Notes under the pieces: generated by a model
What the model saw: the letters and a program-made list of their open reading frames with translations, nothing else
Told to the model about the DNA's origin: nothing
Databases searched by the model: none
Part shown: piece after piece, positions 1 to 64,000 of the stretch
How positions within the stretch are numbered: position 1 is the first letter of the stretch
How the letters are laid out: every line of letters starts with the position of its first letter
Program-made: the position numbers and the translations under genes
NCBI RefSeq assembly: GCF_048403405.1
Contig: NZ_CP183131.1
Length of the DNA stretch: 64,000 bases
From: Escherichia coli
GTDB taxonomy: Bacteria; Pseudomonadota; Gammaproteobacteria; Enterobacterales; Enterobacteriaceae
Direction: 5' to 3' (one strand)

Positions 1-269
1 TGCAAGGTATCCTCCTGAGGGAAATGTGTCAGGAAGAAATCTATGACCCTTGACGGCGTATGTCAATCAATTCGGAAGGCAACTCTATTCTGACGATTTA
101 GCGCCGGATGGTCTGACGCCAAGTTAGGGTATAGCCTAGATTGACATGCGCGATGCAACCCTTAACTTGCTTGCACCTATCGTTTCCATGCTAGCTTTAT
201 CGTAACGCTCAAGAAATTGGGCTTAATGCCGAAAACAATAAAATAAAACAGCCAACCCTTGAGGTTCTT

Positions 270-806
270 ATGCGCCAGAATTTACCAGTGACGGGTCGAA
301 ACTTAGAACTCCCAAAAGATGCCAATATTCTTTCGACTACCTCCCCTCAAAGCCATATCACGTACGTTAATCCTGACTTCATTAAAATCAGTGGTTTCAC
401 TGAGGAAGAACTATTAGGCCAGCCTCACAACATCGTAAGACACCCAGATATGCCGCCTGCTGCATTTGAGCATATGTGGAGTACATTAAAATCTGGCCGC
501 TCATGGATGGGGCTAGTAAAAAATCGCTGTAAAAATGGCGACCACTATTGGGTAAGTGCTTATGTAACGCCAATAGCTAAGAATGGTTCGATTGTTGAAT
601 ACCAGTCTGTAAGGACCAAGCCTGAACCTGAGCAGGTTTTGGCTGCGGAAAAATTATATGCTCAATTGAGAAGCGGGAAGGCCGCGAGGCCGAAATTGGC
701 TGCTAGCTTTTCCGTGAAAATACTCTTGCTCATATGGGGTAGTATTATATCAAGCGCAATGGCTGCCGGCATGCTTACTGATACATCAATAAGCAGCTTA
801 TTGTTA
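270..806 (+). pseudogene. Aer-like PAS-domain chemoreceptor (MCP), 5' fragment; gene split by insertion at 806/807
   Basis: PAS region (ITYVNPDF..NIVRHPDMP..GDHYWV) is followed by a hydrophobic hairpin. The frame rejoins 4078..5118 exactly when 807-4077 is removed, restoring about 525 aa. Confidence 0.85.
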
Positions 807-873
807 CCAGGAATCAACGCCTTTACCCGCTGCCGGAGCCTCACCTCAATAGCACTCTCCGGCAGCCGTATTG

Positions 874-1971
874 TTACAGCGAATCAAACTGATAGCTGAC
901 CGATAGCCCAACGCCATAGTTACGGCCCGGCGCCGGTTCATAATAGCGTCCGTTGCTCTCGTTGACGATAACAGAGCCGACGTAGCGCTTATCAAACAGG
1001 TTATCAACGCGCGTATAGAGGTCGACGGTCCAGTTATCTAGCACATATTTATAGCCGGTATTCAGTGCCGTCACCGTATAGGCTGGAGCCTGCTCGCTAT
1101 TGGCATCGTTGACCTGAATATCGCTCATATAGCGGACTTCAGCGCCAGCGTACCATCCCTCTTCCGGCACCCAGCCAAAGGAGGCATAGGCGCTATTACG
1201 TGCAATCCCCGGGATCCGATTGCCGCTCTGAATAGCATCGCCGGCGTTTTCACGGTAGGTCGCATCCAGCAGCGTCCACGCCAGTTTGGCGCGCCAGGCG
1301 GGCGCAAATTGCTGATCCCATCCCAGTTCGACCCCGCGGCGGCGCGTCTTGCCCGCGTTCTGATAGGACGTACGGCCATTGTCGCTGGCGGCAACGACAA
1401 TTTCATTTTTCGTGTCCGTATTGAAGACGCTCAGGCTCGCCATCCCGGTGCCCACCTGCCATTTACTGCCTGCTTCAACGGTGGTGTTAGTGGCCGGTTG
1501 CAGAGCAAAGTTAAGCCCGGACTGACCATCGGGACGATAGGACAGCTCGTTAATGGTCGGCGTTTCAAATCCCCTCCCGGCAGAGAGGTAAACGTTCCAC
1601 TGCGGCGTCATGGCATACTTCAGCGCTGCCGCCGGAAGCCACTTGTGATAGCTCGCTTCGCCGCTATCATCACCATTTTTACCTACAACATAACGATCGT
1701 TGGAATCAAACCATACCGAGCTATAGCGCGCCCCGGCGTCCAGCCCCAGGGCTGAGGTGAGCTGCCAGTGCGTTTGAATGTAGGGATCGAGGTTCCACAT
1801 CAGGTTACGTTCGTTACGTCGCATATCACCTTTGGTGCCGAGATCGTAAACGCCGTTCTGATAAACAAAGTTCTCATAGCCTTTGCGCTGTTCGGTCATC
1901 GCCTCGTAATCAAGGCCGGTGGTGATGGCGTAAGGGATAAAACCGCTGTCATCGTGGTGTGTCCAGCGCGT
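874..1971 (-). pseudogene. TonB-dependent siderophore receptor, C-terminal ~365 codons only (IroN-like fragment)
   Basis: Beta-barrel C-terminal region ends in ..GLSVSYQF. The frame stays open up to the IS903 IR at 1972. There is no plug domain or TonB box. Confidence 0.8.
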
Positions 1972-3028
1972 GGCTTTGTTGAATAAATCAGATTTCGGGT
2001 AAGTCTCCCCCGTAGCGGGTTGTGTTTTCAGGCAATACGCACGCTTTCAGGCATACCTGCTTTCGTCATTTTGTTCAGCGCTCGTACCAGGGCCATAGCC
2101 TCCGCAACCTGACCATCGTAGTCACGCAGCGTCAGTGAACCCCCGAACAGCTGTTTTACCCGGTACATCGCCGTTTCCGCTATCGAGCGACGGTTGTAAT
2201 CTGTTGTCCATTTCCACCGCGCATTACTCCCGGTCATTCGCTGATTAGCCACTGCACGGTTACGGTCTGCATATTCACCGGGCCAGTAACCCGCACCTTT
2301 TCGGGGCGGGATAAGCGCGCTGATTTTCTTACGCCGCAGTTCATCGTGACAGAGCCGGGTATCGTAAGCTCCATCGGCGGCGGCTGACCTGATTTTCCGG
2401 TGGGTTTGCCGGATTAACCCGGGGAAGGCCTCTGAGTCCGTAACGTTGTTCAGCGACAGGTCAGCGCAGATGATTTCATGTGTTTTACTGTCAACTGCCA
2501 GATGCAGCTTACGCCATATACGACGGCGTTCCTGGCCATGCTTTTTGACTTTCCACTCGCCTTCACCGAAGACCTTCAGCCCGGTGGAATCAATTACCAG
2601 GTGTGCGATTTCACCCCGGGTGGGCGTTTTGAAACTGATATTAACCGACTTTGCCCGCCTGCTGACACAGCTGTAATCCGGGCAGCGTAGCGGAACGTTC
2701 ATCAGAGAAAAAATGGAATCAATAAAGCCCTGCGCAGCGCGCAGGGTCAGCCTGAATACGCGTTTAATGACCAGCACAGTCGTGATGGCAAGGTCAGAAT
2801 AGCGCTGAGGTCTGCCTCGTGAAGAAGGTGTTGCTGACTCATACCAGGCCTGAATAGCTTCATCATCCAGCCAGAAAGTTATGGAGCCACGGTTGATGAG
2901 GGCTTTATTGTAGGTGGGCCAGTTGGTGATTTTGAACTTTTGCTTTGCCACGGAACGGTCTGCGTTGTCGGGAAGATACGTGATCTGATCCTTCAACTCA
3001 GCAAAAGTTCGATTTATTCAACAAAACC
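1972..3028 (-). mobile_element. IS903-like insertion sequence (IS5 family), 1057 bp
   Basis: 18-bp terminal IRs: GGCTTTGTTGAATAAATC at 1972-1989 and GGTTTTGTTGAATAAATC (revcomp) at 3011-3028. The 9-bp flanks differ (CCAGCGCGT vs TTTTTCTGG), so there is no TSD. Confidence 0.92.
2028..2951 (-). CDS. IS903 transposase (307 aa, GTG start)
   Basis: The sequence VAKQKFKITNWPTYNKALINRGS.. matches the IS903/IS102 transposase as I remember it. The ORF-track start at 2996 is an upstream in-frame extension. Confidence 0.9.
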   Translation of the reverse strand: MAKQKFKITNWPTYNKALINRGSITFWLDDEAIQAWYESATPSSRGRPQRYSDLAITTVLVIKRVFRLTLRAAQGFIDSIFSLMNVPLRCPDYSCVSRRAKSVNISFKTPTRGEIAHLVIDSTGLKVFGEGEWKVKKHGQERRRIWRKLHLAVDSKTHEIICADLSLNNVTDSEAFPGLIRQTHRKIRSAAADGAYDTRLCHDELRRKKISALIPPRKGAGYWPGEYADRNRAVANQRMTGSNARWKWTTDYNRRSIAETAMYRVKQLFGGSLTLRDYDGQVAEAMALVRALNKMTKAGMPESVRIA

Positions 3029-3886
3029 TTTTTCTGGTTTCAGTACGCGAGATACGACAAATCTTCTGTCTTTTTCCCATTTAACTAATTTTGTATACAG
3101 TTCTGTAGTTTCTCTACCTTCTTCTCCTTTAACGAATACAATTGATGAATTCGTTGCTTGTGAGGTGAGTGTAGAATAACTTTTGGCTTTAATTAAATAT
3201 TTGCATCCAAGAGATTCTATCGTTTCGATAATTTTTTCATCAAAGTAGCCACTATCCATTCGAAATAAAATTTCTAAATCGTCTGATTTGATGTTAGCAA
3301 CAATTTCTTTGATCATTTCCGCAGCACCGTTTGCAGTGTAAGTATTGCCACTTCTTACAAATCCGGTAACATATGCTTTTAATTCGTCGCAAAATGCAAA
3401 TTGGATATTGTAGCATCGGTTTCCCAGTTTCTTAGGATTATATCCTTTTGACGCACCTTCTTGATGACCTTCTACGTTAATTACACTACTATCAATATCA
3501 ATCGTAATGGATGTCAATTTACTTTTAGTGAGCAGTTTTTTAAAGACTTTAAAATTAATGTCTCTAAACATTTGGGTTGTCTTGAAGTTGAAGTTTCCTA
3601 GAAACCGTGACACTGTTTCAGGTTCTTTTACGGAAATATCAAACTCGTTGACGAGGGGATCATTTTGAAGTAGCTTTAGACGTTCTAACTTATCAATGCC
3701 AATGAAGTGACCGCAGAGCATGGTCTTTATATGATTCATCTTGATTTTATTTGTTGAGTCATTATCAAATACGAGGTCATTTTCAATAAAATCAAAAATC
3801 CCATTGCTTTTTGCATTCTCAAGGAGCAGAAAAAGACCTGCATTTGATGTTAGATTCTTAGCTTTGAAATCAATTTTATTAATCAT
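3029..3886 (-). pseudogene. ISEcp1 transposase (IS1380 family), truncated after codon 286 by IS903
   Basis: MINKIDFKAKNLTSNAGLFLLLENAKSNGIFDF.. is the ISEcp1 TnpA N-terminus. The frame runs into the IS903 IR and stops. Confidence 0.9.
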
Positions 3887-4058
3887 AATTAGAACCCCTT
3901 TTTACTACTTTTCTTACTATTATTTTACCATATATCGAGTCATAAAAGCTGATAATTTAACATATTTTTGAGCACTTTTCTTTCACCCAATGGGTGAAAG
4001 CTGAATTTCGAAGGAATGCATATTTATCAAGGCTTTGATTATGCTTTTTGAAGTACTG

Positions 4059-4072
4059 ACGTAGAATCTAGG
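4059..4072 (-). repeat. ISEcp1 left inverted repeat (IRL)
   Basis: acgtagaatctagg is the reverse complement of CCTAGATTCTACGT. The adjacent 100 bp match the ISEcp1 left end. Confidence 0.85.
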
Positions 4073-5118
4073 TGTTAGCCACTTTAATGTCAGGAAGCTT
4101 AAGCTCTGTTAGTGTTTTGGCTATTCTCTCTCCTCTTGGAAGACTGGTTGAAAGAGCCAGGAATATTTCCAATAACCCATTAAGTCAATCCCTCTACACT
4201 GGGCGCACCGATGAGTTTGGCCAAATAGAGTTTGCTTTACGAATGATGCAAGCTGAAACAGGCGCCATAGTAGGTCGCATAGGTGATGCATCAAATCGGC
4301 TTAGCGAACACACCCGAGGCCTACTAAAGGATATTGAGTCAAGCAATGTACTTACAGTTGAGCAGCAGGCAGAGACAGATCAAATAGCAACGGCAGTAAA
4401 CCAAATGGTGGCAAGCATTCAAGAGGTTGCGAGCAATGCACAGCATGCTGCAGATGCGGCCGGAAGAGCAGACACTGAGACGGCATCTGGCCAGCGTCTG
4501 GTAGCCCACACAAGCCAGTCAATCACTGCCCTTGAAGGTGAAATTAGGCAAGCCACTCAGGTTATTCATGAGCTTGAAGGTCAAAGTAACGAGATATCAA
4601 AAGTTCTTGACGTTATACGAGGGATCGCCGAGCAAACGAATTTGTTGGCACTCAACGCAGCAATTGAGGCCGCGCGTGCTGGTGAGCAGGGGCGTGGTTT
4701 TGCTGTTGTCGCCGATGAGGTTCGCAGTCTTGCTGCTCGCACACAGCAATCGACAACGGATATTCAAAGCATGATCAGCGCTCTACAAGAGCGAGCGCAA
4801 TCCGCTGTTACAGTCATGGAGCAAAGTAGTCGGCAAGCGCACACGAGTGTAGCTCACGCAGAGGAAGCAGCTACAGCTCTTGATGGAATTGGCCAACGCG
4901 TTAACGAAATTACCGACATGAACGCGCAAATAGCGACTGCGGTCGAGCAGCAGGGAGCAGTAAGTGAAGACATAAACCGCAGTATTATCAATATACGCGA
5001 TGCTGCTGATACCAATGTACAGACCGGGCAGAATAATTTGCAAAGTGCGAAATCTGTCGCTCAGTTAACTAGCGCTCTGAGCGAACTGGCAAAACAGTTT
5101 TGGGAAAAACGAGGATAA
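4073..5118 (+). pseudogene. Aer-like MCP, 3' fragment (TM2, HAMP, methyl-accepting signalling domain)
   Basis: Highly conserved MCP hairpin tip ([35 protein letters not shown]). Continues the frame of 270..806. Confidence 0.88.
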
Positions 5119-5138
5119 CGCTTTTCAGTATCTCGACA

Positions 5139-5172
5139 GGGATAACTTACTTTACCATCGGTTATCCCTTTT
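5139..5172 (+). terminator. rho-independent terminator of the chemoreceptor gene
   Basis: GGGATAAC-N14-GTTATCCC followed by TTTT, 20 nt after the stop codon. Confidence 0.7.
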
Positions 5173-5265
5173 AGCCGCACAAATTTTAGCCATGGCTTTT
5201 CAGGAAGTCAGGGCTATCAGAATGGCCTTAGAAAGCCTAGTCAAAGAGCTGTCACGAGAACACCG

Positions 5266-6180
5266 TTAGCTTAGCGTACGATTTTTTCCGAATTCTGCGG
5301 TTCCCCCTCCAGGGAAGGATTCGATAGTGACTCCACCGAAGGTGCCAAGGATTTCCGATGCCGCTTTATCAGATCGAGTTTTGCGTTGTTCTGAGGCGTC
5401 AAAGTTACGAAGCAATTTGAGCTGAACATCCTTATCCTGGAGCACGATCAGGGGCATTGGCGCGGTAACGGTTTTGAGTACCCCTGCGGCCATGACGTTT
5501 GCCACCGGTTGAACCTTTACTTCCCTTCGCTCCCGGAGATAAGGCTCCGGGGTGCTGGCGATCTTCTGGATAAGCTGCTCCAGGGGAAGTTGATAGTCTG
5601 GCCCAGATCGCTCCAGCTCCTCTCTGATGCGTTGCAAAAGCTCCTCTTTTACGGGCTTCTTCAAGGAGTCCTTCCGTTGCCAGGTGAAGCGGATAGAGTC
5701 GATGTCGCCATTGGTATAGCACCGAATTTGTCTGTAAAGGTGGAGAGTCATGACACCAGGGCAGTCCGCTCGAAGTGCTTCAAACCTCTCTTGCCTGGTG
5801 GGGTACGTCGAGATAATGAACTCCTCGATACCAGCTTTGGCCGCGTTGATGCGTTCAACCGTCGCCGCAATTTCGTCAGCTACACCAATCCTGGAAGGGG
5901 AGAACCAGAGTACCCCCACGGTGCGCCTGGCAGACTTCTGCGAATAGTCTGGGTTGATGTGAAGATCTCTGTAGCTGTGCGCTGCCAGCTCAAGAGCTTC
6001 GCGCCCAGTTTGTTCAGTTACGACAATCTTGTTGACGGGCTCGTTCTCCATTCCTTTTCCGGTAGGAGGGATGGCCGCAACTTTTGCGTACCGTGGCGGT
6101 AGTCGTTTGATAAGAGAGGACAGGTTCGTTAAGTCGCGGCACATGGCCGAGAATTGTTCTGATATGAAGTTTTTAGCCAT
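5266..6180 (-). CDS. tus: Tus-like DNA replication terminus site-binding protein
   Basis: Similar to E. coli Tus over its length, e.g. VKVQPVANV..TAPMPLIVL vs VKVQPIARV..CPTPLIALI, and ..GVLWF../..LHLYR.. blocks. Confidence 0.8.
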   Translation of the reverse strand: MAKNFISEQFSAMCRDLTNLSSLIKRLPPRYAKVAAIPPTGKGMENEPVNKIVVTEQTGREALELAAHSYRDLHINPDYSQKSARRTVGVLWFSPSRIGVADEIAATVERINAAKAGIEEFIISTYPTRQERFEALRADCPGVMTLHLYRQIRCYTNGDIDSIRFTWQRKDSLKKPVKEELLQRIREELERSGPDYQLPLEQLIQKIASTPEPYLRERREVKVQPVANVMAAGVLKTVTAPMPLIVLQDKDVQLKLLRNFDASEQRKTRSDKAASEILGTFGGVTIESFPGGGTAEFGKNRTLS

Positions 6181-6237
6181 GCTGCCGCCTATGTGTGGGT
6201 TTGTTCTAACAGTTCATTGGTTACATAGTAGACAGAT

Positions 6238-6459
6238 TTAGACCATCATGCAACGAGGGGGAGGGGCAAGAATACGCCTCCGCTTCGCGTCGGCGGGTGC
6301 CCTGTTTGACCTTCGTGTGTGAGATTAGATTGAGAAAGAGAGAGAAAGAGAGAAAAAGAGAGAAAGAAGAAAAGCGCGGGGCAAGCCAGAAATGTGGCTG
6401 AGGGGGACTGCTGGGGTGGGGCTGGCACCCTCTATACCCCACTTTGCATGATGGTCTAA
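6238..6459. repeat. pair of perfect 16-bp inverted repeats (TTAGACCATCATGCAA) flanking ~190 bp
   Basis: 6238-6253 and 6444-6459 are exact reverse complements. The pair lies upstream of the tus-like gene. Confidence 0.8.
6332..6374 (+). repeat. 43-nt uninterrupted polypurine tract with mirror symmetry
   Basis: gagaaagagagagaaagagagaaaaagagagaaagaagaaaag. The first 19 nt form a perfect mirror repeat, which has H-DNA potential. Confidence 0.85.
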
Positions 6460-6504
6460 CTTTGTGGTTATAGGACGACTTTTAGAGTGCCTAGATTTGC
6501 TCGA

Positions 6505-6996
6505 TTAGGACAAATTTCGGTCCATCCACGCTGATTGGCGTAGCAGCGCGATGGCATCAGAAGGGGTAACTTTCCATGCGTTGGAAAGCTGGCGAACTGC
6601 GAAGACTGCGAGCTCCATTCGGTCGTCATCATTGATGAAATTCTGGAGCTGGTTTCCTCGCTCACTAAGGATGATCGCAACACCGGCCTTGCCGTTGTTG
6701 TAAACCGCAAAGCTCTTATTCTTCGCGTCGCCGTGATAGGAACCCTCAGCCTTGCTACGCAAACCAAAGAGAACGCTGCAAAACGCCGTCAGTTCGCCGC
6801 GAGTGAGCTGCACCGTGATCTTGCTTTTCCAGTCTGGGCTGGACCCCGATGCCCTGATCGGCGCAATCTCGATGCTGACCGTAGGATATTCACCTCTGGT
6901 TAGCGTGTGTTGCACATTCAGGCCGGTGCGTTTCGCGGGGTCCTTCTGCCAGTCTGAGAAAAATTTGAGACTTTCGCCGTAGGATTGTTCTGTCAT
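6505..6996 (-). CDS. hypothetical protein (163 aa)
   Basis: Its start overlaps the stop of the upstream exonuclease gene (ATGA). No family recognised. Confidence 0.65.
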   Translation of the reverse strand: MTEQSYGESLKFFSDWQKDPAKRTGLNVQHTLTRGEYPTVSIEIAPIRASGSSPDWKSKITVQLTRGELTAFCSVLFGLRSKAEGSYHGDAKNKSFAVYNNGKAGVAIILSERGNQLQNFINDDDRMELAVFAVRQLSNAWKVTPSDAIALLRQSAWMDRNLS

Positions 6997-7862
6997 TCCA
7001 AATTACCTTTGCTTTGAAGCTCCTGGAGCTGGACCACGAGGTCACGTTGGACTTTGGCTATCTCTGTCACCAAGTCGGCGGTGGCAATAGCGTCGGTCGC
7101 TGCTGAATGGGCTCGACCTTTCCAGCTCACACCTGCCTCGCAGGTGGCATCCGCAAGTGAGATTGTGCCGTGCCGGTTGGTTGAGCCAAAGGCATCAGCC
7201 GCCAGCTTCATCGCGCACAGACAGTTCTGCTCTTGCCACCAAGAGAGTTGGTCTCCAAATGCACTGGCTGTTTGCCTCAACATCCTACTGTCGAAACTGG
7301 AGTTAAATATCACCAGATGACGGCCCGACAAAAGCCGGGCGAGAGCTGGCGCAACTTGAGTCCACGTAGGCTCATTCGACAGCTCAGTCTCGGTGATGCC
7401 ATGAACACCCATTGCCTGAGGGTCTATTTCCACGGTTGGCCGTAATCTGGTGCAGAGGAGAACCGCGCCTCTGATGTCAGTAACAGCCAGCTCGATCACC
7501 TGGTCTCTTTCACCAAGTCCGGTCGTCTCGGTATCGAGAACCAGAGGTTCCAGAGCGACCCACCTTTGTGCCATGACAGAGGCCTTTGCCAGGTTGCTAC
7601 GCATTCTTGCCTTGACCGAAAGGATGGATTGCGCCCTTATTTGCTTTTGTGATGCCGGTGAACAACCCCTTCTCCGCATTGGTTGGCAATCTGCTATCCG
7701 GTACACTCCAAATTGGCCACCATACCCGTTTTTGTAGAACGAAACTGGCTCTACTCCTGGCTTAGGCTTCATCCGAAATTCGTCCCTGAGCCGTCCTTTT
7801 GAAAAGCACCTATCGGCTTTCATGGCTTCGGCTCTGGCAAGTTCGAGTTCTTCATCATTCAT
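6993..7862 (-). CDS. DEDDh (DnaQ-like) 3'-5' exonuclease with N-terminal extension
   Basis: Exo I motif LVLDTETTGL and Exo III motif HSAATDAIATADL. Confidence 0.8.
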   Translation of the reverse strand: MNDEELELARAEAMKADRCFSKGRLRDEFRMKPKPGVEPVSFYKNGYGGQFGVYRIADCQPMRRRGCSPASQKQIRAQSILSVKARMRSNLAKASVMAQRWVALEPLVLDTETTGLGERDQVIELAVTDIRGAVLLCTRLRPTVEIDPQAMGVHGITETELSNEPTWTQVAPALARLLSGRHLVIFNSSFDSRMLRQTASAFGDQLSWWQEQNCLCAMKLAADAFGSTNRHGTISLADATCEAGVSWKGRAHSAATDAIATADLVTEIAKVQRDLVVQLQELQSKGNLE

Positions 7863-7866
7863 GCTG

Positions 7867-8877
7867 TTAATCCGCTATATCGAGGCGTTGGCTCGCTCTC
7901 TTCAAACGCTCATCGCCGCGTCTGTCATATTTCTGGGTAGTTGCAATGCTTGAGTGGCCCATTGCGTCCTTCACGGTCACAATATCCTCACCGTTATCCA
8001 GCATCGAGGAGGCAAAGGTGCGTCGCAGGTCATGGGGCGCAAACATCTCCAGACCGGCTTCAACTCTTCTGGTCTCCAAGATGTGGTAGATGGCCTGATC
8101 CGACATCCGCTCTCCAGTCACATCATCAAACCGCCTGATCCTCGGGAATAAAGGCCCTTCATGCGTTCCTCGAACCTCTTCAACCCACTTATCCAGTCTT
8201 TTCCATGCGCCACCAGGCACATACGCCATTCTCTCTTTGTTGCCCTTGCCAAGAACCTTGAGAGCGCGGTCCTTGTAGATCATGCTTCCCATGTCCAGCG
8301 CAACGATTTCCGAGCGGCGCAAGCCACACCCGAGGAGCACCCCGAGAATGGCCGCATCCCGAAGCCCTTTGGCGCTTGAATCACTTTCACATGTGAAAAA
8401 GAGGCTGCGAATCTCATGGCGTTCAAGTGCCCGCCCTTTAGGAAGTCGAGATCCACGTACTGAACGGACTTGCTTAATGTGCTGGAAGCTATCCGTATCA
8501 ATTTGCTTCATCGTCCAGGCTTCAAGAGCCACCCCTTTGAGCGCTGACAGGTAGGTGTTGATCGTTGCCGGAGCCTTCCCTGCATCCCCCAGCATTTCCA
8601 GCACCGCCAATATGTGGTGCCGCCTCATTGAGCTCCATGCACAGTCACGAAGGTTCTGAAACCCGATCATCTTGGCGACAATGTTGAGGAATGAGCTCAT
8701 GGTCTGCCTGCTTCGCTTTGACCCGAGGCTCACCAGATAGGCGACGGCGGGGTTGTCCTGGATGTTCCGGAGCGAGCTCGATGACGGCAACAGTTCACCG
8801 CGAATGCTTTGTTCTGCCGGAACATTTACTTTCGCATGTGAAACTAGCTCTTCCTTGTCATTGTTTGTGTCGTGCAA
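7867..8877 (-). CDS. int: tyrosine recombinase / integrase
   Basis: C-terminal catalytic motifs HDLRRTFAS and GHSSIATTQKY. Confidence 0.88.
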   Translation of the reverse strand: MHDTNNDKEELVSHAKVNVPAEQSIRGELLPSSSSLRNIQDNPAVAYLVSLGSKRSRQTMSSFLNIVAKMIGFQNLRDCAWSSMRRHHILAVLEMLGDAGKAPATINTYLSALKGVALEAWTMKQIDTDSFQHIKQVRSVRGSRLPKGRALERHEIRSLFFTCESDSSAKGLRDAAILGVLLGCGLRRSEIVALDMGSMIYKDRALKVLGKGNKERMAYVPGGAWKRLDKWVEEVRGTHEGPLFPRIRRFDDVTGERMSDQAIYHILETRRVEAGLEMFAPHDLRRTFASSMLDNGEDIVTVKDAMGHSSIATTQKYDRRGDERLKRASQRLDIAD

Positions 8878-8879
8878 AG

Positions 8880-9416
8880 TTACCTCCTAAGCCCGACCGC
8901 AACGAGAAGAAAATCCCATATTTTGAGGTGAAGAGGTAGTTCCTCCTCCATATGTTGCGTTTCGTAGCTTTGCATCAGTGGTTCAAACTTGGTTGGATTG
9001 CACAGCAATTCGTAAACTGTTCGGTTGGGCTTGGTGATCGGCTTATTCGGAGTGAATCCATGTTTGTTCTGGAGGTACAGCGCTACCGCGCCACTTCTGG
9101 ATTCTCCGTAATAGCAATGAACGAAGATCTGATCGATACCGCTACCAACCAATCCATCCAGGAAGGTGGACAGCTTTTCAGCCTGGGATGAGTCAATGTA
9201 AGAGGCGTAATTCATCCGGAACGCTGCCTTCATCGTGTGGATGGTGTTCTCAGAATAGCCGCCGTCATAGAAGCTATCGCGGTACAACTGCCCCCACTGT
9301 CCGAGAGCGGCAGGGGACTTGTCTGGGTCAGTTATGGAGATCATGGCCGCACCGGGAACCGGCTCCAGTCTTTCGGCCTCCGCTTGACTAATGAAAAAGA
9401 CTTTTTTGCTAAGCAT
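8880..9416 (-). CDS. protein-tyrosine/dual-specificity phosphatase-like protein
   Basis: CX5R(S) P-loop signature VHCYYGESRSG. Confidence 0.6.
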   Translation of the reverse strand: MLSKKVFFISQAEAERLEPVPGAAMISITDPDKSPAALGQWGQLYRDSFYDGGYSENTIHTMKAAFRMNYASYIDSSQAEKLSTFLDGLVGSGIDQIFVHCYYGESRSGAVALYLQNKHGFTPNKPITKPNRTVYELLCNPTKFEPLMQSYETQHMEEELPLHLKIWDFLLVAVGLRR

Positions 9417-9696
9417 GTCCCATCATCCCCTTACAAGGATGTGTTGCGAGTAGCTCACGCGCCTGACTTTGCCCCTCTTGAGTATCTACAGGAGCGGTCG
9501 TATACACACCTCCATGCCGCAAGTCCACAATACTGGTCCGACAGCAAGAACCTACGTTCTGAACTTTATTGTCCGAATCCAAACCAGCAAAAGTATGGCA
9601 CGGTCCAGGGAATGGTTTCCTGCAAATAGAGCAGCGCTCAAAGTTCTTATCGAGGATTCTCTTTAAAACTTTCTCAAATTTGTTTTTGTTTAACAT
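9409..9696 (-). CDS. small Cys-rich (zinc-ribbon-like) protein
   Basis: CSIC..PGPC and SCC motifs. ATG at 9696 is preceded by GGAGAA. The 3' end overlaps the next gene. Confidence 0.55.
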   Translation of the reverse strand: MLNKNKFEKVLKRILDKNFERCSICRKPFPGPCHTFAGLDSDNKVQNVGSCCRTSIVDLRHGGVYTTAPVDTQEGQSQARELLATHPCKGMMGHA

Positions 9697-9714
9697 CGAG
9701 TTCTCCACACAAAG

Positions 9715-10035
9715 TTACTGGCCGAGCATCCCAGCCAAGGTGGTCTGCTGGCCTTCGCTACAAGGTGCAAATCCGGCAAAAGCACCGGCATTAACCTTGA
9801 GCTCATCAAAGCGTCCATCGGTGTCCCGGTAGTACACCTTACGTTTTCCAATTCCACCTTCGAGGTTTGCGGCCAACCAGGCGATCACTGCATCAGCATC
9901 GTTCGTAACTGATGCTCCCTGATCCAGATCGATAAGTACCAGGTGGGTGTCCGTCTGGAGTGCCACTTCAAAGGTCGCTCTTACATCAAAAATCACTGGT
10001 CGCGCTCCTTGTAAAAAGTGGGCATTCAGCACCAC
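9715..10035 (-). CDS. hypothetical protein (106 aa, GTG start)
   Basis: ORF with an AGGATAGG SD-like sequence upstream. Divergent from the palindromic operator at 10115. Confidence 0.5.
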   Translation of the reverse strand: MVLNAHFLQGARPVIFDVRATFEVALQTDTHLVLIDLDQGASVTNDADAVIAWLAANLEGGIGKRKVYYRDTDGRFDELKVNAGAFAGFAPCSEGQQTTLAGMLGQ

Positions 10036-10114
10036 CTATCCTATTCCAAAAACTCTACTTTTTCAAAGATACATTTTAATAAGTAGAACAACAGCAAGAG
10101 GAACTCAAATTTAT

Positions 10115-10141
10115 TTACCGTAATTATCATAATTACGGTAA
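10115..10141. promoter_or_regulatory. 27-bp perfect palindrome (operator candidate) plus extra half-site 10142-10150
   Basis: TTACCGTAATTAT-C-ATAATTACGGTAA followed by TACGGTAAT, in the divergent intergenic region. Confidence 0.6.
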
Positions 10142-10197
10142 TACGGTAATTTTACAGATTTGGATGGAATGGTATAAGATGTCTCGCTGGAACATAC

Positions 10198-10860
10198 TTG
10201 CTGAAAAAACGCTTAACAACGATAGTGAAAACATCATGTACAGGTGCGAGAGATAATATGTATAAGAGCCTTGAAGATCTGATGGCGGGTATTTACGAGA
10301 TGGCAGCGCCAGATGGCATCATCTGTAACGAGGTTTCCAAATTCCTTGCGGCCAACCAGGTCAAGCCGGAAGACATAAGCTCTGGGATCTGGTTTTTCCT
10401 GTGGCTGAAATCAGCTCCCAAGGATGCGAAGCCAATCCAAAAAGAAATCCCCGGATTTGGAGTTGTTCTCAACATGCCGACTTATGGCGGAACGCTCAAC
10501 GAAGCAATCACAGGGTTGATCGAGAACGAGTGCCGTCAAATAGAGCTCGCTGAGGGACATCCGAGCCTTGAGGCTTGGGTTGAATCAGTATTAGCCGGTC
10601 GAGATGACGGAGAGGAAAATGAAGCTGCGGCCAATATCGTGGATCTGCTTAATGGGTGTCACGACCTACTGGATACAGCAATAATCAATTACCTTTTTAA
10701 GGTGGGAAAAATCAACGAGCAAGAGATTTTGTCGCTCATCTATTATGGAGAGCTATGTGACCACTCTCTTGTCGGTACGCCTTTTTCAACGTTACATATC
10801 CCGAGTGAAAATAACGTCCACGAACGTAACATCATCCCCATTAAAAAAGGAGCCAGTTAG
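10198..10860 (+). CDS. hypothetical protein (220 aa; alternative ATG at 10258)
   Basis: Long ORF followed by a strong terminator. No family recognised. Confidence 0.6.
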   Translation: MLKKRLTTIVKTSCTGARDNMYKSLEDLMAGIYEMAAPDGIICNEVSKFLAANQVKPEDISSGIWFFLWLKSAPKDAKPIQKEIPGFGVVLNMPTYGGTLNEAITGLIENECRQIELAEGHPSLEAWVESVLAGRDDGEENEAAANIVDLLNGCHDLLDTAIINYLFKVGKINEQEILSLIYYGELCDHSLVGTPFSTLHIPSENNVHERNIIPIKKGAS

Positions 10861-10870
10861 GCTCCTTTTT
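10843..10870. terminator. bidirectional rho-independent terminator
   Basis: AAAAAAGGAGCC-AGTTA-GGCTCCTTTTT between convergent genes. Confidence 0.8.
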
Positions 10871-10875
10871 GTTAC

Positions 10876-11328
10876 TCAGGGTTTGCTTTGAGAAACAACT
10901 TCATTCCAAGTATGCAGCACCTTCGATAGGTGCTGATGCTTTCTGGTGAAGTCCTTATCATCCAAGAGTGCTTTAAATGGCGCGTTCAGGTCACTGCATG
11001 TGACGTTCTTGCCGATCACAGACAGGGTATCCTGGAGTGATCCACCAGCAGCATCAAGCCCCATTCTATCGACGGTCTCACTACTCACCATTGCCTGGAC
11101 AACATTGGTGAATGCCTTTGAGTTGAGCTGCTCAACGCTCAGGGCTGTATTGCATTTCTGCTCAACCGCTTGCTTGTACTGGATGGTGTACTTTGCAGTG
11201 ATAGGTGACATGGTGTTCATCGCAAGTATGTATGCGTCTACCTCACTGGTCGGTAATGTCGCGGCATAGACTGACGAGCATGATGCGGCTGCGGCCATTA
11301 TCAAAGTTATTACCTTCTTATTCTTCAT
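10876..11328 (-). CDS. secreted hypothetical protein (150 aa)
   Basis: N-terminal signal peptide MKNKKVITLIMAAAASCSSVYA. Confidence 0.65.
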   Translation of the reverse strand: MKNKKVITLIMAAAASCSSVYAATLPTSEVDAYILAMNTMSPITAKYTIQYKQAVEQKCNTALSVEQLNSKAFTNVVQAMVSSETVDRMGLDAAGGSLQDTLSVIGKNVTCSDLNAPFKALLDDKDFTRKHQHLSKVLHTWNEVVSQSKP

Positions 11329-11494
11329 TTCTCTGAAATCCCCCTTTAAAATATGGAGCTACAACTCATTTGTACCAATCATAATACTATTGATTTCCAA
11401 AAGTATCTCTCTCTACTGACTCTATGATGGCTCGCCTTCCAAACACTTGGCCGCTGGCGGCGGCTGGGCCAACGCCAGAGCCTGATCCACACTA

Positions 11495-11794
11495 TCATCC
11501 GCCTGAAAAAAATCTCATTACCTCTGACGGATAAAGAAACAGATTTCCCCCTTTGGCAAAAAACAGATACCAAACAGAAAAAGCCACAGAAAAAACACCT
11601 GCAACACACACTTCAAATCTATTTCTTGCAGAGAAATACTTGTAGTGCTTTTTTTCGTATCTCGGGGCTCTCATTTTGACTAGATTTTTCAATGTCAACC
11701 AAAGAAAGATAACCCCAGTAGGAAGGATAACTATCACAACCCCAAAGAAATAAATTGTGTATATAATAAAATCAAACCAGTTATTGATTTCCAT
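11495..11794 (-). CDS. small polytopic membrane protein (possible orphan immunity-type gene)
   Basis: Start MEINNWFDFIIY.. Two or three hydrophobic helices. AT-rich like the rhs-CT/immunity region. Confidence 0.5.
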   Translation of the reverse strand: MEINNWFDFIIYTIYFFGVVIVILPTGVIFLWLTLKNLVKMRAPRYEKKHYKYFSARNRFEVCVAGVFSVAFSVWYLFFAKGGNLFLYPSEVMRFFSGG

Positions 11795-11841
11795 AAGCCG
11801 TCCCCAATGCTGCGCCAATAGCAGAACCATGTGAGCCGTAT

Positions 11842-12033
11842 TTAATCCCTGGATTCCTCATTAGCTCTCTTTAACTTTAATATTTTCCTTAGATTTAAGT
11901 ATCCATAGATTCCTGAGAACACTCCATACCCCCCCCAAACACCAACGGACAGATATAAGGCGAATTTGCTTAGAGGCCCATTCACATAATTTAATAAAGC
12001 GAACACTGCAATTCCTATAAAGGCTCCAGCTAA
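11842..12033 (-). pseudogene. small membrane protein, 3' part (interrupted by IS5)
   Basis: The frame joins 13233..13283 after removal of IS5 and one CTAA copy, giving an 80-aa protein MKKTGLKYRAVYLLGFPLAGAFIGIAV.. Confidence 0.7.
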
Positions 12034-13228
<1,195 letters not shown>

Positions 13229-13283
13229 CTAACGGAAATCCAAGCAGATATACTGCTCTATATTTTAAACCGGTTTTTTTCAT
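13229..13283 (-). pseudogene. small membrane protein, 5' part (interrupted by IS5)
   Basis: ATG at 13283 lies 4 nt after the stop of the immunity gene. See 11842..12033. Confidence 0.65.
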
Positions 13284-13287
13284 CTTA

Positions 13288-13560
13288 TTATTTATCTATA
13301 TGTTTTGAAATCTTATCTACAATGGATGTAGTATCCATATTCATTATCCTCCCTGCTTTTTCAATCAGAAACTCAGCTTCATTTGTTATGTTCTTTGACT
13401 CTTCATTAATAATGTCAATGATAGTTTCTAGTGCGATTCCATACTCACCCACATCAATAAATTCTTGCACTTCTATACTTTCAGATTCAGAAAACGAATC
13501 AGACAGCACCATAAGCAAAAGATCTAGCGTGGATTCAATTTCTCTATATTCATTTTTCAT
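13288..13560 (-). CDS. putative Rhs-CT immunity protein (90 aa, acidic)
   Basis: Its start overlaps the rhs stop (ATGA). AT-rich like the rhs C-terminal tip. Confidence 0.7.
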   Translation of the reverse strand: MKNEYREIESTLDLLLMVLSDSFSESESIEVQEFIDVGEYGIALETIIDIINEESKNITNEAEFLIEKAGRIMNMDTTSIVDKISKHIDK

Positions 13561-16500
13561 TTTGGATTCCTTGGTACGTTTGTTGGAAAACCTGAAACAA
13601 TATCACCATTAGATTCTTGTATTACACGAACATTAATACCTTCTTTAACTGCCTCTGCAATAGTCCTACCACCGCGCCCAGCCTTTCGAGAAACATTTGG
13701 ATCGGTAGCTATATCGGAAATGACGTGCATAATTTTTTCATCAGACCAACTTTGAGGAAACTCACTTTTTCCAGGCTTGCCTGTTCCTGCTCGATGCCCT
13801 CCACCAGTGGCGTCACCATCAAGAATATGCTTACGTCTCTGGGAACTGGCTAGGTCTACAAAATCATCAGCCGTATTTTTAAAAGCGCGTTCCGCAACAT
13901 TCCCTAGCGCCTTATAGTTGCCAGGCAGGATAATCCCAGCAGCAAAAAGCCCCCCGGAAATCCACTTTTCTCTTGAGGTCGCACAATCACTGGTGATGGT
14001 CTTGAAGGTGTCATAGGCGTCCCAAGCGCTCAAGGCAAAGTCTATGGCAACATAAGCCCCCAGAAGAAGCGGCACAAACTCCCCTGTTGGATCTGCATTG
14101 CCTATCGGGTTGCTCAGCGCATAGGCATAGGTGTTAATCCCACCAGCCAGCCCAATCGGGTCACTGGTGATGTAACGCCCGGTATTCGGGTCGTAGTAAC
14201 GCCGCCAGTTGTAGTGGAGCCCGGTCTCCGCGTCGTAATACTGTCCTGGGAACCGCAAATTGAAGGTCGGCCCCTGAGTGGTGATGCTGGCCTTACCGAA
14301 CGGGCTGTAGCTCGCCTTCCAAACCACTTGGCCGCTGGCGTCGGTTAGCGCCTTCGGGGTGCCCAGATGATCGACGTGGACTTGATAGGTCTGTCCTGAC
14401 TGAGCAAAGCTCAAGGGGGTGCCATCGAGCCAGATATACTCCGCCAGCACGTCTCCAGTGGCTGCGTCCAGCTCCTCGATGAGGTTTCCTGCCAAGCCGT
14501 AAATCAGTAGGCGGGTCTGGCCGTTTAGGGTCTTAGTTACACGCTGATCCAGATGGTTGTAGGTGTAAGCTGCTGTCACTCCAGCGACCGTTGCGGCCAC
14601 CAGCCGGTTCTGGCTGTCATAGGTGAAGGTATCCGCCCCCTGCTTCGTCAGGTTGCCATTGGCGTCATAGCTTCTGGAGGTTTGCCCAGTCTTCACCAGC
14701 CAGTTGTTCATGTAGTTGATGGTGTAGCTTTGGCTCAGGCCATCGGTCGTGATCGAGGTCCTGTTGCCGGTGGCGTCATAGCCATAGCCCAAAACGCCAT
14801 AGAGCCCCTCAGCAGAGGTGATGCGGCCAACCGCGTCATAACCGAGTGACTGATTGACTGATGAGCTGAGATTGTCGTCTATGGCTGAAATCAACGAGTC
14901 TGGCGTGTACCGATAGACCAGCGAATGCACTCTAGTAGCGTCGATGCCGGTGACTCGGTAATTGAGATCCAAAGAGCGACTTTCTGAAATGCCGTTCCAT
15001 CTGACCATACTGGTGACGGGGCCAAAGGGCGCTCGCTCGATCTGGCTTGCCAGGCTTGTTGTGGTGCCTGCTTGTGTCGTTGCCACCTCGATGACGTCAC
15101 CGGCTAAATCACGGGTGTAGGAAACCTCACGACCACTGGGATACGTGATCTTCGTGATGAGGCCTGCACCATCGTATTGGTACTGGGTAGTAAGGCTCTG
15201 CCCGTGGGTTTCCCAGGTCTCGTAAGCCAACCATCCTTCGGGTGTATAGCCATATCTCCGGACACCGTTGCCATCATCGACTGAGGTCAAGCGGCCCATG
15301 CCGTATGGTGAGGTTGCTTCGTCGTACCCGTACAGAATTGGCGATTCGCCAGCGACACCGCTGGATGCCTCGATGATCCGGTTCAGCGCGTCGTAGCTGT
15401 AGCTTGTGGTTTGTCCCTTGGCCGTCTTGCGCGTTGCCACGTTACCGGCTTCGTCATAGGTAATGTCGGTGGTGCCGGTGTCCGGGCTCCGGACCTGAGT
15501 CACTTCGCCAAAGCCGTTGTAGCTGTAGTAGGTCAGGCGCGAACGAGGGTCGGAGACACGGTAAACATCGCCGGTATCCTTGTAGAGCACCTGCGTGACC
15601 TTCCCGAGTGGATCGGTCGTTTGTGTCCGGTGATGGAAGCCGTCGTACTTGTAGGAGTGTGTGTTACCAGAGGGACTGGTCTCCTGTATCAGGTTTGCCA
15701 CCACATCGTAGGAAAACGATGACTGATTGCTATAGGCGTCGGAGACACTGGAGAGCCAGCCGATTTCGTTGAAGATCCGGCGCTCTATCCAACGGGTCTG
15801 GCCCAGCGCATCGAGCAGTCGCTCTTCTACTGGGTTCCCGAGGTCATTGAGCTCAAGCTCGCGCCGGTTGCCCTGTGCATCTGTTTCCGCCACCAGCCGA
15901 TGTGCAGCGTCGTACTCATAGCTGACGGTTGCACCATTTGGCTTAGTCAGCGAGCTCAGGAGGCCCACAGCATCATAGTTGTAGGCCGTGGTTCCTTCTG
16001 GTCCAGTGGAGCTGACAAGTCTTCCTCTGGCGTCATAGGTGAGGGTTTGGGTTACACCGTTGACGCCCTGAATGGTCCCGGCGCGACCGTTCGCGTCGTA
16101 GTCACCAAACTGCATCACCTGCCCCAGCGCGTTTGTTGTCCGGATCAGGTTGCCCTGGTCATCGTAGTCAAATGTCGTAACATCGCTGACGTCGGTGCGC
16201 GGACCATCAACCGAGGCCAACAGGCTCGGCTTTCCTGTACCAACAGGGGCATAGGTGTAGGTCCATGTCCGGGAAGCGCCCGAGCTGCGATCTGTGACCT
16301 TGCGGCTTATCACCCGGAGATGAGTGTCGTAGGTAAGCTCAGTGATCCTGGTTGGTTCCGTGATTTTTGCAGGGAGCGACTTGGAAGGAAGCCAGTCGGT
16401 CGTAACCTTGCCCCCATCCTGGTCTATCTGGGTGGTTTCCAATCCCCGGTCGTTATGGGTGAACGTGCGCTTCTGTCCAGCACGATCTGTAATGCTGGAG

Positions 16501-17819
16501 ACGAGGCCTTTGCTGTCGTAGACGTAGGTTTCCTTGCCTCCCACAAAGCCGGTACACGGCGCACCCTCAACAACATCAGGCTTGAGCATCCCGTTGTGAC
16601 GGCTGTAGGTATATCGCTGAACGTGGCCGAGGGCGTTGGTGACAGAGACGCTTCCGTCAGCGTTGTAGCTTACCTGAGTCTTCTCTGCGCCCCCGGCGTG
16701 TTCACTTAGAACTGCCATCCCCTGAGCATCATATCCCCATGTGGCGAAACGGTTGCCGTTCTCGTCCACCAGCCCAGAGAGCAAACCCGGTGCATTCGGG
16801 TCATCGTAGAGATAGCTGCGGCTCGTATTGTCCTGGTAGATCACTTCCGCCAGCTTGCCAGCGCTGTTGTACTGGTACTGAATACTGCCACCAGCAGGAT
16901 CGGTGACACTGACCATGCGGCCATCTTGATGCTGGAACTGGATGTTGCGGCCAAAGCCGTCAGTGATCGAGGATAGCTCTCCGTTCAGATAGCTCAGGGT
17001 GATGTGATTGCCGTTGGGCTTCTCGATGCCGGTCAGTCGTCCGGTTTCATCATAGGCCTCGACTACCCCGTCAGATTGAGTGTAACGCCAGCCGGTAGCA
17101 TCCTTCGTCAAGGTATCATCGGTTTTCCATGTTGGCACCCAGACAGAGGACGAGTTGTAGAACGCGAGTTGTTGCCCTTCTGGCCGGTGCAGGACAACCA
17201 TGTTCTCACCGTACTTCGAGGCGTTGACCTCGACGCTCCGCGAGTAGGTATGCCGCCAGCCGCCGAGCTCTTCATCAGGAAGGTGGCTATTGTAGTATCT
17301 GGTGAATGTGAAAGGGTCGGAGCCTCCGCTTTGATAATCCAGTTCAGCCTGGAACTTGTTGCCGGTGCCAAGATGGATAGGGTTCCCTACACACATGGTC
17401 GTTGTTGGTAAGCCGAGATCCCTGTCCAGGAACGGTGTTTTATCCATCTCACCCGGCAGAACATAGGTTGAGCGCCAGTAGACCGTAGCTGGGTCGCCAG
17501 TGCAGGTAGTGGGGTCATAATCGCCAGTAGCACCTAGATACTTAAAACAGATCCTGGAGACATAACGGCCATCACCATAACTGGCAACCGGATAAAGCGC
17601 ATCCCCAACTGGCGTTCCCTTCCCTTGCTCCTCACCAGAGCGATAATTCTTCATGAAGGAATGCGCGTCTATGATGGTGTTGAAGCGCATTTTGTCTACT
17701 TCGGTGCTCACGGCTACAACCCGCCATTGTGCAAAAGCAACGCATGGCAAAGTTGCGAGCACCACAACGGCCAATGACCGCAGGTTTCGCATCAGTAAAA
17801 GGGAAGGTCTCGATCTCAT
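13557..17819 (-). CDS. rhs: Rhs/YD-repeat toxin with Sec signal peptide and EndoU-like C-terminal domain
   Basis: Many YD repeats. Core-end motif DPIGL..NPIGNADPTGE. The last 173 aa (13560-14078) carry HILDGDATGGGH..GKSEFP..WSDE, which resembles bacterial EndoU nucleases. N-terminus is ..ATLPCVAFA. Confidence 0.9.
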   Translation of the reverse strand: MRSRPSLLLMRNLRSLAVVVLATLPCVAFAQWRVVAVSTEVDKMRFNTIIDAHSFMKNYRSGEEQGKGTPVGDALYPVASYGDGRYVSRICFKYLGATGDYDPTTCTGDPATVYWRSTYVLPGEMDKTPFLDRDLGLPTTTMCVGNPIHLGTGNKFQAELDYQSGGSDPFTFTRYYNSHLPDEELGGWRHTYSRSVEVNASKYGENMVVLHRPEGQQLAFYNSSSVWVPTWKTDDTLTKDATGWRYTQSDGVVEAYDETGRLTGIEKPNGNHITLSYLNGELSSITDGFGRNIQFQHQDGRMVSVTDPAGGSIQYQYNSAGKLAEVIYQDNTSRSYLYDDPNAPGLLSGLVDENGNRFATWGYDAQGMAVLSEHAGGAEKTQVSYNADGSVSVTNALGHVQRYTYSRHNGMLKPDVVEGAPCTGFVGGKETYVYDSKGLVSSITDRAGQKRTFTHNDRGLETTQIDQDGGKVTTDWLPSKSLPAKITEPTRITELTYDTHLRVISRKVTDRSSGASRTWTYTYAPVGTGKPSLLASVDGPRTDVSDVTTFDYDDQGNLIRTTNALGQVMQFGDYDANGRAGTIQGVNGVTQTLTYDARGRLVSSTGPEGTTAYNYDAVGLLSSLTKPNGATVSYEYDAAHRLVAETDAQGNRRELELNDLGNPVEERLLDALGQTRWIERRIFNEIGWLSSVSDAYSNQSSFSYDVVANLIQETSPSGNTHSYKYDGFHHRTQTTDPLGKVTQVLYKDTGDVYRVSDPRSRLTYYSYNGFGEVTQVRSPDTGTTDITYDEAGNVATRKTAKGQTTSYSYDALNRIIEASSGVAGESPILYGYDEATSPYGMGRLTSVDDGNGVRRYGYTPEGWLAYETWETHGQSLTTQYQYDGAGLITKITYPSGREVSYTRDLAGDVIEVATTQAGTTTSLASQIERAPFGPVTSMVRWNGISESRSLDLNYRVTGIDATRVHSLVYRYTPDSLISAIDDNLSSSVNQSLGYDAVGRITSAEGLYGVLGYGYDATGNRTSITTDGLSQSYTINYMNNWLVKTGQTSRSYDANGNLTKQGADTFTYDSQNRLVAATVAGVTAAYTYNHLDQRVTKTLNGQTRLLIYGLAGNLIEELDAATGDVLAEYIWLDGTPLSFAQSGQTYQVHVDHLGTPKALTDASGQVVWKASYSPFGKASITTQGPTFNLRFPGQYYDAETGLHYNWRRYYDPNTGRYITSDPIGLAGGINTYAYALSNPIGNADPTGEFVPLLLGAYVAIDFALSAWDAYDTFKTITSDCATSREKWISGGLFAAGIILPGNYKALGNVAERAFKNTADDFVDLASSQRRKHILDGDATGGGHRAGTGKPGKSEFPQSWSDEKIMHVISDIATDPNVSRKAGRGGRTIAEAVKEGINVRVIQESNGDIVSGFPTNVPRNPK

Positions 17820-17951
17820 TTACAGCTCCAGTTTTTATGCTGGAGCTATTTTCAGGTGGGAGAGTCGTTATCAACGACTGCGTTTTTGCCCTTTTAGGGT
17901 ATGAATACGTGATTTGGAGAGGTTGTGTATTCAGAACAAATGAGAAGCAGG

Positions 17952-18677
17952 TTACTCATTTCGCTCAAACACTGTGACAAGAACACGTTTTTGGTTGTCG
18001 TCGTTGATCACCATCAGGTACTTGAACTTGGAATCTCTATGGCCCCAGACTTCCACGTTATCTACGCGGCCATACTTTCTGGCTTTATGGCGAGCCACTT
18101 TCTCGTCAAAGGGTTGAACCTGTAACTCTGGATGCTGGAGGCGACCAACGAGTGAGGCCCACGGTTTTTTAGGGTCTCCAGAGGTTATCCGGGCCTGATA
18201 CTGATCGATGGCATGTTGAGTAACAAGGACGGGACCAATGGCCGGTGTAGAGATTTCGTCATGGGTTTGAGTATAGGCTTGCTTGTCCACATCGAGGAGC
18301 TCAACGTTGCCCTCACCCGGCTCATCCATAAACTCCATGCTCTGCGAAACTTCAATAGTAGCGCCCTTTAAACGTCCAGTGAGGCAAGCCGCAAACTTGA
18401 ATGCAAACTCCTTGGTGGATTTGCCCAGCGCCAGCTTTTTAATCGCACCTTTGGATACCACCAGCTTGTAACCAGCACCAGCACCTGGCTCTCTGCAAAA
18501 AACCTGTTTGTCCAGCGCCAGATAGCGAATGGCTACGAGCTCAGCCAAAAGATCTGCCTCCTCGTTGTCAAAATCAATACGAACATCAAGGATGCCTTTC
18601 CGTTTTGTACCAACGCGCCAGAATACAAGGGCTGAATTATTAGAAGTTTTCTTCGAGACAGTAGTCAGTGTCATCAT
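17952..18677 (-). CDS. hypothetical protein (241 aa)
   Basis: ORF with GGAGAAATAGACC before ATGATG. No family recognised. Confidence 0.65.
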   Translation of the reverse strand: MMTLTTVSKKTSNNSALVFWRVGTKRKGILDVRIDFDNEEADLLAELVAIRYLALDKQVFCREPGAGAGYKLVVSKGAIKKLALGKSTKEFAFKFAACLTGRLKGATIEVSQSMEFMDEPGEGNVELLDVDKQAYTQTHDEISTPAIGPVLVTQHAIDQYQARITSGDPKKPWASLVGRLQHPELQVQPFDEKVARHKARKYGRVDNVEVWGHRDSKFKYLMVINDDNQKRVLVTVFERNE

Positions 18678-18687
18678 GGTCTATTTC

Positions 18688-18705
18688 TCCATTATCGGGA
18701 TAATG
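18688..18705. promoter_or_regulatory. 18-bp inverted repeat CCATTATC-GG-GATAATGG (operator candidate)
   Basis: Perfect 8-bp arms immediately upstream of the SD of the 241-aa gene. Confidence 0.45.
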
Positions 18706-18790
18706 GTCGGCATCGCCGCCAGCACCCCTATTCGTTAGGGTTCATTTAGATGCTACCACGGGTTTTAAAAATGCAACCCCTAGTGCCACT

Positions 18791-19192
18791 CTATTTGTGG
18801 TCCCAAGTATTTTTATAAGCTCGGGCTAGGCGTTTCTCTATCACTTCTGACAAATTGCAACCATCGACTTCTGCCAACCGCTTCAAAATCCTGTGGGCTT
18901 TATCGCTTATAGTTATGCTTTTACCAACACCATATCCCCTTCTGCGACGTTGCCTAATTGATGTCCCGAGTTTATTGATTTGCTCTGCTGTCAGATATTT
19001 ATTAATCCATTCAGTGAGTTCTGATGGTGATCGCCCCATGCTGTTCAGGCTGTCCACGGCTTCAAGTTTCTTATCGAATGGGACGTCACGCCAGAAAGCT
19101 GGGCGCGAAGCAGCTCTGAGGAGATAGATCGCCGTAGCCTGAGCATCTTCATTGGATACTTTCAAAAAAACACCTTTACCGTTACATGTCAC
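18791..19192 (-). CDS. ribbon-helix-helix (CopG/Arc-like) domain protein (133 aa)
   Basis: C-terminal KSITISDKAHRILKRLAEVDGCNLSEVIEKRLARAY has an RHH pattern. Confidence 0.6.
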   Translation of the reverse strand: MTCNGKGVFLKVSNEDAQATAIYLLRAASRPAFWRDVPFDKKLEAVDSLNSMGRSPSELTEWINKYLTAEQINKLGTSIRQRRRRGYGVGKSITISDKAHRILKRLAEVDGCNLSEVIEKRLARAYKNTWDHK

Positions 19193-19234
19193 ACCAACTT
19201 CATCGTGACATGTAACACTTCAAACTGCAAGTAT

Positions 19235-19262
19235 AAAAAAAGGCCAGCTATTGCTGGCCTTT
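19235..19262 (-). terminator. rho-independent terminator (end of transcription unit H)
   Basis: Sense AAAGGCCAGC-AATA-GCTGGCCTTTTTTT. Confidence 0.8.
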
Positions 19263-19285
19263 ACGTTCATTATCGCAGTTACTCT

Positions 19286-19402
19286 TTAGGCGTTGTGATG
19301 CTTTTTTTCCTTCTGTTTCTCATGGTAGAGATACAGACTGCCGCCAGTGACGACAGTGAAAAAAATGAGCAACCCCAACATGCCTAATGTGAAAGCGTCC
19401 AT
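19286..19402 (-). CDS. unannotated small membrane protein (38 aa) MDAFTLGMLGLLIFFTVVTGGSLYLYHEKQKEKKHHNA
   Basis: AAGGGGG SD 5 nt upstream. One TM helix plus a basic tail. Below the ORF-track cutoff. Confidence 0.4.
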   Translation of the reverse strand: MDAFTLGMLGLLIFFTVVTGGSLYLYHEKQKEKKHHNA

Positions 19403-19411
19403 TTGACCCCC

Positions 19412-19651
19412 TTAGGAATTGCTGACCTTGGTTAAGATTATACCATAGATCCACAGGATAACCCCAATGACCAACACCAAACCGGCTTCTTTGACGGTTA
19501 TAGTGTCCCCAGATACAGCCAATCCTACAATACCGACACCGATGGCTGTTACGGCGACCTTACGCAGGTCTTCACCGATAGCTCCCAGAGTCTTCTTGTC
19601 AGGAGAGAAAAGACGCACAAACCACGTCTTAATACGCAAAAACTTTTTCAT
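19412..19651 (-). CDS. small membrane protein (79 aa)
   Basis: Start MKKFLRIK with a GGAGG SD. Two hydrophobic helices. Confidence 0.6.
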   Translation of the reverse strand: MKKFLRIKTWFVRLFSPDKKTLGAIGEDLRKVAVTAIGVGIVGLAVSGDTITVKEAGLVLVIGVILWIYGIILTKVSNS

Positions 19652-19719
19652 GATTACCTCCATAGTTGAAGAGGAGGCGAATCATGCCCGAGAGGGCATG
19701 AACACCCCCTCAGGGTTAA
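19652..19719 (-). promoter_or_regulatory. intercistronic RNA switch (CCC trigger / SD-mimic GAGGGGG / anti-SD CCUCCUC / SD GGAGG)
   Basis: Sense UUAACCCUGAGGGGGUGUUCAUGCCCUCUCGGGCAUGAUUCGCCUCCUCUUCAACUAUGGAGGUAAUCAUG. Confidence 0.55.
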
Positions 19720-19723
19720 AGTT

Positions 19724-20002
19724 TTAGGCAGACAAAGCTGTTGGCTTCGCCTTGTTCATCTTCATTGAGTTAATGATCTTCGTCGCTTCATCAGCAAACG
19801 GGCCAGTAACTTGGATAGGCTCCCTTCTTGCGAAGGAGGCTGTCACCATCATTCTCTGGCCGTGCATCAGATGACGATACCGAGACCGCATAAGCTCAAC
19901 GTAGGCCGCAGAGTCCCCCTCCCACCCCTCAGGGGGAGAAAAGGGGCACACCGCGTCGTTACCAGGCGTTGTATCAACCTTCGAGACATCAATGACGGCC
20001 AT
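19724..20002 (-). CDS. hypothetical protein (92 aa)
   Basis: Start MAVIDVSK overlaps the end of the primase gene. Confidence 0.55.
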   Translation of the reverse strand: MAVIDVSKVDTTPGNDAVCPFSPPEGWEGDSAAYVELMRSRYRHLMHGQRMMVTASFARREPIQVTGPFADEATKIINSMKMNKAKPTALSA

Positions 20003-21716
20003 ACTCAGCTCTCCTTCTCGCAATGAAATCGCGCAGGTAGCGAGCATTCGGGAAACCGAGGCTTCCCTGACTCATCAGGACATCGTTCCAGTCAATCCCT
20101 TTCGCTCTGGGCGGGATCGGGAGTTTAGGCAGCAGGACGTACACACGAATGCCGCGCTTCTCCAGCTTGGCTTTCAGCACGTTCGCTGACTTCTCACCAG
20201 TCACAGACTTATCTTTGTCAGCCCAGATCAGTACGGTGTGAACACCTTCTGGAACCTCGAAGGACTCCATCAGGGTCGCATTGACCGTTGACCAAACCGG
20301 GATTTGAGTGACTCGATAAGCTGACAGGGCTGTTTCCAGCCCTTCTGCAACACCCAGGATACCCTCAGTCGGTTCACCGAGGCGGATGGCCGCGCCATTG
20401 ACATCCAAACCGTCAGGAATGGGCATCATCTTCTTGGCGTTGCCGACCTTGGCTTTTTTACCGTTTTGGGTGAGATAGGTGCGGTGGAGCGTTACCAGGT
20501 TGCCTTCCACATCTCGGATAGCGCAGACGATAGCCGGGAATTTCCCAACTTCATTGCCATCTTCGTCGTAGTAGGCCATAGCCGGATTGAACCGCAGACA
20601 GTCTGTTTTTTCTACTTCATCAACCTTGAACAGAAGCTCGCGGTTTTTGAAGTACAGACGCATTGGCTCAGTCACATGACTGGAGAACGGCAAACACTCG
20701 TTCCATACCTTCTCGATTTTCTCACGGAGACGAGCACTGTAAGCGCGTTCGCGCTCCATTCTCTTCTCCATTTCTTCTTGGAGCTCAAGCAGCCAAGGCT
20801 TAGGTTGTTCACGAAACATCGGAACAACTTTCGGCTTGTTTTCGCTGCTTTGCTCTTCCGGTTGTGTGGCCGCATGTTGTACTTGCGGTGCCGGAGCTTC
20901 TACCGTGCGGTTGACCACAGGGGCCGACTCAACATGGTGACTCACCGGCTCAACACCACCGTTCGAGCGAGCGCGGAACTGCGTTACCGTAGCGCCGCGA
21001 CGTTCCACCAGCCAGGTGTTGCGATGCGTTTGCATAGGTTGTTCTCTCACAACATTCCCCTGCTCGTCCTTAACTTCAACGACGACAGTTACAGGCTCGC
21101 GCCCGAGGTTTGTCATGACGATCTCATCCCCATACTTGGCTTCACTTTCACCAATGGCTCTTTCAAGATCCACGCCCCAGATGGTGCGTTCCAAACCGCT
21201 CTTGTCACGGATGAAGGCAAAGTAGCTGAGCTCGTTGTCTTCGTTATGCTCATAAGGAGCTTTACCGTGGGCAATCAGAGTACCGGCAATGGATTTTTTA
21301 CGATTCTTGGAATCGAGAACCTTGTTATTCACCTTCATAGGCTCTTGCTGAACAGGCGCTTTGGCCTGGACAGGAGCTCGTGTCGGTGCAGCGGCTTGTT
21401 GATACTGGGGTTGCTCTTTCTCAACGCCCAGATAATCACCAACCTCGCTCAGGCACTGTTTAAAGTCCCAGTTATTGAGCCACATCAGCAGCTCAAAACC
21501 ATCATGATTGGCACCGCATGTATTGCATACGCCGCCACCAGTCAGGTGGGCATCCTTGAACAGTCGGAAGCCATCTTTCCCGCCGTGGATAGGACAAGAA
21601 ACATGACGACCAGGTTTACGGAGAGCTGGTTCAAGATGGGGCGCTAGGGCCGCCAGGATGAATAGCCAGTTTCCGTTTGCAGCTTCACGAACGGTGTCAG
21701 CTTTGTAGTAAGACAT
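19989..21716 (-). CDS. pri: DNA primase (zinc-binding + Toprim domains)
   Basis: CPIHGGKDGF..GGGVCNTCG zinc motif. Toprim motifs GVAEGLETALS and IWADKDKS. ATG at 21716 follows AAGGAG. Confidence 0.85.
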   Translation of the reverse strand: MSYYKADTVREAANGNWLFILAALAPHLEPALRKPGRHVSCPIHGGKDGFRLFKDAHLTGGGVCNTCGANHDGFELLMWLNNWDFKQCLSEVGDYLGVEKEQPQYQQAAAPTRAPVQAKAPVQQEPMKVNNKVLDSKNRKKSIAGTLIAHGKAPYEHNEDNELSYFAFIRDKSGLERTIWGVDLERAIGESEAKYGDEIVMTNLGREPVTVVVEVKDEQGNVVREQPMQTHRNTWLVERRGATVTQFRARSNGGVEPVSHHVESAPVVNRTVEAPAPQVQHAATQPEEQSSENKPKVVPMFREQPKPWLLELQEEMEKRMERERAYSARLREKIEKVWNECLPFSSHVTEPMRLYFKNRELLFKVDEVEKTDCLRFNPAMAYYDEDGNEVGKFPAIVCAIRDVEGNLVTLHRTYLTQNGKKAKVGNAKKMMPIPDGLDVNGAAIRLGEPTEGILGVAEGLETALSAYRVTQIPVWSTVNATLMESFEVPEGVHTVLIWADKDKSVTGEKSANVLKAKLEKRGIRVYVLLPKLPIPPRAKGIDWNDVLMSQGSLGFPNARYLRDFIARRRAEYGRH

Positions 21717-21893
21717 AGGTTTTCTCCTTAGCGTGAACCCCAGCATCGAGGCTTCCTTAAACCCCCGTCGCCAGGGTTTTAAGGAAACCCCGACACCGGG
21801 AGAATGTGCCAAGGAGGCTCCCCAGCCGGGGAGAACTCCCCGGCGAGGGGTTTAAAAAGGTCGCCCCCGAAACGGAGGCGAATTTTGTGAATA

Positions 21894-22280
21894 TCACAAG
21901 CACAAATGAGTGCCATCTTCCGAGGCCATCATGATTGTGACATCTGCGGTTACAGGATCTGACTTAATCACAACCTCAGTGGGTTTGAAAAAGCCATCTA
22001 CAGTGGGCATGGGGTAATAAAGACGAATCTTTCCCCAATTCTTGTTGTCGGTAAAAGCGACCTTTGTTTGAGCAACACAAAGCTGCAAAAACATGAAAAG
22101 GAAGTCTTCTACCGAGTGCTTACCATCTGCACCAAATACTCCATCGACAATTGCCGGGGTCACTGCCACATTGGTCAGGAAACCAGCTTGTTTACCGATG
22201 GAAGATTGGTCCACCAGCAGACCATCATTGATGGCTTGTTGACGGATTTGGGCGAGGTCCAATTTAGCTACTTGGTTCAT
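21894..22280 (-). CDS. hypothetical protein (128 aa)
   Basis: ORF with a GGAG SD. No family recognised. Confidence 0.65.
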   Translation of the reverse strand: MNQVAKLDLAQIRQQAINDGLLVDQSSIGKQAGFLTNVAVTPAIVDGVFGADGKHSVEDFLFMFLQLCVAQTKVAFTDNKNWGKIRLYYPMPTVDGFFKPTEVVIKSDPVTADVTIMMASEDGTHLCL

Positions 22281-22344
22281 AAGGTGTACTCCAAAGTTAA
22301 TGGGTACACCTACCCCGTGCGGGGAAGTGTACCCGCATGGGTTA
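22281..22344 (-). promoter_or_regulatory. intercistronic RNA switch (arms GGGUACAC / GUGUACCC / GUACACC)
   Basis: Sense UAACCCAUGCGGGUACACUUCCCCGCACGGGGUAGGUGUACCCAUUAACUUUGGAGUACACCUUAUG. Confidence 0.6.
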
Positions 22345-22381
22345 TTGAAAGGTCACGGCCAAAGCCGAGCTTTAAGGTTCC

Positions 22382-22537
22382 GAGTTTTACGCTGGCTGAA
22401 TGCGCCAAAGAACGGTCGGAGGAAACGAGTCAGCGACACGCTTCACATTCGCGTAAAGAGTGTCCTTAAAGACACGCTCTAAGCGACGACCACCTTGACG
22501 ATAAACCAACTTAAAGTCTTGGAATTTGTTCATGGAT
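22382..22537 (-). CDS. unannotated small basic protein (51 aa) MNKFQDFKLVYRQGGRRLERVFKD..
   Basis: GGAGGTATCC precedes the ATG. First cistron after leader element H. Confidence 0.4.
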
Positions 22538-22610
22538 ACCTCCAGAAATAACGGGAGGTATCTCCAGCAGGAGATAGACTCCCGCAGGGATTAATAAATT
22601 AACGTTAATT

Positions 22611-22669
22611 TGCTGTTTGTTTTTGGCGACCAGCTATCGCACGCTTTCGCCCTCAGGGAGGACAAAATC
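22611..22669 (-). promoter_or_regulatory. P1-P2 leader element, copy H (ops-like loop)
   Basis: Sense GAUUUUGUCCUC-CCU-GAGGGCGAAAGCGUGCGA-UAGCUGG-UCGCCAAAAACAAACAGCA. Confidence 0.65.
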
Positions 22670-22737
22670 TGCTTACTGATGGCTTAACCATGAGTAAGAA
22701 GACTTGGGAAGTAAAGCAGGGGTTTCCCCCTGCCTTG

Positions 22738-23589
22738 TTATGCCGCTTTGAGGTGGCGAGAGAAAAAGTCCCTGGTTTGCTGGATAGCGCCCCGGAGAAG
22801 TTCTCGTCTGTAGCCAGCGTAGCTCTTGTCATCACTGGCAACGGTCAAGCCGTGCAGACTCTCTTCACCCAGGACAATCTCGTTTTCACGAGAGAGTACC
22901 TCAACACGTAGGCCAAGCACTCGCTCTTTCCCTTCCAGGATAGAACAAATTGTTTGGTCTCTTACTTCGTCATCCCAGTGGCCCATATCGAAATCCCGCT
23001 CAGGGAGTTCAGTAACACGCACCAGGTAGTTTTCAGTGGCCCGTTCCCAAACCACTTCATCTTCGCATGGAGAGGCCTCGATCAGCGAGTACCCGTCCGC
23101 TTCGAGCTTCTTGGAAAGACTTTTTACATCATCCGCCAGCTCCAGCACAAAGCGTTCCCAGAGGTCTTGCCAGCGCTCGACCATATCCTGGTTAATCCCT
23201 TCAATGCCGGTGCCAATCATGGAATCATCATCAGGGAAGATCCCTGTGAAGTCCACGTTGTCGTCGATGTTCATGCAGTTCCAATGGCTGTAGTGATGCC
23301 CGTGACTATTCCGAGTAATGGACAGGTCACAGGAACCATATTCGCGGAGGACAGAAAGCATATTCTCAATGTCTTTCTGTGCCATCAGGTTCTTCACGCG
23401 GCTGACAGCATCCACTTGGCCGGGCTCAGTGCTGAATAGGCGATTCATGAGAGCTTTGACGTCATCAACGCTCAAATCCCCGTAGAAGGCTACGCCATCC
23501 CCCTGGCAGTATCCGAGACTGTACTCAATCGTCAGATCATCCGGGTATCCACACTTAACCAGTTCGTTTTGAAAATGCTGTTTAATCAT
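22738..23589 (-). CDS. hypothetical protein (283 aa)
   Basis: Start MIKQHFQ with an AAGGAG SD. No family recognised. Confidence 0.7.
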   Translation of the reverse strand: MIKQHFQNELVKCGYPDDLTIEYSLGYCQGDGVAFYGDLSVDDVKALMNRLFSTEPGQVDAVSRVKNLMAQKDIENMLSVLREYGSCDLSITRNSHGHHYSHWNCMNIDDNVDFTGIFPDDDSMIGTGIEGINQDMVERWQDLWERFVLELADDVKSLSKKLEADGYSLIEASPCEDEVVWERATENYLVRVTELPERDFDMGHWDDEVRDQTICSILEGKERVLGLRVEVLSRENEIVLGEESLHGLTVASDDKSYAGYRRELLRGAIQQTRDFFSRHLKAA

Positions 23590-23666
23590 TGGTATCTCCT
23601 TAATTTCAGAGGGAGACACCATCCCCTCAGGGACCGATGTCCCCCGTGGGGTTAATGTTTGGGTTA
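23590..23666 (-). promoter_or_regulatory. intercistronic RNA switch (SD GGAGAUACC pairs with GGUGUCUCC)
   Basis: Sense UAACCCAAACAUUAACCCCACGGGGGACAUCGGUCCCUGAGGGGAUGGUGUCUCCCUCUGAAAUUAAGGAGAUACCAAUG. The upstream stop is the first UAA. Confidence 0.6.
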
Positions 23667-24221
23667 AGAAGCCTTGCGGTTTAATTCAGTATCAAATCGA
23701 GGACCTTTGAGAACCGCAGTTTTCATAACCTCGAAGTTTCTTGGGTAACGCAGCTTTGAAACTGCGCCAGCTCGGATGTCGGCAGCCTCACTTGGAGAGA
23801 CTAGCCTTAACCCTTCGCTGGTTTCAGCGTAGAACCAACCGGCATAACGCTCATAGGCATTCTGCTGGTACTGTTCAGTCGCCATATTCTTCCGGATCGC
23901 CTCTGTTAAGGCCTCAACAACACCGTCATCTTTCGTGATGATGTTGAAAACATGAGAGACGGTCAGGAAGTTCCCAAAGAAGCAGGCTGCCCCAAGCCAA
24001 GGCTGGAACATTTCGCCATTTCGCCCCGTCCTCACCATTGGTTCAAACGGGTATGGGCGATAACAGTGATACTGCTCAAACATCGGGTCAAGAACGTTGT
24101 CACCCAGGACATCCAGTAAAGTCTGAATGCTGTCCGGGTCTTGGCCTGCCCACTTACTCCCATTGCTGAGAATCAGTGTTTTACCGTCAGTACGCTCCAG
24201 AGCTTGTTCAAAGTTAGACAT
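23664..24221 (-). CDS. hypothetical protein (185 aa)
   Basis: Start MSNFEQALE after AAAGGAAUGCACU. No family recognised. Confidence 0.65.
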   Translation of the reverse strand: MSNFEQALERTDGKTLILSNGSKWAGQDPDSIQTLLDVLGDNVLDPMFEQYHCYRPYPFEPMVRTGRNGEMFQPWLGAACFFGNFLTVSHVFNIITKDDGVVEALTEAIRKNMATEQYQQNAYERYAGWFYAETSEGLRLVSPSEAADIRAGAVSKLRYPRNFEVMKTAVLKGPRFDTELNRKAS

Positions 24222-24294
24222 AGTGCATTCCTTTTGGTTAGGACGCACCACACCCTCTCGGGATGATGCGCCCGAGTGGGTTAGTTGAGAAGGC

Positions 24295-24513
24295 TTAGCC
24301 GTCAAGTCCGTAAATTACGGCGGAGCCGGGCTCCATCTCGACAACTTGTGCGCTTCCTTCTTCTATCAGCTCCTGCATGTAACCAGACTCAGCATCCGGA
24401 TTACGTTCGCAGTGTTCGTCCCAGCGTTTCAAAAGCCCTTCTGTGGCTTGTCCGTGGGTCTCACCAAGGCCGATAAACTCATAGTGTCCTGTGTTTACGA
24501 TGATCACCACCAT
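24295..24513 (-). CDS. hypothetical protein (72 aa)
   Basis: Start MVVIIVNTG after AGGAGAG. Confidence 0.55.
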   Translation of the reverse strand: MVVIIVNTGHYEFIGLGETHGQATEGLLKRWDEHCERNPDAESGYMQELIEEGSAQVVEMEPGSAVIYGLDG

Positions 24514-24526
24514 AGCTAGTGCTCTC

Positions 24527-24796
24527 CTACAGGTCACTTGGTACATACAGGTCATCTTTGATGGCAGAAAAATCGACAGGAGACTGGTCCCCATAGGTTC
24601 GATTCACGCCACCAGCATCATCGACACTGACAAAAACCGTGCGGAGTAAACCGCTGGGCTTTGCAGGGTAAACGATGCTGACATGCTGACCTTTGTACTG
24701 TTCTGACAAAGTGCTTTGAAGCTCATCAACCGAACGGAATTTCCGGTCGCGGCCAAAGTCCTTAATCTTGATGTCGCCAGGGATTGGATTAGTCAT
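24527..24796 (-). CDS. hypothetical protein (89 aa)
   Basis: Its ATG overlaps the stop of the HD-domain gene (GATGACTAA). Confidence 0.6.
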   Translation of the reverse strand: MTNPIPGDIKIKDFGRDRKFRSVDELQSTLSEQYKGQHVSIVYPAKPSGLLRTVFVSVDDAGGVNRTYGDQSPVDFSAIKDDLYVPSDL

Positions 24797-25394
24797 CGTT
24801 ACCCCCTGCCAGCAGTTTATCTACTGAATGGCCGAGTCCGTTACCAAACCATTTGTCCAGAGCGTCGATTTCCGGGAAGTCCGATTTCACCTGAGCAACA
24901 ACACGTTCCATTTTGCTGAGAGCATCCTGGAACTCAAGGCCATTACCTGCGGCCACCTCAAGTTTGCACTTGATGTAAGCGGAGTAGGTATCACAGGCCT
25001 TAACCAGTGATTGTTCATAGCCACCGGGAGCGAAGGCTATGGCGACTGCATCCTGGAGTTCTTCGGGAAGAGTCTGGATGAGTTTGTCCTCTGCGGCCTT
25101 TTCCAGTCGTTCAAACTCACGCTGCAAAACAGCGTTTGCTTTCTTGACCGGTGTTACAACATCCGAACAGAGAACCTCGGCTGCATCATGCAACGAAGCA
25201 TGAGCAAGCATGACTGCCAGATCCACCGACTTCCCTTGCTGAATGGCAATATTGCCAGCCAGGTAGGAAAGCAGGGTAACAACAGCGCTGTGTTCCAACA
25301 CAGACTCCGGTTGAACAGAGTGCATCAGTGACCAGCGTTTGATCAGGCGTTGGCGCAAGGCCAGAGCTAGAAAGCCGAAATTTGAATTAGACAT
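24789..25394 (-). CDS. HD-domain phosphohydrolase (YfbR-like 5'-deoxynucleotidase)
   Basis: H..HD..D pattern: EHSAVVTLL, SLHDAAEVLCSDVVTPVK. Confidence 0.75.
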   Translation of the reverse strand: MSNSNFGFLALALRQRLIKRWSLMHSVQPESVLEHSAVVTLLSYLAGNIAIQQGKSVDLAVMLAHASLHDAAEVLCSDVVTPVKKANAVLQREFERLEKAAEDKLIQTLPEELQDAVAIAFAPGGYEQSLVKACDTYSAYIKCKLEVAAGNGLEFQDALSKMERVVAQVKSDFPEIDALDKWFGNGLGHSVDKLLAGGNDD

Positions 25395-25465
25395 AGTGCC
25401 TCCAAAATTGGTTGGAGGTACACCAAAGCCGACCGGGCCTTGGTGTACCCGGTTGGGTTACTTAG

Positions 25466-25669
25466 TTATCTCGGGTCAAGCTGCTTAGCTATAGCGAGTA
25501 AAAACGGATGGAATGGATGATCTTGCGGGACACCCCCAACAAGCTCACGGGCTAAACCGACTGAGTTTGTAGCCAACACCTCTTTGACGGCCAGAATGAT
25601 TTCATTGTCGATTTCATCCTGGGTCTTTCGTTGTTGGTCCACCAGCCGACTTAACTTGTCTAGGCTCAT
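25466..25669 (-). CDS. hypothetical protein (67 aa)
   Basis: First cistron of unit G. Confidence 0.55.
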   Translation of the reverse strand: MSLDKLSRLVDQQRKTQDEIDNEIILAVKEVLATNSVGLARELVGGVPQDHPFHPFLLAIAKQLDPR

Positions 25670-25732
25670 GCTTCTCTCCTTTGTTTGTGGGAGAGAACCC
25701 AGGAGGGGTTTCCTCCCGAGGGGTTAGGTTAT

Positions 25733-25773
25733 TGCTGTTTTGGGCCAGCTACCGTTATAGCCAGCAAGCGCTG
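25733..25773 (-). promoter_or_regulatory. P1-P2 leader element, copy G (degenerate, carries CGGTAGC)
   Basis: Sense CAGC-GCUU-GCUGGCUAUAACGGUAGCUGGCCCAAAACAGCA. Confidence 0.45.
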
Positions 25774-25810
25774 ACAATGAACAAAGAGTATGACAGCCAC
25801 CTAAAAGGGT

Positions 25811-25840
25811 AAAACGCTGTAATTGCCCTTTTGGGGTGCA
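25811..25840 (-). promoter_or_regulatory. AcaCD/SetCD-type activator box candidate (unit G promoter)
   Basis: Sense TGCACCCCAAAAGGGCAATTACAGCG. The -10-like CATACT lies 31 nt downstream. Confidence 0.45.
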
Positions 25841-25846
25841 AAAGAA

Positions 25847-25872
25847 AAAGCCCTCCCGAAGGAGGGCTTTTT
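25847..25872 (-). terminator. rho-independent terminator after the 817-aa gene
   Basis: Sense AAAAGCCCTCC-TTCG-GGAGGGCTTTTTCTTTT. Confidence 0.85.
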
Positions 25873-28324
25873 ATGCGGCCAAGGACAAGCCTTGCTGTCC
25901 TCTTTGCAACTCTGTGTCGTCGCGGCGATGTAAGCGTTGAACCGCCTTGATCATCGTTCTGACATGTCGCTCCAAAGAGGCTGGATGGCGTTTTGACAGT
26001 AGGTTGATCCAGTCGAGATAGATAGCAAGCGCGGAACCTTCGGTTAGGGCTGCCTGTATCGCCTCATACTGCCCTACGGCACTCTGGACCACATCATTCA
26101 CCCACTGGGCGTCAGTATTGTCCAAGAGCTCGCAGAGGGCCGTATAAGCCTTCCTTCTGGTCGCGGCCATGTAACGACGAATGTTGGCGTTTCCGCTCCC
26201 CTCTCGCCCTTCCATGACGCTCATACAGAATGCGCTGGAGTAACAAAGCATCGCGTCAGTCACGTAGTTAAACCATCGCTCCTGATGCCGTTTCTGTTCT
26301 TCCATTGCTTCCTGGTCAAGTTGCTTCTCGATGAACAACCCCGTCGGAGTACGGTGGTGCAGATGGTACTTGAACGTTAAGTGCAAGTTGACCCACCAGC
26401 GTACCGTTGCCAGTCTTCCCTTGATTTTTCGCTTCACCAGATCTTTGTACTTAGCATCGCTAAGCACTTTGACATCCTTGCGCTGTTGGATTCCTTCCAT
26501 CGTCTGTAGCCCTGTAAGGCCCATCTGGTGGTAGGTTTGACCTCTTTGCATCATACGGTGATACAAAGCGCCTTTTCCTTTCGCAAGCTGGATTGCTCCG
26601 AACCGAAGGTAGAACTGCGCTGCACTACCGGGCGTATAATGTCCCTTTAGTACAGACTCCCTTAGTCGCGGGTATTCGTTCCAGATGATGAACGCAGCGG
26701 AGTCGGGATCGACTTTCACTTCATCATCTTCTGCGAAGCAAACCACCCTTCTCTTTCCGTCTGCGGTATTGATCACTTGCGCTGCCAACGGGTCATCCCC
26801 GCCGTCAAAGTAAGCCATTTCCGCTAACGGATCGGCCAAGCCATCAGAAAGCGAACCATCGCCCCAGCGACCAACCTTCAACCACAATGGCTTCGGAATT
26901 GGTGACTGAGGAACGGTTTCACACTGCGGCTCGTCTTCCAGCAAGTCCAGATCACCCATCGACCAAACCCTGTGGTAAATCTCCAGGGCATGGAAAGGCT
27001 TATCATTGAAATGATGGAAGGCCCACATGAAGTCGATATGGACTAAAGCCTCTTCCGATATGATCCGGAATTGTGGCTCTGCCATTCGACGGTTCCAGTC
27101 GTTATCCTCTGCTTGACCAGTAGCCAGCTTGTATGCCAGCTCATCAGCTCTCTTTTGCTCCATGTAGTCCATGCTGCAACAGACATGAAGCAATCGTTCT
27201 AGGAAAACAGGACTGTAAACGTCCGGCTGTATTTTGATGTATCCGCCCTCGTAAATCGTTCGACCTACGGGATGGCGGTCTTCCCATGCGTACCGGCGTT
27301 TTGCCAAGTAGCGCTGGATGCGGTTCAGCCCCGACATATAGCCATGCCTTTCAGGGTCCGTGGCAAGCAACGTCTCCATTGACTTATCCAACCCAACAGC
27401 CTGGCAAGCCCAGCAACCGAAGCGAGCGCCACAGGCGTCACTGGCCTTCTTCTCTGTTGCCGACCACACGCACTCCCCTGTTGCCGCCTTGTAAAGCTCT
27501 GCCGTAGTGACATTGCTCTCCAAGTAACTTGGCAGAGGATATGCTGAGCCCATGCCAGCGGATAGTAAGAACTCCCAGACATCACTCGCCAACCAGTTTT
27601 TCACCACATACAGCTCACCCCCATCTTTCGTCTTAATGACGCGATCTGAGCTTCCTCGCTGTTTTGCAATGTTGGCCGCACGAATAGTGCTTTCAGCATC
27701 ACGACTGCCCAGCAAAAGGCAGACTTTCTGTCGAACCTCTTTGGGAAGCTCTCGCATATAAGCTGCCTTCGCTCTTTTGGCAGAGGTGATTTTTAAATCC
27801 TGGCTACACTGGCGGGCCGTGGAGTTGGAAAACGTAGGCAACCCCCTCCCAGTAAGGATTCGGCCCGTCCAACTCTGCGAGATCCCAGGCTTTGCTAGAA
27901 CGATGGTCAGAGGAAGGTTTTCCTTCGCAATGAAACGCTCCAGCTCGGCCAGTTTCTGATCCGCCAGCCACCTTACCTCTGGGCTTTCGATCAGTGTGTC
28001 AGTGTGCAAGATGAAGTGGTGCTGGCTGATGGTCGCCCCACTCCTTACAGCCCGGATCAGGGCCATCAGGAACAGGTGCAAGACCGTTTCAGAATCTTTA
28101 CCACTGGAATAGCCGATCATCATGGTCCACCCATCAATTAAGGCCGTGTGAATGGACTCAACCGATGACGTGATCAACGATGACAGACTGGTTCCTCTAC
28201 TGGCATCAACGAAGTTCAAATCCTCGTTATCAGTCAGTTCTGACCAAACAGAATCCCACTTATCCCCACGCAAAAGCACTGGGATGGGTTGTTCTGATAG
28301 ATCAAAGTTTAATGTTTGTTGCAT
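25871..28324 (-). CDS. PAPS-reductase/DndC-like PP-loop ATPase domain protein (817 aa)
   Basis: PP-loop MIGYSSGKDSETVL near the N-terminus, with a long uncharacterised C-terminal region. Confidence 0.75.
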   Translation of the reverse strand: MQQTLNFDLSEQPIPVLLRGDKWDSVWSELTDNEDLNFVDASRGTSLSSLITSSVESIHTALIDGWTMMIGYSSGKDSETVLHLFLMALIRAVRSGATISQHHFILHTDTLIESPEVRWLADQKLAELERFIAKENLPLTIVLAKPGISQSWTGRILTGRGLPTFSNSTARQCSQDLKITSAKRAKAAYMRELPKEVRQKVCLLLGSRDAESTIRAANIAKQRGSSDRVIKTKDGGELYVVKNWLASDVWEFLLSAGMGSAYPLPSYLESNVTTAELYKAATGECVWSATEKKASDACGARFGCWACQAVGLDKSMETLLATDPERHGYMSGLNRIQRYLAKRRYAWEDRHPVGRTIYEGGYIKIQPDVYSPVFLERLLHVCCSMDYMEQKRADELAYKLATGQAEDNDWNRRMAEPQFRIISEEALVHIDFMWAFHHFNDKPFHALEIYHRVWSMGDLDLLEDEPQCETVPQSPIPKPLWLKVGRWGDGSLSDGLADPLAEMAYFDGGDDPLAAQVINTADGKRRVVCFAEDDEVKVDPDSAAFIIWNEYPRLRESVLKGHYTPGSAAQFYLRFGAIQLAKGKGALYHRMMQRGQTYHQMGLTGLQTMEGIQQRKDVKVLSDAKYKDLVKRKIKGRLATVRWWVNLHLTFKYHLHHRTPTGLFIEKQLDQEAMEEQKRHQERWFNYVTDAMLCYSSAFCMSVMEGREGSGNANIRRYMAATRRKAYTALCELLDNTDAQWVNDVVQSAVGQYEAIQAALTEGSALAIYLDWINLLSKRHPASLERHVRTMIKAVQRLHRRDDTELQRGQQGLSLAA

Positions 28325-28474
28325 AGGGCCTCCTGGATTAGCAGGGTGCCCATCCCTTCCGGGAAAGCACCCCGGTAGGGTTAAAATTGAATCCTGGCTA
28401 TCAGACCTGAATGAATCGCCACGGGTTTAACAGACACCTCAGAGTCATTTAAGATGGCTTAAAGAGAGGTGCCC

Positions 28475-28753
28475 ATGAGCGGTAAGCGTTATCCCGAAGA
28501 GTTTAAAATTGAAGCAGTCAAACAGGTTGTTGATCGCGGTTATTCTGTTGCCAGCGTTGCAACACGTCTCGATATCACCACCCACAGCCTTTACGCCTGG
28601 ATAAAGAAGTACGGTCCGGATTCTTCCACTAATAAAGAACAGTCAGATGCTCAGGCCGAGATCCGCCGTCTCCAGAAAGAGCTGAAGCGGGTTACCGACG
28701 AACGGGACATATTAAAAAAAGCCGCGGCGTACTTCGCAAAGCTGTCCGACTGA
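28475..28753 (+). CDS. IS3-family transposase OrfA (HTH)
   Basis: MSGKRYPEEFKIEAVKQV.. and a leucine-zipper-like C-terminus ..RDILKKAAAYFA. Confidence 0.9.
   Translation: MSGKRYPEEFKIEAVKQVVDRGYSVASVATRLDITTHSLYAWIKKYGPDSSTNKEQSDAQAEIRRLQKELKRVTDERDILKKAAAYFAKLSD
28714..28720 (+). promoter_or_regulatory. programmed -1 ribosomal frameshift site (A7 then G)
   Basis: ATATTAAAAAAAGCC. orfB is in the -1 frame relative to orfA. Confidence 0.75.
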
Positions 28754-28809
28754 GGTACGCCTTTATCCGTGACAACACCTGTTGCTGGCCTGTTCGCCTG
28801 CTCTGTCGG

Positions 28810-29622
28810 GTGCTGGATGTTCATCCCAGTGGTTTTTACGCCTGGCTTCAGCAGCCGCATTCACAACGCCATCAGGCAGACCTAAGACTGACAGGACAGA
28901 TTAAACAGTTCTGGCTGGAATCGGGATGCATCTATGGTTATCGCAAAATCCATCTGGATCTGCGGGACAGCGGGCAACAGTGCGGAGTGAACAGAGTCTG
29001 GCGACTGATGAAACGTGTCGGGATAAAGGCTCAGGTTGGATACCGGAGCCCGCGAGCACGTAAAGGCGAAGCCAGTATCGTGTCGCCCAACAGGCTCCAG
29101 CGACAGTTCAATCCGGATGCTCCGGATGAGCGTTGGGTAACGGACATAACCTACATCAGGACCCACGAAGGCTGGCTGTATCTTGCCGTGGTTGTTGATC
29201 TGTTCTCACGCAAAATTATCGGCTGGTCCATGCAATCCCGGATGACAAAGGACATTGTCCTGAACGCACTGCTGATGGCTGTATGGCGGCGTAATCCCCA
29301 AAAACAGGTGCTGGTTCATTCGGATCAGGGCAGTCAATACACAAGCCATGAGTGGCAGTCGTTCCTGAAATCACACGGCCTGGAGGGCAGCATGAGCCGT
29401 CGCGGTAACTGCCATGATAATGCGGTTGCAGAAAGCTTTTTCCAGTTGTTGAAACGCGAACGGATAAAGAAAAAGCTCTACGGAACGCGGGAAGAAGCCC
29501 GCAGCGATATTTTTGATTACATCGAAATGTTTTATAACAGTAAGCGTCGGCATGGTTCTAGCGATCAGATGTCACCGACAGAATATGAAAACCAGTATTA
29601 TCAACGGCTCGGAAGTGTCTAG
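28810..29622 (+). CDS. IS3-family transposase OrfB (DDE integrase core), expressed as OrfAB fusion
   Basis: DDE-type motifs WVTDITYI, HSDQGSQYTS and NAVAESFF. The frame is open upstream to the slippery site. Confidence 0.9.
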   Translation: MLDVHPSGFYAWLQQPHSQRHQADLRLTGQIKQFWLESGCIYGYRKIHLDLRDSGQQCGVNRVWRLMKRVGIKAQVGYRSPRARKGEASIVSPNRLQRQFNPDAPDERWVTDITYIRTHEGWLYLAVVVDLFSRKIIGWSMQSRMTKDIVLNALLMAVWRRNPQKQVLVHSDQGSQYTSHEWQSFLKSHGLEGSMSRRGNCHDNAVAESFFQLLKRERIKKKLYGTREEARSDIFDYIEMFYNSKRRHGSSDQMSPTEYENQYYQRLGSV

Positions 29623-29643
29623 ATTATCCGTGGCGATTCAGAA

Positions 29644-30030
29644 CTAGCTGCTACTCGACATCTGGTTGTCTTCGTATTGCTGCTTGGCCTGTTTCACCAG
29701 ATCAATGTCACCGTCTTGCAGCTTTTGAATATCAAGCTGTAGACGAGCCTTGTGTTTCAACAGTTCAGCGACCGCATTATCAATGTGATCAATGAGCGAT
29801 TGGTTTTTTTGGATGGTGTAACTGTTGAGTTCATCGAGCAGGGGCCATGCAACACTCGAATGAGTGTTGAGCAATGGGTACTCTGCTTCGATCTCACAAA
29901 CCACACCGTTTGCTCCTTCTCTGTAATGAGGGAACCCGACACGCAGACCGATACGACGATCCAGCGCTGCATTTACAGTACATTCCAAAGAAGTTCGGTT
30001 TGAAAAAACATCGTTGACGTTTTTAGACAT
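29644..30030 (-). CDS. hypothetical protein (128 aa)
   Basis: First cistron of unit F. The IS3-family element inserted directly after its stop codon, at the GAA duplicated as the TSD. Confidence 0.65.
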   Translation of the reverse strand: MSKNVNDVFSNRTSLECTVNAALDRRIGLRVGFPHYREGANGVVCEIEAEYPLLNTHSSVAWPLLDELNSYTIQKNQSLIDHIDNAVAELLKHKARLQLDIQKLQDGDIDLVKQAKQQYEDNQMSSSS

Positions 30031-30091
30031 GCTATATCTCCGTTCAGTTTATGACGGAGCCCCCCTAACAGGAGGTGCTCCCGTCAGGGTT
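30031..30091 (-). promoter_or_regulatory. leader RNA switch (ACGGGAG / CUCCGU / ACGGAG)
   Basis: Sense AACCCUGACGGGAGCACCUCCUGUUAGGGGGGCUCCGUCAUAAACUGAACGGAGAUAUAGCAUG. Confidence 0.6.
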
Positions 30092-30098
30092 GATAATT

Positions 30099-30148
30099 TG
30101 CTGTTTGTTTTTGGCAGCCAGCTACCGCACTTGAGCGCCTAAGGCACT
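30099..30148 (-). promoter_or_regulatory. P1-P2 leader element, copy F (best ops match GCGGTAGC)
   Basis: Sense AGUGCC-UUA-GGCGCUCAAGUGCGG-UAGCUGG-CUGCCAAAAACAAACAGCA. Confidence 0.65.
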
Positions 30149-30262
30149 TTCCGAAGCACCCTGGGAAACCGAGATGCTTGGGAAAGCGCGGGGTTTCCCC
30201 CTGCGCTGATTACCCTTTTTAAGGGGCCGGTACGCCGATTTCTCGGCGCACTCAGGTTGAAG

Positions 30263-30817
30263 CTACACAGTCAAGAACCAACGTTTCATAGGGACGGTGA
30301 TGTCTATCATCCCGTTTCCACATGGATTCTGGCCCCAGAATCTGTAGGTCGTCTCATAGAAGTCAAACTCAGACAAGGACTGAATCTGCGCTTCTGAGAT
30401 CGGCTCAAATGGTCCACCGCAACCGATGTGCATATTGAGCCCATAATCTCGAAGCTCTAGCTCTCCGAGATTTAGCGTCTTCCCGCCCACACAAGCAACC
30501 AAGTTCTGGTTTCTGACGTCGCCTTCTTTGAACAGCAAAGCTGACTCATCGTAGCTCCCATATTGGTTGGTAAACTTCACAATATGCCCGTGCTTAGGTG
30601 AGGTTTGTTCCGACAACTCTTTCAGTAATCGCTTTACGCTTTGAAATCTCGCGTACAGAGCTGGCGTAAACTGCCCAGAGTAGTTCAAGTTTGGGCAGAT
30701 CATTTCAAGCATCTCATCAGGTACAGATTCAAGCCCCATTTGCGCGGCCAATGGCTTCGCCTTTTTCAGACCTTCCTCAAGCACTCTCTGATTTACAAGT
30801 TGTTCTAATGTGTTCAT
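30263..30817 (-). CDS. hypothetical protein (184 aa)
   Basis: Start MNTLEQLV after GGAGAG. Last cistron of unit E, followed by two GC hairpins. Confidence 0.65.
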   Translation of the reverse strand: MNTLEQLVNQRVLEEGLKKAKPLAAQMGLESVPDEMLEMICPNLNYSGQFTPALYARFQSVKRLLKELSEQTSPKHGHIVKFTNQYGSYDESALLFKEGDVRNQNLVACVGGKTLNLGELELRDYGLNMHIGCGGPFEPISEAQIQSLSEFDFYETTYRFWGQNPCGNGMIDITVPMKRWFLTV

Positions 30818-30890
30818 TTGACTCTCCACTTTCGAGAGAGCAATGCAAGCCGTCTCCGGACTTACATTGCCCGTTAACGGCTTTATTGGT

Positions 30891-31322
30891 TTATCCCAAG
30901 AGGTACGGAGCTACGCCAGTCAGGAAGCCCATGACTCCCAACACAGCGCCAACCACGCCCAATTTGATTGACAGTTGGACACTTTGATCCGGATGGTTCC
31001 AGAACCACTGCCAGACTTCCCAGCGCCTGGCTCTGCGAACCTCAAGATTTACAGTGTCTTTAAAACGAACACCCAGAGCATCTACCGCATCGTAATCCAG
31101 CGCGACCGCCAGCTTTGTGATGGATAAATTCCCAGGGTTGCCCATCGCATACCGGAGAACCTTTGCTTTGGTCTCTGGGTTTACGATCATAACCGGCTCC
31201 CTCCTGAAAAAACGGGTCTTGTCTTTTCGCTTGGAATCCATGTTGCGGTTATGGAACCTGGCAATGCAGTGTTGAAGGCCTGAATCCTCGGGAGGTAAAG
31301 GCACAACAGTTTCGATTTTCAT
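30891..31322 (-). CDS. hypothetical protein with C-terminal TM anchor (143 aa)
   Basis: Start MKIETVV after AAGGAGAG. C-terminus is LGVVGAVLGVMGFLTGVAPYLLG. Confidence 0.6.
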   Translation of the reverse strand: MKIETVVPLPPEDSGLQHCIARFHNRNMDSKRKDKTRFFRREPVMIVNPETKAKVLRYAMGNPGNLSITKLAVALDYDAVDALGVRFKDTVNLEVRRARRWEVWQWFWNHPDQSVQLSIKLGVVGAVLGVMGFLTGVAPYLLG

Positions 31323-31382
31323 GATTACTCTCCTTTCGGATAGGCCGGAGCAAAGGCCTTTCGGCATTGCCCCGGTGAGTTA

Positions 31383-33008
31383 CTAATGAACCAAAGATGA
31401 AGTGACCATGATTGCGTCTCCGGACATCATTACCGGGAGATATTCGCAAGGCTCATGGCCGCAGCTCTTTTTAGTTCCGTTAGGTGAATAGACAGCCAAT
31501 TGACCATCCATAATGTTGAAGGGCATCCCCTGTTTTTTCGCTGCCGGTGACAGCTTGAGAGTGCCCTTTGCGTCAACCAATGCCGTTGCCCAATGGAAGT
31601 CTTCACCACCGATCACCGGCTGTGATTCATCCACGACTTCGACCATGATTGGCATCATTCCAACCCAGCTCCACAGGCTGTTCCCTAATGCGAGGGCTAA
31701 AGCCTCGAACGCGGGAAAGACTACCGATTGCCCGAGAATCTGGTGGGCAATAGTGTCCGACAGACCTTGGATGAGTTCCTCTGGTATCCCTTTCACTCGA
31801 CAATGTTCTGTCGGTGTAAAGATGCGAGACAACTCCGGCTGTTCTGGATGAACAATGAAAGGTTCGGTACTTCTGCATTTTGCATAGTCCTTACCTATGG
31901 TGCCGCAAAACTCATCGTCGCCAGTCAGAAGCTGGCGAGAGAACCCCTTGCCAGCAGCTTTGTCTCTCAACTCCTTCTCAGCCAGATAGTCAAATGACTT
32001 CCAACGTTCAGAATCGAGCGGAACTGGCTCCAGGATGTCCTGTATGCGACTTTCCTTGGTGCGAACAGGCTGAACCTTCTCAAGTTCAAACCCGTCGATC
32101 CCGTGGGAAAGCGCAACAACACAAAGACGCTTGCGGCGCTCAATAACCCCAAACTCATTGCCGTCGAGAATGCGCTCTTGTAGGGAGTAACCCAACGAAG
32201 AGAGCACCGAACGAATCACTTCCATCGAAGCGGTGTTCTGGTACTCAGGCACGTTCTCAATCAGCACAACGGCTGGGTTTAGCGCTTCTACGAATTGCAG
32301 GAAGTTGAAGAACATGGCACCTGCCGCCTCATGCGATTCGGCAAACTCCAACTTGTTCTTACTGCGACCTGACTTTGACGCGCCGGTACACGGTATGCCC
32401 CCCATCAAAACATCCACCTGTGGTGGGCGTTTGCTGAGATTCACAGCCTGGATTGGCGATTCGATAACAATAGAATCTTCGTTCCAAAGCTCCGGGTTAT
32501 TTGCCAAAGACGAATCGAGATATTTCCCTTCCATCTCCACGGCCACAGATATGGCACTGGCAATTCCCGCCTTGTGAAAACCGGCGTGAATCGCTTTATC
32601 AAGCACACCACCCCCATGAAAGAGGCTGCATACCGAAAGCGATTCTCCATTCTCCAGCTTACTGATAAGCCGGTTGACGCGCTCGATCACTCGCTCTTGT
32701 TGATGGTGAGCAGAGATCACAATTGCGCCGTTACGGATGAACACGCGGAGCATCTCTACACCGTCAAAAACGGTAGCAAGCTCCTGCACGGTCAGATCGA
32801 TGATTGGAGACACCCGGCCATTGCGCTCGCGCTTACTGATGGTGAACTTACCCTCCTCTTTGACGCGAAGCACAACCTGGGAATCTTTCAGCTCCAGATC
32901 ATACTTCATGCCAGGATAGTAACCTTCACGCAGTAGCTTTTGGCCTTCCAGCCAGACGCGCTTCTTGCCTCGATGTTCTCCTAACTTGGTGTTTACGATA
33001 GTAGCCAT
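31383..33008 (-). CDS. dcm: DNA (cytosine-5)-methyltransferase with N-terminal extra domain
   Basis: Motif I LFHGGGV, motif IV GGIPCTGASKSG, motif VI LIENVPEY, motif VIII ERRKR. No cognate endonuclease is adjacent. Confidence 0.88.
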   Translation of the reverse strand: MATIVNTKLGEHRGKKRVWLEGQKLLREGYYPGMKYDLELKDSQVVLRVKEEGKFTISKRERNGRVSPIIDLTVQELATVFDGVEMLRVFIRNGAIVISAHHQQERVIERVNRLISKLENGESLSVCSLFHGGGVLDKAIHAGFHKAGIASAISVAVEMEGKYLDSSLANNPELWNEDSIVIESPIQAVNLSKRPPQVDVLMGGIPCTGASKSGRSKNKLEFAESHEAAGAMFFNFLQFVEALNPAVVLIENVPEYQNTASMEVIRSVLSSLGYSLQERILDGNEFGVIERRKRLCVVALSHGIDGFELEKVQPVRTKESRIQDILEPVPLDSERWKSFDYLAEKELRDKAAGKGFSRQLLTGDDEFCGTIGKDYAKCRSTEPFIVHPEQPELSRIFTPTEHCRVKGIPEELIQGLSDTIAHQILGQSVVFPAFEALALALGNSLWSWVGMMPIMVEVVDESQPVIGGEDFHWATALVDAKGTLKLSPAAKKQGMPFNIMDGQLAVYSPNGTKKSCGHEPCEYLPVMMSGDAIMVTSSLVH

Positions 33009-33085
33009 GAGCTCTCTCCTTTCGGTTGAGAGGCCACTACCGTCCCAATCGGGAAGTAATGGCCCCGATGGGTTTAAAGTGGTTC

Positions 33086-33388
33086 TCAGTTCACAGCGAT
33101 GCCGTGAGACTGAATGGCATTAGCAAAGCCAGCCATTTGTTCAGGGAAGGTGTAGCGGTTGATGTCCTGGCTGCGAGCCAGATTGACATGCACCTTCTTC
33201 ACCTTCGTTTCGTCAGAGTCGTACTTTTCAAGCGCCAGCTTCTCAGCTTCTTCCGGATCTCGGCCCAGCGAGTAGGCGTAAATCACAGAGGTGAAGCCAA
33301 GTCCTGAGCCGAATGCGTAGACTTGTTTCTCGAAATGGACGTCAGCGAAATAGATGCTGAATCCGGATTTGAGGTTATGTTTTTCCAT
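33086..33388 (-). CDS. hypothetical protein (100 aa)
   Basis: Start MEKHNLKS after GGAGUGCAUC. This 5' UTR is shared with the genes starting at 42044 and 46879. Confidence 0.6.
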   Translation of the reverse strand: MEKHNLKSGFSIYFADVHFEKQVYAFGSGLGFTSVIYAYSLGRDPEEAEKLALEKYDSDETKVKKVHVNLARSQDINRYTFPEQMAGFANAIQSHGIAVN

Positions 33389-33465
33389 GATGCACTCCAA
33401 ATAGTTTGGGGGCGCACCACGTCCCGAACCGGGCGGATGCACCCGGTTTAGGGTTAGTAGATTGC

Positions 33466-33810
33466 TCAAGCTGTTACGCCAGCCTGAGCCTTTATTGCTT
33501 CAAGCACGATCTCTGCTTCCTTGATAGAACCAGTGCTGTACAGCTTATGCAGCACCCGGCCAAGGTTCACAGAGATCTTTTCTTTCACTTGGAGATACTT
33601 GACATAGAAGTCATACAGTTTCTCCGCCTGCTCAAGGTGGGACATGCTCTCAACGGGAATGGTATTCCCTGGATTGCAGTACCACTTTCCGAGCACCTTT
33701 TGTACAAATCCCTCTTTGTCTCCTACGAACTGATTTGTGCCAAACACCCCACTGGTTGGTGAGCGTTGAATAACAGAAATCGGATTCGCAAAGCTGGCAA
33801 GAGTAGTCAT
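33466..33810 (-). CDS. hypothetical protein (114 aa)
   Basis: Start MTTLASF after GGAGCC. First cistron of unit E. Confidence 0.6.
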   Translation of the reverse strand: MTTLASFANPISVIQRSPTSGVFGTNQFVGDKEGFVQKVLGKWYCNPGNTIPVESMSHLEQAEKLYDFYVKYLQVKEKISVNLGRVLHKLYSTGSIKEAEIVLEAIKAQAGVTA

Positions 33811-33880
33811 AGTTGTGGCTCCATGTTTGTCAGGGAACCACCAGCCCGAGGGGCAGTGATCCCCCAAGGGTTATGTAGAA

Positions 33881-33939
33881 TGCTGTTTGTTTGGGGAGGC
33901 CAGCTACCTCACTATTCACTCTCGACAGAGAGCAAAATC
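33881..33939 (-). promoter_or_regulatory. P1-P2 leader element, copy E
   Basis: Sense GAUUUUGCUCUC-UGUC-GAGAGUGAAUAGUGAGG-UAGCUGG-CCUCCCCAAACAAACAGCA. Confidence 0.65.
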
Positions 33940-33959
33940 TTGCTTTCCGAGGGGCACAA

Positions 33960-33977
33960 ACTTTCACATGTGAAAGT
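33960..33977. promoter_or_regulatory. 18-bp perfect palindrome ACTTTCACATGTGAAAGT
   Basis: The same 14-16-bp core recurs at 8385-8398 and 49356-49371, and in degenerate form at 8829-8842. Confidence 0.6.
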
Positions 33978-34001
33978 CGATGCCACTGGGAAAGCAGGGG
34001 G

Positions 34002-34355
34002 TTAACCCCCCGCTTTAACCCGCGCTAAGCGGTTTAGGATAGACTTCACGCCTTCCCTTACTCCAGATGGATCGTAACCTGCTTCATCGCAGCAGACCAC
34101 AAATGAGAATGGATGTACCTCATCGGACATCACCCAAGCCATCGTTTCCTGCTTGATTTCACTTCCAGCTCGACCATCAGCAAGGACTCTAAGGCTATGC
34201 CATAAAAGCCCATCACGTAACTGCCTTACCTCATCATCAGTCCATTCAGGCTTTGGCTCAAATGGAATGACTTCTGCGGTCTTCGGCTCTTCATCCAGGA
34301 AGAAAAGCGGCAGCTCAAGCTGGTTTTCCTTCTGGATCATCTTCACTGCATTCAT
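34002..34355 (-). CDS. hypothetical protein (117 aa)
   Basis: Start MNAVKMIQ after AAGGAG. Last cistron of unit D. Confidence 0.6.
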   Translation of the reverse strand: MNAVKMIQKENQLELPLFFLDEEPKTAEVIPFEPKPEWTDDEVRQLRDGLLWHSLRVLADGRAGSEIKQETMAWVMSDEVHPFSFVVCCDEAGYDPSGVREGVKSILNRLARVKAGG

Positions 34356-34423
34356 GGTGACTCCTTTTACGGGCACCATGCCCCCACAGGGGCATGAAGC
34401 CCCCAGTGGGGTTACAGTCATAG

Positions 34424-34615
34424 TTACTTCACGCCTGCCAGTTGAGAATTGATGTTCTCTTCCAGCCAGCCTTGAAGCGATTCAAGGTCACGTTTGTCTT
34501 CCGTATTGCTGGCTTTACGTGCATCTTCCGACACAGCGCTCAACATGGCGTTAGCCTCAGCAAGTGATTCAACATTGTTCCCAGGGAACACAATCGTTTG
34601 ACTGTGATCTTTCAT
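34424..34615 (-). CDS. hypothetical protein (63 aa)
   Basis: Start MKDHSQT after AAGGAG. Confidence 0.55.
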   Translation of the reverse strand: MKDHSQTIVFPGNNVESLAEANAMLSAVSEDARKASNTEDKRDLESLQGWLEENINSQLAGVK

Positions 34616-34672
34616 GGTCTTCTCCTTTGAGAATGGAGGACCGTCTCCCATCAGGAAGAGCGGCCCCGTGGG

Positions 34673-34948
34673 TTAAAAGTAAAAATCCTCCAGCTCTTCA
34701 TGGTCAGGCTTTCGCTCAACTGGTCGAAGCAACTCAGCTTCATCAGCGAACTCAAGCTCAGGATGAAAAGCAGGATGAAATCCTCGATGCCAGACTGGAC
34801 GGTCATTATCGAGGTCTAAGTAGCAGTGCCTCCCACTGGCTGGGTGATAGCAGTAAAGCCACTGTCTACCACTAACGGTAAACGGCTTCTCTGCACCTCC
34901 ACATGCCGGTACAAGGTTATCTGCTGCTATATGCGCTACAGCATCCAT
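34673..34948 (-). CDS. hypothetical protein (91 aa) with acidic di-aromatic C-terminus ..EELEDFYF
   Basis: Start MDAVAHI follows GAGGA, 4 nt after the upstream stop. Confidence 0.55.
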   Translation of the reverse strand: MDAVAHIAADNLVPACGGAEKPFTVSGRQWLYCYHPASGRHCYLDLDNDRPVWHRGFHPAFHPELEFADEAELLRPVERKPDHEELEDFYF

Positions 34949-34952
34949 AGGA

Positions 34953-35405
34953 TCAGTCCTCATCTTCGTCATCACGAACACAAAGATCACGAGCAACTAT
35001 TTCCGCAGCTATCAACGCATAATCGTTGCCCTGCCAGAACCACCGCTCCGCCAGCTCATAGGCTTCGCTGGAAGGTTCGCCATAACCATGAGCCACCACG
35101 TAATCGTGGAACACTTCATGATCAAATGCCTTGCCATCAGCTTCCATGAACCAACCGACAGGGCACTCCAGAATGCGATGCCTTACGACATCTCGCTCTG
35201 AATACCCCTCTCTGACGGCTTGCTCCAACATTTCCCGCGACATACCAGGAGGAGTGATGATCTCTATGCTGATCCCGTCACTTCCTGCAAGATTGTCCTC
35301 GTATGGAAGACCGGCAAGTGTAAGGTGATTGCGCTTGCACCAGCCGATGGTCCGAAGTATCCGACTTTTGTCAGACTCCCTGGCCGTGTATCGGTTAAGC
35401 TGCAT
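34953..35405 (-). CDS. hypothetical protein (150 aa), C-terminus DDEDED
   Basis: Start MQLNRYT after GGAGG. Overlaps the end of the upstream gene. Confidence 0.6.
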   Translation of the reverse strand: MQLNRYTARESDKSRILRTIGWCKRNHLTLAGLPYEDNLAGSDGISIEIITPPGMSREMLEQAVREGYSERDVVRHRILECPVGWFMEADGKAFDHEVFHDYVVAHGYGEPSSEAYELAERWFWQGNDYALIAAEIVARDLCVRDDEDED

Positions 35406-35784
35406 AGCCACCTCCAGCACACTCCCCATCTTCGATTTCACTTCCGAGCTCGACCATTCCAATCAGGTCAAGCTGGGTCATGTCCGAATCCAGAGAGCAG
35501 TCAATTGCTGACTGAATGATGCCTTTGTGGGCCAAGCCTAAAACGGACTTAATAGTCGAAAGCAGAGACTCGGCTTCGCTCTCGATTTGCTCCAGAATGT
35601 CTTTCCATTCCCAGTGCTCAAACGGTTGCCAAACGACCAGATCCTCAGGCTCGTCTCCCCGTTCGACACACTCAGACAAATACTCATAAGCCTTGCACCA
35701 ATTCTCTTGTTGGCCCAGTTCACTGAGCACTAGAGCGGTAGCATGACCGTATGCGATTTGTTCAACTTTGGTATTGATAGACAT
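35395..35784 (-). CDS. acidic hypothetical protein (129 aa)
   Basis: GAGGAG SD. Strongly acidic composition, so a DNA-mimic or anti-restriction role is speculative. Confidence 0.6.
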   Translation of the reverse strand: MSINTKVEQIAYGHATALVLSELGQQENWCKAYEYLSECVERGDEPEDLVVWQPFEHWEWKDILEQIESEAESLLSTIKSVLGLAHKGIIQSAIDCSLDSDMTQLDLIGMVELGSEIEDGECAGGGYAA

Positions 35785-35845
35785 AGTGTTTCTCCTCGTA
35801 ATGGATAGAGGAGCCCCACCCGCAGGAAAGGCTCCTCCGGATGGG

Positions 35846-36070
35846 TTAAATTTCCAAGGTCACATCGGTTTTTGCTTTAGCGCAGCAAACCAACACTTCC
35901 CCTTCTTTGACAAATGCGATGGGCGTCTCGTCATAGGCCACTTGACCTTCGAGTAGACGAACCCGGCACATGCCACAAAAGCCACTGCGACAATGCGTTT
36001 CAACAGTGAGGCCTTTGCTTTCGATTTGCGCCAACAGCACATTGTTGCTGGCTTGAAGTTGTACGTTCAT
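35846..36070 (-). CDS. 2Fe-2S ferredoxin (YfaE-like, 74 aa)
   Basis: Cys pattern CRSGFCGMC..VLVCC. AAGGAG lies 7 nt before the ATG. Confidence 0.75.
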   Translation of the reverse strand: MNVQLQASNNVLLAQIESKGLTVETHCRSGFCGMCRVRLLEGQVAYDETPIAFVKEGEVLVCCAKAKTDVTLEI

Positions 36071-36135
36071 GGTCACGCTCCTTTGTTGTTGATGAGCGCG
36101 ACCAATCCCCTCCGGGATGTCACGCCCCGGTTGGG

Positions 36136-37020
36136 CTACTCAGCAAGTGCATAGACACCTACCTCGATGCGAATAAAGAACCTGGCATCTTGAAGAACTT
36201 GCCTGACCTTTGCTTGCCAGTGGTTGTTCTCTCGATGCTTTGCGTAGGGTTCAATCTCTTTGTAAATCTGCTCCAGCTTCAACGTTTTCCCCTGTAGGGT
36301 TCGGCGTATTGCAGCTTTCCACGTAGTCGAAACCATATTGGTTGCTCGACGGTGTACGGCAGCAAGAAGACAGAGCGATGAGGCAACGTCGTTACGACGA
36401 AACACCAACAGCTTTTCATGGGCGATACGCACCAGCTTCCCGGAATACTGAGTTCGGTCACTCACACAGTTGTGCTGTGTTTTGATGATCTCATCCACCA
36501 GCTTCCCAGGTGCGATACGTTCCACAAGGCTGGACAGGTTGAAATAATCCCCATCGCGCCTCAGGTTTCCCATGAGGATTCCGTAATGCCCTCCTCGCTC
36601 ACAGGCGTCATGAATATTCATAACGGCCAGCTCAAGGGCTTCAACGAACTCAGGCAAATTCATGCGGCTCATATCCCATTTGTTGGGCTCGCCCCACTGC
36701 TTACCTGAATACTGGATCATGTCCCAGTAAGGAGGGTGCCACCAGATCAGGTGTGCAGGCTCTCCGAGGAACGAAAGGAAGTCATCCCGCAACAGGTTGA
36801 ACCCCTGATGCAAGTCTGTCCCTTTGAAACGGACACCAAGTTCATTGGCAACGTCGATGCTAGAGCCACCCCCAACACTTGGGTCTGCCACCAGCCCGTT
36901 CGGCTTTCTCATGTAAGACTCAATGAAGTCTTTAACGATAAAGCCCGAGCAGTTGCCTCGGTACTTGTTGTTTCCGTAAGGCCCCCTGTTTTCGTAGGAG
37001 CATACTGATGATTTGAACAT
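36136..37020 (-). CDS. DNA N6-adenine/N4-cytosine methyltransferase (orphan)
   Basis: AdoMet motif ADPSVGGGSS and catalytic HPPY. No nuclease partner. Confidence 0.8.
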   Translation of the reverse strand: MFKSSVCSYENRGPYGNNKYRGNCSGFIVKDFIESYMRKPNGLVADPSVGGGSSIDVANELGVRFKGTDLHQGFNLLRDDFLSFLGEPAHLIWWHPPYWDMIQYSGKQWGEPNKWDMSRMNLPEFVEALELAVMNIHDACERGGHYGILMGNLRRDGDYFNLSSLVERIAPGKLVDEIIKTQHNCVSDRTQYSGKLVRIAHEKLLVFRRNDVASSLCLLAAVHRRATNMVSTTWKAAIRRTLQGKTLKLEQIYKEIEPYAKHRENNHWQAKVRQVLQDARFFIRIEVGVYALAE

Positions 37021-37093
37021 GGCGTCCTCCATCATAGATGGGGCGCACCATGCTCCCATCAGGGGCCGGTTCGCCCCTGGTTAGGGATTAAGA

Positions 37094-37594
37094 TCAAGCG
37101 TTATCTGCATACCACCAGCTAAGGCGATTGCAATCACGAAAGAAGGTTGCTTCATCAGGAGCCTTCATCATGACCACATCACCTTCGCAGTAGGTGCATA
37201 GCTCAAGCGTTGCTTCATTTTTCCAAAAGGCACTGCACCCCGATTCTTGATACACAACCTCCCATTTGGGATGTCGCAAGTACCGATGGAAGAAATCGAG
37301 AGTGTCACCATAAGGGAAGTTGAAGCGCTCCATCACTGAACCATTTTCTGTCAGTTCAGGTTTAACCTTGCCGGTTTTCAAGCGCTTCTTGATGATGCGC
37401 TGAACCCAACGAAGTCGTGCAAACAGCCGATTGGTGTCTTTCTCGTACCACTGGGGATTACGCTTGCTCCAGTAGAGCTTGGCGAAGATTTCCCCGGACA
37501 AATCCTTCATCTGGTTTTCGTTGAGCTCATCAAGAAAACGTCGAGAAGGTTTGTCGTAGTCAAGAACTGCTTCCAAAGCTGATAGGTTTTTCAT
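37094..37594 (-). CDS. hypothetical protein (166 aa)
   Basis: AAGGAG SD. No family recognised. Confidence 0.65.
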   Translation of the reverse strand: MKNLSALEAVLDYDKPSRRFLDELNENQMKDLSGEIFAKLYWSKRNPQWYEKDTNRLFARLRWVQRIIKKRLKTGKVKPELTENGSVMERFNFPYGDTLDFFHRYLRHPKWEVVYQESGCSAFWKNEATLELCTYCEGDVVMMKAPDEATFFRDCNRLSWWYADNA

Positions 37595-37684
37595 AGGGAC
37601 TCCTTATTGCGATTGCGGAGCCCCGTCCCCTCAGGGCTATCGGAGCCCCATAGGGTTAATTAGGGTTAATGGTTGAACGGCGAT

Positions 37685-38224
37685 TTATCGAGGGTTGGTG
37701 AATCGAATGGCTTTACCAACGAAATCGGCCATCAGTCGATTCCCAGTAGAGCTGAAATAGCTCTGCCACTCTTTCCAACCACCAACGGATTCCACCGAGC
37801 TTGGAGACTCGAAGATACCCCAGATACGCATTTCACAACCTCGTTGCAACACTCGGTTTACCTGGTCAACCAAGTATTCCTTGTTCTGCAATGAAGAGAG
37901 GTTGCAAGGCATCTGCATGATCAGCTTTTCAGCTTGCTCGAAGTCGATTTTTTCAATCAACCCCGTGCGGGTATCCACAGAGAATGGAACCACCTGTTGA
38001 CCGTGGTTAGACCACAACCAATGGGTGATATAGATCGGATTAACGCCAACTTCCGCTGGCACCAATACGCTGCCGCAAGACCGCAACAGCCAGACCAGAC
38101 GTAAACCATCGAATCGATCCAGAGACTCCACATCGGTAGTGATGTCATCCTGGTAGATTTCAGGCAGCTTATGTTCGGCGGCGAGAGAGATCATTACGGA
38201 TTTGAGATTGTTCAGATGAGACAT
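37685..38224 (-). CDS. hypothetical protein (179 aa)
   Basis: AAGGAG SD. First cistron of unit D. Confidence 0.65.
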   Translation of the reverse strand: MSHLNNLKSVMISLAAEHKLPEIYQDDITTDVESLDRFDGLRLVWLLRSCGSVLVPAEVGVNPIYITHWLWSNHGQQVVPFSVDTRTGLIEKIDFEQAEKLIMQMPCNLSSLQNKEYLVDQVNRVLQRGCEMRIWGIFESPSSVESVGGWKEWQSYFSSTGNRLMADFVGKAIRFTNPR

Positions 38225-38294
38225 GTGTGCTCCTTAAAGTAACTTGGGCACACAGAGCCTGTCAGGCGCAGTGCGCCCTTAGGCTGAGGTTGAA

Positions 38295-38352
38295 TGCTGT
38301 TTGTTTTTGGCGACCAGCTATCGCACGTTTCGCCCTCAGAGAGGACAAAATT
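38295..38352 (-). promoter_or_regulatory. P1-P2 leader element, copy D
   Basis: Sense AAUUUUGUCCUC-UCU-GAGGGCGAAACGUGCGA-UAGCUGG-UCGCCAAAAACAAACAGCA. Confidence 0.65.
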
Positions 38353-38444
38353 CACTTTCTCAGCAACCCTCAATGAAGGCCTCTGAGAAAGTGGGAGGGT
38401 ATTCCCTCCTCACTTTGATTGTTCCACGAGAGCTGTGTGAACAG

Positions 38445-38473
38445 GAACGCTCAAACTGCCCTTTTCGGGTGCA
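38445..38473 (-). promoter_or_regulatory. AcaCD/SetCD-type activator box candidate (unit D promoter)
   Basis: Sense TGCACCCGAAAAGGGCAGTTTGAGCG. Confidence 0.45.
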
Positions 38474-38488
38474 AAGCTCAAAGACGCA

Positions 38489-38824
38489 TCAACTGCCCCG
38501 TCTTTTCAGTTCTTCGACCAGATGTTCAGGCACCTTACTCGCAGTACAGGCCAGCAATACATCGAGGCCTACCGGCTTGTGAAAGCGCTTATTTGACCAG
38601 GAATCGCCAACTGATGACTTTGCCCAGTCGATTGCTTGCCCAAGACTGTGGAACTGCCGCCTGCCTGTGTATCCCATACGACTATCCAAAGTAACACCCT
38701 GGAACAGTCTCCAGTACATCGGAGGAATGCGCTTAGCAAGCAGTAAAAAAGGCGTCTCCGGCACTGTAGCCCTTCTACCTTTGTTCCGATGATACAAATC
38801 CAAAGATGAATGGAATTGGTTCAT
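38489..38824 (-). CDS. hypothetical protein (111 aa)
   Basis: GGAGAG SD preceded by a terminator-like hairpin. Confidence 0.6.
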   Translation of the reverse strand: MNQFHSSLDLYHRNKGRRATVPETPFLLLAKRIPPMYWRLFQGVTLDSRMGYTGRRQFHSLGQAIDWAKSSVGDSWSNKRFHKPVGLDVLLACTASKVPEHLVEELKRRGS

Positions 38825-38885
38825 AGACTCTCCAAATAAAAACGGCCACCCCCGAAGGGATAGCCGTTTGTCGTTTCACTTCCTG

Positions 38886-40682
38886 TTAAGCTGCAAAAGC
38901 AGTCAATGACCGCTCCATCAACTTAAACAGTGTGCGTTGCAGAGCTGCCGCATCATCAATGACAATGTTCTTTTGGAACAGTCCTGACACTGCGGTAGTC
39001 TCTACCCCTATGCCGATCACCTCAACATCGCTTCGTTCACAGAGGTCAATCACTGAGCGACATGCCGGGGCGCTTTGAGGCTGCCCGTCAGTCACTACGA
39101 TCAACATTTTTCGCTCTTCACGGGTCTTGGTGAGTTCAAAAGCTGCATACCACATAGCTTCCGCCATAGGCGTACCGCCAGTTGCTTTGAACCCAAACCG
39201 ACCGGCCCGATTCTGAACCGTATCTCCATGCTTCACGACACTGAACACTGGCTGGTTCCGGTTGCCACCAAAAAAGGTGACTGCCGGGTTTACGCCGGGT
39301 ATTGCTTCCAGAGCCATCGAAATAGCCAAGGACGCTTCCCGCGCAATGTCTTGACGCTCCTTTCCATTGGCGGCCTTGTAGGCCATCGAGGAGCTCATAT
39401 CAACCAGGATGTGAACCGCCGTATTAGGGCGTTTCTTGGCTTCCGGCTTGAGGAATACGCGGGTATCACCCGTCACTACACGATGTAGTTTCCGAGCATC
39501 CACACGCTTCCCTGATCGTTGGTTACGGTGAGCAACTCGCTGGCTGGCCTGGACCAATCCGTAGAGCTGCGTTCTTATCTTTGAAGTGGTGCTCTTCACA
39601 TCCCCTACCAGGCTTTTGCCAACAGCAGGGTTGTCCTGGGTGTTCACAGCAGAGCGAACAGTCATATAGCTACTGTCCCCCTTATCTTGAGCCACCCGGT
39701 TGAGCTCGGCTTTAAGTGCATCATGCGCGTCACCACGCAAATCACCGGCACCGGCATTCAGAACCTGCTGGAGCATTTTGGCCGCGTCTTGTTTCGCCGC
39801 GTCAGAATTGCCACCAGCCTGGCTTTGTCCTGCCTTGCTGCCACCATCAGTATCCGACTTGCCTTGGTCGCCCTGTCCTTTCGGATCAGATTTCCCGTTA
39901 GCATCGTCTTGCTTCTGGTCTTTACCTTGCTGATCACCACCATTGGCATCAGGCCCTTGGTTTTGATCGTTACCACTTCCGCCCTGACTGTTCTGAGGTT
40001 GGTTGCCACCAGCATTCTGCTGGTTGTTACCATCCTGACCATTCAGGGGCTTTTGCTCTTCTTTCTCCTTTTCCTCCTCGATCATCTTGATGATTTGGTC
40101 GGCCAAGGATGTCACCTCTGCGGTTGACTTAGTGTTCACAGCCTTACGCAGTAAAGCGTTCAGCCGAACAACAACACCCTGAGGGAACACGCGCTCGAAT
40201 ACGGGGGTAGCCGAATCGAGATAGGGTTGAAGGACGGATTGCCCTACAGCCTTGGTTTGCAACCAGTACAAACAAAACCCTGTCAGAATGGAGGCAGGGG
40301 CCTCTTTGTCTGTGACGTGCTCGTAATGACCAGCTTGAGCCATATAGCGAGCAACCTCATTCAGGGTCTGCGACGTACCGGGGAAGAGTTCCATCATGGC
40401 CCGTTCTATGCGGCAGTCCTCCAAAACGTTGGACAACTCAGCATGAAGACCTCTGCGGCGCTCAACACCAAAGTCCGTAAACCGGACATGGGCTGCTTCA
40501 TGGGCCAAATACCCCCAGACAGCATCCATGTGAGGATAGTCGTCGGGGATATTCGGAACCACGATGGTCTTACCATCGGTGTATGCGTCATCGTTACCGA
40601 TGGCGACTTTGACACCGAGTTTTTCACCATAGGCTGCGGCCACGATTGGTAGAGCGCTGTAAATGGTGCGTTTTTTGGACAT
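38886..40682 (-). CDS. CobT-like protein: N-terminal HExxH zincin-like region, Q/N/G/D-rich linker, C-terminal VWA domain
   Basis: AHEAAHV motif. MIDAS VDMSSSM. About 100 aa of low-complexity linker. Confidence 0.8.
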   Translation of the reverse strand: MSKKRTIYSALPIVAAAYGEKLGVKVAIGNDDAYTDGKTIVVPNIPDDYPHMDAVWGYLAHEAAHVRFTDFGVERRRGLHAELSNVLEDCRIERAMMELFPGTSQTLNEVARYMAQAGHYEHVTDKEAPASILTGFCLYWLQTKAVGQSVLQPYLDSATPVFERVFPQGVVVRLNALLRKAVNTKSTAEVTSLADQIIKMIEEEKEKEEQKPLNGQDGNNQQNAGGNQPQNSQGGSGNDQNQGPDANGGDQQGKDQKQDDANGKSDPKGQGDQGKSDTDGGSKAGQSQAGGNSDAAKQDAAKMLQQVLNAGAGDLRGDAHDALKAELNRVAQDKGDSSYMTVRSAVNTQDNPAVGKSLVGDVKSTTSKIRTQLYGLVQASQRVAHRNQRSGKRVDARKLHRVVTGDTRVFLKPEAKKRPNTAVHILVDMSSSMAYKAANGKERQDIAREASLAISMALEAIPGVNPAVTFFGGNRNQPVFSVVKHGDTVQNRAGRFGFKATGGTPMAEAMWYAAFELTKTREERKMLIVVTDGQPQSAPACRSVIDLCERSDVEVIGIGVETTAVSGLFQKNIVIDDAAALQRTLFKLMERSLTAFAA

Positions 40683-40766
40683 ATCTTTTCTCCTGGTAGG
40701 GAAGGAGATAGTCCACCCCTGGAGGGAATGGCTATCCCCTCCGGGTCGGTTTAGTTGAAGTGACTA

Positions 40767-42044
40767 TTAGAAGAAATAGTCGCCATCGTCGTCAGTTTTA
40801 GGCAGCTCCTGGTTGAGAGGCTCCTCTGTCGGCTCCTCTTGGACAGGCTCTTGCTCTACCGGAGTTTCCTCAGGCAAAACCGGCTCATCCTCAACATCAA
40901 CGCGCTCTTCTCGAACCACATCACCGGCATTGGATTCATCTTCCGATTCACCCTCGCCTCGTTCTGCAAAACTCTTGAAGAAGTTGTCGATGTCTTCATC
41001 CAGGTCAACAGCGTTACCACCGCTGTTAGTCTGTTCTGATTGAACAGATTCAGTACCACCTACCTGTTGCTGCTTGGTTTCGCCACCCTCTGTTGCAGGG
41101 ATAAGCTCACCGGCTTTATCGCTTTTCTGTTCGGCCTTTTCATCTTTAGAACGGTCCCCCATCTGGGCTCCCGAACCGCCAATGTCATTAGCCATGCCCT
41201 CTACAGTAATCGAGCCATTGGCATACTGCTCGATGCGGTCCCTCTCGCTCATGATCAGCACTGCGGCCACGACCTGATAAAAGAAAGGCGCAACGATGTT
41301 TCGGCCATCGGCATGTTGCTCGTATCCCCGGAGGGTTTGGTCGAGCAGCTTGACCAGAGGGTTAAAAGCGCTGTTCAGGAAGCTAAGCCCATCCACCTTG
41401 TCGCGGATGTTACGGAGTGTCTGCCGAGTAGTGACCGCACATTGGTCTCGACCGGCCAAACGTTCCATATAGAACTTATTCGCTTCCTGAACCACTTCGG
41501 AGATGAGATCGTCACCCAAGCGCTCAACCTTGCGGTTAAGGCGTTTGGCGTTGGCCTCATCTTCGTTCACAGGCTGGATCATGAACACCTGGTACTCAAA
41601 GCCAATCCGCTCCTCGACCGTTTCCTTTGGAAGGGCTCCGGCACGGATAGCTCGTTCATACTCAGGGTTCTCCTGACACCATTCATCCACGGCTTTGTTG
41701 TAACCTTTGATGAAATCCTGTTTCAGTTGGTTAAACTGAAAGTTTATGTCATTCAGCTTGTTACAGATTTCATCGGTCTTGCTGACGGGTACGGCAAATC
41801 CGTTCATGAACGGCATACCGAATTTCAGCAGGAGGCGACGAGTTTCTGTTTTCAGGCGATGAAAGCCTTTCAGCTTAGCCGGATCACAGATCTTCTTACT
41901 TCCCAGTTGAGCTACTTTCTCAGGTGGAATTTCACCACCCTCGCCCAGCTTGAGATCAGATGCAGACAAACGGGTTTGTCCACTCCAGATGTCAAAGTCT
42001 ACGTGGATAACACAGAGGCTTTGTAGATGGTTCACTTTAGTCAT
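40767..42044 (-). CDS. hypothetical protein (425 aa) with long acidic tail ending DDDGDYFF
   Basis: Start MTKVNHLQ after GGAGUGCAUC. First cistron of unit C. Confidence 0.7.
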   Translation of the reverse strand: MTKVNHLQSLCVIHVDFDIWSGQTRLSASDLKLGEGGEIPPEKVAQLGSKKICDPAKLKGFHRLKTETRRLLLKFGMPFMNGFAVPVSKTDEICNKLNDINFQFNQLKQDFIKGYNKAVDEWCQENPEYERAIRAGALPKETVEERIGFEYQVFMIQPVNEDEANAKRLNRKVERLGDDLISEVVQEANKFYMERLAGRDQCAVTTRQTLRNIRDKVDGLSFLNSAFNPLVKLLDQTLRGYEQHADGRNIVAPFFYQVVAAVLIMSERDRIEQYANGSITVEGMANDIGGSGAQMGDRSKDEKAEQKSDKAGELIPATEGGETKQQQVGGTESVQSEQTNSGGNAVDLDEDIDNFFKSFAERGEGESEDESNAGDVVREERVDVEDEPVLPEETPVEQEPVQEEPTEEPLNQELPKTDDDGDYFF

Positions 42045-42126
42045 GATGCACTCCAAAAAGTTGGGGGCGCACCACGTCCCGAACCGGGCGGATGCGCCCG
42101 GTTGGGCTAGTAAATTAACGTTAATT

Positions 42127-42185
42127 TGCTGTTTGTTTTTGGCGACCAGCTATCGCACTTTTCGCTCTCCGAAGAGAACAAAATC
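42127..42185 (-). promoter_or_regulatory. P1-P2 leader element, copy C (UUCG tetraloop in P1)
   Basis: Sense GAUUUUGUUCUC-UUCG-GAGAGCGAAAAGUGCGA-UAGCUGG-UCGCCAAAAACAAACAGCA. Confidence 0.65.
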
Positions 42186-42243
42186 TTGCTTTCCGTTGGA
42201 GACTCCCAGAATCCCCAAGGGAAAGCGGGGGAAAATCCCCCAC

Positions 42244-43254
42244 TCACCAGTAGAACGTCTCTACTTCTTCCGGCAAATCATCAAGAGGAGCAAGCACGTC
42301 CTCATCAACAATGTACCGTGGCTTCACAGAGCCAGTAACCGTTACACGGCACCGCTCTGATGACTTCTCTCTGTACTGGTCAACATCCTCAGGCTTCACG
42401 CCTGACGCCTTATCAGCCAACAGCTTTTTGTAGTCTACCCGGCCAGCCGCTTTGTATCTCGTTACCATCACACCGCAGTAGTCGGCATGGAAGTATTCCC
42501 CCATGAGGGACTTCATGGTGTCGAGATGAGGCTTTTGCCTTTCTTGAAGCTCAGACAGTCGCTGTTTCAGCTCCTGAATCTCAGCATCATAGAGGCGGTA
42601 TTCCTCAGCAGCAGCAATCCAACGGTTGACCTCTTCACCTTGCGGTATGTACAGGTCTCTCTCTGGATCTTTGTCGGGCTCCTTCTTGTCTACTACCTGT
42701 TGCCAGAACTTTTTAGCCTCGGCCAAGATTTCTTGAATCATGGCTTCGTCTCGGAGTATTGGAAACTCCTGAATCTGACCTTCAAAGTAGAAGACTAACC
42801 AGCCTTGCTTGGCCCCCGTTACCAGGAGCTGGTGTTGCACCTGCGGGTAATAAAGCTGGTATGCCTTGCTGTTTGCTTTCTCAGCACAAACATCTTCCCA
42901 GACAGTCGCACTCGGGCTTTTCAGCTCGACGGGCTCCCCGTTATCTCTCAGGCCATCCAGGGAGGCCCTCATGAGCGGGTATTGAACCGATTCGACACAG
43001 GCGGGGAGCAGCATGTCATCATACTTCTCCTCGAAAGCGCGTCTTGCAGCATCTTCGTTTTCTATCCCCCGGCGAACCAGCGGATTAAGACTCAGATCGA
43101 CTTCACGCGCATACCCAGTCTTCTCGGCCCACAGTCTCCATCGTGTTTTGTACGGAGACCGATTGAGCAGGATAGCGGCGTCAGTGGCTGTTACACCTTG
43201 ACGCCGCCAATCAAGCCAATCTTCCTCTCGTTGCGATAGGTTGACTATTTTCAT
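42244..43254 (-). CDS. exo: YqaJ/lambda-Exo-type recombination exonuclease
   Basis: N-terminus QREEDWLDWRRQGVTATDAAILL..SPYKT is typical of YqaJ-family nucleases. Adjacent to bet. Confidence 0.85.
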   Translation of the reverse strand: MKIVNLSQREEDWLDWRRQGVTATDAAILLNRSPYKTRWRLWAEKTGYAREVDLSLNPLVRRGIENEDAARRAFEEKYDDMLLPACVESVQYPLMRASLDGLRDNGEPVELKSPSATVWEDVCAEKANSKAYQLYYPQVQHQLLVTGAKQGWLVFYFEGQIQEFPILRDEAMIQEILAEAKKFWQQVVDKKEPDKDPERDLYIPQGEEVNRWIAAAEEYRLYDAEIQELKQRLSELQERQKPHLDTMKSLMGEYFHADYCGVMVTRYKAAGRVDYKKLLADKASGVKPEDVDQYREKSSERCRVTVTGSVKPRYIVDEDVLAPLDDLPEEVETFYW

Positions 43255-43319
43255 GGACCTCTCTCCAATGGTTAGGAGGGAGATCTCCCCCAGCGGGGGA
43301 GTCCCCCCCGTTGGGGTTA
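43255..43319 (-). promoter_or_regulatory. intercistronic RNA switch between bet and exo
   Basis: Sense UAACCCCAACGGGGGGGACUCCCCCGCUGGGGGAGAUCUCCCUCCUAACCAUUGGAGAGAGGUCCAUG. The bet stop is the UAA fused to CCCC. Confidence 0.55.
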
Positions 43320-44306
43320 GTAGTAACTGCCTTCCGCGCCCTCCTCTTCTGTAACAGGGATCATGTCCTCGTCACTCAAAGGCGGCATTTCTTCGGCACC
43401 AGGTTCAGCATTTGCAGAACCACCAGCGGCGGACTCTTGCTCGTGCGCTTCCTGGTAGTCAGGTTTCGGAGGCTCCATTTGATCCATCTCCTTGTCACGA
43501 AGGAATTGAGTCGCATATTGCAGTTCCGAACCTTCATACCGTCCCTTCACATACTCATGCGCCGCAGACCATGCGTTTTCAGCAATGGCGCGATTTGCGA
43601 GTTTGGTTAGGATCGGGTCAAGCTCTTTGTGCTCAATAGCCAAAGGCTCTTGGCTTTGAACTTGAGATGGTGAAGGGAGATTGGCAATAGCCGGGTTAAT
43701 GGCCGATGCCTGCTCCATTTCACGGATGCGTTCAGCTTCATCCTGGTCATAAATACCAGAGAAACCAAATGCGACACGAGAACACTGGATCAGCGACTTG
43801 TGCCGGAGTTGACGCTTGGTGTGCGTTTGCCAGGGGCCATCAACAGTGTAAGCACCATTGCGACCTTGACCCTGAAACGGTTCACGGTACACCTCATCAA
43901 TGAACTCCTTGATGCGGATAGGGCGAGATCTGTCCTTACGGTAAATCACGCATTCAATCCACTCAGGGCAGTCAACTTTCGCCCCCTGCATTCTGACCAT
44001 CTTGTCCGAATACACGAACTCGACGCCATCATACTGGGGATGCTCGTTGATGATGCGGCTCCAACCATCAACACCTACTACCGGAATGATCCCATTTTGC
44101 TTGTCAGGAAACGCATAGATTTCCCGAGTGAAAGGGTTCAAACCGTACTGTTCAGCCACGATCAGGAGCGTCATCATCTGCTCATCGGTCGGGGCACTTC
44201 CATCTCGCTGCTTGAATGCGGTCGCCTTCAAAGTTTCATAGAACTTTCGGGTGTCCACGCCAAACCGGCTTGCGATACGGGTTACAAGAGATTTGTTATC
44301 AGACAT
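43317..44306 (-). CDS. bet: lambda Bet-family single-strand annealing protein
   Basis: LIVAEQYGLNPFTREIYAFPDKQNGIIPVVGVDGWSRIINE is almost identical in pattern to lambda Bet. Confidence 0.92.
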   Translation of the reverse strand: MSDNKSLVTRIASRFGVDTRKFYETLKATAFKQRDGSAPTDEQMMTLLIVAEQYGLNPFTREIYAFPDKQNGIIPVVGVDGWSRIINEHPQYDGVEFVYSDKMVRMQGAKVDCPEWIECVIYRKDRSRPIRIKEFIDEVYREPFQGQGRNGAYTVDGPWQTHTKRQLRHKSLIQCSRVAFGFSGIYDQDEAERIREMEQASAINPAIANLPSPSQVQSQEPLAIEHKELDPILTKLANRAIAENAWSAAHEYVKGRYEGSELQYATQFLRDKEMDQMEPPKPDYQEAHEQESAAGGSANAEPGAEEMPPLSDEDMIPVTEEEGAEGSYY

Positions 44307-44400
44307 GGTGTTTCTCCAATTCACGAATGAACGGTTTGAGGACACCATGACCCCCTCGGGGCATGAGTGCCCCCGTGGGGTTTAGTAAGAGTTGGCGGTG

Positions 44401-44928
44401 TTACCCGCCAGCCAAGTGGTGCAGCCGCATGAACGGGATGTCATCATCCCAGCCATCAGGAGCGGGACCATAGCCTCCGCCCATACCACCTTGCGGTGCT
44501 GATTGCTGCACAGGAGCAGATTGCGTACCGGCTCCTGTACGTTGCCCTTTTTGGGGCGCTGCACGTTGAGAGTTGTCCTGAGGTGCATTTCCACGACCAC
44601 CAAGCATCTGCATTTCAACGCAGTGTACTTCGGTGGTGTAGCGCTCGATTTGTTGGCTGTCAGTCCACTTCCGGGTGCGGTTGCTCCCTTCGAGATAGAC
44701 TTGGGAGCCCTTTTTCAGGTACTCACCAGCGACTTCTGCCAAACGACCTTTAAGCACAATACGGTGCCACTCAGTATGCTCTCTTTGCTCGCCAGACTGC
44801 TTATCGCGCCACGTATCCGTTGTTGCAACGTTGAAGTTGGCAACGGCAGTTCCGCTTGGCATGTAGCGAATTTCCGGGTCAGAACCGAGATTACCGACCA
44901 GAATTACTTTGTTGACGCCTTTAGACAT
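44401..44928 (-). CDS. ssb: single-stranded DNA-binding protein with internal DDDIPF and 9-aa C-terminal extension
   Basis: OB-fold N-terminus [12 protein letters not shown]. Gly/Gln-rich linker. ..[16 protein letters not shown] stop. Confidence 0.9.
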
Positions 44929-44994
44929 CATGACCTCCAAGTTATTTGGAGAGGGCCAACGCCCCTTTCGGGGAGCAAGCCCCCGTAAGGGTTA
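44929..44994 (-). promoter_or_regulatory. intercistronic RNA switch upstream of ssb (GAAA loop; CUCCAA/UUGGAG SD hairpin)
   Basis: Sense UAACCCUUACGGGGGCUUGCUCCCCGAAAGGGGCGUUGGCCCUCUCCAAAUAACUUGGAGGUCAUGAUG. Confidence 0.55.
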
Positions 44995-45900
44995 AAAAAA
45001 GTGATCCTCTTGTTCGGCGTCGATCTCTGCCAGGCGAATCAGCTCAGATACAAGGCCAAGCCTTTCTGCATCTGCTCTTACTTCGTCGTAGCTGAAACCA
45101 AACCGTTCAATGAGGGGTTTTAGTGAATCAAAACGCTCGTAGTCGAAGGTATCACCCTGTTCATCACAGAATGCCACCAGCGGCTTCTCTACGTTTGAAA
45201 AGTCATCCGCGAAACGCTGTTGCAGGTAAACCAACATCAGCAGGGGTTTGTGACCATGTTCCGGGCGGAGTTCACCAGCGCCTTCCAGCGTAGCTGGATG
45301 GATAGTGTTTTCGCCTAGTCCAGTGCTAACCCCAAGCTCATAACCGCTGTCAGTACGCATCAGCACACTGGGTAGCAAGTCATTTGAGCCTTCGCTCCGA
45401 GCAACCTCAAAGCCGATTAAACCGGCTCCTTTGGCAAAAACCCCAGCAACAAAACCTTTGAAGAGGTTTATGTCACCTGGAGGTAACTCAGAGGGCGGAG
45501 ATAACAGCCAGTTGAGAGATCCCAAGCTGGCTGTTTGTCCGGCTGAAACATTCCCCCCTTCCAGCACCGTCTGTGTCTCTGCGTTTACCAGCACCTCATC
45601 CAGAAAGGTGTACCCCTGGCTGAGAAACTGTGACACATACTGGCTTTCTTTGTCCTTGTAGGACATTGGGATCGTGTCTGGGCCGTTAGCTTCAAAAGGT
45701 CCTTCGAGCTTTGTCTCAGACCAATTTTCAGCTTTCCCATCAGTGACGGTTCGGCGTAGCTCGACCATCGTGAATTGGCCTGGCTCCGAGGAGCTGGGCT
45801 CCCGGAGCAACTTGTAGCCAATGAAGACTTCTATTGTGGTTTCGTCATTGCCCCACTCTTTAGCAGTGTAACGACGGCACAAACAGTCATTTTTCTTCAT
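44992..45900 (-). CDS. hypothetical protein (302 aa), C-terminus ..AEQEDHFF
   Basis: Lies between the AAA+ gene and ssb. AAGGGG SD. Confidence 0.7.
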   Translation of the reverse strand: MKKNDCLCRRYTAKEWGNDETTIEVFIGYKLLREPSSSEPGQFTMVELRRTVTDGKAENWSETKLEGPFEANGPDTIPMSYKDKESQYVSQFLSQGYTFLDEVLVNAETQTVLEGGNVSAGQTASLGSLNWLLSPPSELPPGDINLFKGFVAGVFAKGAGLIGFEVARSEGSNDLLPSVLMRTDSGYELGVSTGLGENTIHPATLEGAGELRPEHGHKPLLMLVYLQQRFADDFSNVEKPLVAFCDEQGDTFDYERFDSLKPLIERFGFSYDEVRADAERLGLVSELIRLAEIDAEQEDHFF

Positions 45901-45910
45901 GCGTCACCCC

Positions 45911-46879
45911 TTAGCGCCATTGGTCCCCGAACACATCCTTCGCAACACGCAGGATGGCTTCACGCTCCTCTTTGGCCGCACGGATAAGCAGAGCTTGATC
46001 CAGGGCGTATTCAAGAGCATTTGGGGCACCACGGAACGCTAGAGACAGTTTCGCCCAACGCACCAACGTCCGAGTGGACATGGTGACGCTGATCTGACCA
46101 TCTTCACCGTTTTCGCCAAGAAACAGTTTGCGGACCTGATTAGCAATCCGAACCATTCCCTTCCGCACATTTTCCGGAAGTTTCGGAGTAACACGGCCAA
46201 GAATGCTGAGTTCAGCTTCCTCATCCGCATACCCTACTTTGGTGAAACGATAGCGATCCATAGCTGCGAGGTTCTGCATCATCACCCCCTGGTACAAACC
46301 AGAAGCATCACCGGACCCCGTAGAGTTACCAGTAACGACCACACGAAACATCGGGTGCGGCTTGATGATTTCCCCGCCATTCTGAGCGATCACAAGGGGA
46401 CGCCCTTCAAGGACATCGTTGAGACCAGCCAGCTCGGCAGGGTCGGCCAAATCCACCTCGTTGATGAGGAGCAGATGACCTTCACGCATAGCGACTGCCA
46501 GAGGTCCATACATGAACTTCATGACAGGTGGTTGACCAGGCTTTTCCGCGACCAGAGCGTGATGTCCAATCAGATCTGTCAGCTCCATCCGCCCGTGGGC
46601 AGTGATTTGCTGAACAGGCCAGTTGAGACGACCAGCGATCTCGGTGATACCTGAGGTTTTGCCAGACCCGGTAGGGCCGGTTACGAACAATGCGTCACCG
46701 CCAGGCTCTTTGAGATAGGCCAAGACCTCTCGCAGAAACTCTTTGCGGAAAACGTAGTTGGTATCAGTGGCAGGGATGAAAGGGTTTGAACCGTCAGCGT
46801 AGCCGATGGCCGTTACCTTCTCCGGAATGCTGGGCATACCGAAAACCTTGCTTACTGAGAATTGAGAGTATTGAGACAT
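45911..46879 (-). CDS. CobS/MoxR-like AAA+ ATPase
   Basis: Walker A VTGPTGSGKTS and Walker B LLLINEVDLA. Confidence 0.85.
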   Translation of the reverse strand: MSQYSQFSVSKVFGMPSIPEKVTAIGYADGSNPFIPATDTNYVFRKEFLREVLAYLKEPGGDALFVTGPTGSGKTSGITEIAGRLNWPVQQITAHGRMELTDLIGHHALVAEKPGQPPVMKFMYGPLAVAMREGHLLLINEVDLADPAELAGLNDVLEGRPLVIAQNGGEIIKPHPMFRVVVTGNSTGSGDASGLYQGVMMQNLAAMDRYRFTKVGYADEEAELSILGRVTPKLPENVRKGMVRIANQVRKLFLGENGEDGQISVTMSTRTLVRWAKLSLAFRGAPNALEYALDQALLIRAAKEEREAILRVAKDVFGDQWR

Positions 46880-46945
46880 AGGTGCGCTCCTATTGTGACA
46901 GGCGCACCACGTCCCGAACCGGGCGGATGCGCCCGGTTGGGCTAG
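46880..46945 (-). promoter_or_regulatory. leader RNA switch (GGCGCAUC / GGUGCGCC / GCGCACC after SD)
   Basis: Sense AACCGGGCGCAUCCGCCCGGUUCGGGACGUGGUGCGCCUGUCACAAUAGGAGCGCACCUAUG. Confidence 0.6.
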
Positions 46946-46961
46946 TAAATTAACGTTAATT

Positions 46962-47020
46962 TGCTGTTTGTTTTTGGCGACCAGCTATCGCACTTTTCGC
47001 TCTCCGAAGAGAACAAAATC
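46962..47020 (-). promoter_or_regulatory. P1-P2 leader element, copy B (identical to copy C)
   Basis: Part of the 121-bp perfect repeat 46901-47021 = 42066-42186. Confidence 0.65.
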
Positions 47021-47098
47021 TGCTTACTGATGGTATTCACCATGAGTAAGAAGACTTTTAAGGAGCGAGGAGAGTAGCCTCTCCTGGAGGCCACTCCC

Positions 47099-47284
47099 TC
47101 AATGGACGAACATCACCACATCGTCGTTTTGACCAATGACCCCGGTTTCTTTGGCCCACTTCACTGCTTCACTGTGCGCCTGGTAGGAGCTGGAATACAG
47201 TTTCGGATCAAATTTCACCTCGCGTCCATCAGCCAGATAGATGATGCCTGCGTGATCGTCGTAAACATGAAGATTCTGTTGCAT
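47099..47284 (-). CDS. hypothetical protein (61 aa)
   Basis: Start MQQNLHVYDD after GGGGGA. The ORF-track start at 47350 is less likely. Confidence 0.5.
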   Translation of the reverse strand: MQQNLHVYDDHAGIIYLADGREVKFDPKLYSSSYQAHSEAVKWAKETGVIGQNDDVVMFVH

Positions 47285-47400
47285 TCGACATTCCCCCTGT
47301 AGCTTGTCGTCAAAGCCAACTGACACCAGAAGACTTTGAGGACAAGCCACAGAGGCTTGACCAGAAAGAGAGGGGTTGCCCCCTCCCTTTGCGTTGACTA

Positions 47401-47493
47401 TCAGCAGTAACCGAACGATTCAGCGATTCTCACGAAAGGACGAGAGATTGCCCAACCAGTAGGGATACACAAAGCGATGATAGCGATTTCCAT
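47401..47493 (-). CDS. unannotated small hydrophobic protein (30 aa) MEIAIIALCIPTGWAISRPFVRIAESFGYC
   Basis: AGGAGCAACAUC precedes the AUG, directly after a hairpin. Confidence 0.4.
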   Translation of the reverse strand: MEIAIIALCIPTGWAISRPFVRIAESFGYC

Positions 47494-54454: not shown

Positions 54455-55716
54455 TCACCGCCCTCCTCAGCAAGTTCGCGGACAACAAACTTCTTGCCTC
54501 TGGCAGTAATGACGCTCGGTGTGTGCTCCAGCTCGAACCGGGTAATCAGATCTGGCGTCAGCAGATATACCGGCGCGTCAAAGTTGTCGGTGACACTCTT
54601 GTAGGAATCCCAGCCTTTGTCTTTGTCGAACTCTGTGGCGATATAGGTAATCCGTTGTACGCCAGGTTCCTGCTTAATTTCAGGCAGCTTCTTGGCGAGC
54701 AGCTCCATTTGCTTTTTGTCCAGCGGGTCGAAAACTACGACCGCTTGGGTAAATGGCCGCGTTCCAGGCTTGCAAACTTCCTTCGGATCGCACAATGGGT
54801 TGATCACGTCACCCGCGTGAGCGAACACAGTGCCATCCGGAGTGCTGATGTCACTGGTGATCATGACGCTAGGGTCAATTTCTCGTGTTCGAGATTTTGG
54901 CGCTCTGGGCAGCTCATTGAAATTCTGCTTGGTCCAGAAGCGCTCTATAGCCTGTTTCTTCTTCTCTTCCCAGTCGATATTGGCAAGGCGTTTCTTGGCA
55001 ACATCAATAAGGTCTGGCTCACTGATTTTCTCCACCGGCCCCTTAACGCCGAGATCGCCTTTTTCTCCGTTATCCACTTCCCGAGCCAACCATACCGGGT
55101 CGGACAACCCGGAGACCTGGGCGACGACGTTTGGTTGTTCGCCAGGCAGCGGCTCATCCTCCAGCATCACAATCGTGGGAACGGCTGTGATGTTGTACGT
55201 TTTGAACAACGTAGGGTTGATGATGATGTTCGGCACTGGGTCTTTTTTGGCCGCGAGCGCCTGAATAGCTTTAACTCCCTGCCCCAAGTTCATTCCTTCC
55301 GGGATGCCACGGAACACAATTACAGAATCAGGCTGGCCTGACACCGCCGTTAGGACGTCATCTAACCCCTGTTCGCCAAGAGACAACGAGGCGAAAACCA
55401 GTATCCGATGGTCAGAGTAGATACCCTTTTCAGCCTGTTTCCGGTGCATCTCCTTGAGCGTTGGGTTAGTAGTTTGGAGCTGCTTGAAAAATGCCTTGGC
55501 TTCGGCCTGAGCCTCGTCCATGTGTTGGTTTTGCAACAGAGATGGCATTTCCATCTTCTGGGCCTTTTGGGCAATTTGCTTTCCTTTCTCAATAAGCGCC
55601 TTATCCTGCTCTGTGAGCGGAGACTCTTGAGCGTATGCCCCGCCAGCCACAGAGAATATCAACGCCACCAGAACGCTCTTAGAACAGGGGATATGCGCGG
55701 CCAATGATCTGATCAT
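54451..55716 (-). CDS. traW: TraW-like F-type conjugative transfer protein (long form)
   Basis: Signal peptide. Position between trhF and traU. Size and composition resemble the SXT/IncA/C TraW as remembered. Confidence 0.75.
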   Translation of the reverse strand: MIRSLAAHIPCSKSVLVALIFSVAGGAYAQESPLTEQDKALIEKGKQIAQKAQKMEMPSLLQNQHMDEAQAEAKAFFKQLQTTNPTLKEMHRKQAEKGIYSDHRILVFASLSLGEQGLDDVLTAVSGQPDSVIVFRGIPEGMNLGQGVKAIQALAAKKDPVPNIIINPTLFKTYNITAVPTIVMLEDEPLPGEQPNVVAQVSGLSDPVWLAREVDNGEKGDLGVKGPVEKISEPDLIDVAKKRLANIDWEEKKKQAIERFWTKQNFNELPRAPKSRTREIDPSVMITSDISTPDGTVFAHAGDVINPLCDPKEVCKPGTRPFTQAVVVFDPLDKKQMELLAKKLPEIKQEPGVQRITYIATEFDKDKGWDSYKSVTDNFDAPVYLLTPDLITRFELEHTPSVITARGKKFVVRELAEEGGE

Positions 55717-56209
55717 TTTTCACAGTCCCCCAGTAACGTGAGTCGAAGCTGAATGGGCTTTTGCCCATAAACCAGTAGTTATTCTCTTTCAGCGTGGTCT
55801 TGCCGTAAAAGTGGCTCTCTGGCAGATGTAGTTTCCCTGCGAGCTGGAGCCCCTCTCCGACGACATCACCATTGACGGTGATCTTCCACTTATCGTTGAT
55901 CTCGACTTTATCCCCCGGCATACCGGTGAGGATTTTGACCATGCGAGTCCCGTCCTTGTAGAAAGGCTGCATGTTCTTGGCTTGGAAGGCGTAAACAGCT
56001 CCCCTCTCCAGAGTTTGGTCGTTCAGATCAATGAGGAAGAAGGTGTAACCCGGCAGGCACTTCTCCTGTTGTGGATCAATGCCAATACGGTAGCGGCTGG
56101 CAAAGGCCGCACCAGCAGCCCAAAGAACCAGTAGTGTCACACCGGCCTTAACCCCGAAGCGCTTCCAGGATTCCTTTTTGACGAAATACTTCTTGAGTGG
56201 AAAATTCAT
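55679..56209 (-). CDS. trhF: conjugative S26-family signal peptidase TraF/TrhF
   Basis: N-terminal TM. GKSPFSFDSRYWG and ..MPGDKV.. peptidase S26 motifs. Confidence 0.85.
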   Translation of the reverse strand: MNFPLKKYFVKKESWKRFGVKAGVTLLVLWAAGAAFASRYRIGIDPQQEKCLPGYTFFLIDLNDQTLERGAVYAFQAKNMQPFYKDGTRMVKILTGMPGDKVEINDKWKITVNGDVVGEGLQLAGKLHLPESHFYGKTTLKENNYWFMGKSPFSFDSRYWGTVKNDQIIGRAYPLF

Positions 56210-56523
56210 TTCAGCACCTCATCAGGGAGGTACACGTCACTTGGAGCACCGACGACAGCACTTGCGTCAAGGACCAAATAACCTGCGTCTTTCAACTTCA
56301 AAATTGCGTCATTGGTCTTGACCATCAGTCTTTCAACTTCCTCCTGAGAGGCACCAGCGGGATACGCCGACGCCACTTTAGCGAAGTCAACCACGACCAC
56401 TGGCGGGGTTTGATTCAAACGCTGATGGATGCTTGCCGTTTGTTCGCTCATCACGTAGTAGCTACCGCCGAAGCCACCAGCGGCACCGAGAATGGCGGCG
56501 ATTGCGATTGATTTAATGTCCAT
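56206..56523 (-). CDS. small T4SS-associated membrane protein (105 aa)
   Basis: N-terminal TM IAIAAILGAAGGFGGSYYV. Translationally coupled to trhF. Confidence 0.65.
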   Translation of the reverse strand: MDIKSIAIAAILGAAGGFGGSYYVMSEQTASIHQRLNQTPPVVVVDFAKVASAYPAGASQEEVERLMVKTNDAILKLKDAGYLVLDASAVVGAPSDVYLPDEVLK

Positions 56524-56537
56524 TACTGTCTCCCTGG

Positions 56538-58985
56538 TTATGCAGCCTGCTGACGGCTTCGCATCACGGCCTTGATTGCCTCAGGAATGCTCATGCCTTG
56601 TTTCACAAACTGGTCGATGGCGTTAACGTCCACCGGATCGGTCGAATAAAGCAGCTTCTGGAAGTCGCCCACTATCAAGCGTCCGACGCCCATGCCGCTC
56701 TTCGATTTGATAAAGATTTCTGAGTACACGCCCTGGATGGTGTGTACCGTCTTGAGGGTGTGGAACCCGCCCTCTGAAAGGGTCAGACGACCGCTACGTT
56801 TAACAGATTCCACGGTTTCTTCGGTTTGGCCGAGCAAGTACATGCTGGCCGAGTTCTCCGCGATGGCGCGGCCCACTGCGTTCTCATAGAGGTCGTTGAT
56901 GGACTGCGTTGCAATGACAACGGAGCCACCGTACTTACGGAATTTGCGGTAGGCATGTTCCATGAAGACCGAGACCTCGCCCTCTTTGAGCAGGTCCCAG
57001 GCCTCATCCACGATGACGACTTTCTTGCGGTTACGTTCACCCAGGAATACTTCTTGCTGGATCTGGTAAATAAGCTGGAGCAGTACAACCTGACGCAAGT
57101 GCTTACGCCCTTGCAGTTCATCGAGCTCCAGTACAGTGAACTGGTTCTGGAAGCTGACGTTGTTCTTGCGAGAGAAGTATTTCCCGTAGCTACCTTTCGA
57201 CGTAAAGGCGTAGAGCTGCTGACCAATATCCTTGAGGCGCTGGTCGTTTTCTTCTTCCAGACAGCGCTCAGCGATGTCGTCAACCTTCATCTCTTTACCT
57301 TTCTCTTCCCACAGGCGAGAAAGGACCTGTTTCAGCGCAGAGATTTGCCATTCATCCAGCAAGCCTTTGGCCGACGCCATTGCACAAACGAGGCTGACAA
57401 TCGCGTCTTCTTCGTCCTCGTAGTTCTGTATGAGCTCGAACGGGTTGAGGCAGACGTGCGTTCCTTCTTCAAAGTGAACGAAGTCGCCATTGAGCATTTC
57501 CGACAGCTTCTGGTAGGACTTACCGGCATCAATAACCCAGACCTGAGCACCCTCGGACAAGTAGGAAAAAATCAGTTCGTTGGTAAGGAACGATTTACCC
57601 GAGCCGGATTCGGCTGCGATCACCAGGTTTTTGTTGGTATTACTGTCGTGAAGAGACAGACTCATGAGCTGGCCGTTGCGGGAAATCAGCGCTGCATGAT
57701 AGGTCCCGGTCCCCTTCCATTCCCCAAACACCGGCAGGACCACAGCCGCCTGCTCGGTTGTCATGGTCTTGTAGCGGAATAGGTCTCGCACTGCATCCCG
57801 GTCTGTACAGAATGGCAGGCAGTTGAGGAACATCGGCAGAGCAACGAACTTATCCTCCATCAGCTCGAACCGAGATTCACGCCAGATGTTTCGTGCGGCC
57901 ATCGCCGCCGCTTCAACACGTTCTTTGGTTGGAGCAAATAAAACCACCGAGTAGGTGATCTTGACTGGCTTAGCCCCCTCTTTCATGGACTCATAGAGAG
58001 TGTCGAAGCTCTCCTTTTTGTCCGCCAGCACCGGCACGAATTTGAGCATCGGCCCGTAGGCTTGGTTTACAGTGAACTGGCGTTTGCGCTCCAGAGTGTT
58101 TTTCGTGCTTTCTGCCTCAGGGAAAAACACATTGGTCACAACCATGTAGTTTTCTTTGATGCTGGAGTTGCCGCCGCTGAGATCCCCGGCATAGGTCAAC
58201 GCATCACCAAAGTAGAAAACGTCAGGCAGCTTTTTCGCTGACATGACTTTCGCGTGGTAGTCCCCCAGCCTGATGCCGTTCTTGCTGACTTCCACATCAG
58301 TGCCGTAATCGAAGATTTGCTCGCAGATGGGCTTATCCATCTCCCAATCCACAGAGTCATGTCGCCATGAAGCATCCGGCCCCCAATTCAGGATGGTGCT
58401 CATGATCCGGATGTAGTTCACCGCCGTCATTGTGCGGGGACGCAGACCAACGGTTTGAAGCGATGATTCGACCTTCGTGCGAAGCTGTGCGAGCTGCTGG
58501 AGTTCGCTTTCAGTCGGGTTATTGTTCTTGATGGGGACTTTGCACGTAACGAACAGCTTGAGGTCTTGGATCAAGCCATTGTCGTAGATACCTTTGTTGG
58601 TCTTGGCAAATATGCGTTCTGTCGTGTGGTGCTGGAGGAAGTTAATCCGTTCCTTGATGACAGATGTCAGCAGCTCGTGACGGAAGCCATCACGCAACCC
58701 CATCATCCGGTACATCTCCTGATTGATGTCCGGGGAGCGGAACAGAACAAACTGGAGCGTAGTCTTCGACGGGAACTCCTGATTCAGGAAACCGTTCATT
58801 CGCTCCTGAACTTTTTCATCGGCACCACACAGGGGCTCACACATGAAACCAAAGCCTGCACTGTGGTCATCCATAAGGAAGACATGATCGTCTTCGTCAT
58901 AGGCCAGGACAGGAATAATCCCGGCAGCTCGCAAGTGCTCCGGGATCAACGTTTCTTCGAGTTTCTTTTTGATGGTTACGATCAT
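56538..58985 (-). CDS. traC: TraC, F-type T4SS VirB4-family ATPase
   Basis: 815 aa. Walker A AAESGSGKSF and Walker B VVIVDEAWD. Confidence 0.93.
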   Translation of the reverse strand: MIVTIKKKLEETLIPEHLRAAGIIPVLAYDEDDHVFLMDDHSAGFGFMCEPLCGADEKVQERMNGFLNQEFPSKTTLQFVLFRSPDINQEMYRMMGLRDGFRHELLTSVIKERINFLQHHTTERIFAKTNKGIYDNGLIQDLKLFVTCKVPIKNNNPTESELQQLAQLRTKVESSLQTVGLRPRTMTAVNYIRIMSTILNWGPDASWRHDSVDWEMDKPICEQIFDYGTDVEVSKNGIRLGDYHAKVMSAKKLPDVFYFGDALTYAGDLSGGNSSIKENYMVVTNVFFPEAESTKNTLERKRQFTVNQAYGPMLKFVPVLADKKESFDTLYESMKEGAKPVKITYSVVLFAPTKERVEAAAMAARNIWRESRFELMEDKFVALPMFLNCLPFCTDRDAVRDLFRYKTMTTEQAAVVLPVFGEWKGTGTYHAALISRNGQLMSLSLHDSNTNKNLVIAAESGSGKSFLTNELIFSYLSEGAQVWVIDAGKSYQKLSEMLNGDFVHFEEGTHVCLNPFELIQNYEDEEDAIVSLVCAMASAKGLLDEWQISALKQVLSRLWEEKGKEMKVDDIAERCLEEENDQRLKDIGQQLYAFTSKGSYGKYFSRKNNVSFQNQFTVLELDELQGRKHLRQVVLLQLIYQIQQEVFLGERNRKKVVIVDEAWDLLKEGEVSVFMEHAYRKFRKYGGSVVIATQSINDLYENAVGRAIAENSASMYLLGQTEETVESVKRSGRLTLSEGGFHTLKTVHTIQGVYSEIFIKSKSGMGVGRLIVGDFQKLLYSTDPVDVNAIDQFVKQGMSIPEAIKAVMRSRQQAA

Positions 58986-59689
58986 TCAACACTCTCCAAC
59001 CATGATTTCAGGTTCTTCGGACGTCCTTTGCTGACACGACCATCCGGAGCAACCACGAACGGAACGCCCTCAATCCCAATGAAATGAGCTGTCAGCAGCG
59101 TTTGATCGTATTGGCCGGGGTCGCAGGTTTCTTTTGAAGGAAGGGAACCCAAGGTGTTGTTCATCAGCGCATCGAGCGCGTGGGTTTTGTCTTTCGCGCA
59201 GTACAAGTTCTTTGCCAAGCGGTTGGACTCAGCACCCAGAGCAGGAATCACGATAAATTTAAAGGTGTAATCATCCACCAGCGATTTGGCATCACCCATG
59301 AGCTGATGGCAAACCGCGCATCTAGGATCGACAAAGACCACCACCTCTTTGTCACCACGCCCCATCGAAACGGTGTTCAGCGTGTCCACATCCATGCCCA
59401 TGCTCTTGAAGTGGATACGCTCCGCTACATCCCTCATTTGGGACATCGTGTTGAGGGGCTTCTTGCTCCACAGGTCGTAGATTTGTCCTGAAATAACAAA
59501 TCGCCCGTTTTCAGAGAGGAACATGATCTGCCCATCACTTTGGACGGCTCGAACCCCTTTGATGGGTAGCTCTACGATGTCCTCTATCTTCGCCGCTCTG
59601 GGATCGGTGATTTCCAATTTCGATGACGCATGAGCCGTGCCGGTAATAATCCCGAACACCATCAGCGCCCCGAGTAATTTTGTCCGCAT
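58982..59689 (-). CDS. dsbC: DsbC-like thiol:disulfide interchange protein
   Basis: Signal peptide. CAVC active site in a thioredoxin fold. Coupled to traC. Confidence 0.85.
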   Translation of the reverse strand: MRTKLLGALMVFGIITGTAHASSKLEITDPRAAKIEDIVELPIKGVRAVQSDGQIMFLSENGRFVISGQIYDLWSKKPLNTMSQMRDVAERIHFKSMGMDVDTLNTVSMGRGDKEVVVFVDPRCAVCHQLMGDAKSLVDDYTFKFIVIPALGAESNRLAKNLYCAKDKTHALDALMNNTLGSLPSKETCDPGQYDQTLLTAHFIGIEGVPFVVAPDGRVSKGRPKNLKSWLESVE

Positions 59690-59755
59690 GTCTATCCCCT
59701 AAGATTGGATTACTGGATGCTGGGCAGTGTATCCGGGGGAGGGAAATAGACTCGC

Positions 59756-59780
59756 CTCTGTAATAGCCCAATTTGGACAA
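59756..59780 (-). promoter_or_regulatory. AcaCD/SetCD-type activator box candidate (dsbC-traC operon promoter)
   Basis: Sense TTGTCCAAATTGGGCTATTACAGAG. The -10-like TACACT lies about 33 nt downstream. Confidence 0.45.
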
Positions 59781-59794
59781 TTCCAGCGCGATAC

Positions 59795-59823
59795 AAAAAA
59801 AAGCCCGGTCTGAACCGGGCTTT
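59795..59823 (-). terminator. rho-independent terminator after the giant ORF
   Basis: Sense AAAGCCCGGT-TCAG-ACCGGGCTTTTTTTT. Confidence 0.85.
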
Positions 59824-59837
59824 GAGAGGAATGAACC

Positions 59838-62800
59838 TTAGTTCATGGTAACAGCTTCGGATTTGCCACCAGAGTCATCGACCCCAACCAGAGAGATGGT
59901 CGGCATCGTTTCATAGGTGCCCTTGCTGATAGTCACTCGATCAGAGCTGATGCTCTGCAACTCACCGGCAATGGTCCATTCGTAGGACTTCATGCGGCCA
60001 TCGGTATCTTCGCAGTTCGCATAAACGATCCACGACCCAACGGTCTCTCGTGAGCTCAGGCTACATGCAGGCAACTTGTTCTCTGCCACATTGATGTTCA
60101 CCTCGCCCTCAGCTTCATGCCCCATTTCTGAGGTTATTTTCAGCTTGATGCTGTGCTCACCAGCGCCCAGAGTTGCTCTGCCGTAGTAACCGCTGCTTTC
60201 CAACGGCGTACCATCTACCGAGTAGACGCGAGTCGAAATACGGTCGCGTGGGTGGCCGCCAGAAATGTACGGTCGCAACAGCACATCCAGAGGCTCACGC
60301 TCGTATTTGTTCGAGCCAGAGTATTGCAGGTCGATAGCATAGGGCTCTGCCTGGCCGATCTTGAGCGGTTGCTCGATCACGGTTTCATGGCCGCGAGCAT
60401 CACGGACAGTCACCTTGATGTTGTAATCGCCCGGCTCATTGATCACAAAGGACCGGACAATATCCTGCCGCTGATCCTGAATCACTGCGTCTTCCGGCAA
60501 CTCCCACTCGTAGGTCGGTTCTTCCAGCTTGCCGTTGAAGGCAATTGGCCGCACTGACGCGGTGATCGTCGCAGGAGCCACGTCAGCGTTCTTCCTGACC
60601 TGCATTCCGAAGCTCGGCCATACATACTGCCACACGCGGGAGCGTAGGCTATGCGAGGCTTCTGCACCCTGATCTCGGTATCCTTCGATCCAGGTGGTGT
60701 ACTTCGTTTCTACAGTAGCCTGGTTGAGGTCAGTGTCCGAAGGCACGTACTCAGCAGTATCACCCTGCACAATTGAGCCATCAGGCAGCGTGAAGAACCC
60801 GTTCAGCTTCACGTCCATCCCACGGTAAGGCAGGCTGGTTTCGGCTTTGAACACATACTTCTTACCGGTCTCAATGACTCGCGGCCCTGTCACGTAAGGA
60901 CGGGGGGCCTTCACTGCTCGGAAGTCAACTGCCGTTTTCGCAACTTCATAGGCATAGCCGTCATCAGCCGGTGCAGTGGCAGAGCGCACACGAGCCCACA
61001 GGCGGTATCGGGTTTCTTCATCGCTCGAAAGCGTGATGCTATCCCCTGTCTGCGCGTAGGTTTTGCCACCGTCAGTAGACCACTCAACAATGGCATTGCC
61101 ACCGGAGATTGGCTCATCGTTCAACGTCAGGTTCGCTGTGTACTTGCCTTCACTTCCGACAAACAACGTGGTCGGGCCGATAACAGCAATATCAGGTTTG
61201 TCGTAAGCGACAACACTGACCGCTTCGGTGTACTTTTCCGCACCTGAGTTGACGTTCACCACCTTGGCCCGAACCTGGTACTCCCCCTTGTCGAAGGTCT
61301 TCACAAGCTGATACTTGTATCGATCTTCTGGGATGAACTGCTCCCAGGTTTTACCGTCGTCCTTACTGGTTTCCCACACAACCTGGCCGGTAGCCCGGAG
61401 ATCCTGACGGTCGTCCAAAGATAGCTTGAACACAGCAGTGAACGGAGCTTCACCAGACAACTTGCGAGCCTCCACGCCAGCACCGATGGCACCACCACGA
61501 AGCACTGTCAAGAAGGCAGGTCTGATAGACAACTCTGTGCGGTTGTAACCCTCAACAGGGCTTTCCAGAACAGCCTCAGCAGCGATACGGACGGAGGAAG
61601 TATCCACACCAGACAGGTCTACTGAGAACTGAGCTTCACCGTTCGATGCTTCCGCATAATCAGTGAGCGCAACCGTCTCGTTGTAGGCCTTTTGCTGGAT
61701 CAGGCGTACTTTCCACACCCCCATCGTGTTAGCGTCATAGTCACCATCAGGTTTGTACTGATCACGGATGAGAACCCTAACCGGCAATGCCTGGGTGTCA
61801 ATCGCGGTATCACCTTTAACTTCAACGATAGGACGGATACTGTCAGAAGGTGCAGAGATAGCCCGGTAGACAACCTCAGTCTTCACATCAGGCACCTTGT
61901 TGTAGGCCGCGTTCACCTTGTAGGTGGTCTCCTCCCACAACGCTCGCTCATCGGTATTGATGCGGCGATACACCTTATTGGTGGCACCCCATCCCGGAGT
62001 GAAGGTCTCAGACTCAAGAACATCAGAGTTGCGCGATATGGCAATATCCAGATCAGCTCGTTCAGAGTTGATAATGGCATCACCCAGGTAGTTACCTGTC
62101 ATCGGCACCAAGTAGATGTTGTCTTTGAAGTTGTAGTCGGAGGCTAGTTCAACGGTCGGAGCTGGTGGGTCAACCGCTTCGACATTGAAAGTCTCGTCGT
62201 TCAACGTCACCCGAGTGCCGTTACGGGTGAAAATACTTACCCGCCACCCCAGAGGGTGATCACCGTTCTCGGCCAGGGAACCTGACAACGAAGGAGATTC
62301 CGATAACGGGTCTTGGACCAGTCCATCGGGGATCTGCTGCCACTCGAACAGACAGGTGCGGCTTGCACTGCCAACAGCTTTGTTCGCGGCCTCGTTTTTC
62401 GCACGGTCAGCACTGAGAGTGATTGAACAATCAGGACCTTTGCTCTGCTTGAAGTTCACATCAAAGTCTTCAATGACGCGATTCACCTGAGCAATGTCAT
62501 CAATCGGGGTGTAACCAACAGAGCCATAGGCAGTAGTTACCGTCAGGTTCTGAGAGCCAGACCCAACTTTTACCTTGGAACCGTCACCACTGAACAGGTA
62601 CAGGCTGTATTCGACAGGTTGTTCACCAATGCTCACAGCCTGCCCCACCAGCCCGGCAACTTTCATCCCGTTGTTGTCCTGCGTAGTTTGTTCAGCCTCA
62701 TCCGGAGTTCTGTCCCATTGGAGCAAACACACCGGGTCACGAATTGGGTCTGCGGCCATAGCCACATCCTCTTTCGTGGTGAACCGGCAAGGCACACCCG

Positions 62801-64000
62801 ACTCTGGCAGGGCATAGATTTTCACCGGGTCAATAACCTGGCGAATTGTCCATGATTCAGCCGAGAGCTTGGCCGTCCCTTTCCAGGTATTGATGTCCAC
62901 AACCAAGATGGGTGAGTTCGGCGCGGAGGTCATGACAAGAAGACTGGAAGAGCCGACCACATCAGGAACAGCCGGTTTAACCGGAATGCTCAAACGACCA
63001 CCTGACGCACCGAAATCATGTTGGCTCATGATCCCCATTGTCTGGCCCGGCTCGATACGCACCCCATTCACCACCAGCGGCACTTTCGCATCAGAACGGA
63101 GGGTCGCAAACACGTCGTATGAACCTGTCACGACAGCACCATCACTGAGCGTCAGCGGCTTGGTCTCGATGATCCGCTTGCCATCTGCATGAACAAATTC
63201 ATGAGTGACAGCGGGGACCATAACCTTGCCATCCATCCCATCCGCCAGCATCACCTGACGCGGTTTGTACTCGAAGCCAACCGCCTTTTGAACCGCGTTG
63301 CCTTGTGCGTCCTCACCGGAAACAGTCAGCGTGTAAGATTCCCCTTCCTTCAAAGACGGGAACATTACCGGGTACTCAAGGCGGAATCGACCTTTCGACT
63401 CCTCACGCCAAGACAACTGCACCTTGTCATCGGCTGGGCCTCCGACGAGGGCAATAGAGGTCAGCTTAGGACTCGGGTCGGCAGTATCAGTCAAGGTGAT
63501 TACAACATCATCCAAAGACTGGATTGGTGCTCCATCACTGATCGATACGGTTAGTGTCGGCGCTGAATTATCTATGCTCATAGCATATTGGGAGCCAGTG
63601 AATACCTGCTTAACCTCATTACCGAAAGCATCTTTAGCTACGAGAGATATGCCGGTATATGTGCCCTCTGACAGATTCTCAGCAGAAAATGTGAAAAACC
63701 AATCATTTGTGCTACTACGAAGAACTTCAGTACGAGACAACGGACGTTCTTCGCCAGTCGAGGTTATCGCAGACGCACTTGAGTTGTTAGAAATAACCCA
63801 CTGGTTAACACCCCAACCGTCAAATGAATCAGGCTCACGGAAATGAGCTTTAAAAATCCGCCCATTTCGTTCTAACCCAGCAATTTCAGGAGGGTTAAGG
63901 TCATAGCAGAACGTTGCCCCAATCCGATCAGACGGAAGTTCAGGCTTCCCTTCCGGTCGAGACCAATATCCAGGCCATGAACATGAGCGCCCACTGAACG
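59838..64000 (-). CDS. giant Ig/PKD-like repeat protein, 3' 1387 codons (N-terminus beyond window)
   Basis: The frame stays open from 63741 to 64000, so the TTG at 63740 is not the start. Beta-rich repeats such as YNIKVTVRDARGHETV are PKD-like. Confidence 0.8.
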   Translation of the reverse strand, partial: FSGRSCSWPGYWSRPEGKPELPSDRIGATFCYDLNPPEIAGLERNGRIFKAHFREPDSFDGWGVNQWVISNNSSASAITSTGEERPLSRTEVLRSSTNDWFFTFSAENLSEGTYTGISLVAKDAFGNEVKQVFTGSQYAMSIDNSAPTLTVSISDGAPIQSLDDVVITLTDTADPSPKLTSIALVGGPADDKVQLSWREESKGRFRLEYPVMFPSLKEGESYTLTVSGEDAQGNAVQKAVGFEYKPRQVMLADGMDGKVMVPAVTHEFVHADGKRIIETKPLTLSDGAVVTGSYDVFATLRSDAKVPLVVNGVRIEPGQTMGIMSQHDFGASGGRLSIPVKPAVPDVVGSSSLLVMTSAPNSPILVVDINTWKGTAKLSAESWTIRQVIDPVKIYALPESGVPCRFTTKEDVAMAADPIRDPVCLLQWDRTPDEAEQTTQDNNGMKVAGLVGQAVSIGEQPVEYSLYLFSGDGSKVKVGSGSQNLTVTTAYGSVGYTPIDDIAQVNRVIEDFDVNFKQSKGPDCSITLSADRAKNEAANKAVGSASRTCLFEWQQIPDGLVQDPLSESPSLSGSLAENGDHPLGWRVSIFTRNGTRVTLNDETFNVEAVDPPAPTVELASDYNFKDNIYLVPMTGNYLGDAIINSERADLDIAISRNSDVLESETFTPGWGATNKVYRRINTDERALWEETTYKVNAAYNKVPDVKTEVVYRAISAPSDSIRPIVEVKGDTAIDTQALPVRVLIRDQYKPDGDYDANTMGVWKVRLIQQKAYNETVALTDYAEASNGEAQFSVDLSGVDTSSVRIAAEAVLESPVEGYNRTELSIRPAFLTVLRGGAIGAGVEARKLSGEAPFTAVFKLSLDDRQDLRATGQVVWETSKDDGKTWEQFIPEDRYKYQLVKTFDKGEYQVRAKVVNVNSGAEKYTEAVSVVAYDKPDIAVIGPTTLFVGSEGKYTANLTLNDEPISGGNAIVEWSTDGGKTYAQTGDSITLSSDEETRYRLWARVRSATAPADDGYAYEVAKTAVDFRAVKAPRPYVTGPRVIETGKKYVFKAETSLPYRGMDVKLNGFFTLPDGSIVQGDTAEYVPSDTDLNQATVETKYTTWIEGYRDQGAEASHSLRSRVWQYVWPSFGMQVRKNADVAPATITASVRPIAFNGKLEEPTYEWELPEDAVIQDQRQDIVRSFVINEPGDYNIKVTVRDARGHETVIEQPLKIGQAEPYAIDLQYSGSNKYEREPLDVLLRPYISGGHPRDRISTRVYSVDGTPLESSGYYGRATLGAGEHSIKLKITSEMGHEAEGEVNINVAENKLPACSLSSRETVGSWIVYANCEDTDGRMKSYEWTIAGELQSISSDRVTISKGTYETMPTISLVGVDDSGGKSEAVTMN

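Follow-up and report, generated by a model that had tools for sequence, protein, structure and literature searches.

The window, a stretch of 64,000 nucleotides of Escherichia coli DNA, begins within a probable transposon of the Tn1721/Tn1722 family (Tn3 family). Of this element it holds the res region upstream of mcp (1-269), the gene orfI/mcp and the right terminal inverted repeat (38 bp, 5270-5307, minus strand), which is followed at 5308-5312 by TCCAG, a 5-bp duplication in the IncC backbone that is found as the same TCCAG at the other end of the element in plasmid pKP22-5; tnpR, tnpA and the left inverted repeat are off-window. In alignments the left part is identical to the IncC relatives and to pKP96 from about position 120 rightwards and divergent leftwards, and the variant (hybrid) res at 1-119 is 100% identical in pX39-8 and at least 20 other plasmids. 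The chemoreceptor-like PAS-HAMP-MCP gene orfI/mcp lies on the plus strand in two parts, codons 1-179 at 270-806 and codons 180-525 with the stop codon at 4078-5118. With 807-4077 removed these parts join in frame into an ORF of 525 aa with PAS, HAMP and MCPsignal domains, which bears out the split PAS-MCP gene with in-frame halves described in an earlier note on this DNA. The gene that the note called 'Aer-like' is no part of the plasmid backbone: it is orfI/mcp of Tn1721 (PMC5241659), its empty site is widespread, and a plasmid-native chemoreceptor was rejected. Interruption of the Tn1721 mcp by ISEcp1B-blaCTX-M-27-IS903D-iroN, as in pKP96, has been reported (PMC5241659).

The interruption is an ISEcp1 transposition unit that occupies 807-4072 on the minus strand, from IRL to a surrogate right end, with all its features where the earlier note had placed them. 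The 14-bp IRL (4059-4072, minus strand, CCTAGATTCTACGT) has its terminus at 4072, and the alternative right end that served ISEcp1 as a surrogate (807-820, minus strand, CCAGGAATCAACGC) matches IRL in 9 of 14 positions, where nine or more matches at a fixed position have a chance probability of 0.002, and matches the canonical IRR in 8 of 14. The unit is bracketed by the 5-bp target-site duplication TGTTA at 802-806 and 4073-4077, which is single in the uninterrupted gene. When the empty site was rebuilt with a single TGTTA, matches covering 80% or more of it were found in at least 1,478 PLSDB records, and those inspected were single pieces at 99.8-100% identity; no Tn1721 mcp allele without TGTTA at the insertion point was seen among them. 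The duplication is thus not a chance repeat. The filled site was found in at least 169 PLSDB plasmids, there with the bla-carrying unit, and in 52 E. coli genomes, and many plasmids carry units 100% identical to the whole unit of the window. The search of the literature gave no paper pairing TGTTA with ISEcp1 in the mcp/Tn1721 context.

No mobilised resistance gene is present, there being no bla within 807-4072. The unit contains, as the same note listed, an ISEcp1 that stops at codon 286, a complete IS903-like element, here identified as IS903B, and the 3′ part of a receptor gene. This last segment (874-1971, minus strand) holds the 3′-terminal 365 codons of a TonB-dependent receptor gene of the PqqU/YncD type, 'iroN' in the literature, cut by IS903B at 1971/1972 and followed by a downstream non-coding tail at 807-873. 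Its top family is the NCBIfam PqqU equivalog NF041535 (654 bits, profile positions 312-676), its top structures are YncD/PqqU (PDB 6v81 and 9c4o, residues 338-700, 540 bits), and its Pfam match is TonB_dep_Rec_b-barrel. Siderophore receptors score far below this, the families at 50-118 bits (NCBIfam) and the structures at 31-57 bits (PDB); the catecholate siderophore receptor IroN is ruled out, and the earlier label 'iroN' had to be given up. In a search for the donor, the nearest chromosomal matches, in Pseudocitrobacter faecalis and Enterobacteriaceae bacterium G50, reach only about 80% identity in DNA and 90% in protein, and no paper tying PqqU or YncD to ISEcp1 was found in the literature. 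A receptor gene native to this plasmid was rejected, the fragment being found inside the duplication-bounded unit on unrelated replicons (IncN, IncFII, IncC and chromosomes).

IS903B is complete (1,057 bp, 1972-3028, minus strand), with terminal inverted repeats matching in 17 of 18 positions and a transposase ORF at 2028-2996 that matches NF033579 with 357 bits (IS5 family, IS903 group) and is annotated as WP_013362812.1 (IS903B family) in records with identical or nearly identical DNA. It has no 9-bp target-site duplication, the flanks being CCAGCGCGT and TTTTTCTGG, and neither has the IS903B of the parental unit; the missing duplication is expected if both ends have been rearranged. The 5′ part of ISEcp1 follows (1,044 bp, 3029-4072, minus strand), with IRL and exactly codons 1-286 of tnpA (3029-3886, minus strand). 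These codons run on into four codons, GFVE, from the IS903 inverted repeat, giving a fusion ORF of 290 aa (3014-3886, minus strand) that the NCBIfam IS1380-family model covers at profile positions 1-296 of 419, and in which the Pfam DDE_Tnp_1 match ends at profile position 132 of 200. An intact IS1380-family transposase gene (420 aa) is absent from the unit. Lacking the C-terminal third of the DDE domain, the remnant transposase is predicted from its sequence to be inactive, and no second copy of ISEcp1 or IS903 that could complement it or recombine was found across the window.

An intact, bla-carrying unit occupies the same TGTTA site in pKP96 (NC_011617, blaCTX-M-24) and pX39-8 (NZ_CP023985). 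The window is 100% identical to pX39-8 over 1-3028 and 3028-5307, with a clean gap of 1,531 bp between, and the same gap appears against pKP96; identity to both plasmids ends at 5307. At the junction (3028-3029), read from the assembled sequence, the IRR tip of IS903B is joined to tnpA codon 286 with an ambiguity of 1 bp, and the deletion starts at the IRR terminus within 1 bp; the microhomology of 1 bp at the breakpoint is uninformative. The 1,531 bp lost contained blaCTX-M, the spacer with the ISEcp1 promoter region, the canonical IRR and tnpA codons 287-420. The canonical IRR motif ACGTGGAATTTAGG is gone from the window and falls in the deleted stretch (8330-9860 of pKP96 locus L002), which presumably also contained the outward promoter of ISEcp1, upstream of its cargo. 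The ISEcp1-blaCTX-M-IS903-'iroN' layout to which the earlier note likened the unit, with bla and the ISEcp1 3′ end missing here, is that of the true parent, and the suggested database comparison gave both a CTX-M-9-group unit and the exact gap, in keeping with a decayed resistance module. No contiguous match to the exact junction was found in PLSDB, E. coli complete genomes, GTDB representative genomes or JGI metagenomes, and exact-product look-up of the fusion ORF in a public gene-position index gave no record. The near-matches in PLSDB all have extra sequence between the halves, and two of them, of the same context, are one 159,072-bp plasmid under two accessions. The structure itself is published, and this junction marks a private allele of it.

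Three IncC relatives share the site. Plasmid pKP22-5 (NZ_CP142989.1; PLSDB replicon IncC) is colinear with window positions 3092-64000 at 99.99-100%, one IS5-family insertion excepted, and the close IncC relatives are typed as conjugative. It has the backbone and the Tn1721-family insertion of the window, with the TCCAG duplication checked there, but unlike the window it still has blaCTX-M-14, which lies in inverted orientation between two inverted, 100% identical copies of IS903B. Plasmid pKPHS3 (NC_016839.1) likewise has this backbone and insertion, but retains ISEcp1 and bla and has lost delta-pqqU and mcp 690-806 by an IRL-side deletion, in which 690-1971 are removed and the IRL tip of IS903B now adjoins mcp at window position 689. 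The IncC plasmid of K. pneumoniae TVGHCRE225 (NZ_CP023724.1 / NZ_AP018672.1), the only other bla-less form in the searches made, has the same IncC site and unit and a deletion anchored, as in the window, at the IS903B IRR tip. This deletion terminates within a second IS903B, at position 58, and the plasmid has 122 bp missing from the window, a 58-bp end of the second, inverted IS903B and 64 bp of ISEcp1; unlike in the window, its mcp is cut by IS26 at window position 330.

The region is very probably what is left, without function, of the 4,797-bp ISEcp1-blaCTX-M(9 group)-IS903B-delta'iroN' unit known from the literature, most likely formed by an IS903B adjacent deletion. Its history began when ISEcp1, by means of IRL and the surrogate end, inserted the unit at codon 179 of orfI/mcp in a Tn1721-family transposon, with duplication of TGTTA. 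As the relatives show, that transposon sits, flanked by TCCAG, in an IncC backbone, its right inverted repeat lying within the 3′ end of a gene annotated as terminus-site-binding protein; in pKP22-5 the location is between this gene and kfrA. The loss of 1,531 bp is seen directly, and its probable mechanism is intramolecular transposition of the resident IS903B from its IRR end, giving an adjacent deletion. The locus would now give no resistance. IRL and the surrogate end persist, and any movement of the remnant would be passive, on the IncC plasmid, within the Tn1721-family element provided that the parts of it beyond the window are intact, or possibly through ISEcp1 transposase supplied in trans. 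The term 'immobile', used before, holds only for autonomous ISEcp1 transposition: the remnant travels with the IncC plasmid and may do so with the Tn1721-family element, given an intact transposase and left end off-window. An IS903B-mediated adjacent deletion is favoured because further deletions anchored at a tip of IS903B are seen in pKPHS3 and TVGHCRE225.

Of the other routes, the likeliest, though less likely than not, starts from a rearranged ancestor of the pKP22-5 or TVGHCRE225 form, in which a second IS903B is present in inverted orientation and a bla segment is inverted as well, and from which a further IRR-anchored deletion would have removed 2,597 bp or 122 bp. The window backbone is nearly identical to that of pKP22-5, its breakpoint is only 64 bp past the point where the second IS903B inserted, and TVGHCRE225 also lacks bla; but window positions 1-119 fit transposons of the pX39-8 type and not the IncC relatives, TVGHCRE225 with its IS26 cannot be the direct ancestor, and no mark in the end product separates these routes. 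It is rather unlikely that a second IS903B inserted into tnpA at the breakpoint in the same orientation and that recombination between the direct copies then excised the interval, leaving one IS903B without a duplication, although the end product would be identical to that of an adjacent deletion. IS903B insertions do recur in this stretch of ISEcp1, pKP22-5 having one 64 bp off with the 9-bp duplication GTATTTGTT, and blaOXA-204 and blaCMY-6 plasmids having insertions 76 and 213 bp off in the orientation of the window, and recombination between identical copies, as in pKP22-5, would be traceless. However, the direct-repeat intermediate was not found at the exact position in PLSDB or E. coli complete genomes, and neither the end point inside IS903B in TVGHCRE225 nor the fusion of the IRL tip to mcp in pKPHS3, where no second IS903B is seen, is readily explained by recombination between IS903B copies; tip-anchored deletion therefore does occur in the lineage. 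Collapse of an IS903B repeat during assembly, with blaCTX-M still present in the real plasmid, is scarcely credible even though relatives do have two IS903B copies around bla, for the IRR tip with TTTTTCTGG adjoins no IS903B end in pKP22-5, pKP96 or pX39-8 (none of the four IS903B flanks of pKP22-5 equals the junction), and simple collapse cannot make it.

The module is well known, and the region is an ordinary scar of the ISEcp1-blaCTX-M-IS903B unit with no new system and no new biology; its practical value is modest. It points to a pitfall in typing: blaCTX-M can disappear silently from IncC plasmids of this lineage while most of its mobile context stays, and screens for ISEcp1 or IS903 and the 'iroN' marker would then point to an ESBL module that has gone. 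To relabel 'iroN' as a fragment of pqqU/yncD is a minor annotation correction that hints at an intermediate host of the unit. It is quite doubtful whether an intact ISEcp1 elsewhere might mobilise the remnant in trans and whether three independent IS903B-tip deletions in one IncC lineage could reflect systematic IS903B-driven shedding, perhaps with re-acquisition by recombination, of blaCTX-M-9-group genes in clinical Klebsiella.

Adjacent deletions generated by IS903 have been described (PMC12670165, PMC11708052). The window resembles the classical cases in a start at the IS terminus, an IS left intact and no target duplication, and differs in that its event is reconstructed from the product. 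It is one more case in which IS903B, and not ISEcp1 or IS26, has reshaped the module. The nearest known system is the ISEcp1-blaCTX-M-24/-14/-27-IS903B(D)-delta'iroN' unit in the Tn1721 mcp of pKP96, pX39-8 and the phage-plasmid SJ46, from which the window differs by the 1,531 bp with bla, promoter spacer, canonical IRR and tnpA codons 287-420, and with which it shares IRL, the surrogate end, TGTTA and the insertion point, the retained sequence being 100% identical.

The unit at 807-4072 (minus strand) reads as the earlier note had described it. An ISEcp1 IRL (CCTAGATTCTACGT, minus strand) ends at 4072, and exactly 286 codons of the ISEcp1 tnpA are left, from the start at 3886 to 3029 on the minus strand. 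These are followed by a complete IS903B of 1,057 bp (1972-3028; terminal repeats matching at 17 of 18 positions; transposase ORF at 2028-2996) and by the C-terminal 365 residues of a TonB-dependent receptor (874-1971) with 67 bp of that gene's downstream sequence. Every structural claim made for this layout was borne out by the sequence reading. Past codon 286 the tnpA frame continues for four more codons, GFVE, contributed by the IS903 inverted repeat. The surrogate right end at 807 (CCAGGAATCAACGC) equals the IRL in 9 of 14 positions, the probability of at least 9 matches to the IRL at a fixed position being 0.002, and TGTTA direct repeats flank the unit at 802-806 and 4073-4077. Removal of 807-4077 yields a 525-aa ORF with PAS, HAMP and MCPsignal domains, and the two halves of the PAS-MCP gene do thus rejoin in frame.

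The window agrees with pX39-8 (NZ_CP023985) at 100% identity over 1-3028 and 3028-5307, the two stretches being separated by 1,531 bp in pX39-8, and the same gap was found relative to pKP96 (NC_011617). These alignments confirm that bla and the ISEcp1 3′ end are missing from an ISEcp1-blaCTX-M-IS903-iroN layout. The lost stretch comprises blaCTX-M-24/-14, the spacer, the canonical ISEcp1 IRR (CCTAAATTCCACGT) and the last 134 codons and stop of tnpA. The ISEcp1 outward promoter is lost as well, its established location being in the deleted region. The deletion starts at the IS903B IRR tip, with a one-base ambiguity, and the 45-mer GTTCGATTTATTCAACAAAACCTTTTTCTGGTTTCAGTACGCGAG spans the resulting junction between IS903B IRR and ISEcp1 tnpA.

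The insertion itself was assessed with an empty-site query made of window 500-806 and 4078-4400 with a single TGTTA. At least 1,478 PLSDB plasmids matched 80% or more of this query, the inspected records being single pieces of 99.8-100% identity. Because such an uninterrupted gene with one TGTTA exists, the repeats are a true target-site duplication, as had been proposed. For the site filled by a complete bla-carrying unit, the counts are at least 169 records in PLSDB and 52 among complete E. coli genomes. The junction of mcp and receptor fragment (806/807) was found in 794 PLSDB records and that of IRL and mcp (4072/4073) in 227, which means that the module's left side has travelled more widely than the original insertion, probably in larger ISEcp1 read-through units or through ISEcp1-side truncations that keep the left side.

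The interrupted chemoreceptor gene is not part of the plasmid backbone but is orfI/mcp of Tn1721; a published account (PMC5241659) has ISEcp1B-blaCTX-M-27-IS903D-iroN interrupting this mcp, as in pKP96. It adjoins a resolvase gene in both pKP96 (IncN) and pX39-8 (IncFII), and in pKP96 the neighbourhood also holds a TnAs1/Tn1721-type transposase gene. Similarity to these two plasmids ends at 5307, where a Tn1721-type inverted repeat of 38 bp (5270-5307) has its outer end. Positions 5308-64000 belong to the IncC backbone and are colinear with pKP22-5 (NZ_CP142989.1, replicon IncC) at 99.99-100% save for one IS5-family insertion. TCCAG follows the inverted repeat and is also present at the other end of the transposon in pKP22-5; the composite transposon therefore entered the IncC backbone by transposition. 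The ORF at 5266-6180, annotated as DNA replication terminus site-binding protein, has its stop and last codons within the Tn1721 inverted repeat, and its C-terminus was therefore made by the transposon insertion. The IS5-family element (1,195 bp, 12035-13229; 326-aa transposase at 12102-13082; CTAA on both flanks) lies directly upstream of an Rhs region and does not occur in pKP22-5 or in the other IncC relatives that were listed. Upstream of mcp, the res region at window 1-119 differs from the Tn1721/TnAs1 sequence of pKP22-5, pKPHS3 and pKP96 and is 100% identical to pX39-8 and at least 20 other plasmids; judged from these alignments, the switch near position 120 has the appearance of a hybrid formed by recombination at res between two Tn1721-family transposons.

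In the same IncC lineage the module was found in four different IS903B-driven rearrangements: a deletion on the IRL side, an additional inverted copy accompanied by inversion of bla, a deletion from the IRR side into that additional copy, and the deletion in the window. In pKPHS3 (NC_016839.1) the IS903B IRL tip is joined to mcp at the point corresponding to window position 689 (locus L003, 4906-6625), the receptor fragment and mcp 690-806 being gone. In pKP22-5 a second IS903B, inverted relative to the first, has inserted in ISEcp1, 64 bp away from the breakpoint seen in the window, and is flanked by a 9-bp duplication (GTATTTGTT), and the bla segment is flipped between the copies (locus L004, 8340-10936). 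The TVGHCRE225 plasmid (NZ_CP023724.1) carries the pKP22-5-type form with a deletion that starts at the IRR tip of the first IS903B and stops at position 58 within the second (locus L001, 8330-8451).

For the loss of bla, an IS903B-mediated adjacent deletion is favoured. After the composite Tn1721-family transposon with the unit inside mcp had moved into the IncC backbone, the resident IS903B would have made a deletion starting at its own IRR tip. This reading is preferred because three deletions in the lineage, the window's included, are anchored at IS903B termini, because the TVGHCRE225 deletion ends inside another IS903B, which is not readily explained by homologous recombination, and because adjacent deletions by IS903 are documented (PMC12670165; PMC11708052). 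A second IS903B may instead have inserted in direct orientation and recombined with the first, giving an identical product, and this route stays a candidate because IS903B insertions recur in this part of ISEcp1. In two unrelated resistance contexts, the blaOXA-204 plasmid pKp4101 (locus L017) and a blaCMY-6 plasmid (locus L018), ISEcp1 is interrupted by slightly different IS903B copies (98.8-99.0% identity) at distances of 76 and 213 bp from the breakpoint in the window, and the stretch may be a preferred IS903B target. The starting form may also have been a rearranged unit of the pKP22-5 type rather than the simple unit. A repeat-collapse artefact is unlikely, because the junction sequence adjoins no IS903B end in the relatives.

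The receptor fragment, labelled 'iroN' in the literature, reached 654 bits with the PqqU equivalog of NCBIfam (over profile positions 312-676) and aligned end to end with the E. coli YncD/PqqU structures 6v81 and 9c4o (residues 338-700, 540 bits). Matches to siderophore receptors were much weaker, at 50-118 bits for NCBIfam families and 31-57 bits for PDB structures. As the former scores far exceed the latter, 874-1971 encodes the C-terminal half of a PQQ transporter of the PqqU/YncD type, not IroN. No literature tying PqqU or YncD to the ISEcp1-blaCTX-M-IS903B unit was found. Within the GTDB species representatives, matches of 100% came solely from other copies of the mobile unit, and the donor species is not among them; the nearest chromosomal genes, in Pseudocitrobacter faecalis and Enterobacteriaceae bacterium G50, share about 80% DNA and 90% protein identity. 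The IS903B and receptor-fragment part of the unit is also 98-100% identical to contigs of two actinomycete reference assemblies, Kitasatospora arboriphila JCM 13002 (1,748 bp, L014) and Streptomyces axinellae JCM 16373 (835 bp, L015), most likely by contamination of the assemblies.

No resistance gene is present at the locus. The match of the cut transposase to the IS1380 model ends at position 296 of 419 and that to Pfam DDE_Tnp_1 at 132 of 200, and we infer that the protein is inactive because the C-terminal catalytic part is absent. The 64-kb window holds no further ISEcp1 or IS903 copies. Mobilisation of the remnant in trans is conceivable, since the IRL and the surrogate end are both kept. 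Passive transfer with the IncC plasmid, close relatives of which are typed conjugative, is possible, as is movement with the Tn1721-family element provided that its parts outside the window are intact.

The window's exact junction was absent from PLSDB, complete E. coli genomes, GTDB representatives and JGI metagenomes, and an exact look-up of the fusion ORF returned no record. The element and its insertion site are already public, as is a derivative without bla on the same type of plasmid, and the window is a private deletion allele of this known structure.

What the first reader, a model, noticed from the sequence alone, without database searches (positions are those of the whole stretch)
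6181..6504. Tus-like gene preceded by an inverted-repeat pair, a Ter-core-like sequence and an H-DNA-type polypurine tract
**Three features upstream of the plasmid Tus homologue.**
- GTTCTAAC lies at 6203-6210, 23 bp from the start codon. It differs by one base from the E. coli Ter core GTTGTAAC. In E. coli, TerB lies in the tus promoter.
- Two perfect 16-bp inverted repeats, TTAGACCATCATGCAA, lie at 6238-6253 and 6444-6459.
- Between the repeats is a 43-nt pure polypurine run (6332-6374) with a 19-nt perfect mirror repeat.

**Why this matters.** Oppositely oriented protein-binding sites and triplex-forming tracts are both replication-fork barriers. This may be the plasmid's replication terminus or fork trap, and possibly an autoregulatory site for tus.
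Basis: partly seen in the sequence, partly recalled or inferred. Interest (0 to 1): 0.5.

Follow-up and report, generated by a model that had tools for sequence, protein, structure and literature searches.

The report
Candidate fork trap beside plasmid tus

Summary
**Verdict: partly supported. The likely Ter sites are the inverted-repeat arms, not GTTCTAAC.**

- **Context.** The window is IncC plasmid backbone. ORF 5266-6180(-) is a real Tus homologue (Pfam Ter, E=3e-46).
- **Observation.** All three features are at the stated coordinates.
  - GTTCTAAC is not above chance: 56 one-mismatch hits in the window. It is not conserved in relatives.
  - The arms, core GCATGATGGTCTAA, are invariant in eight plasmids of four lineages (IncC, IncA, Aeromonas, Vibrio pAQU-type). 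Tus itself falls to 48.6% identity across them.
  - Homology stops exactly at the outer edge of the distal arm. The core occurs nowhere else in three complete plasmids.
- **Reading.**
  - The proximal arm covers the -35 and spacer of a weak, positionally conserved promoter (TTGCAT-17-TAnnnT).
  - The arms share G-Y-A-T-G-W-T-G with E. coli Ter and with a Ter-like motif I found inverted upstream of Pseudoalteromonas tus. That polarity turns both blocking faces inward, which is a trap.
  - GC skew changes near the module, about 16 kb (IncC) to 18 kb (V. harveyi) from the origin.
- **GA tract.** It is conserved and varies in 10-bp units. Its role is unresolved.
- **Limits.** No binding or fork-arrest data exist. 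I found no paper describing this.

The parts
5266..6180 (-). tus homologue. Native 291 codons are 5308-6180. A 13-codon extension plus a new stop (5266-5307) comes from a transposon end.
   Evidence: Pfam Ter PF05472, E=3.4e-46. 291/291 identical to intact IncC Tus WP_001097010. phmmer to E. coli Tus structures 1ECR/2I06, E=2e-21. Aligned lock-pocket residues: I79, F140 and G149 kept, H144 becomes R.
5270..5306 (.). Terminal inverted repeat of a Tn1721-type transposon abutting the last tus codon. Not part of the module, but it alters the tus 3' end.
   Evidence: Sequence read. The ORF runs 13 codons past the native end. PMC8708245 describes a Tn1721-derived blaCTX-M-14 structure inserted into the IncA/C tus gene. 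The MCP fragment, ISEcp1 fragment and blaCTX-M-14 lie to the left.
   Evidence: Partly conserved in IncC, IncA and Vibrio (TGTAAYCAATGAnCnGTnAGAACAA) but not in Aeromonas. The 8-mer is at chance level.
6225..6230 (-). Putative -10 hexamer TACTAT of the tus promoter.
   Evidence: Read from the sequence. A TAnnnT hexamer lies 17 nt after TTGCAT in all four lineages: TACTAT, TACGAT, TATTCT, TAAAAT. Below the threshold of the promoter scanner.
6238..6253 (-). Proximal arm, TTGCATGATGGTCTAA on the tus strand. Candidate Ter site and tus operator. Its TTGCAT (6248-6253) is the putative -35.
   Evidence: Perfect inverted repeat with 6444-6459. The 14-bp core is invariant in all eight plasmids examined. 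It ends 49-57 bp before the ATG in all of them. It carries GCATGATG, which fits G-Y-A-T-G-W-T-G.
6332..6374 (+). Purine tract (pyrimidine on the tus strand). 10-bp unit, 25-nt perfect mirror repeat, A-runs about every 10 bp.
   Evidence: A 27-45-nt tract is present between the arms in all lineages. Intergenic length among IncC plasmids is 316/324/326/336/356/386 bp; in the one pair aligned (324 vs 326) the difference lies in this tract.
6444..6459 (+). Distal arm, TTGCATGATGGTCTAA on the + strand. Candidate second Ter site in opposite orientation. The inner flank TATACCCC lies at 6433-6440.
   Evidence: Homology among IncC, IncA and Aeromonas plasmids ends exactly at its outer edge, beyond which different genes follow.
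6505..6996 (-). Upstream 163-aa gene, last gene of the int-exonuclease-orf163 run. It is the boundary of the module, not part of it.
   Evidence: Replaced by merR, a hypothetical gene, CoiA or a divergent restriction-subunit gene in other lineages.

Best explanation
**What it is.** Region 6225-6465 together with tus forms one cassette. The two inverted arms (core GCATGATGGTCTAA, each asymmetric) are the Ter sites of the plasmid's own Tus protein.

**How it would work.**
- One Tus monomer binds each arm.
- The fork-blocking (non-permissive) faces point inward. A fork from either side passes the first arm and is stopped at the second, so replication ends inside a roughly 200-bp trap.
- The trap lies about 16 kb (IncC) to 18 kb (V. 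harveyi) from oriV. One fork therefore copies roughly 88% of the plasmid and the other copies the short arc, so replication is nearly unidirectional, as in R1 and the Pseudoalteromonas chromids.
- The proximal arm overlaps the -35 and spacer of the tus promoter. Tus bound there would also repress its own gene, as TerB does in E. coli.
- The conserved purine/pyrimidine tract in the middle belongs to the cassette, but its role is undecided.

**Shown here.** The anatomy, the conservation pattern, the exclusive linkage to tus, the uniqueness of the arms, and the skew change near the module.

**Inferred.** Tus binding, the polarity of the sites, fork arrest and autoregulation.
For: **1. Tus family membership.**
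- Pfam Ter, E=3e-46.
- Aligned equivalents of E49, I79, K89, R93, F140, G149, W172, K175 and R232 are conserved. R198 aligns with R only in the pairwise alignment; that region is gapped in the multiple alignment.

**2. Conservation of the arms.**
- The 14-bp core is identical in both arms of all eight plasmids examined: three IncC, two IncA, two Aeromonas salmonicida, and the V. harveyi pAQU-type p1.
- Tus itself drops to 67.8% and 48.6% identity, and the rest of the spacer diverges, including an indel of about 60-85 bp.
- This mirrors the strictly conserved 12-bp Ter core across Enterobacterales whose Tus proteins are 46-59% identical (PMC8707476).

**3. Linkage to tus only.**
- Homology ends at the outer edge of the distal arm, and the upstream neighbour differs between lineages.
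- tus is the only gene always linked to the module.

**4. Not a dispersed repeat.**
- The core occurs exactly twice in the window, in complete pSH163_135 and in V. harveyi p1.
- A scan of 185,579 genomes gave 3 single hits. About 17 are expected by chance (my arithmetic for 18 specified bases).

**5. Sequence read, not pairing.** Each arm is asymmetric and invariant, with no compensatory changes. That fits recognition by a monomeric protein.

**6. No looping constraint.** Arm spacing is 200-213 bp or 268-269 bp, with no common helical phase. The sites appear to act independently.

**7. Polarity.**
- TerB lies on the tus coding strand 10 bp before the ATG.
- The arms carry GCATGATG in the same orientation relative to tus as GTATGTTG in TerB.
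- Pseudoalteromonas tus genes carry AGTA(T/A/C)GATGTGTTC, and three of the four examined have an inverted pair with the proximal copy in TerB orientation.
- The pattern GYATGWTG occurs only 13 times in 128 kb of strand.

**8. Promoter overlap.** TTGCAT-17-TAnnnT lies at the proximal arm in all lineages.

**9. GC skew.**
- In pSH163_135 the cumulative skew has a local maximum at about 119.5 kb. The module is at 119,761-119,984 and repA at 1,139-2,239.
- Plus-strand genes between tus and oriV have lower skew than other plus-strand genes:
  - IncC p=0.021.
  - V. harveyi p=0.00065, and p=0.0048 at third codon positions.
  - A. salmonicida p=0.016.

**10. Precedent.**
- Both R6K forks are blocked at one specific terminus.
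- R1 uses a termination system to enforce unidirectional replication.
- Pseudoalteromonas chromids, with tus beside ori2, replicate unidirectionally (PMC10331603; PMC7858055).
Against: - **No direct data.** There is no binding or fork-arrest experiment.
- **Weak similarity to E. coli Ter.** Taken as whole sites, the arms resemble Ter no better than chance (8/15 to the core). The shared 8-mer pattern was defined after seeing the sequences.
- **Lock pocket.** Pocket residue H144 is R in the IncC, IncA and Aeromonas proteins. It is H in Vibrio.
- **Weak promoter.** The match to the sigma-70 consensus is only 7/12, below the scanner's threshold.
- **Skew evidence is modest.**
  - It rests on the same orthologous genes (uvrD, traFHG) in all three plasmids.
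  - The third-position test in IncC is not significant (p=0.12).
  - The V. harveyi minimum-skew arc starts 4.5 kb before the module.
  - In pSH163_135 the global minimum-skew arc is a rearranged region.
- **Transcription into the trap.** The upstream operon reads into the distal arm with no recognisable intrinsic terminator. From my own knowledge, transcription through a Ter site can dislodge Tus.
- **Tolerated insertions.** Natural plasmids tolerate a transposon end at the tus stop codon and an insertion between the -10 and tus. The system is probably not essential.
- **Another binder is possible.** A different protein could account for the invariance of the arms.
Confidence: 0.55

Rival explanations
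1. The arms are purely transcriptional operators. Tus, or another plasmid or host regulator, binds them to control tus and perhaps to insulate it from the upstream operon. No replication forks are arrested.
For: - The proximal arm overlaps the putative -35 and spacer at a conserved distance from the ATG.
- Natural insertions that disturb tus are tolerated.
- Similarity to E. coli Ter is not significant over the whole site.
Against: - A second, identical, inverted site 200-270 bp away with no conserved helical phase is hard to explain for a simple repressor.
- Each arm is asymmetric, unlike typical dimer operators.
- The only gene always linked to the arms belongs to a family known solely as a polar fork-arrest protein.
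- The skew change near the module is left unexplained.
Confidence: 0.2
2. The purine/pyrimidine mirror-repeat tract forms H-DNA (an intramolecular triplex) and is itself a protein-independent fork barrier or pause site inside the region.
For: - Perfect mirror repeats of 25 nt and 19 nt lie within a 43-nt pure purine run.
- A tract with the core TCTCTCTTTTTCTCTCT on the tus strand is kept in all four lineages while the flanking spacer diverges.
Against: - The mirror symmetry follows automatically from tandem copies of a 10-bp unit that is itself symmetric.
- The intergenic length varies from -10 to +60 bp among natural IncC plasmids.
- Pseudoalteromonas tus loci have inverted Ter-like sites with an AT-rich spacer and no such tract.
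- Other roles fit equally well:
  - Phased A-runs could give a static bend.
  - The tus-strand spacer is C-rich and G-poor, C/G 1.4-2.0, which could be a Rho loading site for read-through transcripts.
Confidence: 0.12
3. GTTCTAAC at 6203-6210 is the functional Ter core, bound by the plasmid Tus or the host Tus, as TerB is in the E. coli tus promoter.
For: - One mismatch to GTTGTAAC.
- A G at the position equivalent to G6.
- It lies between the -10 and the ATG, roughly where TerB lies in E. coli.
- The leader is fairly conserved between IncC, IncA and Vibrio.
Against: - There are 56 equally good matches in the window.
- The match to TerB is 11/23, no better than shuffles.
- It varies between lineages and is lost in Aeromonas (GTACCGAT).
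- Its best-matching orientation is opposite to that of TerB relative to tus.
- The base-reading strand of the plasmid Tus differs from E. coli: FTWQRKDSL against FGWANKHII.
Confidence: 0.05
4. The arms are the terminal inverted repeats of a miniature transposable element, or a relic of one, that landed upstream of tus.
For: A 222-bp unit bounded by perfect 16-bp inverted repeats has the look of a MITE.
Against: - There is one copy per plasmid and none elsewhere.
- There is no target-site duplication: the flanks are ACAGAT and CTTTGT.
- It is always at the same place relative to tus across lineages whose Tus proteins are 48-100% identical.
- The interior evolves freely while the tract and arms are fixed.
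Confidence: 0.02
5. The arms pair in a transcript or in transferred single-stranded DNA, closing a long-range stem of a structured RNA or an ssDNA element.
For: Folding closes the arms into a 16-bp stem. Z-scores are -4.3 (ssDNA) and -2.9 (tus-sense RNA).
Against: - The z-scores come from the arms alone. The interior is not consistently structured, and the tract is left unpaired.
- The + strand RNA has z=-1.0.
- There is no Rfam match at E<=1.
- There are no compensatory substitutions in 16 pairs despite saturating divergence.
- A 60-85-bp indel is tolerated in the interior.
- If the promoter assignment is right, the region lies upstream of the tus transcription start.
Confidence: 0.04

Closest known systems
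E. coli Tus-TerB at the tus promoter (autoregulated, polar fork arrest)
   Same: - The protein belongs to the same family.
- An asymmetric site lies just upstream of tus on the coding strand, with the G6-type end pointing away from the gene.
- The site overlaps the promoter, so autoregulation is expected (PMC10331603).
   Different: - The site sequence differs: GCATGATGGTCTAA against GTATGTTGTAACTAA.
- It sits over the -35 and spacer, 57 bp from the ATG, rather than 10 bp from it.
- The opposing site is 200 bp away instead of hundreds of kb.
- The replicon is a plasmid that encodes its own Tus.
R6K plasmid terminus
   Same: A specific plasmid terminus blocks both the clockwise and the counter-clockwise fork (PMC10331603). 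From my own knowledge (Horiuchi and Hidaka 1988), it is a pair of inverted Ter sites a short distance apart.
   Different: R6K uses the host Tus and canonical GTTGTAAC-type sites. It carries no tus gene and, as far as I know, no purine tract.
R1-type plasmids and Pseudoalteromonas chromids: a trap near the origin enforcing unidirectional replication
   Same: The terminus is close to the origin. Pseudoalteromonas chromids carry tus beside the origin and replicate unidirectionally, as shown experimentally (PMC7858055; PMC10331603). I also found inverted Ter-like sites directly upstream of Pseudoalteromonas tus.
   Different: - R1 relies on the host Tus.
- In IncC and pAQU-type plasmids the module is about 16-18 kb from oriV rather than adjacent to it.
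- The replication direction of IncC is inferred here from skew only.
Type I fork trap of Edwardsiella and Dickeya (Toft et al. 2021)
   Same: A single Ter site next to tus both bounds the trap and regulates tus (PMC8707476; PMC10331603).
   Different: That trap is chromosomal. The opposing Ter is far away, and the core is canonical.
H-DNA-forming homopurine mirror repeats
   Same: Pure purine/pyrimidine mirror repeats of 19-25 nt are present.
   Different: No evidence of triplex formation. The symmetry is a by-product of a 10-bp tandem unit.

Membership tests
Tus-Ter replication fork trap | A Tus-family (PF05472) protein is encoded. | tested here: met
   E=3.4e-46 over residues 6-273. phmmer to PDB 1ECR/2I06 gives E=2e-21.
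Tus-Ter replication fork trap | The cytosine-lock pocket and key DNA-contact residues are conserved (E. coli I79, F140, H144, G149; E49, R198). | tested here: inconclusive
   I79, F140, G149 and E49 are kept. H144 is R in IncC, IncA and Aeromonas, and H in Vibrio. R198 aligns with R only in the pairwise alignment, not in the gapped multiple alignment. The list of pocket residues is from my own knowledge of Mulcair et al. 2006.
Tus-Ter replication fork trap | Asymmetric Ter sites about 23 bp long with a conserved core and a G-C pair at position 6. | tested here: inconclusive
   The arms are asymmetric with a 14-bp invariant core. The whole-site match to the E. coli Ter core is at chance level. 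They share G-Y-A-T-G-W-T-G with TerB and the Pseudoalteromonas motif.
Tus-Ter replication fork trap | Oppositely oriented sites with the non-permissive faces inward. | tested here: inconclusive
   The opposite orientation is shown. The inward polarity rests on the weak homology-based assignment of position 6.
Tus-Ter replication fork trap | The sites lie at the replication terminus. | tested here: inconclusive
   GC skew changes at or near the module in three lineages: p=0.021, 0.00065 and 0.016. The tests share the same orthologous genes, and there is no marker-frequency data.
Tus-Ter replication fork trap | Tus binds the sites and arrests DnaB or forks in a polar way. | not testable with these tools
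   Needs EMSA or ChIP, 2D gels, and a helicase assay.
Ter site in the tus promoter (autoregulation) | The site overlaps the tus promoter. | tested here: inconclusive
   The arm covers the -35 and spacer of TTGCAT-17-TACTAT, and the arrangement is positionally conserved. The promoter matches the consensus at 7/12 and is not called by the scanner. No transcription start-site data are available.
Canonical E. coli-type Ter (GTTGTAAC core) | A match to AGNATGTTGTAACTAA with G6. | tested here: not met
   GTTCTAAC at 6203 matches TerB at 11/23. No position in 6181-6504 exceeds shuffles.
MITE or other small transposable element | Terminal inverted repeats plus a target-site duplication plus multiple dispersed copies. 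| tested here: not met
   One copy per plasmid. No duplication of the flanks. The genome scan is at chance level.
H-DNA (intramolecular triplex) element | A homopurine/homopyrimidine mirror repeat. | tested here: met
   Perfect mirror repeats of 25 nt and 19 nt in a 43-nt purine run.
H-DNA (intramolecular triplex) element | A triplex actually forms under physiological supercoiling and impedes forks. | not testable with these tools
   Needs chemical or enzymatic probing and 2D gels.
Known structured RNA families | A match to an Rfam covariance model, or covariation. | tested here: not met
   No Rfam match at E<=1. The arms are invariant, so there is no covariation.

The most novel reading that the evidence does not exclude
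tus and its upstream 220-290 bp form a portable, self-contained fork-trap cassette with four parts: a terminator protein, an autoregulatory Ter site, an inverted second Ter site, and a conserved purine/pyrimidine tract at the centre of the trap.

This cassette would fix the terminus of A/C-type and pAQU-type conjugative plasmids about 16-18 kb from oriV, making them replicate almost unidirectionally. It could be the plasmid-borne ancestral form from which chromosomal Tus-Ter traps were domesticated.

The tract would be a second functional element, for example a protein-independent pause or fork-merging zone, or a Rho-dependent insulator that shields the Tus-Ter complex from read-through transcription.
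Probability: 0.35. Interest if true: 0.75.

Novelty: new variant of a known kind. Interest (0 to 1): 0.6.

Why it matters
- **Clinical relevance.** IncC/IncA plasmids are major carriers of multidrug resistance. Their tus gene is routinely annotated, yet I found no paper identifying its Ter sites or the plasmid terminus.
- **Evolutionary question.** Galli et al. 2019 proposed that chromosomal Tus-Ter was domesticated from plasmids. What the plasmid system looks like has not been described in the papers I could search.
- **A concrete, testable candidate.** A 14-bp core could be tested with a gel shift, one ChIP experiment or a sequencing-depth profile.
- **A related open item.** The same reasoning yields a candidate for the unidentified Ter sites of Pseudoalteromonas chromids, marked with a question mark in a 2023 review and not found with the E. 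coli consensus.
- **If confirmed.** It would show that a complete fork trap can be a portable unit of about 1.2 kb. It would also explain the strong one-way gene orientation and skew of these plasmids.

Tried and rejected
- **Matching to E. coli TerB.** I scored the 23-mer and the 15-mer core across 6181-6504. Nothing exceeded shuffles, so I dropped E. coli-type similarity as evidence for any site.
- **Exact GTTGTAAC cores in the window.** There are three. Only 25153-25160(-) has an extended match, and it lacks positions 18-20. I treated it as a side note.
- **Promoter and terminator scanner.** No calls in 6100-6600. The promoter proposal therefore rests only on positional conservation.
- **Rfam and folding.** No Rfam family at E<=1. 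Single-strand folding showed only the trivial arm-arm stem.
- **Dispersed repeat or MITE.** Rejected by the window scan, whole-plasmid scans and a genome-collection scan.
- **DNA looping between arms.** Rejected because the spacing is 200, 208, 210, 213 or 268-269 bp, with no common phase.
- **Minimum-sum skew arc.**
  - In pSH163_135 it picked a rearranged, duplicated resistance region rather than the backbone. I therefore used local cumulative skew and gene-level tests.
  - In V. harveyi its boundary fell 4.5 kb before the module, at a block of opposite-strand accessory genes.
- **Other Tus clades.** The IncT, Proteus, Citrobacter and Providencia loci have no inverted pair near tus. The module is therefore specific to the A/C, Aeromonas and pAQU clade, and by analogy Pseudoalteromonas.
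- **Literature.** Searches for the arm sequence, IncC tus/Ter, and the IncC oriV or replication direction returned nothing relevant.
Full report
**Context**

The window is IncC (IncA/C2) plasmid backbone.
- Bases 5200-7000 are 100% identical to K. pneumoniae plasmid pKP22-5. About 890 PLSDB records hold most of that stretch.
- ORF 5266-6180(-) is a real Tus homologue: Pfam Ter PF05472, E=3.4e-46, and E=2e-21 to the E. coli Tus crystal-structure sequences.
- Its 291 native residues are identical to intact IncC Tus. The stop codon has been replaced by the end of a Tn1721-type structure, which adds 13 residues.
  - An insertion of this kind is described in PMC8708245.
  - The truncated MCP gene, the ISEcp1 fragment and blaCTX-M-14 to the left fit that description.
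- Both flanking genes are on the minus strand. Region 6181-6504 therefore lies downstream of a 163-aa gene and upstream of tus.

**Checking the observation**

All coordinates are right.
- The inverted repeat is perfect over 16 bp and continues to 29 nt at 86%.
- The purine run is 43 nt, has a 10-bp unit, and contains a 25-nt perfect mirror repeat as well as the 19-nt one reported.
- Both features are far beyond chance.
- GTTCTAAC is not beyond chance.
  - One-mismatch versions of GTTGTAAC occur 56 times in the window.
  - The surrounding 23-mer matches TerB at 11/23.
  - No position in the intergenic region matches TerB, or its 15-bp core, better than shuffled sequence does.

**What relatives show**

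I aligned the region with three other lineages.
- IncA plasmids, and Aeromonas salmonicida plasmids whose Tus is 67.8% identical to the IncC protein.
- A Vibrio harveyi pAQU-type plasmid, Tus 48.6% identical.

All have the same architecture.
- **Order of parts.** Distal arm, variable spacer containing a 27-45-nt pyrimidine tract on the tus strand, proximal arm, then 49-57 bp to the ATG.
- **Arms.** The 14-bp core GCATGATGGTCTAA is identical in both arms of all eight plasmids. An inner-flank motif, TATACCCC plus 3 nt, recurs at most arms.
- **Spacer.** The rest of the spacer diverges and tolerates an indel of about 60-85 bp.
- **Boundary.** Homology stops exactly at the outer edge of the distal arm. 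Beyond it lie different genes: orf163, merR, a hypothetical gene, CoiA, or a divergent restriction-subunit gene. tus is the only constant neighbour.
- **Uniqueness.** The core occurs only at these two places in the window, in a complete IncC plasmid and in the Vibrio plasmid. A scan of one genome per species found three single hits, which is at or below chance.

What this excludes:
- A MITE is excluded.
- A long-range RNA stem is unlikely, because there are no compensatory changes and no Rfam match.
- A phase-dependent repressor loop is unlikely, because arm spacing is 200-213 or 268-269 bp.

GTTCTAAC changes to GTTCCAAC (IncA), GTTCTGAC (Vibrio) and GTACCGAT (Aeromonas).

**Promoter**

- On the tus strand the proximal arm begins with TTGCAT. 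Exactly 17 nt later there is a TAnnnT hexamer in every lineage: TACTAT, TACGAT, TATTCT, TAAAAT.
- The match to the consensus is weak (7/12) and the scanner does not call it. The assignment therefore rests on positional conservation only.
- If it is right, a protein on the proximal arm would occlude the -35 and spacer.

**Relation to known Ter sites and polarity**

- In E. coli K-12, TerB (AATAAGTATGTTGTAACTAAAGT) lies on the tus coding strand 10 bp before the ATG.
- It is established knowledge that TerB stops clockwise forks, that tus is transcribed clockwise, and that the G-C(6) end is the blocking face. The blocking face therefore points away from tus.
- While checking other Tus clades I found a motif upstream of tus in four Pseudoalteromonas chromids whose Tus proteins are as little as about 51% identical (to the CF6-2 query): AGTA(T/A/C)GATGTGTTC.
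  - In three of the four it forms inverted pairs directly upstream of tus, with the proximal copy in TerB orientation.
  - The motif shares AGTATG.TGT with E. coli Ter.
  - It shares G-Y-ATGATG with the IncC arms.
- The pattern G-Y-A-T-G-W-T-G links all three. It occurs only 13 times in the window on both strands. It was, however, defined after seeing the sequences.
- Taking that G as position 6, both IncC arms have their blocking faces inward. Forks can enter the roughly 200-bp interval but cannot leave it.
- The plasmid Tus keeps the aligned equivalents of I79, F140, G149, E49, K89, R93, W172, K175 and R232.
  - R198 aligns with R only in the pairwise alignment.
  - H144 is R in IncC and H in Vibrio.
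  - The base-reading strand differs from E. coli. That fits a different core sequence.

**Is it at the terminus?**

*IncC (pSH163_135).* Nearly all backbone genes point the same way.
- Cumulative GC skew rises from the repA region (1.1-2.2 kb) to a local maximum at about 119.5 kb. The module lies at 119,761-119,984. The skew then falls over the 16 kb back to oriV, although genes there keep the same orientation.
- Same-strand genes in that arc have lower skew than the rest (p=0.021). At third codon positions the difference is not significant (p=0.12).

*V. harveyi plasmid.*
- Skew is +0.08 to +0.15 around most of the circle and about zero or negative from 54.8 to 77.8 kb.
- The module is at 59.3 kb, and mobI (75.5-76.1 kb) marks the presumed origin region at about 76-78 kb.
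- The gene-level test gives p=0.00065, and p=0.0048 at third codon positions.

*A. salmonicida plasmid.* This plasmid is heavily rearranged but shows the same contrast (p=0.016).

*Caveats.*
- The same orthologous genes populate the arc in all three plasmids.
- The boundaries are blurred by accessory DNA.
- Skew is only a proxy for replication direction.

*Reading.* The pattern fits an asymmetric terminus at the module, with one fork copying roughly 88% of the plasmid. It resembles R1 and the Pseudoalteromonas chromids, where tus sits by the origin and unidirectional replication has been shown by sequencing depth (PMC7858055; PMC10331603).

**The purine tract**

- It is conserved in all lineages. 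The common core on the tus strand is TCTCTCTTTTTCTCTCT.
- Among IncC plasmids the intergenic region is 316, 324, 326, 336, 356 or 386 bp long, mostly steps of about 10 bp. Where I aligned two variants (324 vs 326), the difference lies in the tract. This window is a 2-bp-shorter variant of the common 326-bp form.
- Mirror symmetry, and so H-DNA potential, is present. It follows automatically from tandem copies of a symmetric unit.
- Alternative roles:
  - Phased A-runs could give a static bend.
  - The tus-sense spacer is C-rich and G-poor, C/G 1.4-2.0. It could load Rho onto read-through transcripts from the upstream operon, which has no recognisable intrinsic terminator.
- Pseudoalteromonas lacks such a tract, so it is not a general requirement of a tus-linked trap.
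- I cannot decide between these roles.

**Conclusion**

- The most likely reading (about 0.55) is a compact, self-encoded Tus-Ter fork trap whose proximal site doubles as the tus operator.
- The main rival (about 0.2) is regulation without fork arrest.
The emphasis on GTTCTAAC is not, and the H-DNA proposal remains open.
- Plasmid-borne tus genes are known and are thought to be the source of chromosomal Tus (PMC6549158). I found no description of their Ter sites.
- I therefore rate this a new variant of a known kind, of moderate to good interest, and cheaply testable.

Noticed in passing
L012:1262-1497; L027 and L029 within 130 nt upstream of tus; L028: Pseudoalteromonas chromids carry a conserved motif, AGTA(T/A/C)GATGTGTTC, as inverted copies directly upstream of tus. 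The proximal copy has TerB orientation in three of four species. The motif shares AGTATG.TGT with E. coli Ter. Published work says the Ter sites of these chromids are unidentified (PMC7858055; PMC10331603), so this is a candidate. In P. piscicida both copies found have the same orientation.
   Followed up: partly
window 25146-25168 (-): TGTTCGGATGTTGTAACACCGGT has G at position 6 plus the 11-bp E. coli Ter core GATGTTGTAAC. It lies inside ORF 24789-25394(-) and lacks the TAA at positions 18-20. About 0.03 such matches are expected in the window. It is oriented to block leftward-moving forks if a host Tus bound it.
   Followed up: no
window 5266-5307: The tus stop codon is replaced by the terminal repeat of a Tn1721-type structure (MCP fragment, ISEcp1 fragment and IS903B-blaCTX-M-14 to the left). 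This gives Tus a 13-residue C-terminal extension. The lineage is common in Klebsiella plasmids, so the extension is tolerated.
   Followed up: partly
L026:1254-1290 (V. vulnificus pVVS1-per1): A Tn3-family transposon end is inserted between the putative -10 and the tus leader. It separates both arms and the promoter from whatever lies beyond, and is a natural disruption of the cassette.
   Followed up: no
L008, L009, L010 (IncT, Proteus and Citrobacter plasmids), about 30-60 nt upstream of tus: These more distant tus genes (35-44% identity) have umuDC beside them (L008, L010). They have no inverted pair. Instead they carry a CTG/ATG-N10-CAG element resembling a LexA box; in L009 and L010 (not L008) it overlaps an AGTATG Ter-like half-site. 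tus may be SOS-regulated there, or these may be their Ter sites.
   Followed up: no
L011:1440-1470 (Providencia plasmid): GTATGTTGGCATAT lies about 50 nt upstream of tus on the coding strand. Its first 8 nt are identical to E. coli Ter positions 6-13. Over 17 nt (with the two preceding T's) it matches the IncC arm at 11 positions, so it may be an intermediate form.
   Followed up: no
window 6332-6374 and IncC relatives: The intergenic region is 316-386 bp long across IncC plasmids, mostly in steps of about 10 bp, which fits copy-number change of the tract's 10-bp unit. This could serve as a typing marker. This window has a rare 2-bp-shorter form.
   Followed up: partly
pSH163_135 (L016-L018) and V. 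harveyi p1 (L021-L023), whole plasmids: Almost all backbone genes of A/C-type and pAQU-type plasmids point the same way round the circle, with strongly positive GC skew except in the 16-20 kb between tus and oriV. This suggests near-unidirectional replication co-oriented with transcription.
   Followed up: partly

Follow-up and report, generated by a model that had tools for sequence, protein, structure and literature searches.

We have good confidence that three small open reading frames in an IncC (A/C2) plasmid backbone, ORF1, ORF2 and ORF3, are real protein-coding genes, co-transcribed with their neighbours and not part of toxin–antitoxin modules. Taken singly, this is almost certain for ORF2, very probable for ORF1 and likely for ORF3. 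All three lie on the minus strand of the window, the whole 64,000-nucleotide stretch of Escherichia coli contig NZ_CP183131.1 that we analysed, which is 100% identical to many sequenced plasmids, and they bear no relation to one another. They would represent three unrelated small-protein genes within a block under AcaCD control, where this conjugative plasmid carries accessory genes and genes for host-defence evasion.

The initial annotation had placed ORF1 and ORF3 exactly where we find them (Table 1): the former encodes 38 aa, including a single hydrophobic stretch and a tail of basic residues, the latter a hydrophobic peptide of 30 aa (GRAVY 1.0). The SDs it reported are also there, with GGGGG, GGAGG and AGGAG 5, 5 and 7 nt before the ATG of ORF1, ORF2 and ORF3, respectively. 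For ORF2, it was right about the basic character of the product (pI 10.6) and the position as first cistron after the leader; its limits, 22382..22537 with 51 aa, had to be corrected, as this interval contains three stops when translated on the minus strand and the true ORF encodes 48 aa. ORF1 and ORF2 fall under the cutoff of the ORF track used there, yet both are annotated in RefSeq, whose CDSs occupy precisely these places in a plasmid 100% identical to the window, and in pVCR94, where length, order and neighbours agree with vcrx125 (93091..93207, 117 nt) and vcrx120 (89960..90106, 147 nt), respectively. The vcrx numbering rests on gene lengths, order and offsets in pVCR94 Dataset S1. In the papers on pVCR94 (Carraro et al. 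2014, PMC4207636), both appear only as genes to which no function is assigned.

Table 1. Window coordinates of the three small ORFs and of the elements around them.
Feature	Coordinates	Strand	Description
Intrinsic terminator	19239..19262	-	closes the operon just past ORF1
ORF1 = vcrx125 (WP_000338626.1)	19286..19402	-	38-aa predicted single-pass membrane peptide, C-terminal tail basic; final cistron in the primase operon
SD (AAGGGGG) of ORF1	19407..19414	-	overlaps the TAA stop of vcrx124; GGGGG 5 nt before ATG
vcrx124 (legacy name 'permease')	19412..19663	-	79/83-aa two-TM protein, presumed partner of ORF1
ORF2 = vcrx120 (WP_001032042.1)	22387..22533	-	48-aa basic (pI 10.6) soluble protein, predicted ββαβ fold
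ORF2 initiation hairpin	22535..22564	-	AGAUACCUCC..GGAGGUAUC; SD (GGAGG) in the 3' arm; closes beside AUG
Repeated leader upstream of ORF2 ('leader H')	22565..22700	-	one of 7 copies in the window
GC-rich hairpin	47369..47385	-	~15 nt past the ORF3 stop codon
ORF3	47401..47493	-	hydrophobic peptide of 30 aa, located between vcrx087 and vcrx088; without annotation in pVCR94 or RefSeq
ORF3 initiation region	47494..47547	-	AGGAG SD (47501..47505) and hairpin GAUGUUGC..GCAACAUC beside AUG

Conservation and selection on the encoded peptides

A small ORF behind an SD is not remarkable in itself. Counting ORFs of 28-60 aa that begin at ATG behind an SD-like tetramer, we find 29 in the window versus 35.6±6.1 in shuffled sequence, which is not above chance; only comparative evidence makes the three ORFs credible.

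This evidence is provided by relatives that are ~72-78% identical in DNA. The initial annotation had named loss of the reading frame in related plasmids as the outcome that would speak against it; instead, frame, start, SD and stop are all kept for each ORF. Synonymous changes are also in frame-specific excess in each ORF, with pN/pS of 0.10-0.25, so that the selection looked for in relatives does act on the protein. Between IncC and Edwardsiella, ORF1 gives a pN/pS of 0.14 (Sd 20/23.3, Nd 10/84.7, p=1.3e-11); ORF2, compared between IncC and TARA marine elements, gives 0.10 (Sd 23/32.7, Nd 8/111.3, p=1.4e-12); and ORF3, between IncC and A. salmonicida, 0.25 (Sd 13.7/20.8, Nd 11.3/69.2, p=2e-5). 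Variable sites lie mostly at codon position 3, and the remaining frames carry no such synonymous bias except for the expected antisense echo, whose frame contains stops. ORF3 is the weakest case: its codon-position periodicity reaches p≈0.06-0.09, its pN/pS rises to 0.47 in one comparison, and the non-coding hairpins flanking it are conserved about as well as the ORF itself.

An Rfam scan of the whole window matched no family, and Pfam, NCBIfam and PHROGs scans of the three peptides and their neighbours returned nothing above threshold; the best match of ORF1, Pfam FixQ/CcoQ (PF05545), reaches 13.9 bits where the cut-off is 29 (E=0.051). Fold searches gave weak, generic matches only. Whatever we say of function is therefore something we infer, and the specific role proposed for each ORF is tentative. 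An exact protein look-up matched ORF2 and ORF3 and left ORF1 without a match; the 90% clusters were contaminated by unrelated long proteins. Scanning genome contigs with Vcrx124 and metagenomes with Vcrx087 added few extra lineages.

Operon context and control by AcaCD

ORF1 (MDAFTLGMLGLLIFFTVVTGGSLYLYHEKQKEKKHHNA) would be an inner-membrane peptide made from the cistron that ends the primase operon (vcrx122-125); its Kyte-Doolittle maximum is 2.41 over residues 4-18. The overlap of its SD with the vcrx124 stop suggests translational coupling of the two genes. Six lineages keep the SD, the terminator and a spacing of 0-13 nt between the upstream stop and the ORF1 start, an equivalent GGCCAGC..GCTGGCC-T7 hairpin being found in all lineages, and in A. 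veronii and Marinobacterium the vcrx124/ORF1 junction is an ATGA overlap. Orthologues occur in IncA, Edwardsiella, Shewanella and A. veronii pHX3, with a positional analogue in Marinobacterium. Vcrx125 may act as a small subunit or partner of the two-TM Vcrx124. A resistance island splits vcrx124 in about half of IncC plasmids, so the pair is not needed for plasmid maintenance or transfer; ORF1 is intact even where the island cuts its neighbour.

The initial annotation's reading in terms of small membrane peptides does not fit ORF2 (MNKFQDFKLVYRQGGRRLERVFKDTLYANVKRVADSFPPTVLWRIQPA), whose product is instead a soluble basic protein (GRAVY -0.55) with a folded model: AlphaFold2 reaches a pLDDT of 92.8 from only 3 sequences. 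Remote family members of 53-61 aa have a common motif, DT..N..R.A.SFP....W.I. The initiation hairpin exists in compensatory forms in Marinobacterium (AUGCCUUCC/GGAGGCAU) and L033 (GGUGUACUC/GAGUAUACC); because the SD is held in this conserved hairpin, translation of ORF2 is probably gated. ORF2 and ORF3 have this hairpin-embedded SD design in common with the bona fide neighbours vcrx087, 089, 094 and 121.

ORF2 is always the first cistron behind an rptI-type leader, though the leaders differ between elements, and most likely its leader in the window corresponds to an rptI repeat of Roy et al. 2020 (PMC7498323). Like the rptI repeats, it is one of the repeated intergenic elements of the block, and its distance of ~23.7 kb to the vcrx089 leader, allowing for a length difference of ~650 bp between pVCR94 and the window, fits the rptIb-rptIf deletion described there. 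That work treats the repeats as Bet/Exo repair substrates and gives them no role in first-cistron expression. We considered two other identities for the leaders and rejected both. The AcaCD boxes are a different repeat, at 52721, 38451 and 25818, whose spacing matches Table S3; constitutive promoters are rejected because the genes downstream are silent in ΔacaCD. IncA, Edwardsiella and A. veronii plasmids retain the leader and lack ORF2, which is therefore not needed for plasmid maintenance or transfer.

ORF3 (MEIAIIALCIPTGWAISRPFVRIAESFGYC, GRAVY 1.01) would be encoded within a vcrx087→vcrx088→hde mRNA. At ~80% identity, its initiation region is a paralogous copy of the vcrx087 one, and the 5' arm of its initiation hairpin is common with the vcrx087 terminator-like hairpin (47515..47547). 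The ORF is intact with 30 codons in IncC, Xenorhabdus and four Aeromonas lineages, and has 33 codons in IncA via an in-frame 9-nt duplication; frameshifting variation in a T-run sits just outside it.

Published RNA-seq values, given here as wild type / ΔacaCD / AcaCD-induced, are 1649 / 12 / 10485 for vcrx120, i.e. very high with AcaCD on, and 19 / 0 / 611 for vcrx125. From ΔacaCD to AcaCD-induced cells, the neighbours of ORF3 rise from 5 to 3445 (vcrx087) and from 9 to 11025 (vcrx088). The published tables list no AcaCD site or transcription start between these two genes, and vcrx087, vcrx089 and bet have been placed on one mRNA by RT-PCR. ORF3 itself is thus presumably transcribed with them, and we infer that all three ORFs are translated. 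In published work, vcrx120 is also one of the two genes most down-regulated under SgaCD overexpression. Once AcaCD is active, or when the plasmid enters a new host, its product may bind a nucleic acid or some host factor.

Alternative readings

That the ORFs are chance frames, conserved through selection on RNA or DNA structure only, is highly improbable. SD-preceded small ORFs are equally common in shuffled sequence, and folding is far better in these regions than in shuffles (z -5.3 and -5.0); structure alone, however, does not produce three-base periodicity or a frame-specific synonymous excess, and the A. veronii homologue of ORF1, at only 48% protein identity, yet retains length, topology and tail. 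For ORF1 and ORF2, this reading is already largely refuted. ORF2 and/or ORF3 might alternatively be regulatory uORFs or leader peptides, for which the act of translation matters and the peptide has no function. Both do lie in highly structured leaders between terminator-like hairpins: ORF3 stops shortly before a GC hairpin and one arm of its initiation hairpin also belongs to the terminator-like hairpin ahead of it, while ORF2 invariably comes first after a leader. We consider this unlikely, since an attenuation-type leader peptide varies freely, whereas pN/pS is 0.10 for ORF2, along its whole length and together with a confident folded model, and 0.25 for ORF3, which is under purifying selection as well, though more weakly. 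Moreover, 107 nt with independent hairpins separate ORF2 from the next start. An equally improbable account makes ORF3 a decaying, non-functional relic of a partial tandem duplication of the vcrx087 5' end. The resemblance of the two initiation regions is what one would then expect, and the peptides begin similarly, with M-E-I-A-I-I in ORF3 and M-H-I-I-T-F in Vcrx087; furthermore, ORF3 is unannotated, absent from pVPH1 and missing, with the whole ORF3/vcrx088 segment, from the E. piscicida plasmid. A relic would nevertheless gain frameshifts or stops, and in every lineage sampled the 30-codon frame, ATG, SD spacing and TGA are intact, even at synonymous divergence >1; the sole indel is in frame, and at least 80% of ORF3 is covered in 796 of 797 matching plasmid records.

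Finally, the initial annotation had suggested toxins, and ORF1 and/or ORF3 could be membrane peptides akin to type I toxins, or plasmid-borne addiction or killer peptides of another kind. The size of ORF1, its single hydrophobic helix and its charged tail resemble Hok/Ldr/Fst-type toxins, both peptides are hydrophobic, and ORF1 survives where the island cuts its upstream gene. We nevertheless regard this as very unlikely. ORF1 has no transcription unit of its own, as a type I system would: it is a last cistron, starting 0-13 nt after vcrx124 in six lineages and overlapping it in two. Crude promoter scans found no sigma-70-like site on either strand of 18700-22800, and in 46850-48250 one sense site (47927..47898, minus) and none on the antisense (plus) strand, i.e. 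no antisense promoter-like site near any ORF in these regions. Expression that depends on AcaCD and is essentially zero without it is the opposite of a constitutive addiction module, and the pVCR94 study names another locus, vcrx027/028, as a putative toxin–antitoxin system.

Implications and relation to known systems

Over half of the backbone genes of IncC plasmids, themselves major carriers of multidrug resistance, are without a known function. Protein-level selection on all three ORFs justifies their inclusion in deletion or Tn-seq screens of plasmid establishment and host-defence evasion, and the entry of ORF3 in annotations. In practice the gain is modest: annotation already covered two of the three, and in the cases examined neither maintenance nor transfer of the plasmid requires any of them.

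Some further proposals are more speculative and, taken together, distinctly unlikely: that Vcrx120 founds an undescribed basic ββαβ family tied to the rptI leader, or that ORF3 works together with Vcrx087. Vcrx120 would then target the conserved leader hairpin (loop TAGCTGG) in trans and bring about antitermination, or activate translation, throughout the accessory-gene block; alternatively, it would neutralise some host factor as the plasmid enters. Since the Vcrx087 C-terminus is a mimic of the FtsZ C-terminal peptide, ORF3 and Vcrx087 could form a small module, one that could modulate host cell division during conjugation; a PDB sequence search with the Vcrx087 tail found nothing.

Among known systems, ORF1 and ORF3 recall Hok, Ldr, TisB, Fst and Ibs in being small and hydrophobic, ORF1 also in its charged tail. 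They would differ from these toxins by the absence, in our crude scans, of a promoter-like site for an antisense RNA, by the lack of an independent transcription unit, by starting almost directly behind the upstream gene and by activator-dependent expression. The nearest systems to Vcrx120 may include the small phage inhibitors T4 Dmd, phi29-family p56 and T7 Gp2, built of a three-stranded sheet and one helix. ORF1, with fewer than 50 aa, a single predicted membrane pass and a place at the operon end directly after a membrane-protein gene, is reminiscent of CydX/CydAB, AcrZ/AcrB and KdpF/KdpABC. As with such partners, its pairing with vcrx124 is kept across lineages; unlike in those systems, the partner Vcrx124 is itself tiny, and ORF1 has no sequence relation to their families.

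Three small protein genes of the IncC backbone

Hundreds of IncC (A/C2) conjugative plasmids, from hosts that include Klebsiella, Salmonella, Escherichia and Vibrio, match segments 18700-23700 and 46800-48000 of the window at 100% identity. IncC is among the best-studied families of resistance plasmids. For regulation, the reference plasmid is pVCR94 (Carraro et al. 2014, PMC4207636), whose vcrx gene numbers we use.

The translations initially given for ORF1 and ORF3 are reproduced exactly, while the limits proposed for ORF2 enclose three stops and are corrected in the table. The Shine-Dalgarno (SD) sequences reported before the ORFs are genuine: GGGGG, GGAGG and AGGAG, respectively, lying 5-7 nt before the ATG. 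Counting all ORFs of 28-60 aa that begin with ATG and follow an SD gives 29 in the window versus 35.6±6.1 in shuffled sequence; as there is no excess, an SD with a small ORF carries no evidential weight by itself. Checking conservation in relatives, as the initial annotation advised, revealed protein-level selection on all three ORFs.

Coordinates of the small ORFs and associated elements (window positions)
Feature	Position	Strand	Description
ORF1 (vcrx125)	19286..19402	minus	38 aa; RefSeq WP_000338626.1; 117 nt in pVCR94
vcrx124 split	~19527		
ORF2 (vcrx120)	22387..22533	minus	48 aa, pI 10.6; RefSeq WP_001032042.1; 147 nt in pVCR94
ORF3	47401..47493	minus	30 aa
Inverted repeat AAGCC-TCTGT-GGCTT	47340..47362		downstream of ORF3
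vcrx087	47588..47908	minus	106-aa membrane protein
Leader copies (7)	22606, 30094, 33876, 38290, 42122, 46957, 48000	minus	each precedes a gene or operon in the block
Repeat family D4, TG..GCCCTTTTGGGG..	52721, 38451, 25818, weakly 22736		AcaCD box repeat
Initiation-hairpin starts	vcrx087 47908, ORF3 47493, vcrx089 46879, vcrx094 ~42044, vcrx120 22533, vcrx121 22280		

ORF1 and ORF2, the counterparts of vcrx125 and vcrx120

Upstream of ORF1 lies the two-TM gene vcrx124 (legacy name 'permease'), whose stop codon is overlapped by the ORF1 SD; a strong intrinsic terminator follows ORF1. This three-part order of genes and terminator is shared by IncA, an Edwardsiella plasmid, a Shewanella contig, A. 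veronii pHX3 and a Marinobacterium element. In pHX3 and Marinobacterium the peptide has diverged (48% identity and unalignable, respectively) and an ATGA joins its start to the upstream stop. Compared with its Edwardsiella copy (72% DNA identity), ORF1 shows 20 synonymous differences per 23.3 sites and 10 non-synonymous ones per 84.7 (p=1.3e-11), and its frame is the only one with this bias and without stops. The pVCR94 authors predicted an operon from vcrx122 (primase) to vcrx125, and their RNA-seq gives vcrx125 values of 19, 0 and 611 in the wild type, ΔacaCD and upon induction of the activator AcaCD (PMC4207636). We regard ORF1 as a genuine membrane peptide; where it lies and the conservation of the pair suggest joint production with Vcrx124 and a role as its partner. 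Roughly half of IncC records carry a split vcrx124, so that the pair is dispensable for the plasmid; in the window's plasmid the gene is uninterrupted. In the single record inspected, the insert is a resistance island, probably ARI-A, that lies upstream of rhs and carries mer genes together with IS4321; ORF1 is left intact there.

ORF2 has homologues in Shewanella, Photorhabdus, Marinobacterium and marine metagenomic elements. Synonymous sites are saturated and the protein is nearly unchanged (pN/pS 0.10, p=1.4e-12), with 32 of 52 variable columns at codon position 3. Searching 1.8 billion representative proteins with a profile added just four small relatives, which share the motif DT..N..R.A.SFP....W.I, and modelling yields a confident predicted fold for Vcrx120.

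ORF2 is an accessory gene, matched in 772 plasmid records versus 820-947 for the nearby ORF1 and vcrx124, and absent from IncA, Edwardsiella and A. veronii plasmids. The junction is identical in IncA and the Edwardsiella plasmid (window 22387..22600 compared with L012 7550-7810 and L010 1820-2090), where ~225 bp comprising the 3' part of the upstream repeated leader and vcrx120 are missing; in IncC this segment is flanked by ..CGTTAA and ..CCTTAA, which suggests a microhomology deletion or an exchange between leader copies. In marine elements, the homologue is placed behind another leader and precedes a vcrx098-like gene; in pAQU2 and locus L033 it sits between exo and a DUF3150 gene, with two tandem paralogues in L033. 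A hairpin closing next to the AUG holds the ORF2 SD in its 3' arm, and the homologues carry compensatory variants of it.

For vcrx120 the wild-type, ΔacaCD and AcaCD-induced RNA values of pVCR94 are 1649, 12 and 10485 (PMC4207636), and vcrx119 and vcrx120 are the genes most reduced by SgaCD overexpression (Durand et al. 2021). Across the parts of pVCR94 Dataset S1 covered here, the highest AcaCD-induced values belong to vcrx088 (61 aa, 11025) and vcrx120 (48 aa), roughly threefold above their neighbours; RNA processing, or stable segments flanked by hairpins, may account for this.

ORF3 and its neighbour vcrx087

ORF3 is annotated neither in RefSeq nor in pVCR94, which lists nothing between vcrx087 and vcrx088; a few GenBank and UniProt entries do contain it. 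It matches 797 plasmid records, 796 of them with at least 80% coverage. Both IncC alleles, Xenorhabdus and four Aeromonas plasmid lineages retain the 30-codon frame with its ATG and TGA, and the SD spacing; in IncA 9 nt are duplicated in frame, and a frameshifting change in T-run length falls just upstream, outside the ORF. The A. salmonicida comparison (72% DNA identity) yields a pN/pS of 0.25 (p=2e-5), the bias being confined to the ORF3 frame; other pairs give 0.18-0.49. Codon-position periodicity is weak (p about 0.06-0.09) and the flanking hairpins are about as conserved, which makes ORF3 the least certain of the three. We consider it quite probable that ORF3 is translated as a gene. Its initiation region and that of vcrx087 are paralogous copies (repeat family D11), and one E. 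piscicida plasmid is devoid of the ORF3/vcrx088 segment. The inverted repeat downstream is conserved even in that plasmid and in pVPH1, both without ORF3.

We infer that ORF3 is transcribed within an mRNA spanning its neighbours, because vcrx087 and vcrx088 are both strongly AcaCD-induced in pVCR94 (PMC4207636), the pVCR94 lists place neither an AcaCD site nor a transcription start between them, and RT-PCR places vcrx087, vcrx089 and bet on one mRNA (Roy et al. 2020, PMC7498323).

The C-terminal end of Vcrx087, QEPDWDYLEIPTYLRKG, closely matches KEPDYLDIPAFLRK, the conserved tail peptide of E. coli FtsZ on which FtsA, ZipA and MinC dock (pairwise BLASTP E=3e-4); homologues with as little as 57% identity keep the motif residues unchanged. 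Judged from its sequence, Vcrx087 may be a membrane-tethered FtsZ-tail mimic, a likeness of which we found no mention in the IncC plasmid literature surveyed.

Small membrane peptides on plasmids are often toxins or regulators, as the initial annotation noted, and the toxin reading retains a small probability here. Against it, none of the three ORFs has its own transcription unit, no antisense promoter-like site was found near them, every measured expression is activator-dependent, and ORF2 is not hydrophobic.

Repeated leaders and initiation hairpins

The leader before ORF2 is one of the seven copies in the window, a repeat that has a 4-bp stem around the invariant loop TAGCTGG, followed by an invariant AAACAAACAGCA. 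The stem exists in at least six Watson-Crick versions with compensatory changes and is therefore a nucleic-acid hairpin under selection; GCGGTAGC appears to resemble the RfaH ops element. AcaCD boxes are a different repeat, D4, whose spacing matches pVCR94 Table S3 and whose sites coincide with the boxes of traN, vcrx098 and vcrx114. A role as constitutive promoters is likewise ruled out, because genes downstream are silent without AcaCD in the pVCR94 RNA-seq data; the leaders are thus RNA or ssDNA elements. From their spacing, they are most likely the rptI repeats used by Bet/Exo to repair CRISPR-Cas breaks (Roy et al. 2020, PMC7498323).

A recurrent design marks initiation in the block: a hairpin of 7-9 bp, closing 0-2 nt ahead of the AUG, carries the SD either in the loop or in the 3' arm. 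Stem sequences differ between genes and lineages, and the design suggests shared translational control; Roy et al. noted such a hairpin only for vcrx089 (PMC7498323).

The three small protein genes are a real but ordinary finding, for which functional models are inferences: ORF1 and ORF2 were already annotated and have transcript support, whereas ORF3 is usually unannotated. What is added to the known IncC system is the protein-level selection on all three, the confident predicted fold and small family of Vcrx120, its presence/absence pattern and relocation between leaders, and the case for adding ORF3 to annotations.

Follow-up and report, generated by a model that had tools for sequence, protein, structure and literature searches.

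Predicted AcaCD operator sites at transfer promoters of an Escherichia coli IncC plasmid, three of them followed by a repeated leader element

The closest described system is that of the prototype plasmid pVCR94, in which the binding motifs of AcaCD, the heteromeric FlhC/FlhD-like master activator of IncA/IncC conjugative plasmids, were mapped by ChIP-exo and MAST (Carraro et al. 2014, PMC4207636). The ChIP-exo was later repeated with Cappable-seq, reproducing the AcaCD peaks, and nearly every promoter was activated by AcaCD in single-copy lacZ fusions, which covered the dsbC, traN, acaB-vcrx087, vcrx098, vcrx114, and vcrx128 regions (Durand et al. 2021, PMC8373056). In the published RNA-seq data, complementation of an acaCD deletion raised expression from 0 to 653 for dsbC, 282 to 2120 for traN, 5 to 3445 for vcrx087, 3 to 8357 for vcrx098, 1 to 2931 for vcrx114, and 0 to 349 for vcrx128. 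The AcaCD boxes considered here are therefore already known, the ChIP-exo, start-site, and lacZ work having been published in 2014 and 2021.

Two related activators provide further points of comparison. SetCD of SXT/R391 is a homologous heteromer with a class II arrangement that, like AcaCD, has a site before dsbC and another at a divergent pair (s063/s089) heading an ssb-bet-exo array; in both systems the divergent pair gives the strongest ChIP peak. Unlike those of AcaCD, SetCD targets are confined to the conserved core of SXT/R391. No SetCD site precedes traN, which is read from the dsbC operon (PMC4344509), and the authors describe a SetCD motif that “drastically differs” from those of AcaCD and FlhDC (Poulin-Laprade et al. 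2015, PMC4344509). FlhD4C2 belongs to the same activator family, AcaC being annotated as an FlhC family regulator, and likewise occupies DNA that overlaps the −35 region of sigma-70 promoters and extends upstream of it, whereas its class II flagellar promoters carry a different DNA motif and form a different regulon. SgaCD of Salmonella genomic island 1 binds the same boxes as AcaCD (Durand et al. 2021, PMC8373056), which amounts to cross-talk by a homologue of AcaCD and does not compete with the AcaCD reading of the sites.

The stretch analyzed here, a 64-kb window, is IncC backbone with 99.9–100% identity to many IncC plasmids, and it runs in the reverse orientation of pVCR94ΔX. The two plasmids share the downstream genes, the backbone order, and the box-to-start distances, and the box sequences themselves do not differ. 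They do differ elsewhere: this plasmid carries an IS3-family insertion at 28411–29641 in the vcrx098–vcrx113 array, a swapped vcrx096 region (38849–38892), and a resistance island where the vcrx140 and traF boxes would come next. Neither acaC nor acaD lies in the 64-kb window, which does contain acaB, whose product activates acaDC. A complete IncC plasmid, NZ_CP129693.1, matches positions 1–13600 with 100% identity over 91% of that interval and encodes AcaC and AcaD under protein accessions shared with pVCR94; from such related complete plasmids we infer that AcaCD is present on this molecule as well.

Reference motifs were those of Table S3 of Carraro et al. 2014 (PMC4207636), taken from NC_023291.1, and the 5′-RACE starts published for pVCR94 were carried over to window coordinates. 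The original prediction had claimed five boxes, and each of the strings it quoted is present once, on the minus strand (dsbC, 59756–59780; traN, 52718–52741; unit A, 48096–48120; unit D, 38448–38473; unit G, 25815–25840). The comparison with the pVCR94 ChIP-exo data that it proposed showed these five sites to be identical at 29 of 29 positions to the dsbC, traN, vcrx087, vcrx098, and vcrx114 motifs. Absent from that prediction were a further box at 17878–17906 (minus strand) and a reading of the unit A box on the opposite strand (48101–48129, plus strand). All six window sites thus match a published AcaCD motif at 29/29 positions, and their cores deviate from GCCCNDWWWGGGC by 0–1 mismatch.

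The dsbC box (59756–59784, minus strand; pVCR94 motif 53360–53388) has the core GTCCAAATTGGGC at 59766–59778, a −10 hexamer TACACT at 59726–59731, and a transferred start at 59718–59720; the gene itself (58982–59689) encodes DsbC domains and heads the dsbC-traC...traU operon. Immediately upstream of this box lies an intrinsic-terminator-like hairpin followed by T8. The traN box (52718–52746, minus strand; motif 60398–60426) has the core GCCCCAAAAGGGC at 52728–52740, the −10 hexamer TAGCAT at 52688–52693, and a start at 52681–52683, upstream of a coding sequence with a TraN family match (49865–52663). The unit A box spans 48096–48129 and is read on both strands between acaB and vcrx087. In unit D, the box (38448–38476, minus strand; motif 75267–75295) precedes vcrx098 (37685–38224), with the core ACCCGAAAAGGGC at 38458–38470 and a weak −10-like AACAAT at 38418–38423. 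The unit G box (25815–25843, minus strand; motif 86650–86678), upstream of vcrx114 (25466–25669), has the core ACCCCAAAAGGGC at 25825–25837, the −10 hexamer CATACT at 25787–25792, and a start at 25778–25780. It lies directly after a terminator-like hairpin, AAAGCCCTCCTTCGGGAGGGCTTTTTCTTTT; weak matches to ctRNA_p42d and Phe_leader at 25813–25875 fall on this hairpin and box and were read as chance. The sixth box (17878–17906, minus strand; motif 94587–94615), with the core ACCCTAAAAGGGC at 17888–17900 and a start at 17841–17842, lies upstream of an rhs/MafI-immunity pair (vcrx128–129), the RHS coding sequence occupying 13557–17711 by the corresponding annotation.

These data bear out the reading of the boxes as sites for an FlhDC-family activator, namely AcaCD: base for base they are the ChIP-exo AcaCD motifs, and their downstream genes depend on AcaCD in the published RNA-seq. 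Since the three activator pairs are homologous and all class II, and the original prediction had grouped AcaCD with SetCD, one could ask whether the boxes are instead targets of SetCD or flagellar FlhD4C2. We give this reading next to no probability, as the published SetCD motif is drastically different, SetCD has no site at traN, and the window sites are identical to sites bound by AcaCD. The same comparison qualifies one statement in the original prediction, that both IncC AcaCD and SXT SetCD sites include one before dsbC and one before traN. This holds for both AcaCD sites and for SetCD at dsbC, and it fails for SetCD at traN.

The core is a GC-clamped inverted repeat, and one-mismatch lookalikes are present at about eight further positions of the window, one of them inside ssb (44544–44556); the boxes could accordingly be chance palindromes or terminator stems that resemble an activator motif. 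The counts argue against this. At ≤1 mismatch, GCCCNDWWWGGGC has 20 matches in the window compared with 5.2 ± 2.7 in shuffled sequences, a four-fold excess that none of 100 shuffles reached. The five sites and the further published site are all among these 20, and the traN core is the only sequence in the window to fit the pattern without a mismatch. Moreover, each of the six lies between genes, is oriented like the gene that follows it, and stands at a fixed 32–35 nt from a −10 hexamer; they are identical to sequences bound in ChIP-exo; and the box recurs 85–95 nt from the loop of a downstream repeat element in 26 elements elsewhere, with differing spacers. Chance resemblance is thus extremely improbable. 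The ssb candidate (44533–44561) has no published ChIP-exo peak and was treated as non-functional, and none of the one-mismatch cores at 14150, 16065, 26509, 30733, 30869, 36124, and 39418 is among the published AcaCD motif positions.

The original prediction had also proposed a scan with published matrices. A matrix built from all 19 published AcaCD motifs ranked the six sites as the top six in 64 kb, at 21.9–30.0 bits. One built from the 12 pVCR94 sites outside the window separated them poorly, scoring the vcrx128 site at 10.2 bits when the maximum in random windows averaged 13.9 bits and reached 20.6. Because this 12-site matrix is too noisy, the matrix evidence is much weaker than the identity, and we relied on identity and on the pattern count. 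On these grounds, the five boxes and the sixth at 17878–17906 are almost certainly AcaCD operator sites, as judged from their sequence.

We then considered the promoter geometry. The last C of the core lies 34, 34, 33, and 32 nt from the −10 hexamer at dsbC, traN, and units A and G, respectively, so that the predicted spacing of about 31–33 nt holds at 32–34 nt as measured. The hexamers proposed for these four sites agree with the transferred 5′-RACE starts, ending 6–8 nt upstream of them (5.5–8 nt over all the transferred starts), and the core center falls at −51 to −53 from the starts of dsbC, traN, vcrx087, vcrx114, and vcrx128. In unit D, AACAAT is 34 nt from the last C of the core, the same register as in the other sites, though without a mapped start; its weakness, noted in the original prediction, fits the absence of a clear vcrx098 5′-RACE signal in the published data. 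The sites are intergenic and co-oriented with the downstream gene, with a core near −52 and a motif that reaches the −35 region, a class II geometry. None of these promoters other than that of vcrx087 has a recognizable −35 hexamer. Consensus sigma-70 promoters are depleted across 17–57 kb, each half having 5 where 14.5 would be expected, in keeping with transcription that depends on an activator.

Each box has a 13-bp quasi-palindromic core, GCCCNDWWWGGGC, within a 29-bp motif centered at about −52 from the transcription start and extending to about −35. In the mechanism we propose, as the motif extends this far and a −35 hexamer is lacking, bound AcaCD would act as a class II activator that brings sigma-70 RNA polymerase to a promoter with a −10 element alone, the contact between AcaCD and polymerase being inferred from this arrangement. 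The boxes would turn on the mating-pair operon dsbC-traC...traU, traN, and the divergent acaB and vcrx087, together with two long same-strand arrays starting from vcrx098 and vcrx114 and the rhs toxin locus.

The unit A box serves divergent promoters, driving acaB as well as vcrx087. Its minus-strand 29-mer (48096–48124) is identical to the vcrx087 motif at 29/29 positions and its plus-strand 29-mer (48101–48129) to the vcrx086 motif at 28/29. On the minus strand, a −10 hexamer TATATT (48067–48072) and a start at 48060–48062 precede vcrx087 (47588–47908); on the plus strand, a start at about 48165–48167 precedes acaB (vcrx086, 48202–48843), an open reading frame that matches PDB entry 6N8B, “transcription regulator AcaB,” with E = 1e-135. 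Divergent acaB-vcrx087 promoters have been described, and the vcrx087 promoter was also constitutive in lacZ assays (Durand et al. 2021, PMC8373056), which implies an input there besides box A. In its turn, acaB exerts positive feedback on acaDC.

Units A to H are defined by eight intergenic copies of a repeat family (D3), the P1-P2 elements, whose conserved cores lie within 22606–48038 on the minus strand: A, 48000–48038; B, 46957–46995; C, 42122–42160; D, 38290–38328; E, 33876–33914; F, 30094–30132; G, about 25718–25758; and H, 22606–22644. The P2 loops begin at 48030, 46987, 42152, 38320, 33906, 30124, 25751, and 22636 for A to H, respectively. The element is a strongly covarying hairpin and possibly a pseudoknot. 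There are exactly eight such units, and a box within 400 nt upstream is found in A, D, and G only; units B, C, E, F, and H have none at up to 2 mismatches. The original prediction had assigned A, D, and G to the transfer regulon and set the boxless units apart. The assignment and the lack of boxes both stand, but the boxless units are not outside the regulon, as their genes are AcaCD-dependent in the published RNA-seq: restoring acaCD takes vcrx088 to vcrx125 from about 0 to expression values in the hundreds or thousands, and vcrx087 to vcrx125 all respond alike to acaCD. This suggests that units B/C, E/F, and H are transcribed by read-through from the three unit promoters.

Where box and element occur together, the box lies 88 nt (A), 150 nt (D), and 86 nt (G) upstream of the P2 loop. 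The predicted transcription of the element in these three units agrees with mapped starts 31 nt (A) and 28 nt (G) upstream of the loop, and in unit D a start would be expected near 38412, about 90 nt from the loop on the upstream side. The near-constant 86–88 nt in A and G, a spacing that recurs in other genomes, would also be expected if the box were the 5′ part of a mobile or duplicated box-plus-leader repeat copied around the backbone and not an independent promoter element. We regard this as very unlikely: in five of the eight units the leader stands without a box, no leader follows the dsbC, traN, and vcrx128 boxes (three of the six), and the interval between them is unconserved except for the −10 region. 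No target-site duplications or conserved ends were seen around the combined unit. The fixed spacing is explained by the leader beginning a few nucleotides past the transcription start.

The P1-P2 leader is present in at least 120 DNA stretches from beta- and gammaproteobacteria, from which 124 unique copies were collected, and often lies about 88 nt downstream of an AcaCD-type box; an equivalent box lies 85–95 nt from the P2 loop in 26 elements of other genomes (18 distinct sequences), and the spacer sequence varies. It is re-used in long arrays of ssb, exonuclease, ATPase, and methylase-type genes in many beta- and gammaproteobacterial conjugative elements. No Rfam family matches it at the gathering score, and at E ≤ 5 none matches at any of the eight elements, the STAXI RNA (RF01728) and preQ1-I riboswitch (RF00522) included. 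A literature search on the leader returned nothing relevant; the “recombination hot spot” described by Hegyi et al. (2017) lies at a separate locus. RefSeq annotation of E. coli IncC plasmids over units A and B consists of protein-coding genes only.

The STAXI motif is similar in being a small repeat of pseudoknot type found in mobile DNA close to genes for ssb, topoisomerase, and anti-restriction proteins; its active form may be either RNA or single-stranded DNA. P1-P2 elements, in contrast, are dispersed, one per gene block, and not tandem. P1 loops are slightly enriched in GNRA/UNCG sequences (7 of 41 tetraloops), which favors neither RNA nor DNA. The RfaH ops element is a 12-nt sequence, GGCGGTAGCGTG, with invariant G5 and T6. 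It was rejected as an identity for the leader: GGCGGTAGC is present in a subset of copies only, the position of G5 is occupied by A in five of the eight window copies, and these bases form a covarying stem with a 3′ partner, a pairing that ops does not require.

It is possible, if somewhat less probable than not in our estimation, that AcaCD-type box and P1-P2 leader together constitute a conserved bipartite module for gene expression, in which an activator-dependent promoter would be followed by a structured RNA a few nucleotides past the transcription start. The leader RNA would comprise the P1 hairpin and a 4-bp P2 stem closed by an invariant UAGCUGG loop, followed by an A-rich tail whose terminal CAGCA might base-pair with that loop (GCUG with CAGC) to form the pseudoknot. 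Such a leader could be an undescribed cis-acting RNA. It might promote polymerase read-through of many internal hairpins, stabilize or process the long transcript, or control translation of the first gene of each block, whose ribosome-binding site lies within a hairpin. Each sub-block of the array region, boxed or boxless, opens with a P1-P2 leader, and the leader is widespread outside IncC.

Recognition of the boxes from raw sequence was thus a correct annotation that does not extend the published regulon. The AcaCD boxes set which genes an IncC multidrug-resistance plasmid turns on before transfer, and genomic islands such as SGI1 make use of the same boxes. A large block of about 39 genes of poorly understood role would depend on only three boxes, and the leader, if functional, would constitute a second, post-initiation layer of control in the transfer regulon.

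The five AcaCD-like boxes of the original prediction, placed at dsbC, traN and units A, D and G, each occur once in the window, on the minus strand, at the places stated. Units A to H are eight blocks headed by a P1-P2 leader element. The AcaCD motifs identified by ChIP-exo and MAST, with 5'-RACE starts, are listed in Table S3 of Carraro et al. 2014 (PMC4207636); these 29-mers were taken out of the pVCR94deltaX record and searched for in the window. Exact 29/29 copies were found of the dsbC, traN, vcrx087, vcrx098, vcrx114, and vcrx128 motifs, together with a 28/29 copy of the vcrx086 motif on the opposite strand. The dsbC and traN sites are therefore correctly named, and units A, D and G correspond to vcrx087, vcrx098, and vcrx114. 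The sixth box (17878-17906), upstream of an rhs/immunity pair, lies beyond the range first reported. A matrix derived from the full set of 19 published motifs placed these six loci as the top six matches in the window, and the later published core, GCCCNDWWWGGGC, gave 20 matches with at most one mismatch, compared with 5.2 ± 2.7 in shuffles. The ssb coding sequence contains a palindrome that nearly matches the AcaCD core, CCCCAAAAAGGGC (44544-44556), where no ChIP-exo peak has been published.

The 25-45-kb part of the window shares 99.9% identity with many complete IncC plasmids from Klebsiella, Escherichia, and others, and positions 13229-60925 match a section of NZ_CP028996.1 at 100% identity; the annotation of that record provided our gene map. 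The IncC prototype pVCR94deltaX (NC_023291.1) is collinear in reverse orientation, with 97.8-99.5% identity and a few insertions and replacements. The acaC and acaD genes are located beyond the window limits; NZ_CP129693.1, a complete IncC plasmid matching the left end of the window, carries both, with the same protein accessions as pVCR94. Positions 1-5307 fall outside the pVCR94 backbone. IS903B copies and blaCTX-M-14 are annotated in related plasmids under the match to 27-13600, and this resistance island adjoins a Tus-like gene, where the backbone would go on to the vcrx140 and traF boxes. Directly downstream of the rhs/immunity genes, 12038-13228 is inserted sequence that both NZ_CP028996.1 and pVCR94 lack; it contains a plus-strand 326-amino acid ORF (12102-13082) that we take, from its sequence, to be an IS5-family transposase.

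Published 5'-RACE starts were carried over onto window coordinates, giving starts at 59718-59720 for dsbC (-10 TACACT), 52681-52683 for traN (TAGCAT), 48060-48062 for vcrx087 (TATATT), and 25778-25780 for vcrx114 (CATACT). These four predicted hexamers end 6-8 nt ahead of the transferred starts. For vcrx128 (start 17841-17842), the -10 AAAATA was called in this analysis. The gap from core to -10 is 32-34 nt at the five predicted sites and 35 nt at vcrx128, the core centers on -51 to -53, and the 29-nt motif extends as far as about -35, the same geometry as the class II arrangement described by the AcaCD authors. In unit D, AACAAT stands in the same register as the other -10 hexamers; vcrx098 gave no clear 5'-RACE signal, yet its RNA rose from 3 to 8357 units (Carraro et al. 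2014, PMC4207636). Across 17000-56999, sites resembling consensus sigma-70 promoters show an about three-fold depletion (5 versus 14.5 ± 4.6 and 5 versus 14.4 ± 3.8 expected).

AcaCD is a FlhC/FlhD-like heteromer required for IncC transfer, and genes downstream of the boxes are near zero in an acaCD deletion and reach hundreds or thousands of units on complementation. Durand et al. 2021 (PMC8373056) repeated the ChIP-exo, ran Cappable-seq as well, and constructed single-copy lacZ fusions with the dsbC, traN, acaB-vcrx087, vcrx098, vcrx114, and vcrx128 promoter regions; AcaCD directly activated nearly all of them, and the vcrx087 promoter was constitutive too. Because ChIP-exo, Cappable-seq, RNA, and lacZ data exist for identical sequences, all the checks originally proposed (ChIP-exo, transcription starts, lacZ fusions) have already been published, with positive outcome. 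The observation is thus confirmed and its AcaCD interpretation supported with minor corrections, and the finding is already known in detail. One correction concerns SXT, for which a SetCD site before traN had been suggested: in SXT/R391, traN has no promoter of its own and is missing from the listed SetCD targets. The SetCD motif of SXT/R391 is also distinct from that of AcaCD. Two divergent promoters share the unit A box, and the plus-strand gene at 48202-48843 encodes AcaB (PDB entry 6N8B, E = 1e-135). Since AcaB is reported to activate acaDC, the unit A box completes a positive feedback loop.

Units B, C, E, F, and H had been described as lacking a box. This stands, as no box was found within 400 nt of these units even with two mismatches allowed; nevertheless, vcrx088 to vcrx125 all depend on AcaCD in published RNA data. 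A review by the group behind the AcaCD studies attributes bet and exo expression to the vcrx087 promoter. On the minus strand there are strong terminator-like hairpins: one at 38869-38840, one immediately upstream of the unit G box, and two more at 21881-21861 and 19262-19239. Together, these data suggest three long transcription units, A-B-C, D-E-F, and G-H. An IS3-family element (28411-29641, transposase on the plus strand), inserted relative to pVCR94, separates the first gene of unit F (29644-30030) from a PAPS-reductase-like gene (25871-28324); within the vcrx098-box-driven array, it may be polar on the downstream gene.

The eight units have in common one conserved intergenic element on the sense strand, composed of P1, a hairpin that varies in sequence and has a U-rich/A-rich base; a short linker rich in purines; P2, a 4-bp stem that closes the invariant loop TAGCTGG; and, 3-4 nt after P2, the tail AAACAAACAGCA. 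On the minus strand, it occupies 48000-48038 (A), 46957-46995 (B), 42122-42160 (C), 38290-38328 (D), 33876-33914 (E), 30094-30132 (F), about 25718-25758 (G), and 22606-22644 (H). In units A, D, and G, the element lies downstream of the box and, as predicted, is transcribed: in A and G the P2 loop comes just 31 and 28 nt after the mapped start, so that P1 begins within about 10 nt of the RNA 5' end. Six units combine a full-length tail with a called ORF; in these, the first gene begins 49-92 nt past the conserved core. Between about 22300 and 48000 on the minus strand, the ribosome-binding site and start codon of each unit's first gene lie within the 3' arm of a further GC-rich hairpin, reminiscent of the translational attenuator that has been reported for SXT upstream of bet. 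Many other intergenic regions also contain tandem GGGG...CCCC hairpins (repeat families D8, D9, D11, D12, D14, and D17). Just 3' of the tail, units B (46940-46960), C (42105-42125), and H (22589-22609) carry on the minus strand a perfect 16-nt palindrome, AAATTAACGTTAATTT, which also follows the tail in copies from several further genomes and may form a hairpin or serve as a protein-binding site.

Scanning one genome per species with TAGCTGG-N7-AAACAAACAGCA returned at least 120 DNA stretches (L007-L126), against about four expected by chance. The matches listed belong to beta- and gammaproteobacteria, and several copies often share a contig and a strand. The P2 stem covaries strongly: in the 124 unique copies among these matches, each of its four pairs is Watson-Crick in 93-99% and occurs as at least three pair types, and in an 85-sequence alignment, 94 cells changed on both sides versus 28.6 ± 4.3 in shuffles (0/500). 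Taking all eight counted pairs together, pairing in the matches listed comes to 99.3%, and for P2 itself to 98.5%, compared with 19-59% when the partner is slid. Folding of their P1 region is also better than that of shuffled sequence (mean z -1.97) despite 111 distinct hairpin sequences. GCUG of the loop could pair with CAGC of the tail; of the rare variants among the matches listed, one is compensatory (loop TAGCTAG, tail ...ATAGCA), three replace C by U and retain G.U pairs, and two are disruptive. This candidate pseudoknot is suggestive only.

In the matches listed, the first ORF follows the tail by a median of 77 nt, and its products are diverse (exonuclease-like, SSB, DUF3150, ATPase, and others). 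Also among these matches, 26 of 152 copies from other genomes have an AcaCD-type core, GCCCNDWWWGGGC, upstream of the P2 loop (background, 0.019 per 200 nt), 23 of them at 85-95 nt, mostly 88, like unit A; examples are loci L011, L023, L034, L035, L042, L047, L048, L064, L071, and L126. In these listed other-genome copies, the box, -10 region, and leader are conserved and the spacer is not. On this sequence evidence, the box-then-P1-P2 arrangement is conserved well beyond IncC.

The leader could act in antitermination/read-through, RNA stability or processing, or translational control. It may instead act as single-stranded DNA; we weakly favor an RNA role because of its fixed position after the transcription start and its tolerance of G.U pairs. 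The element matches no Rfam family and carries no RefSeq annotation. This widespread leader is the most novel item near the boxes and merits its own evaluation.
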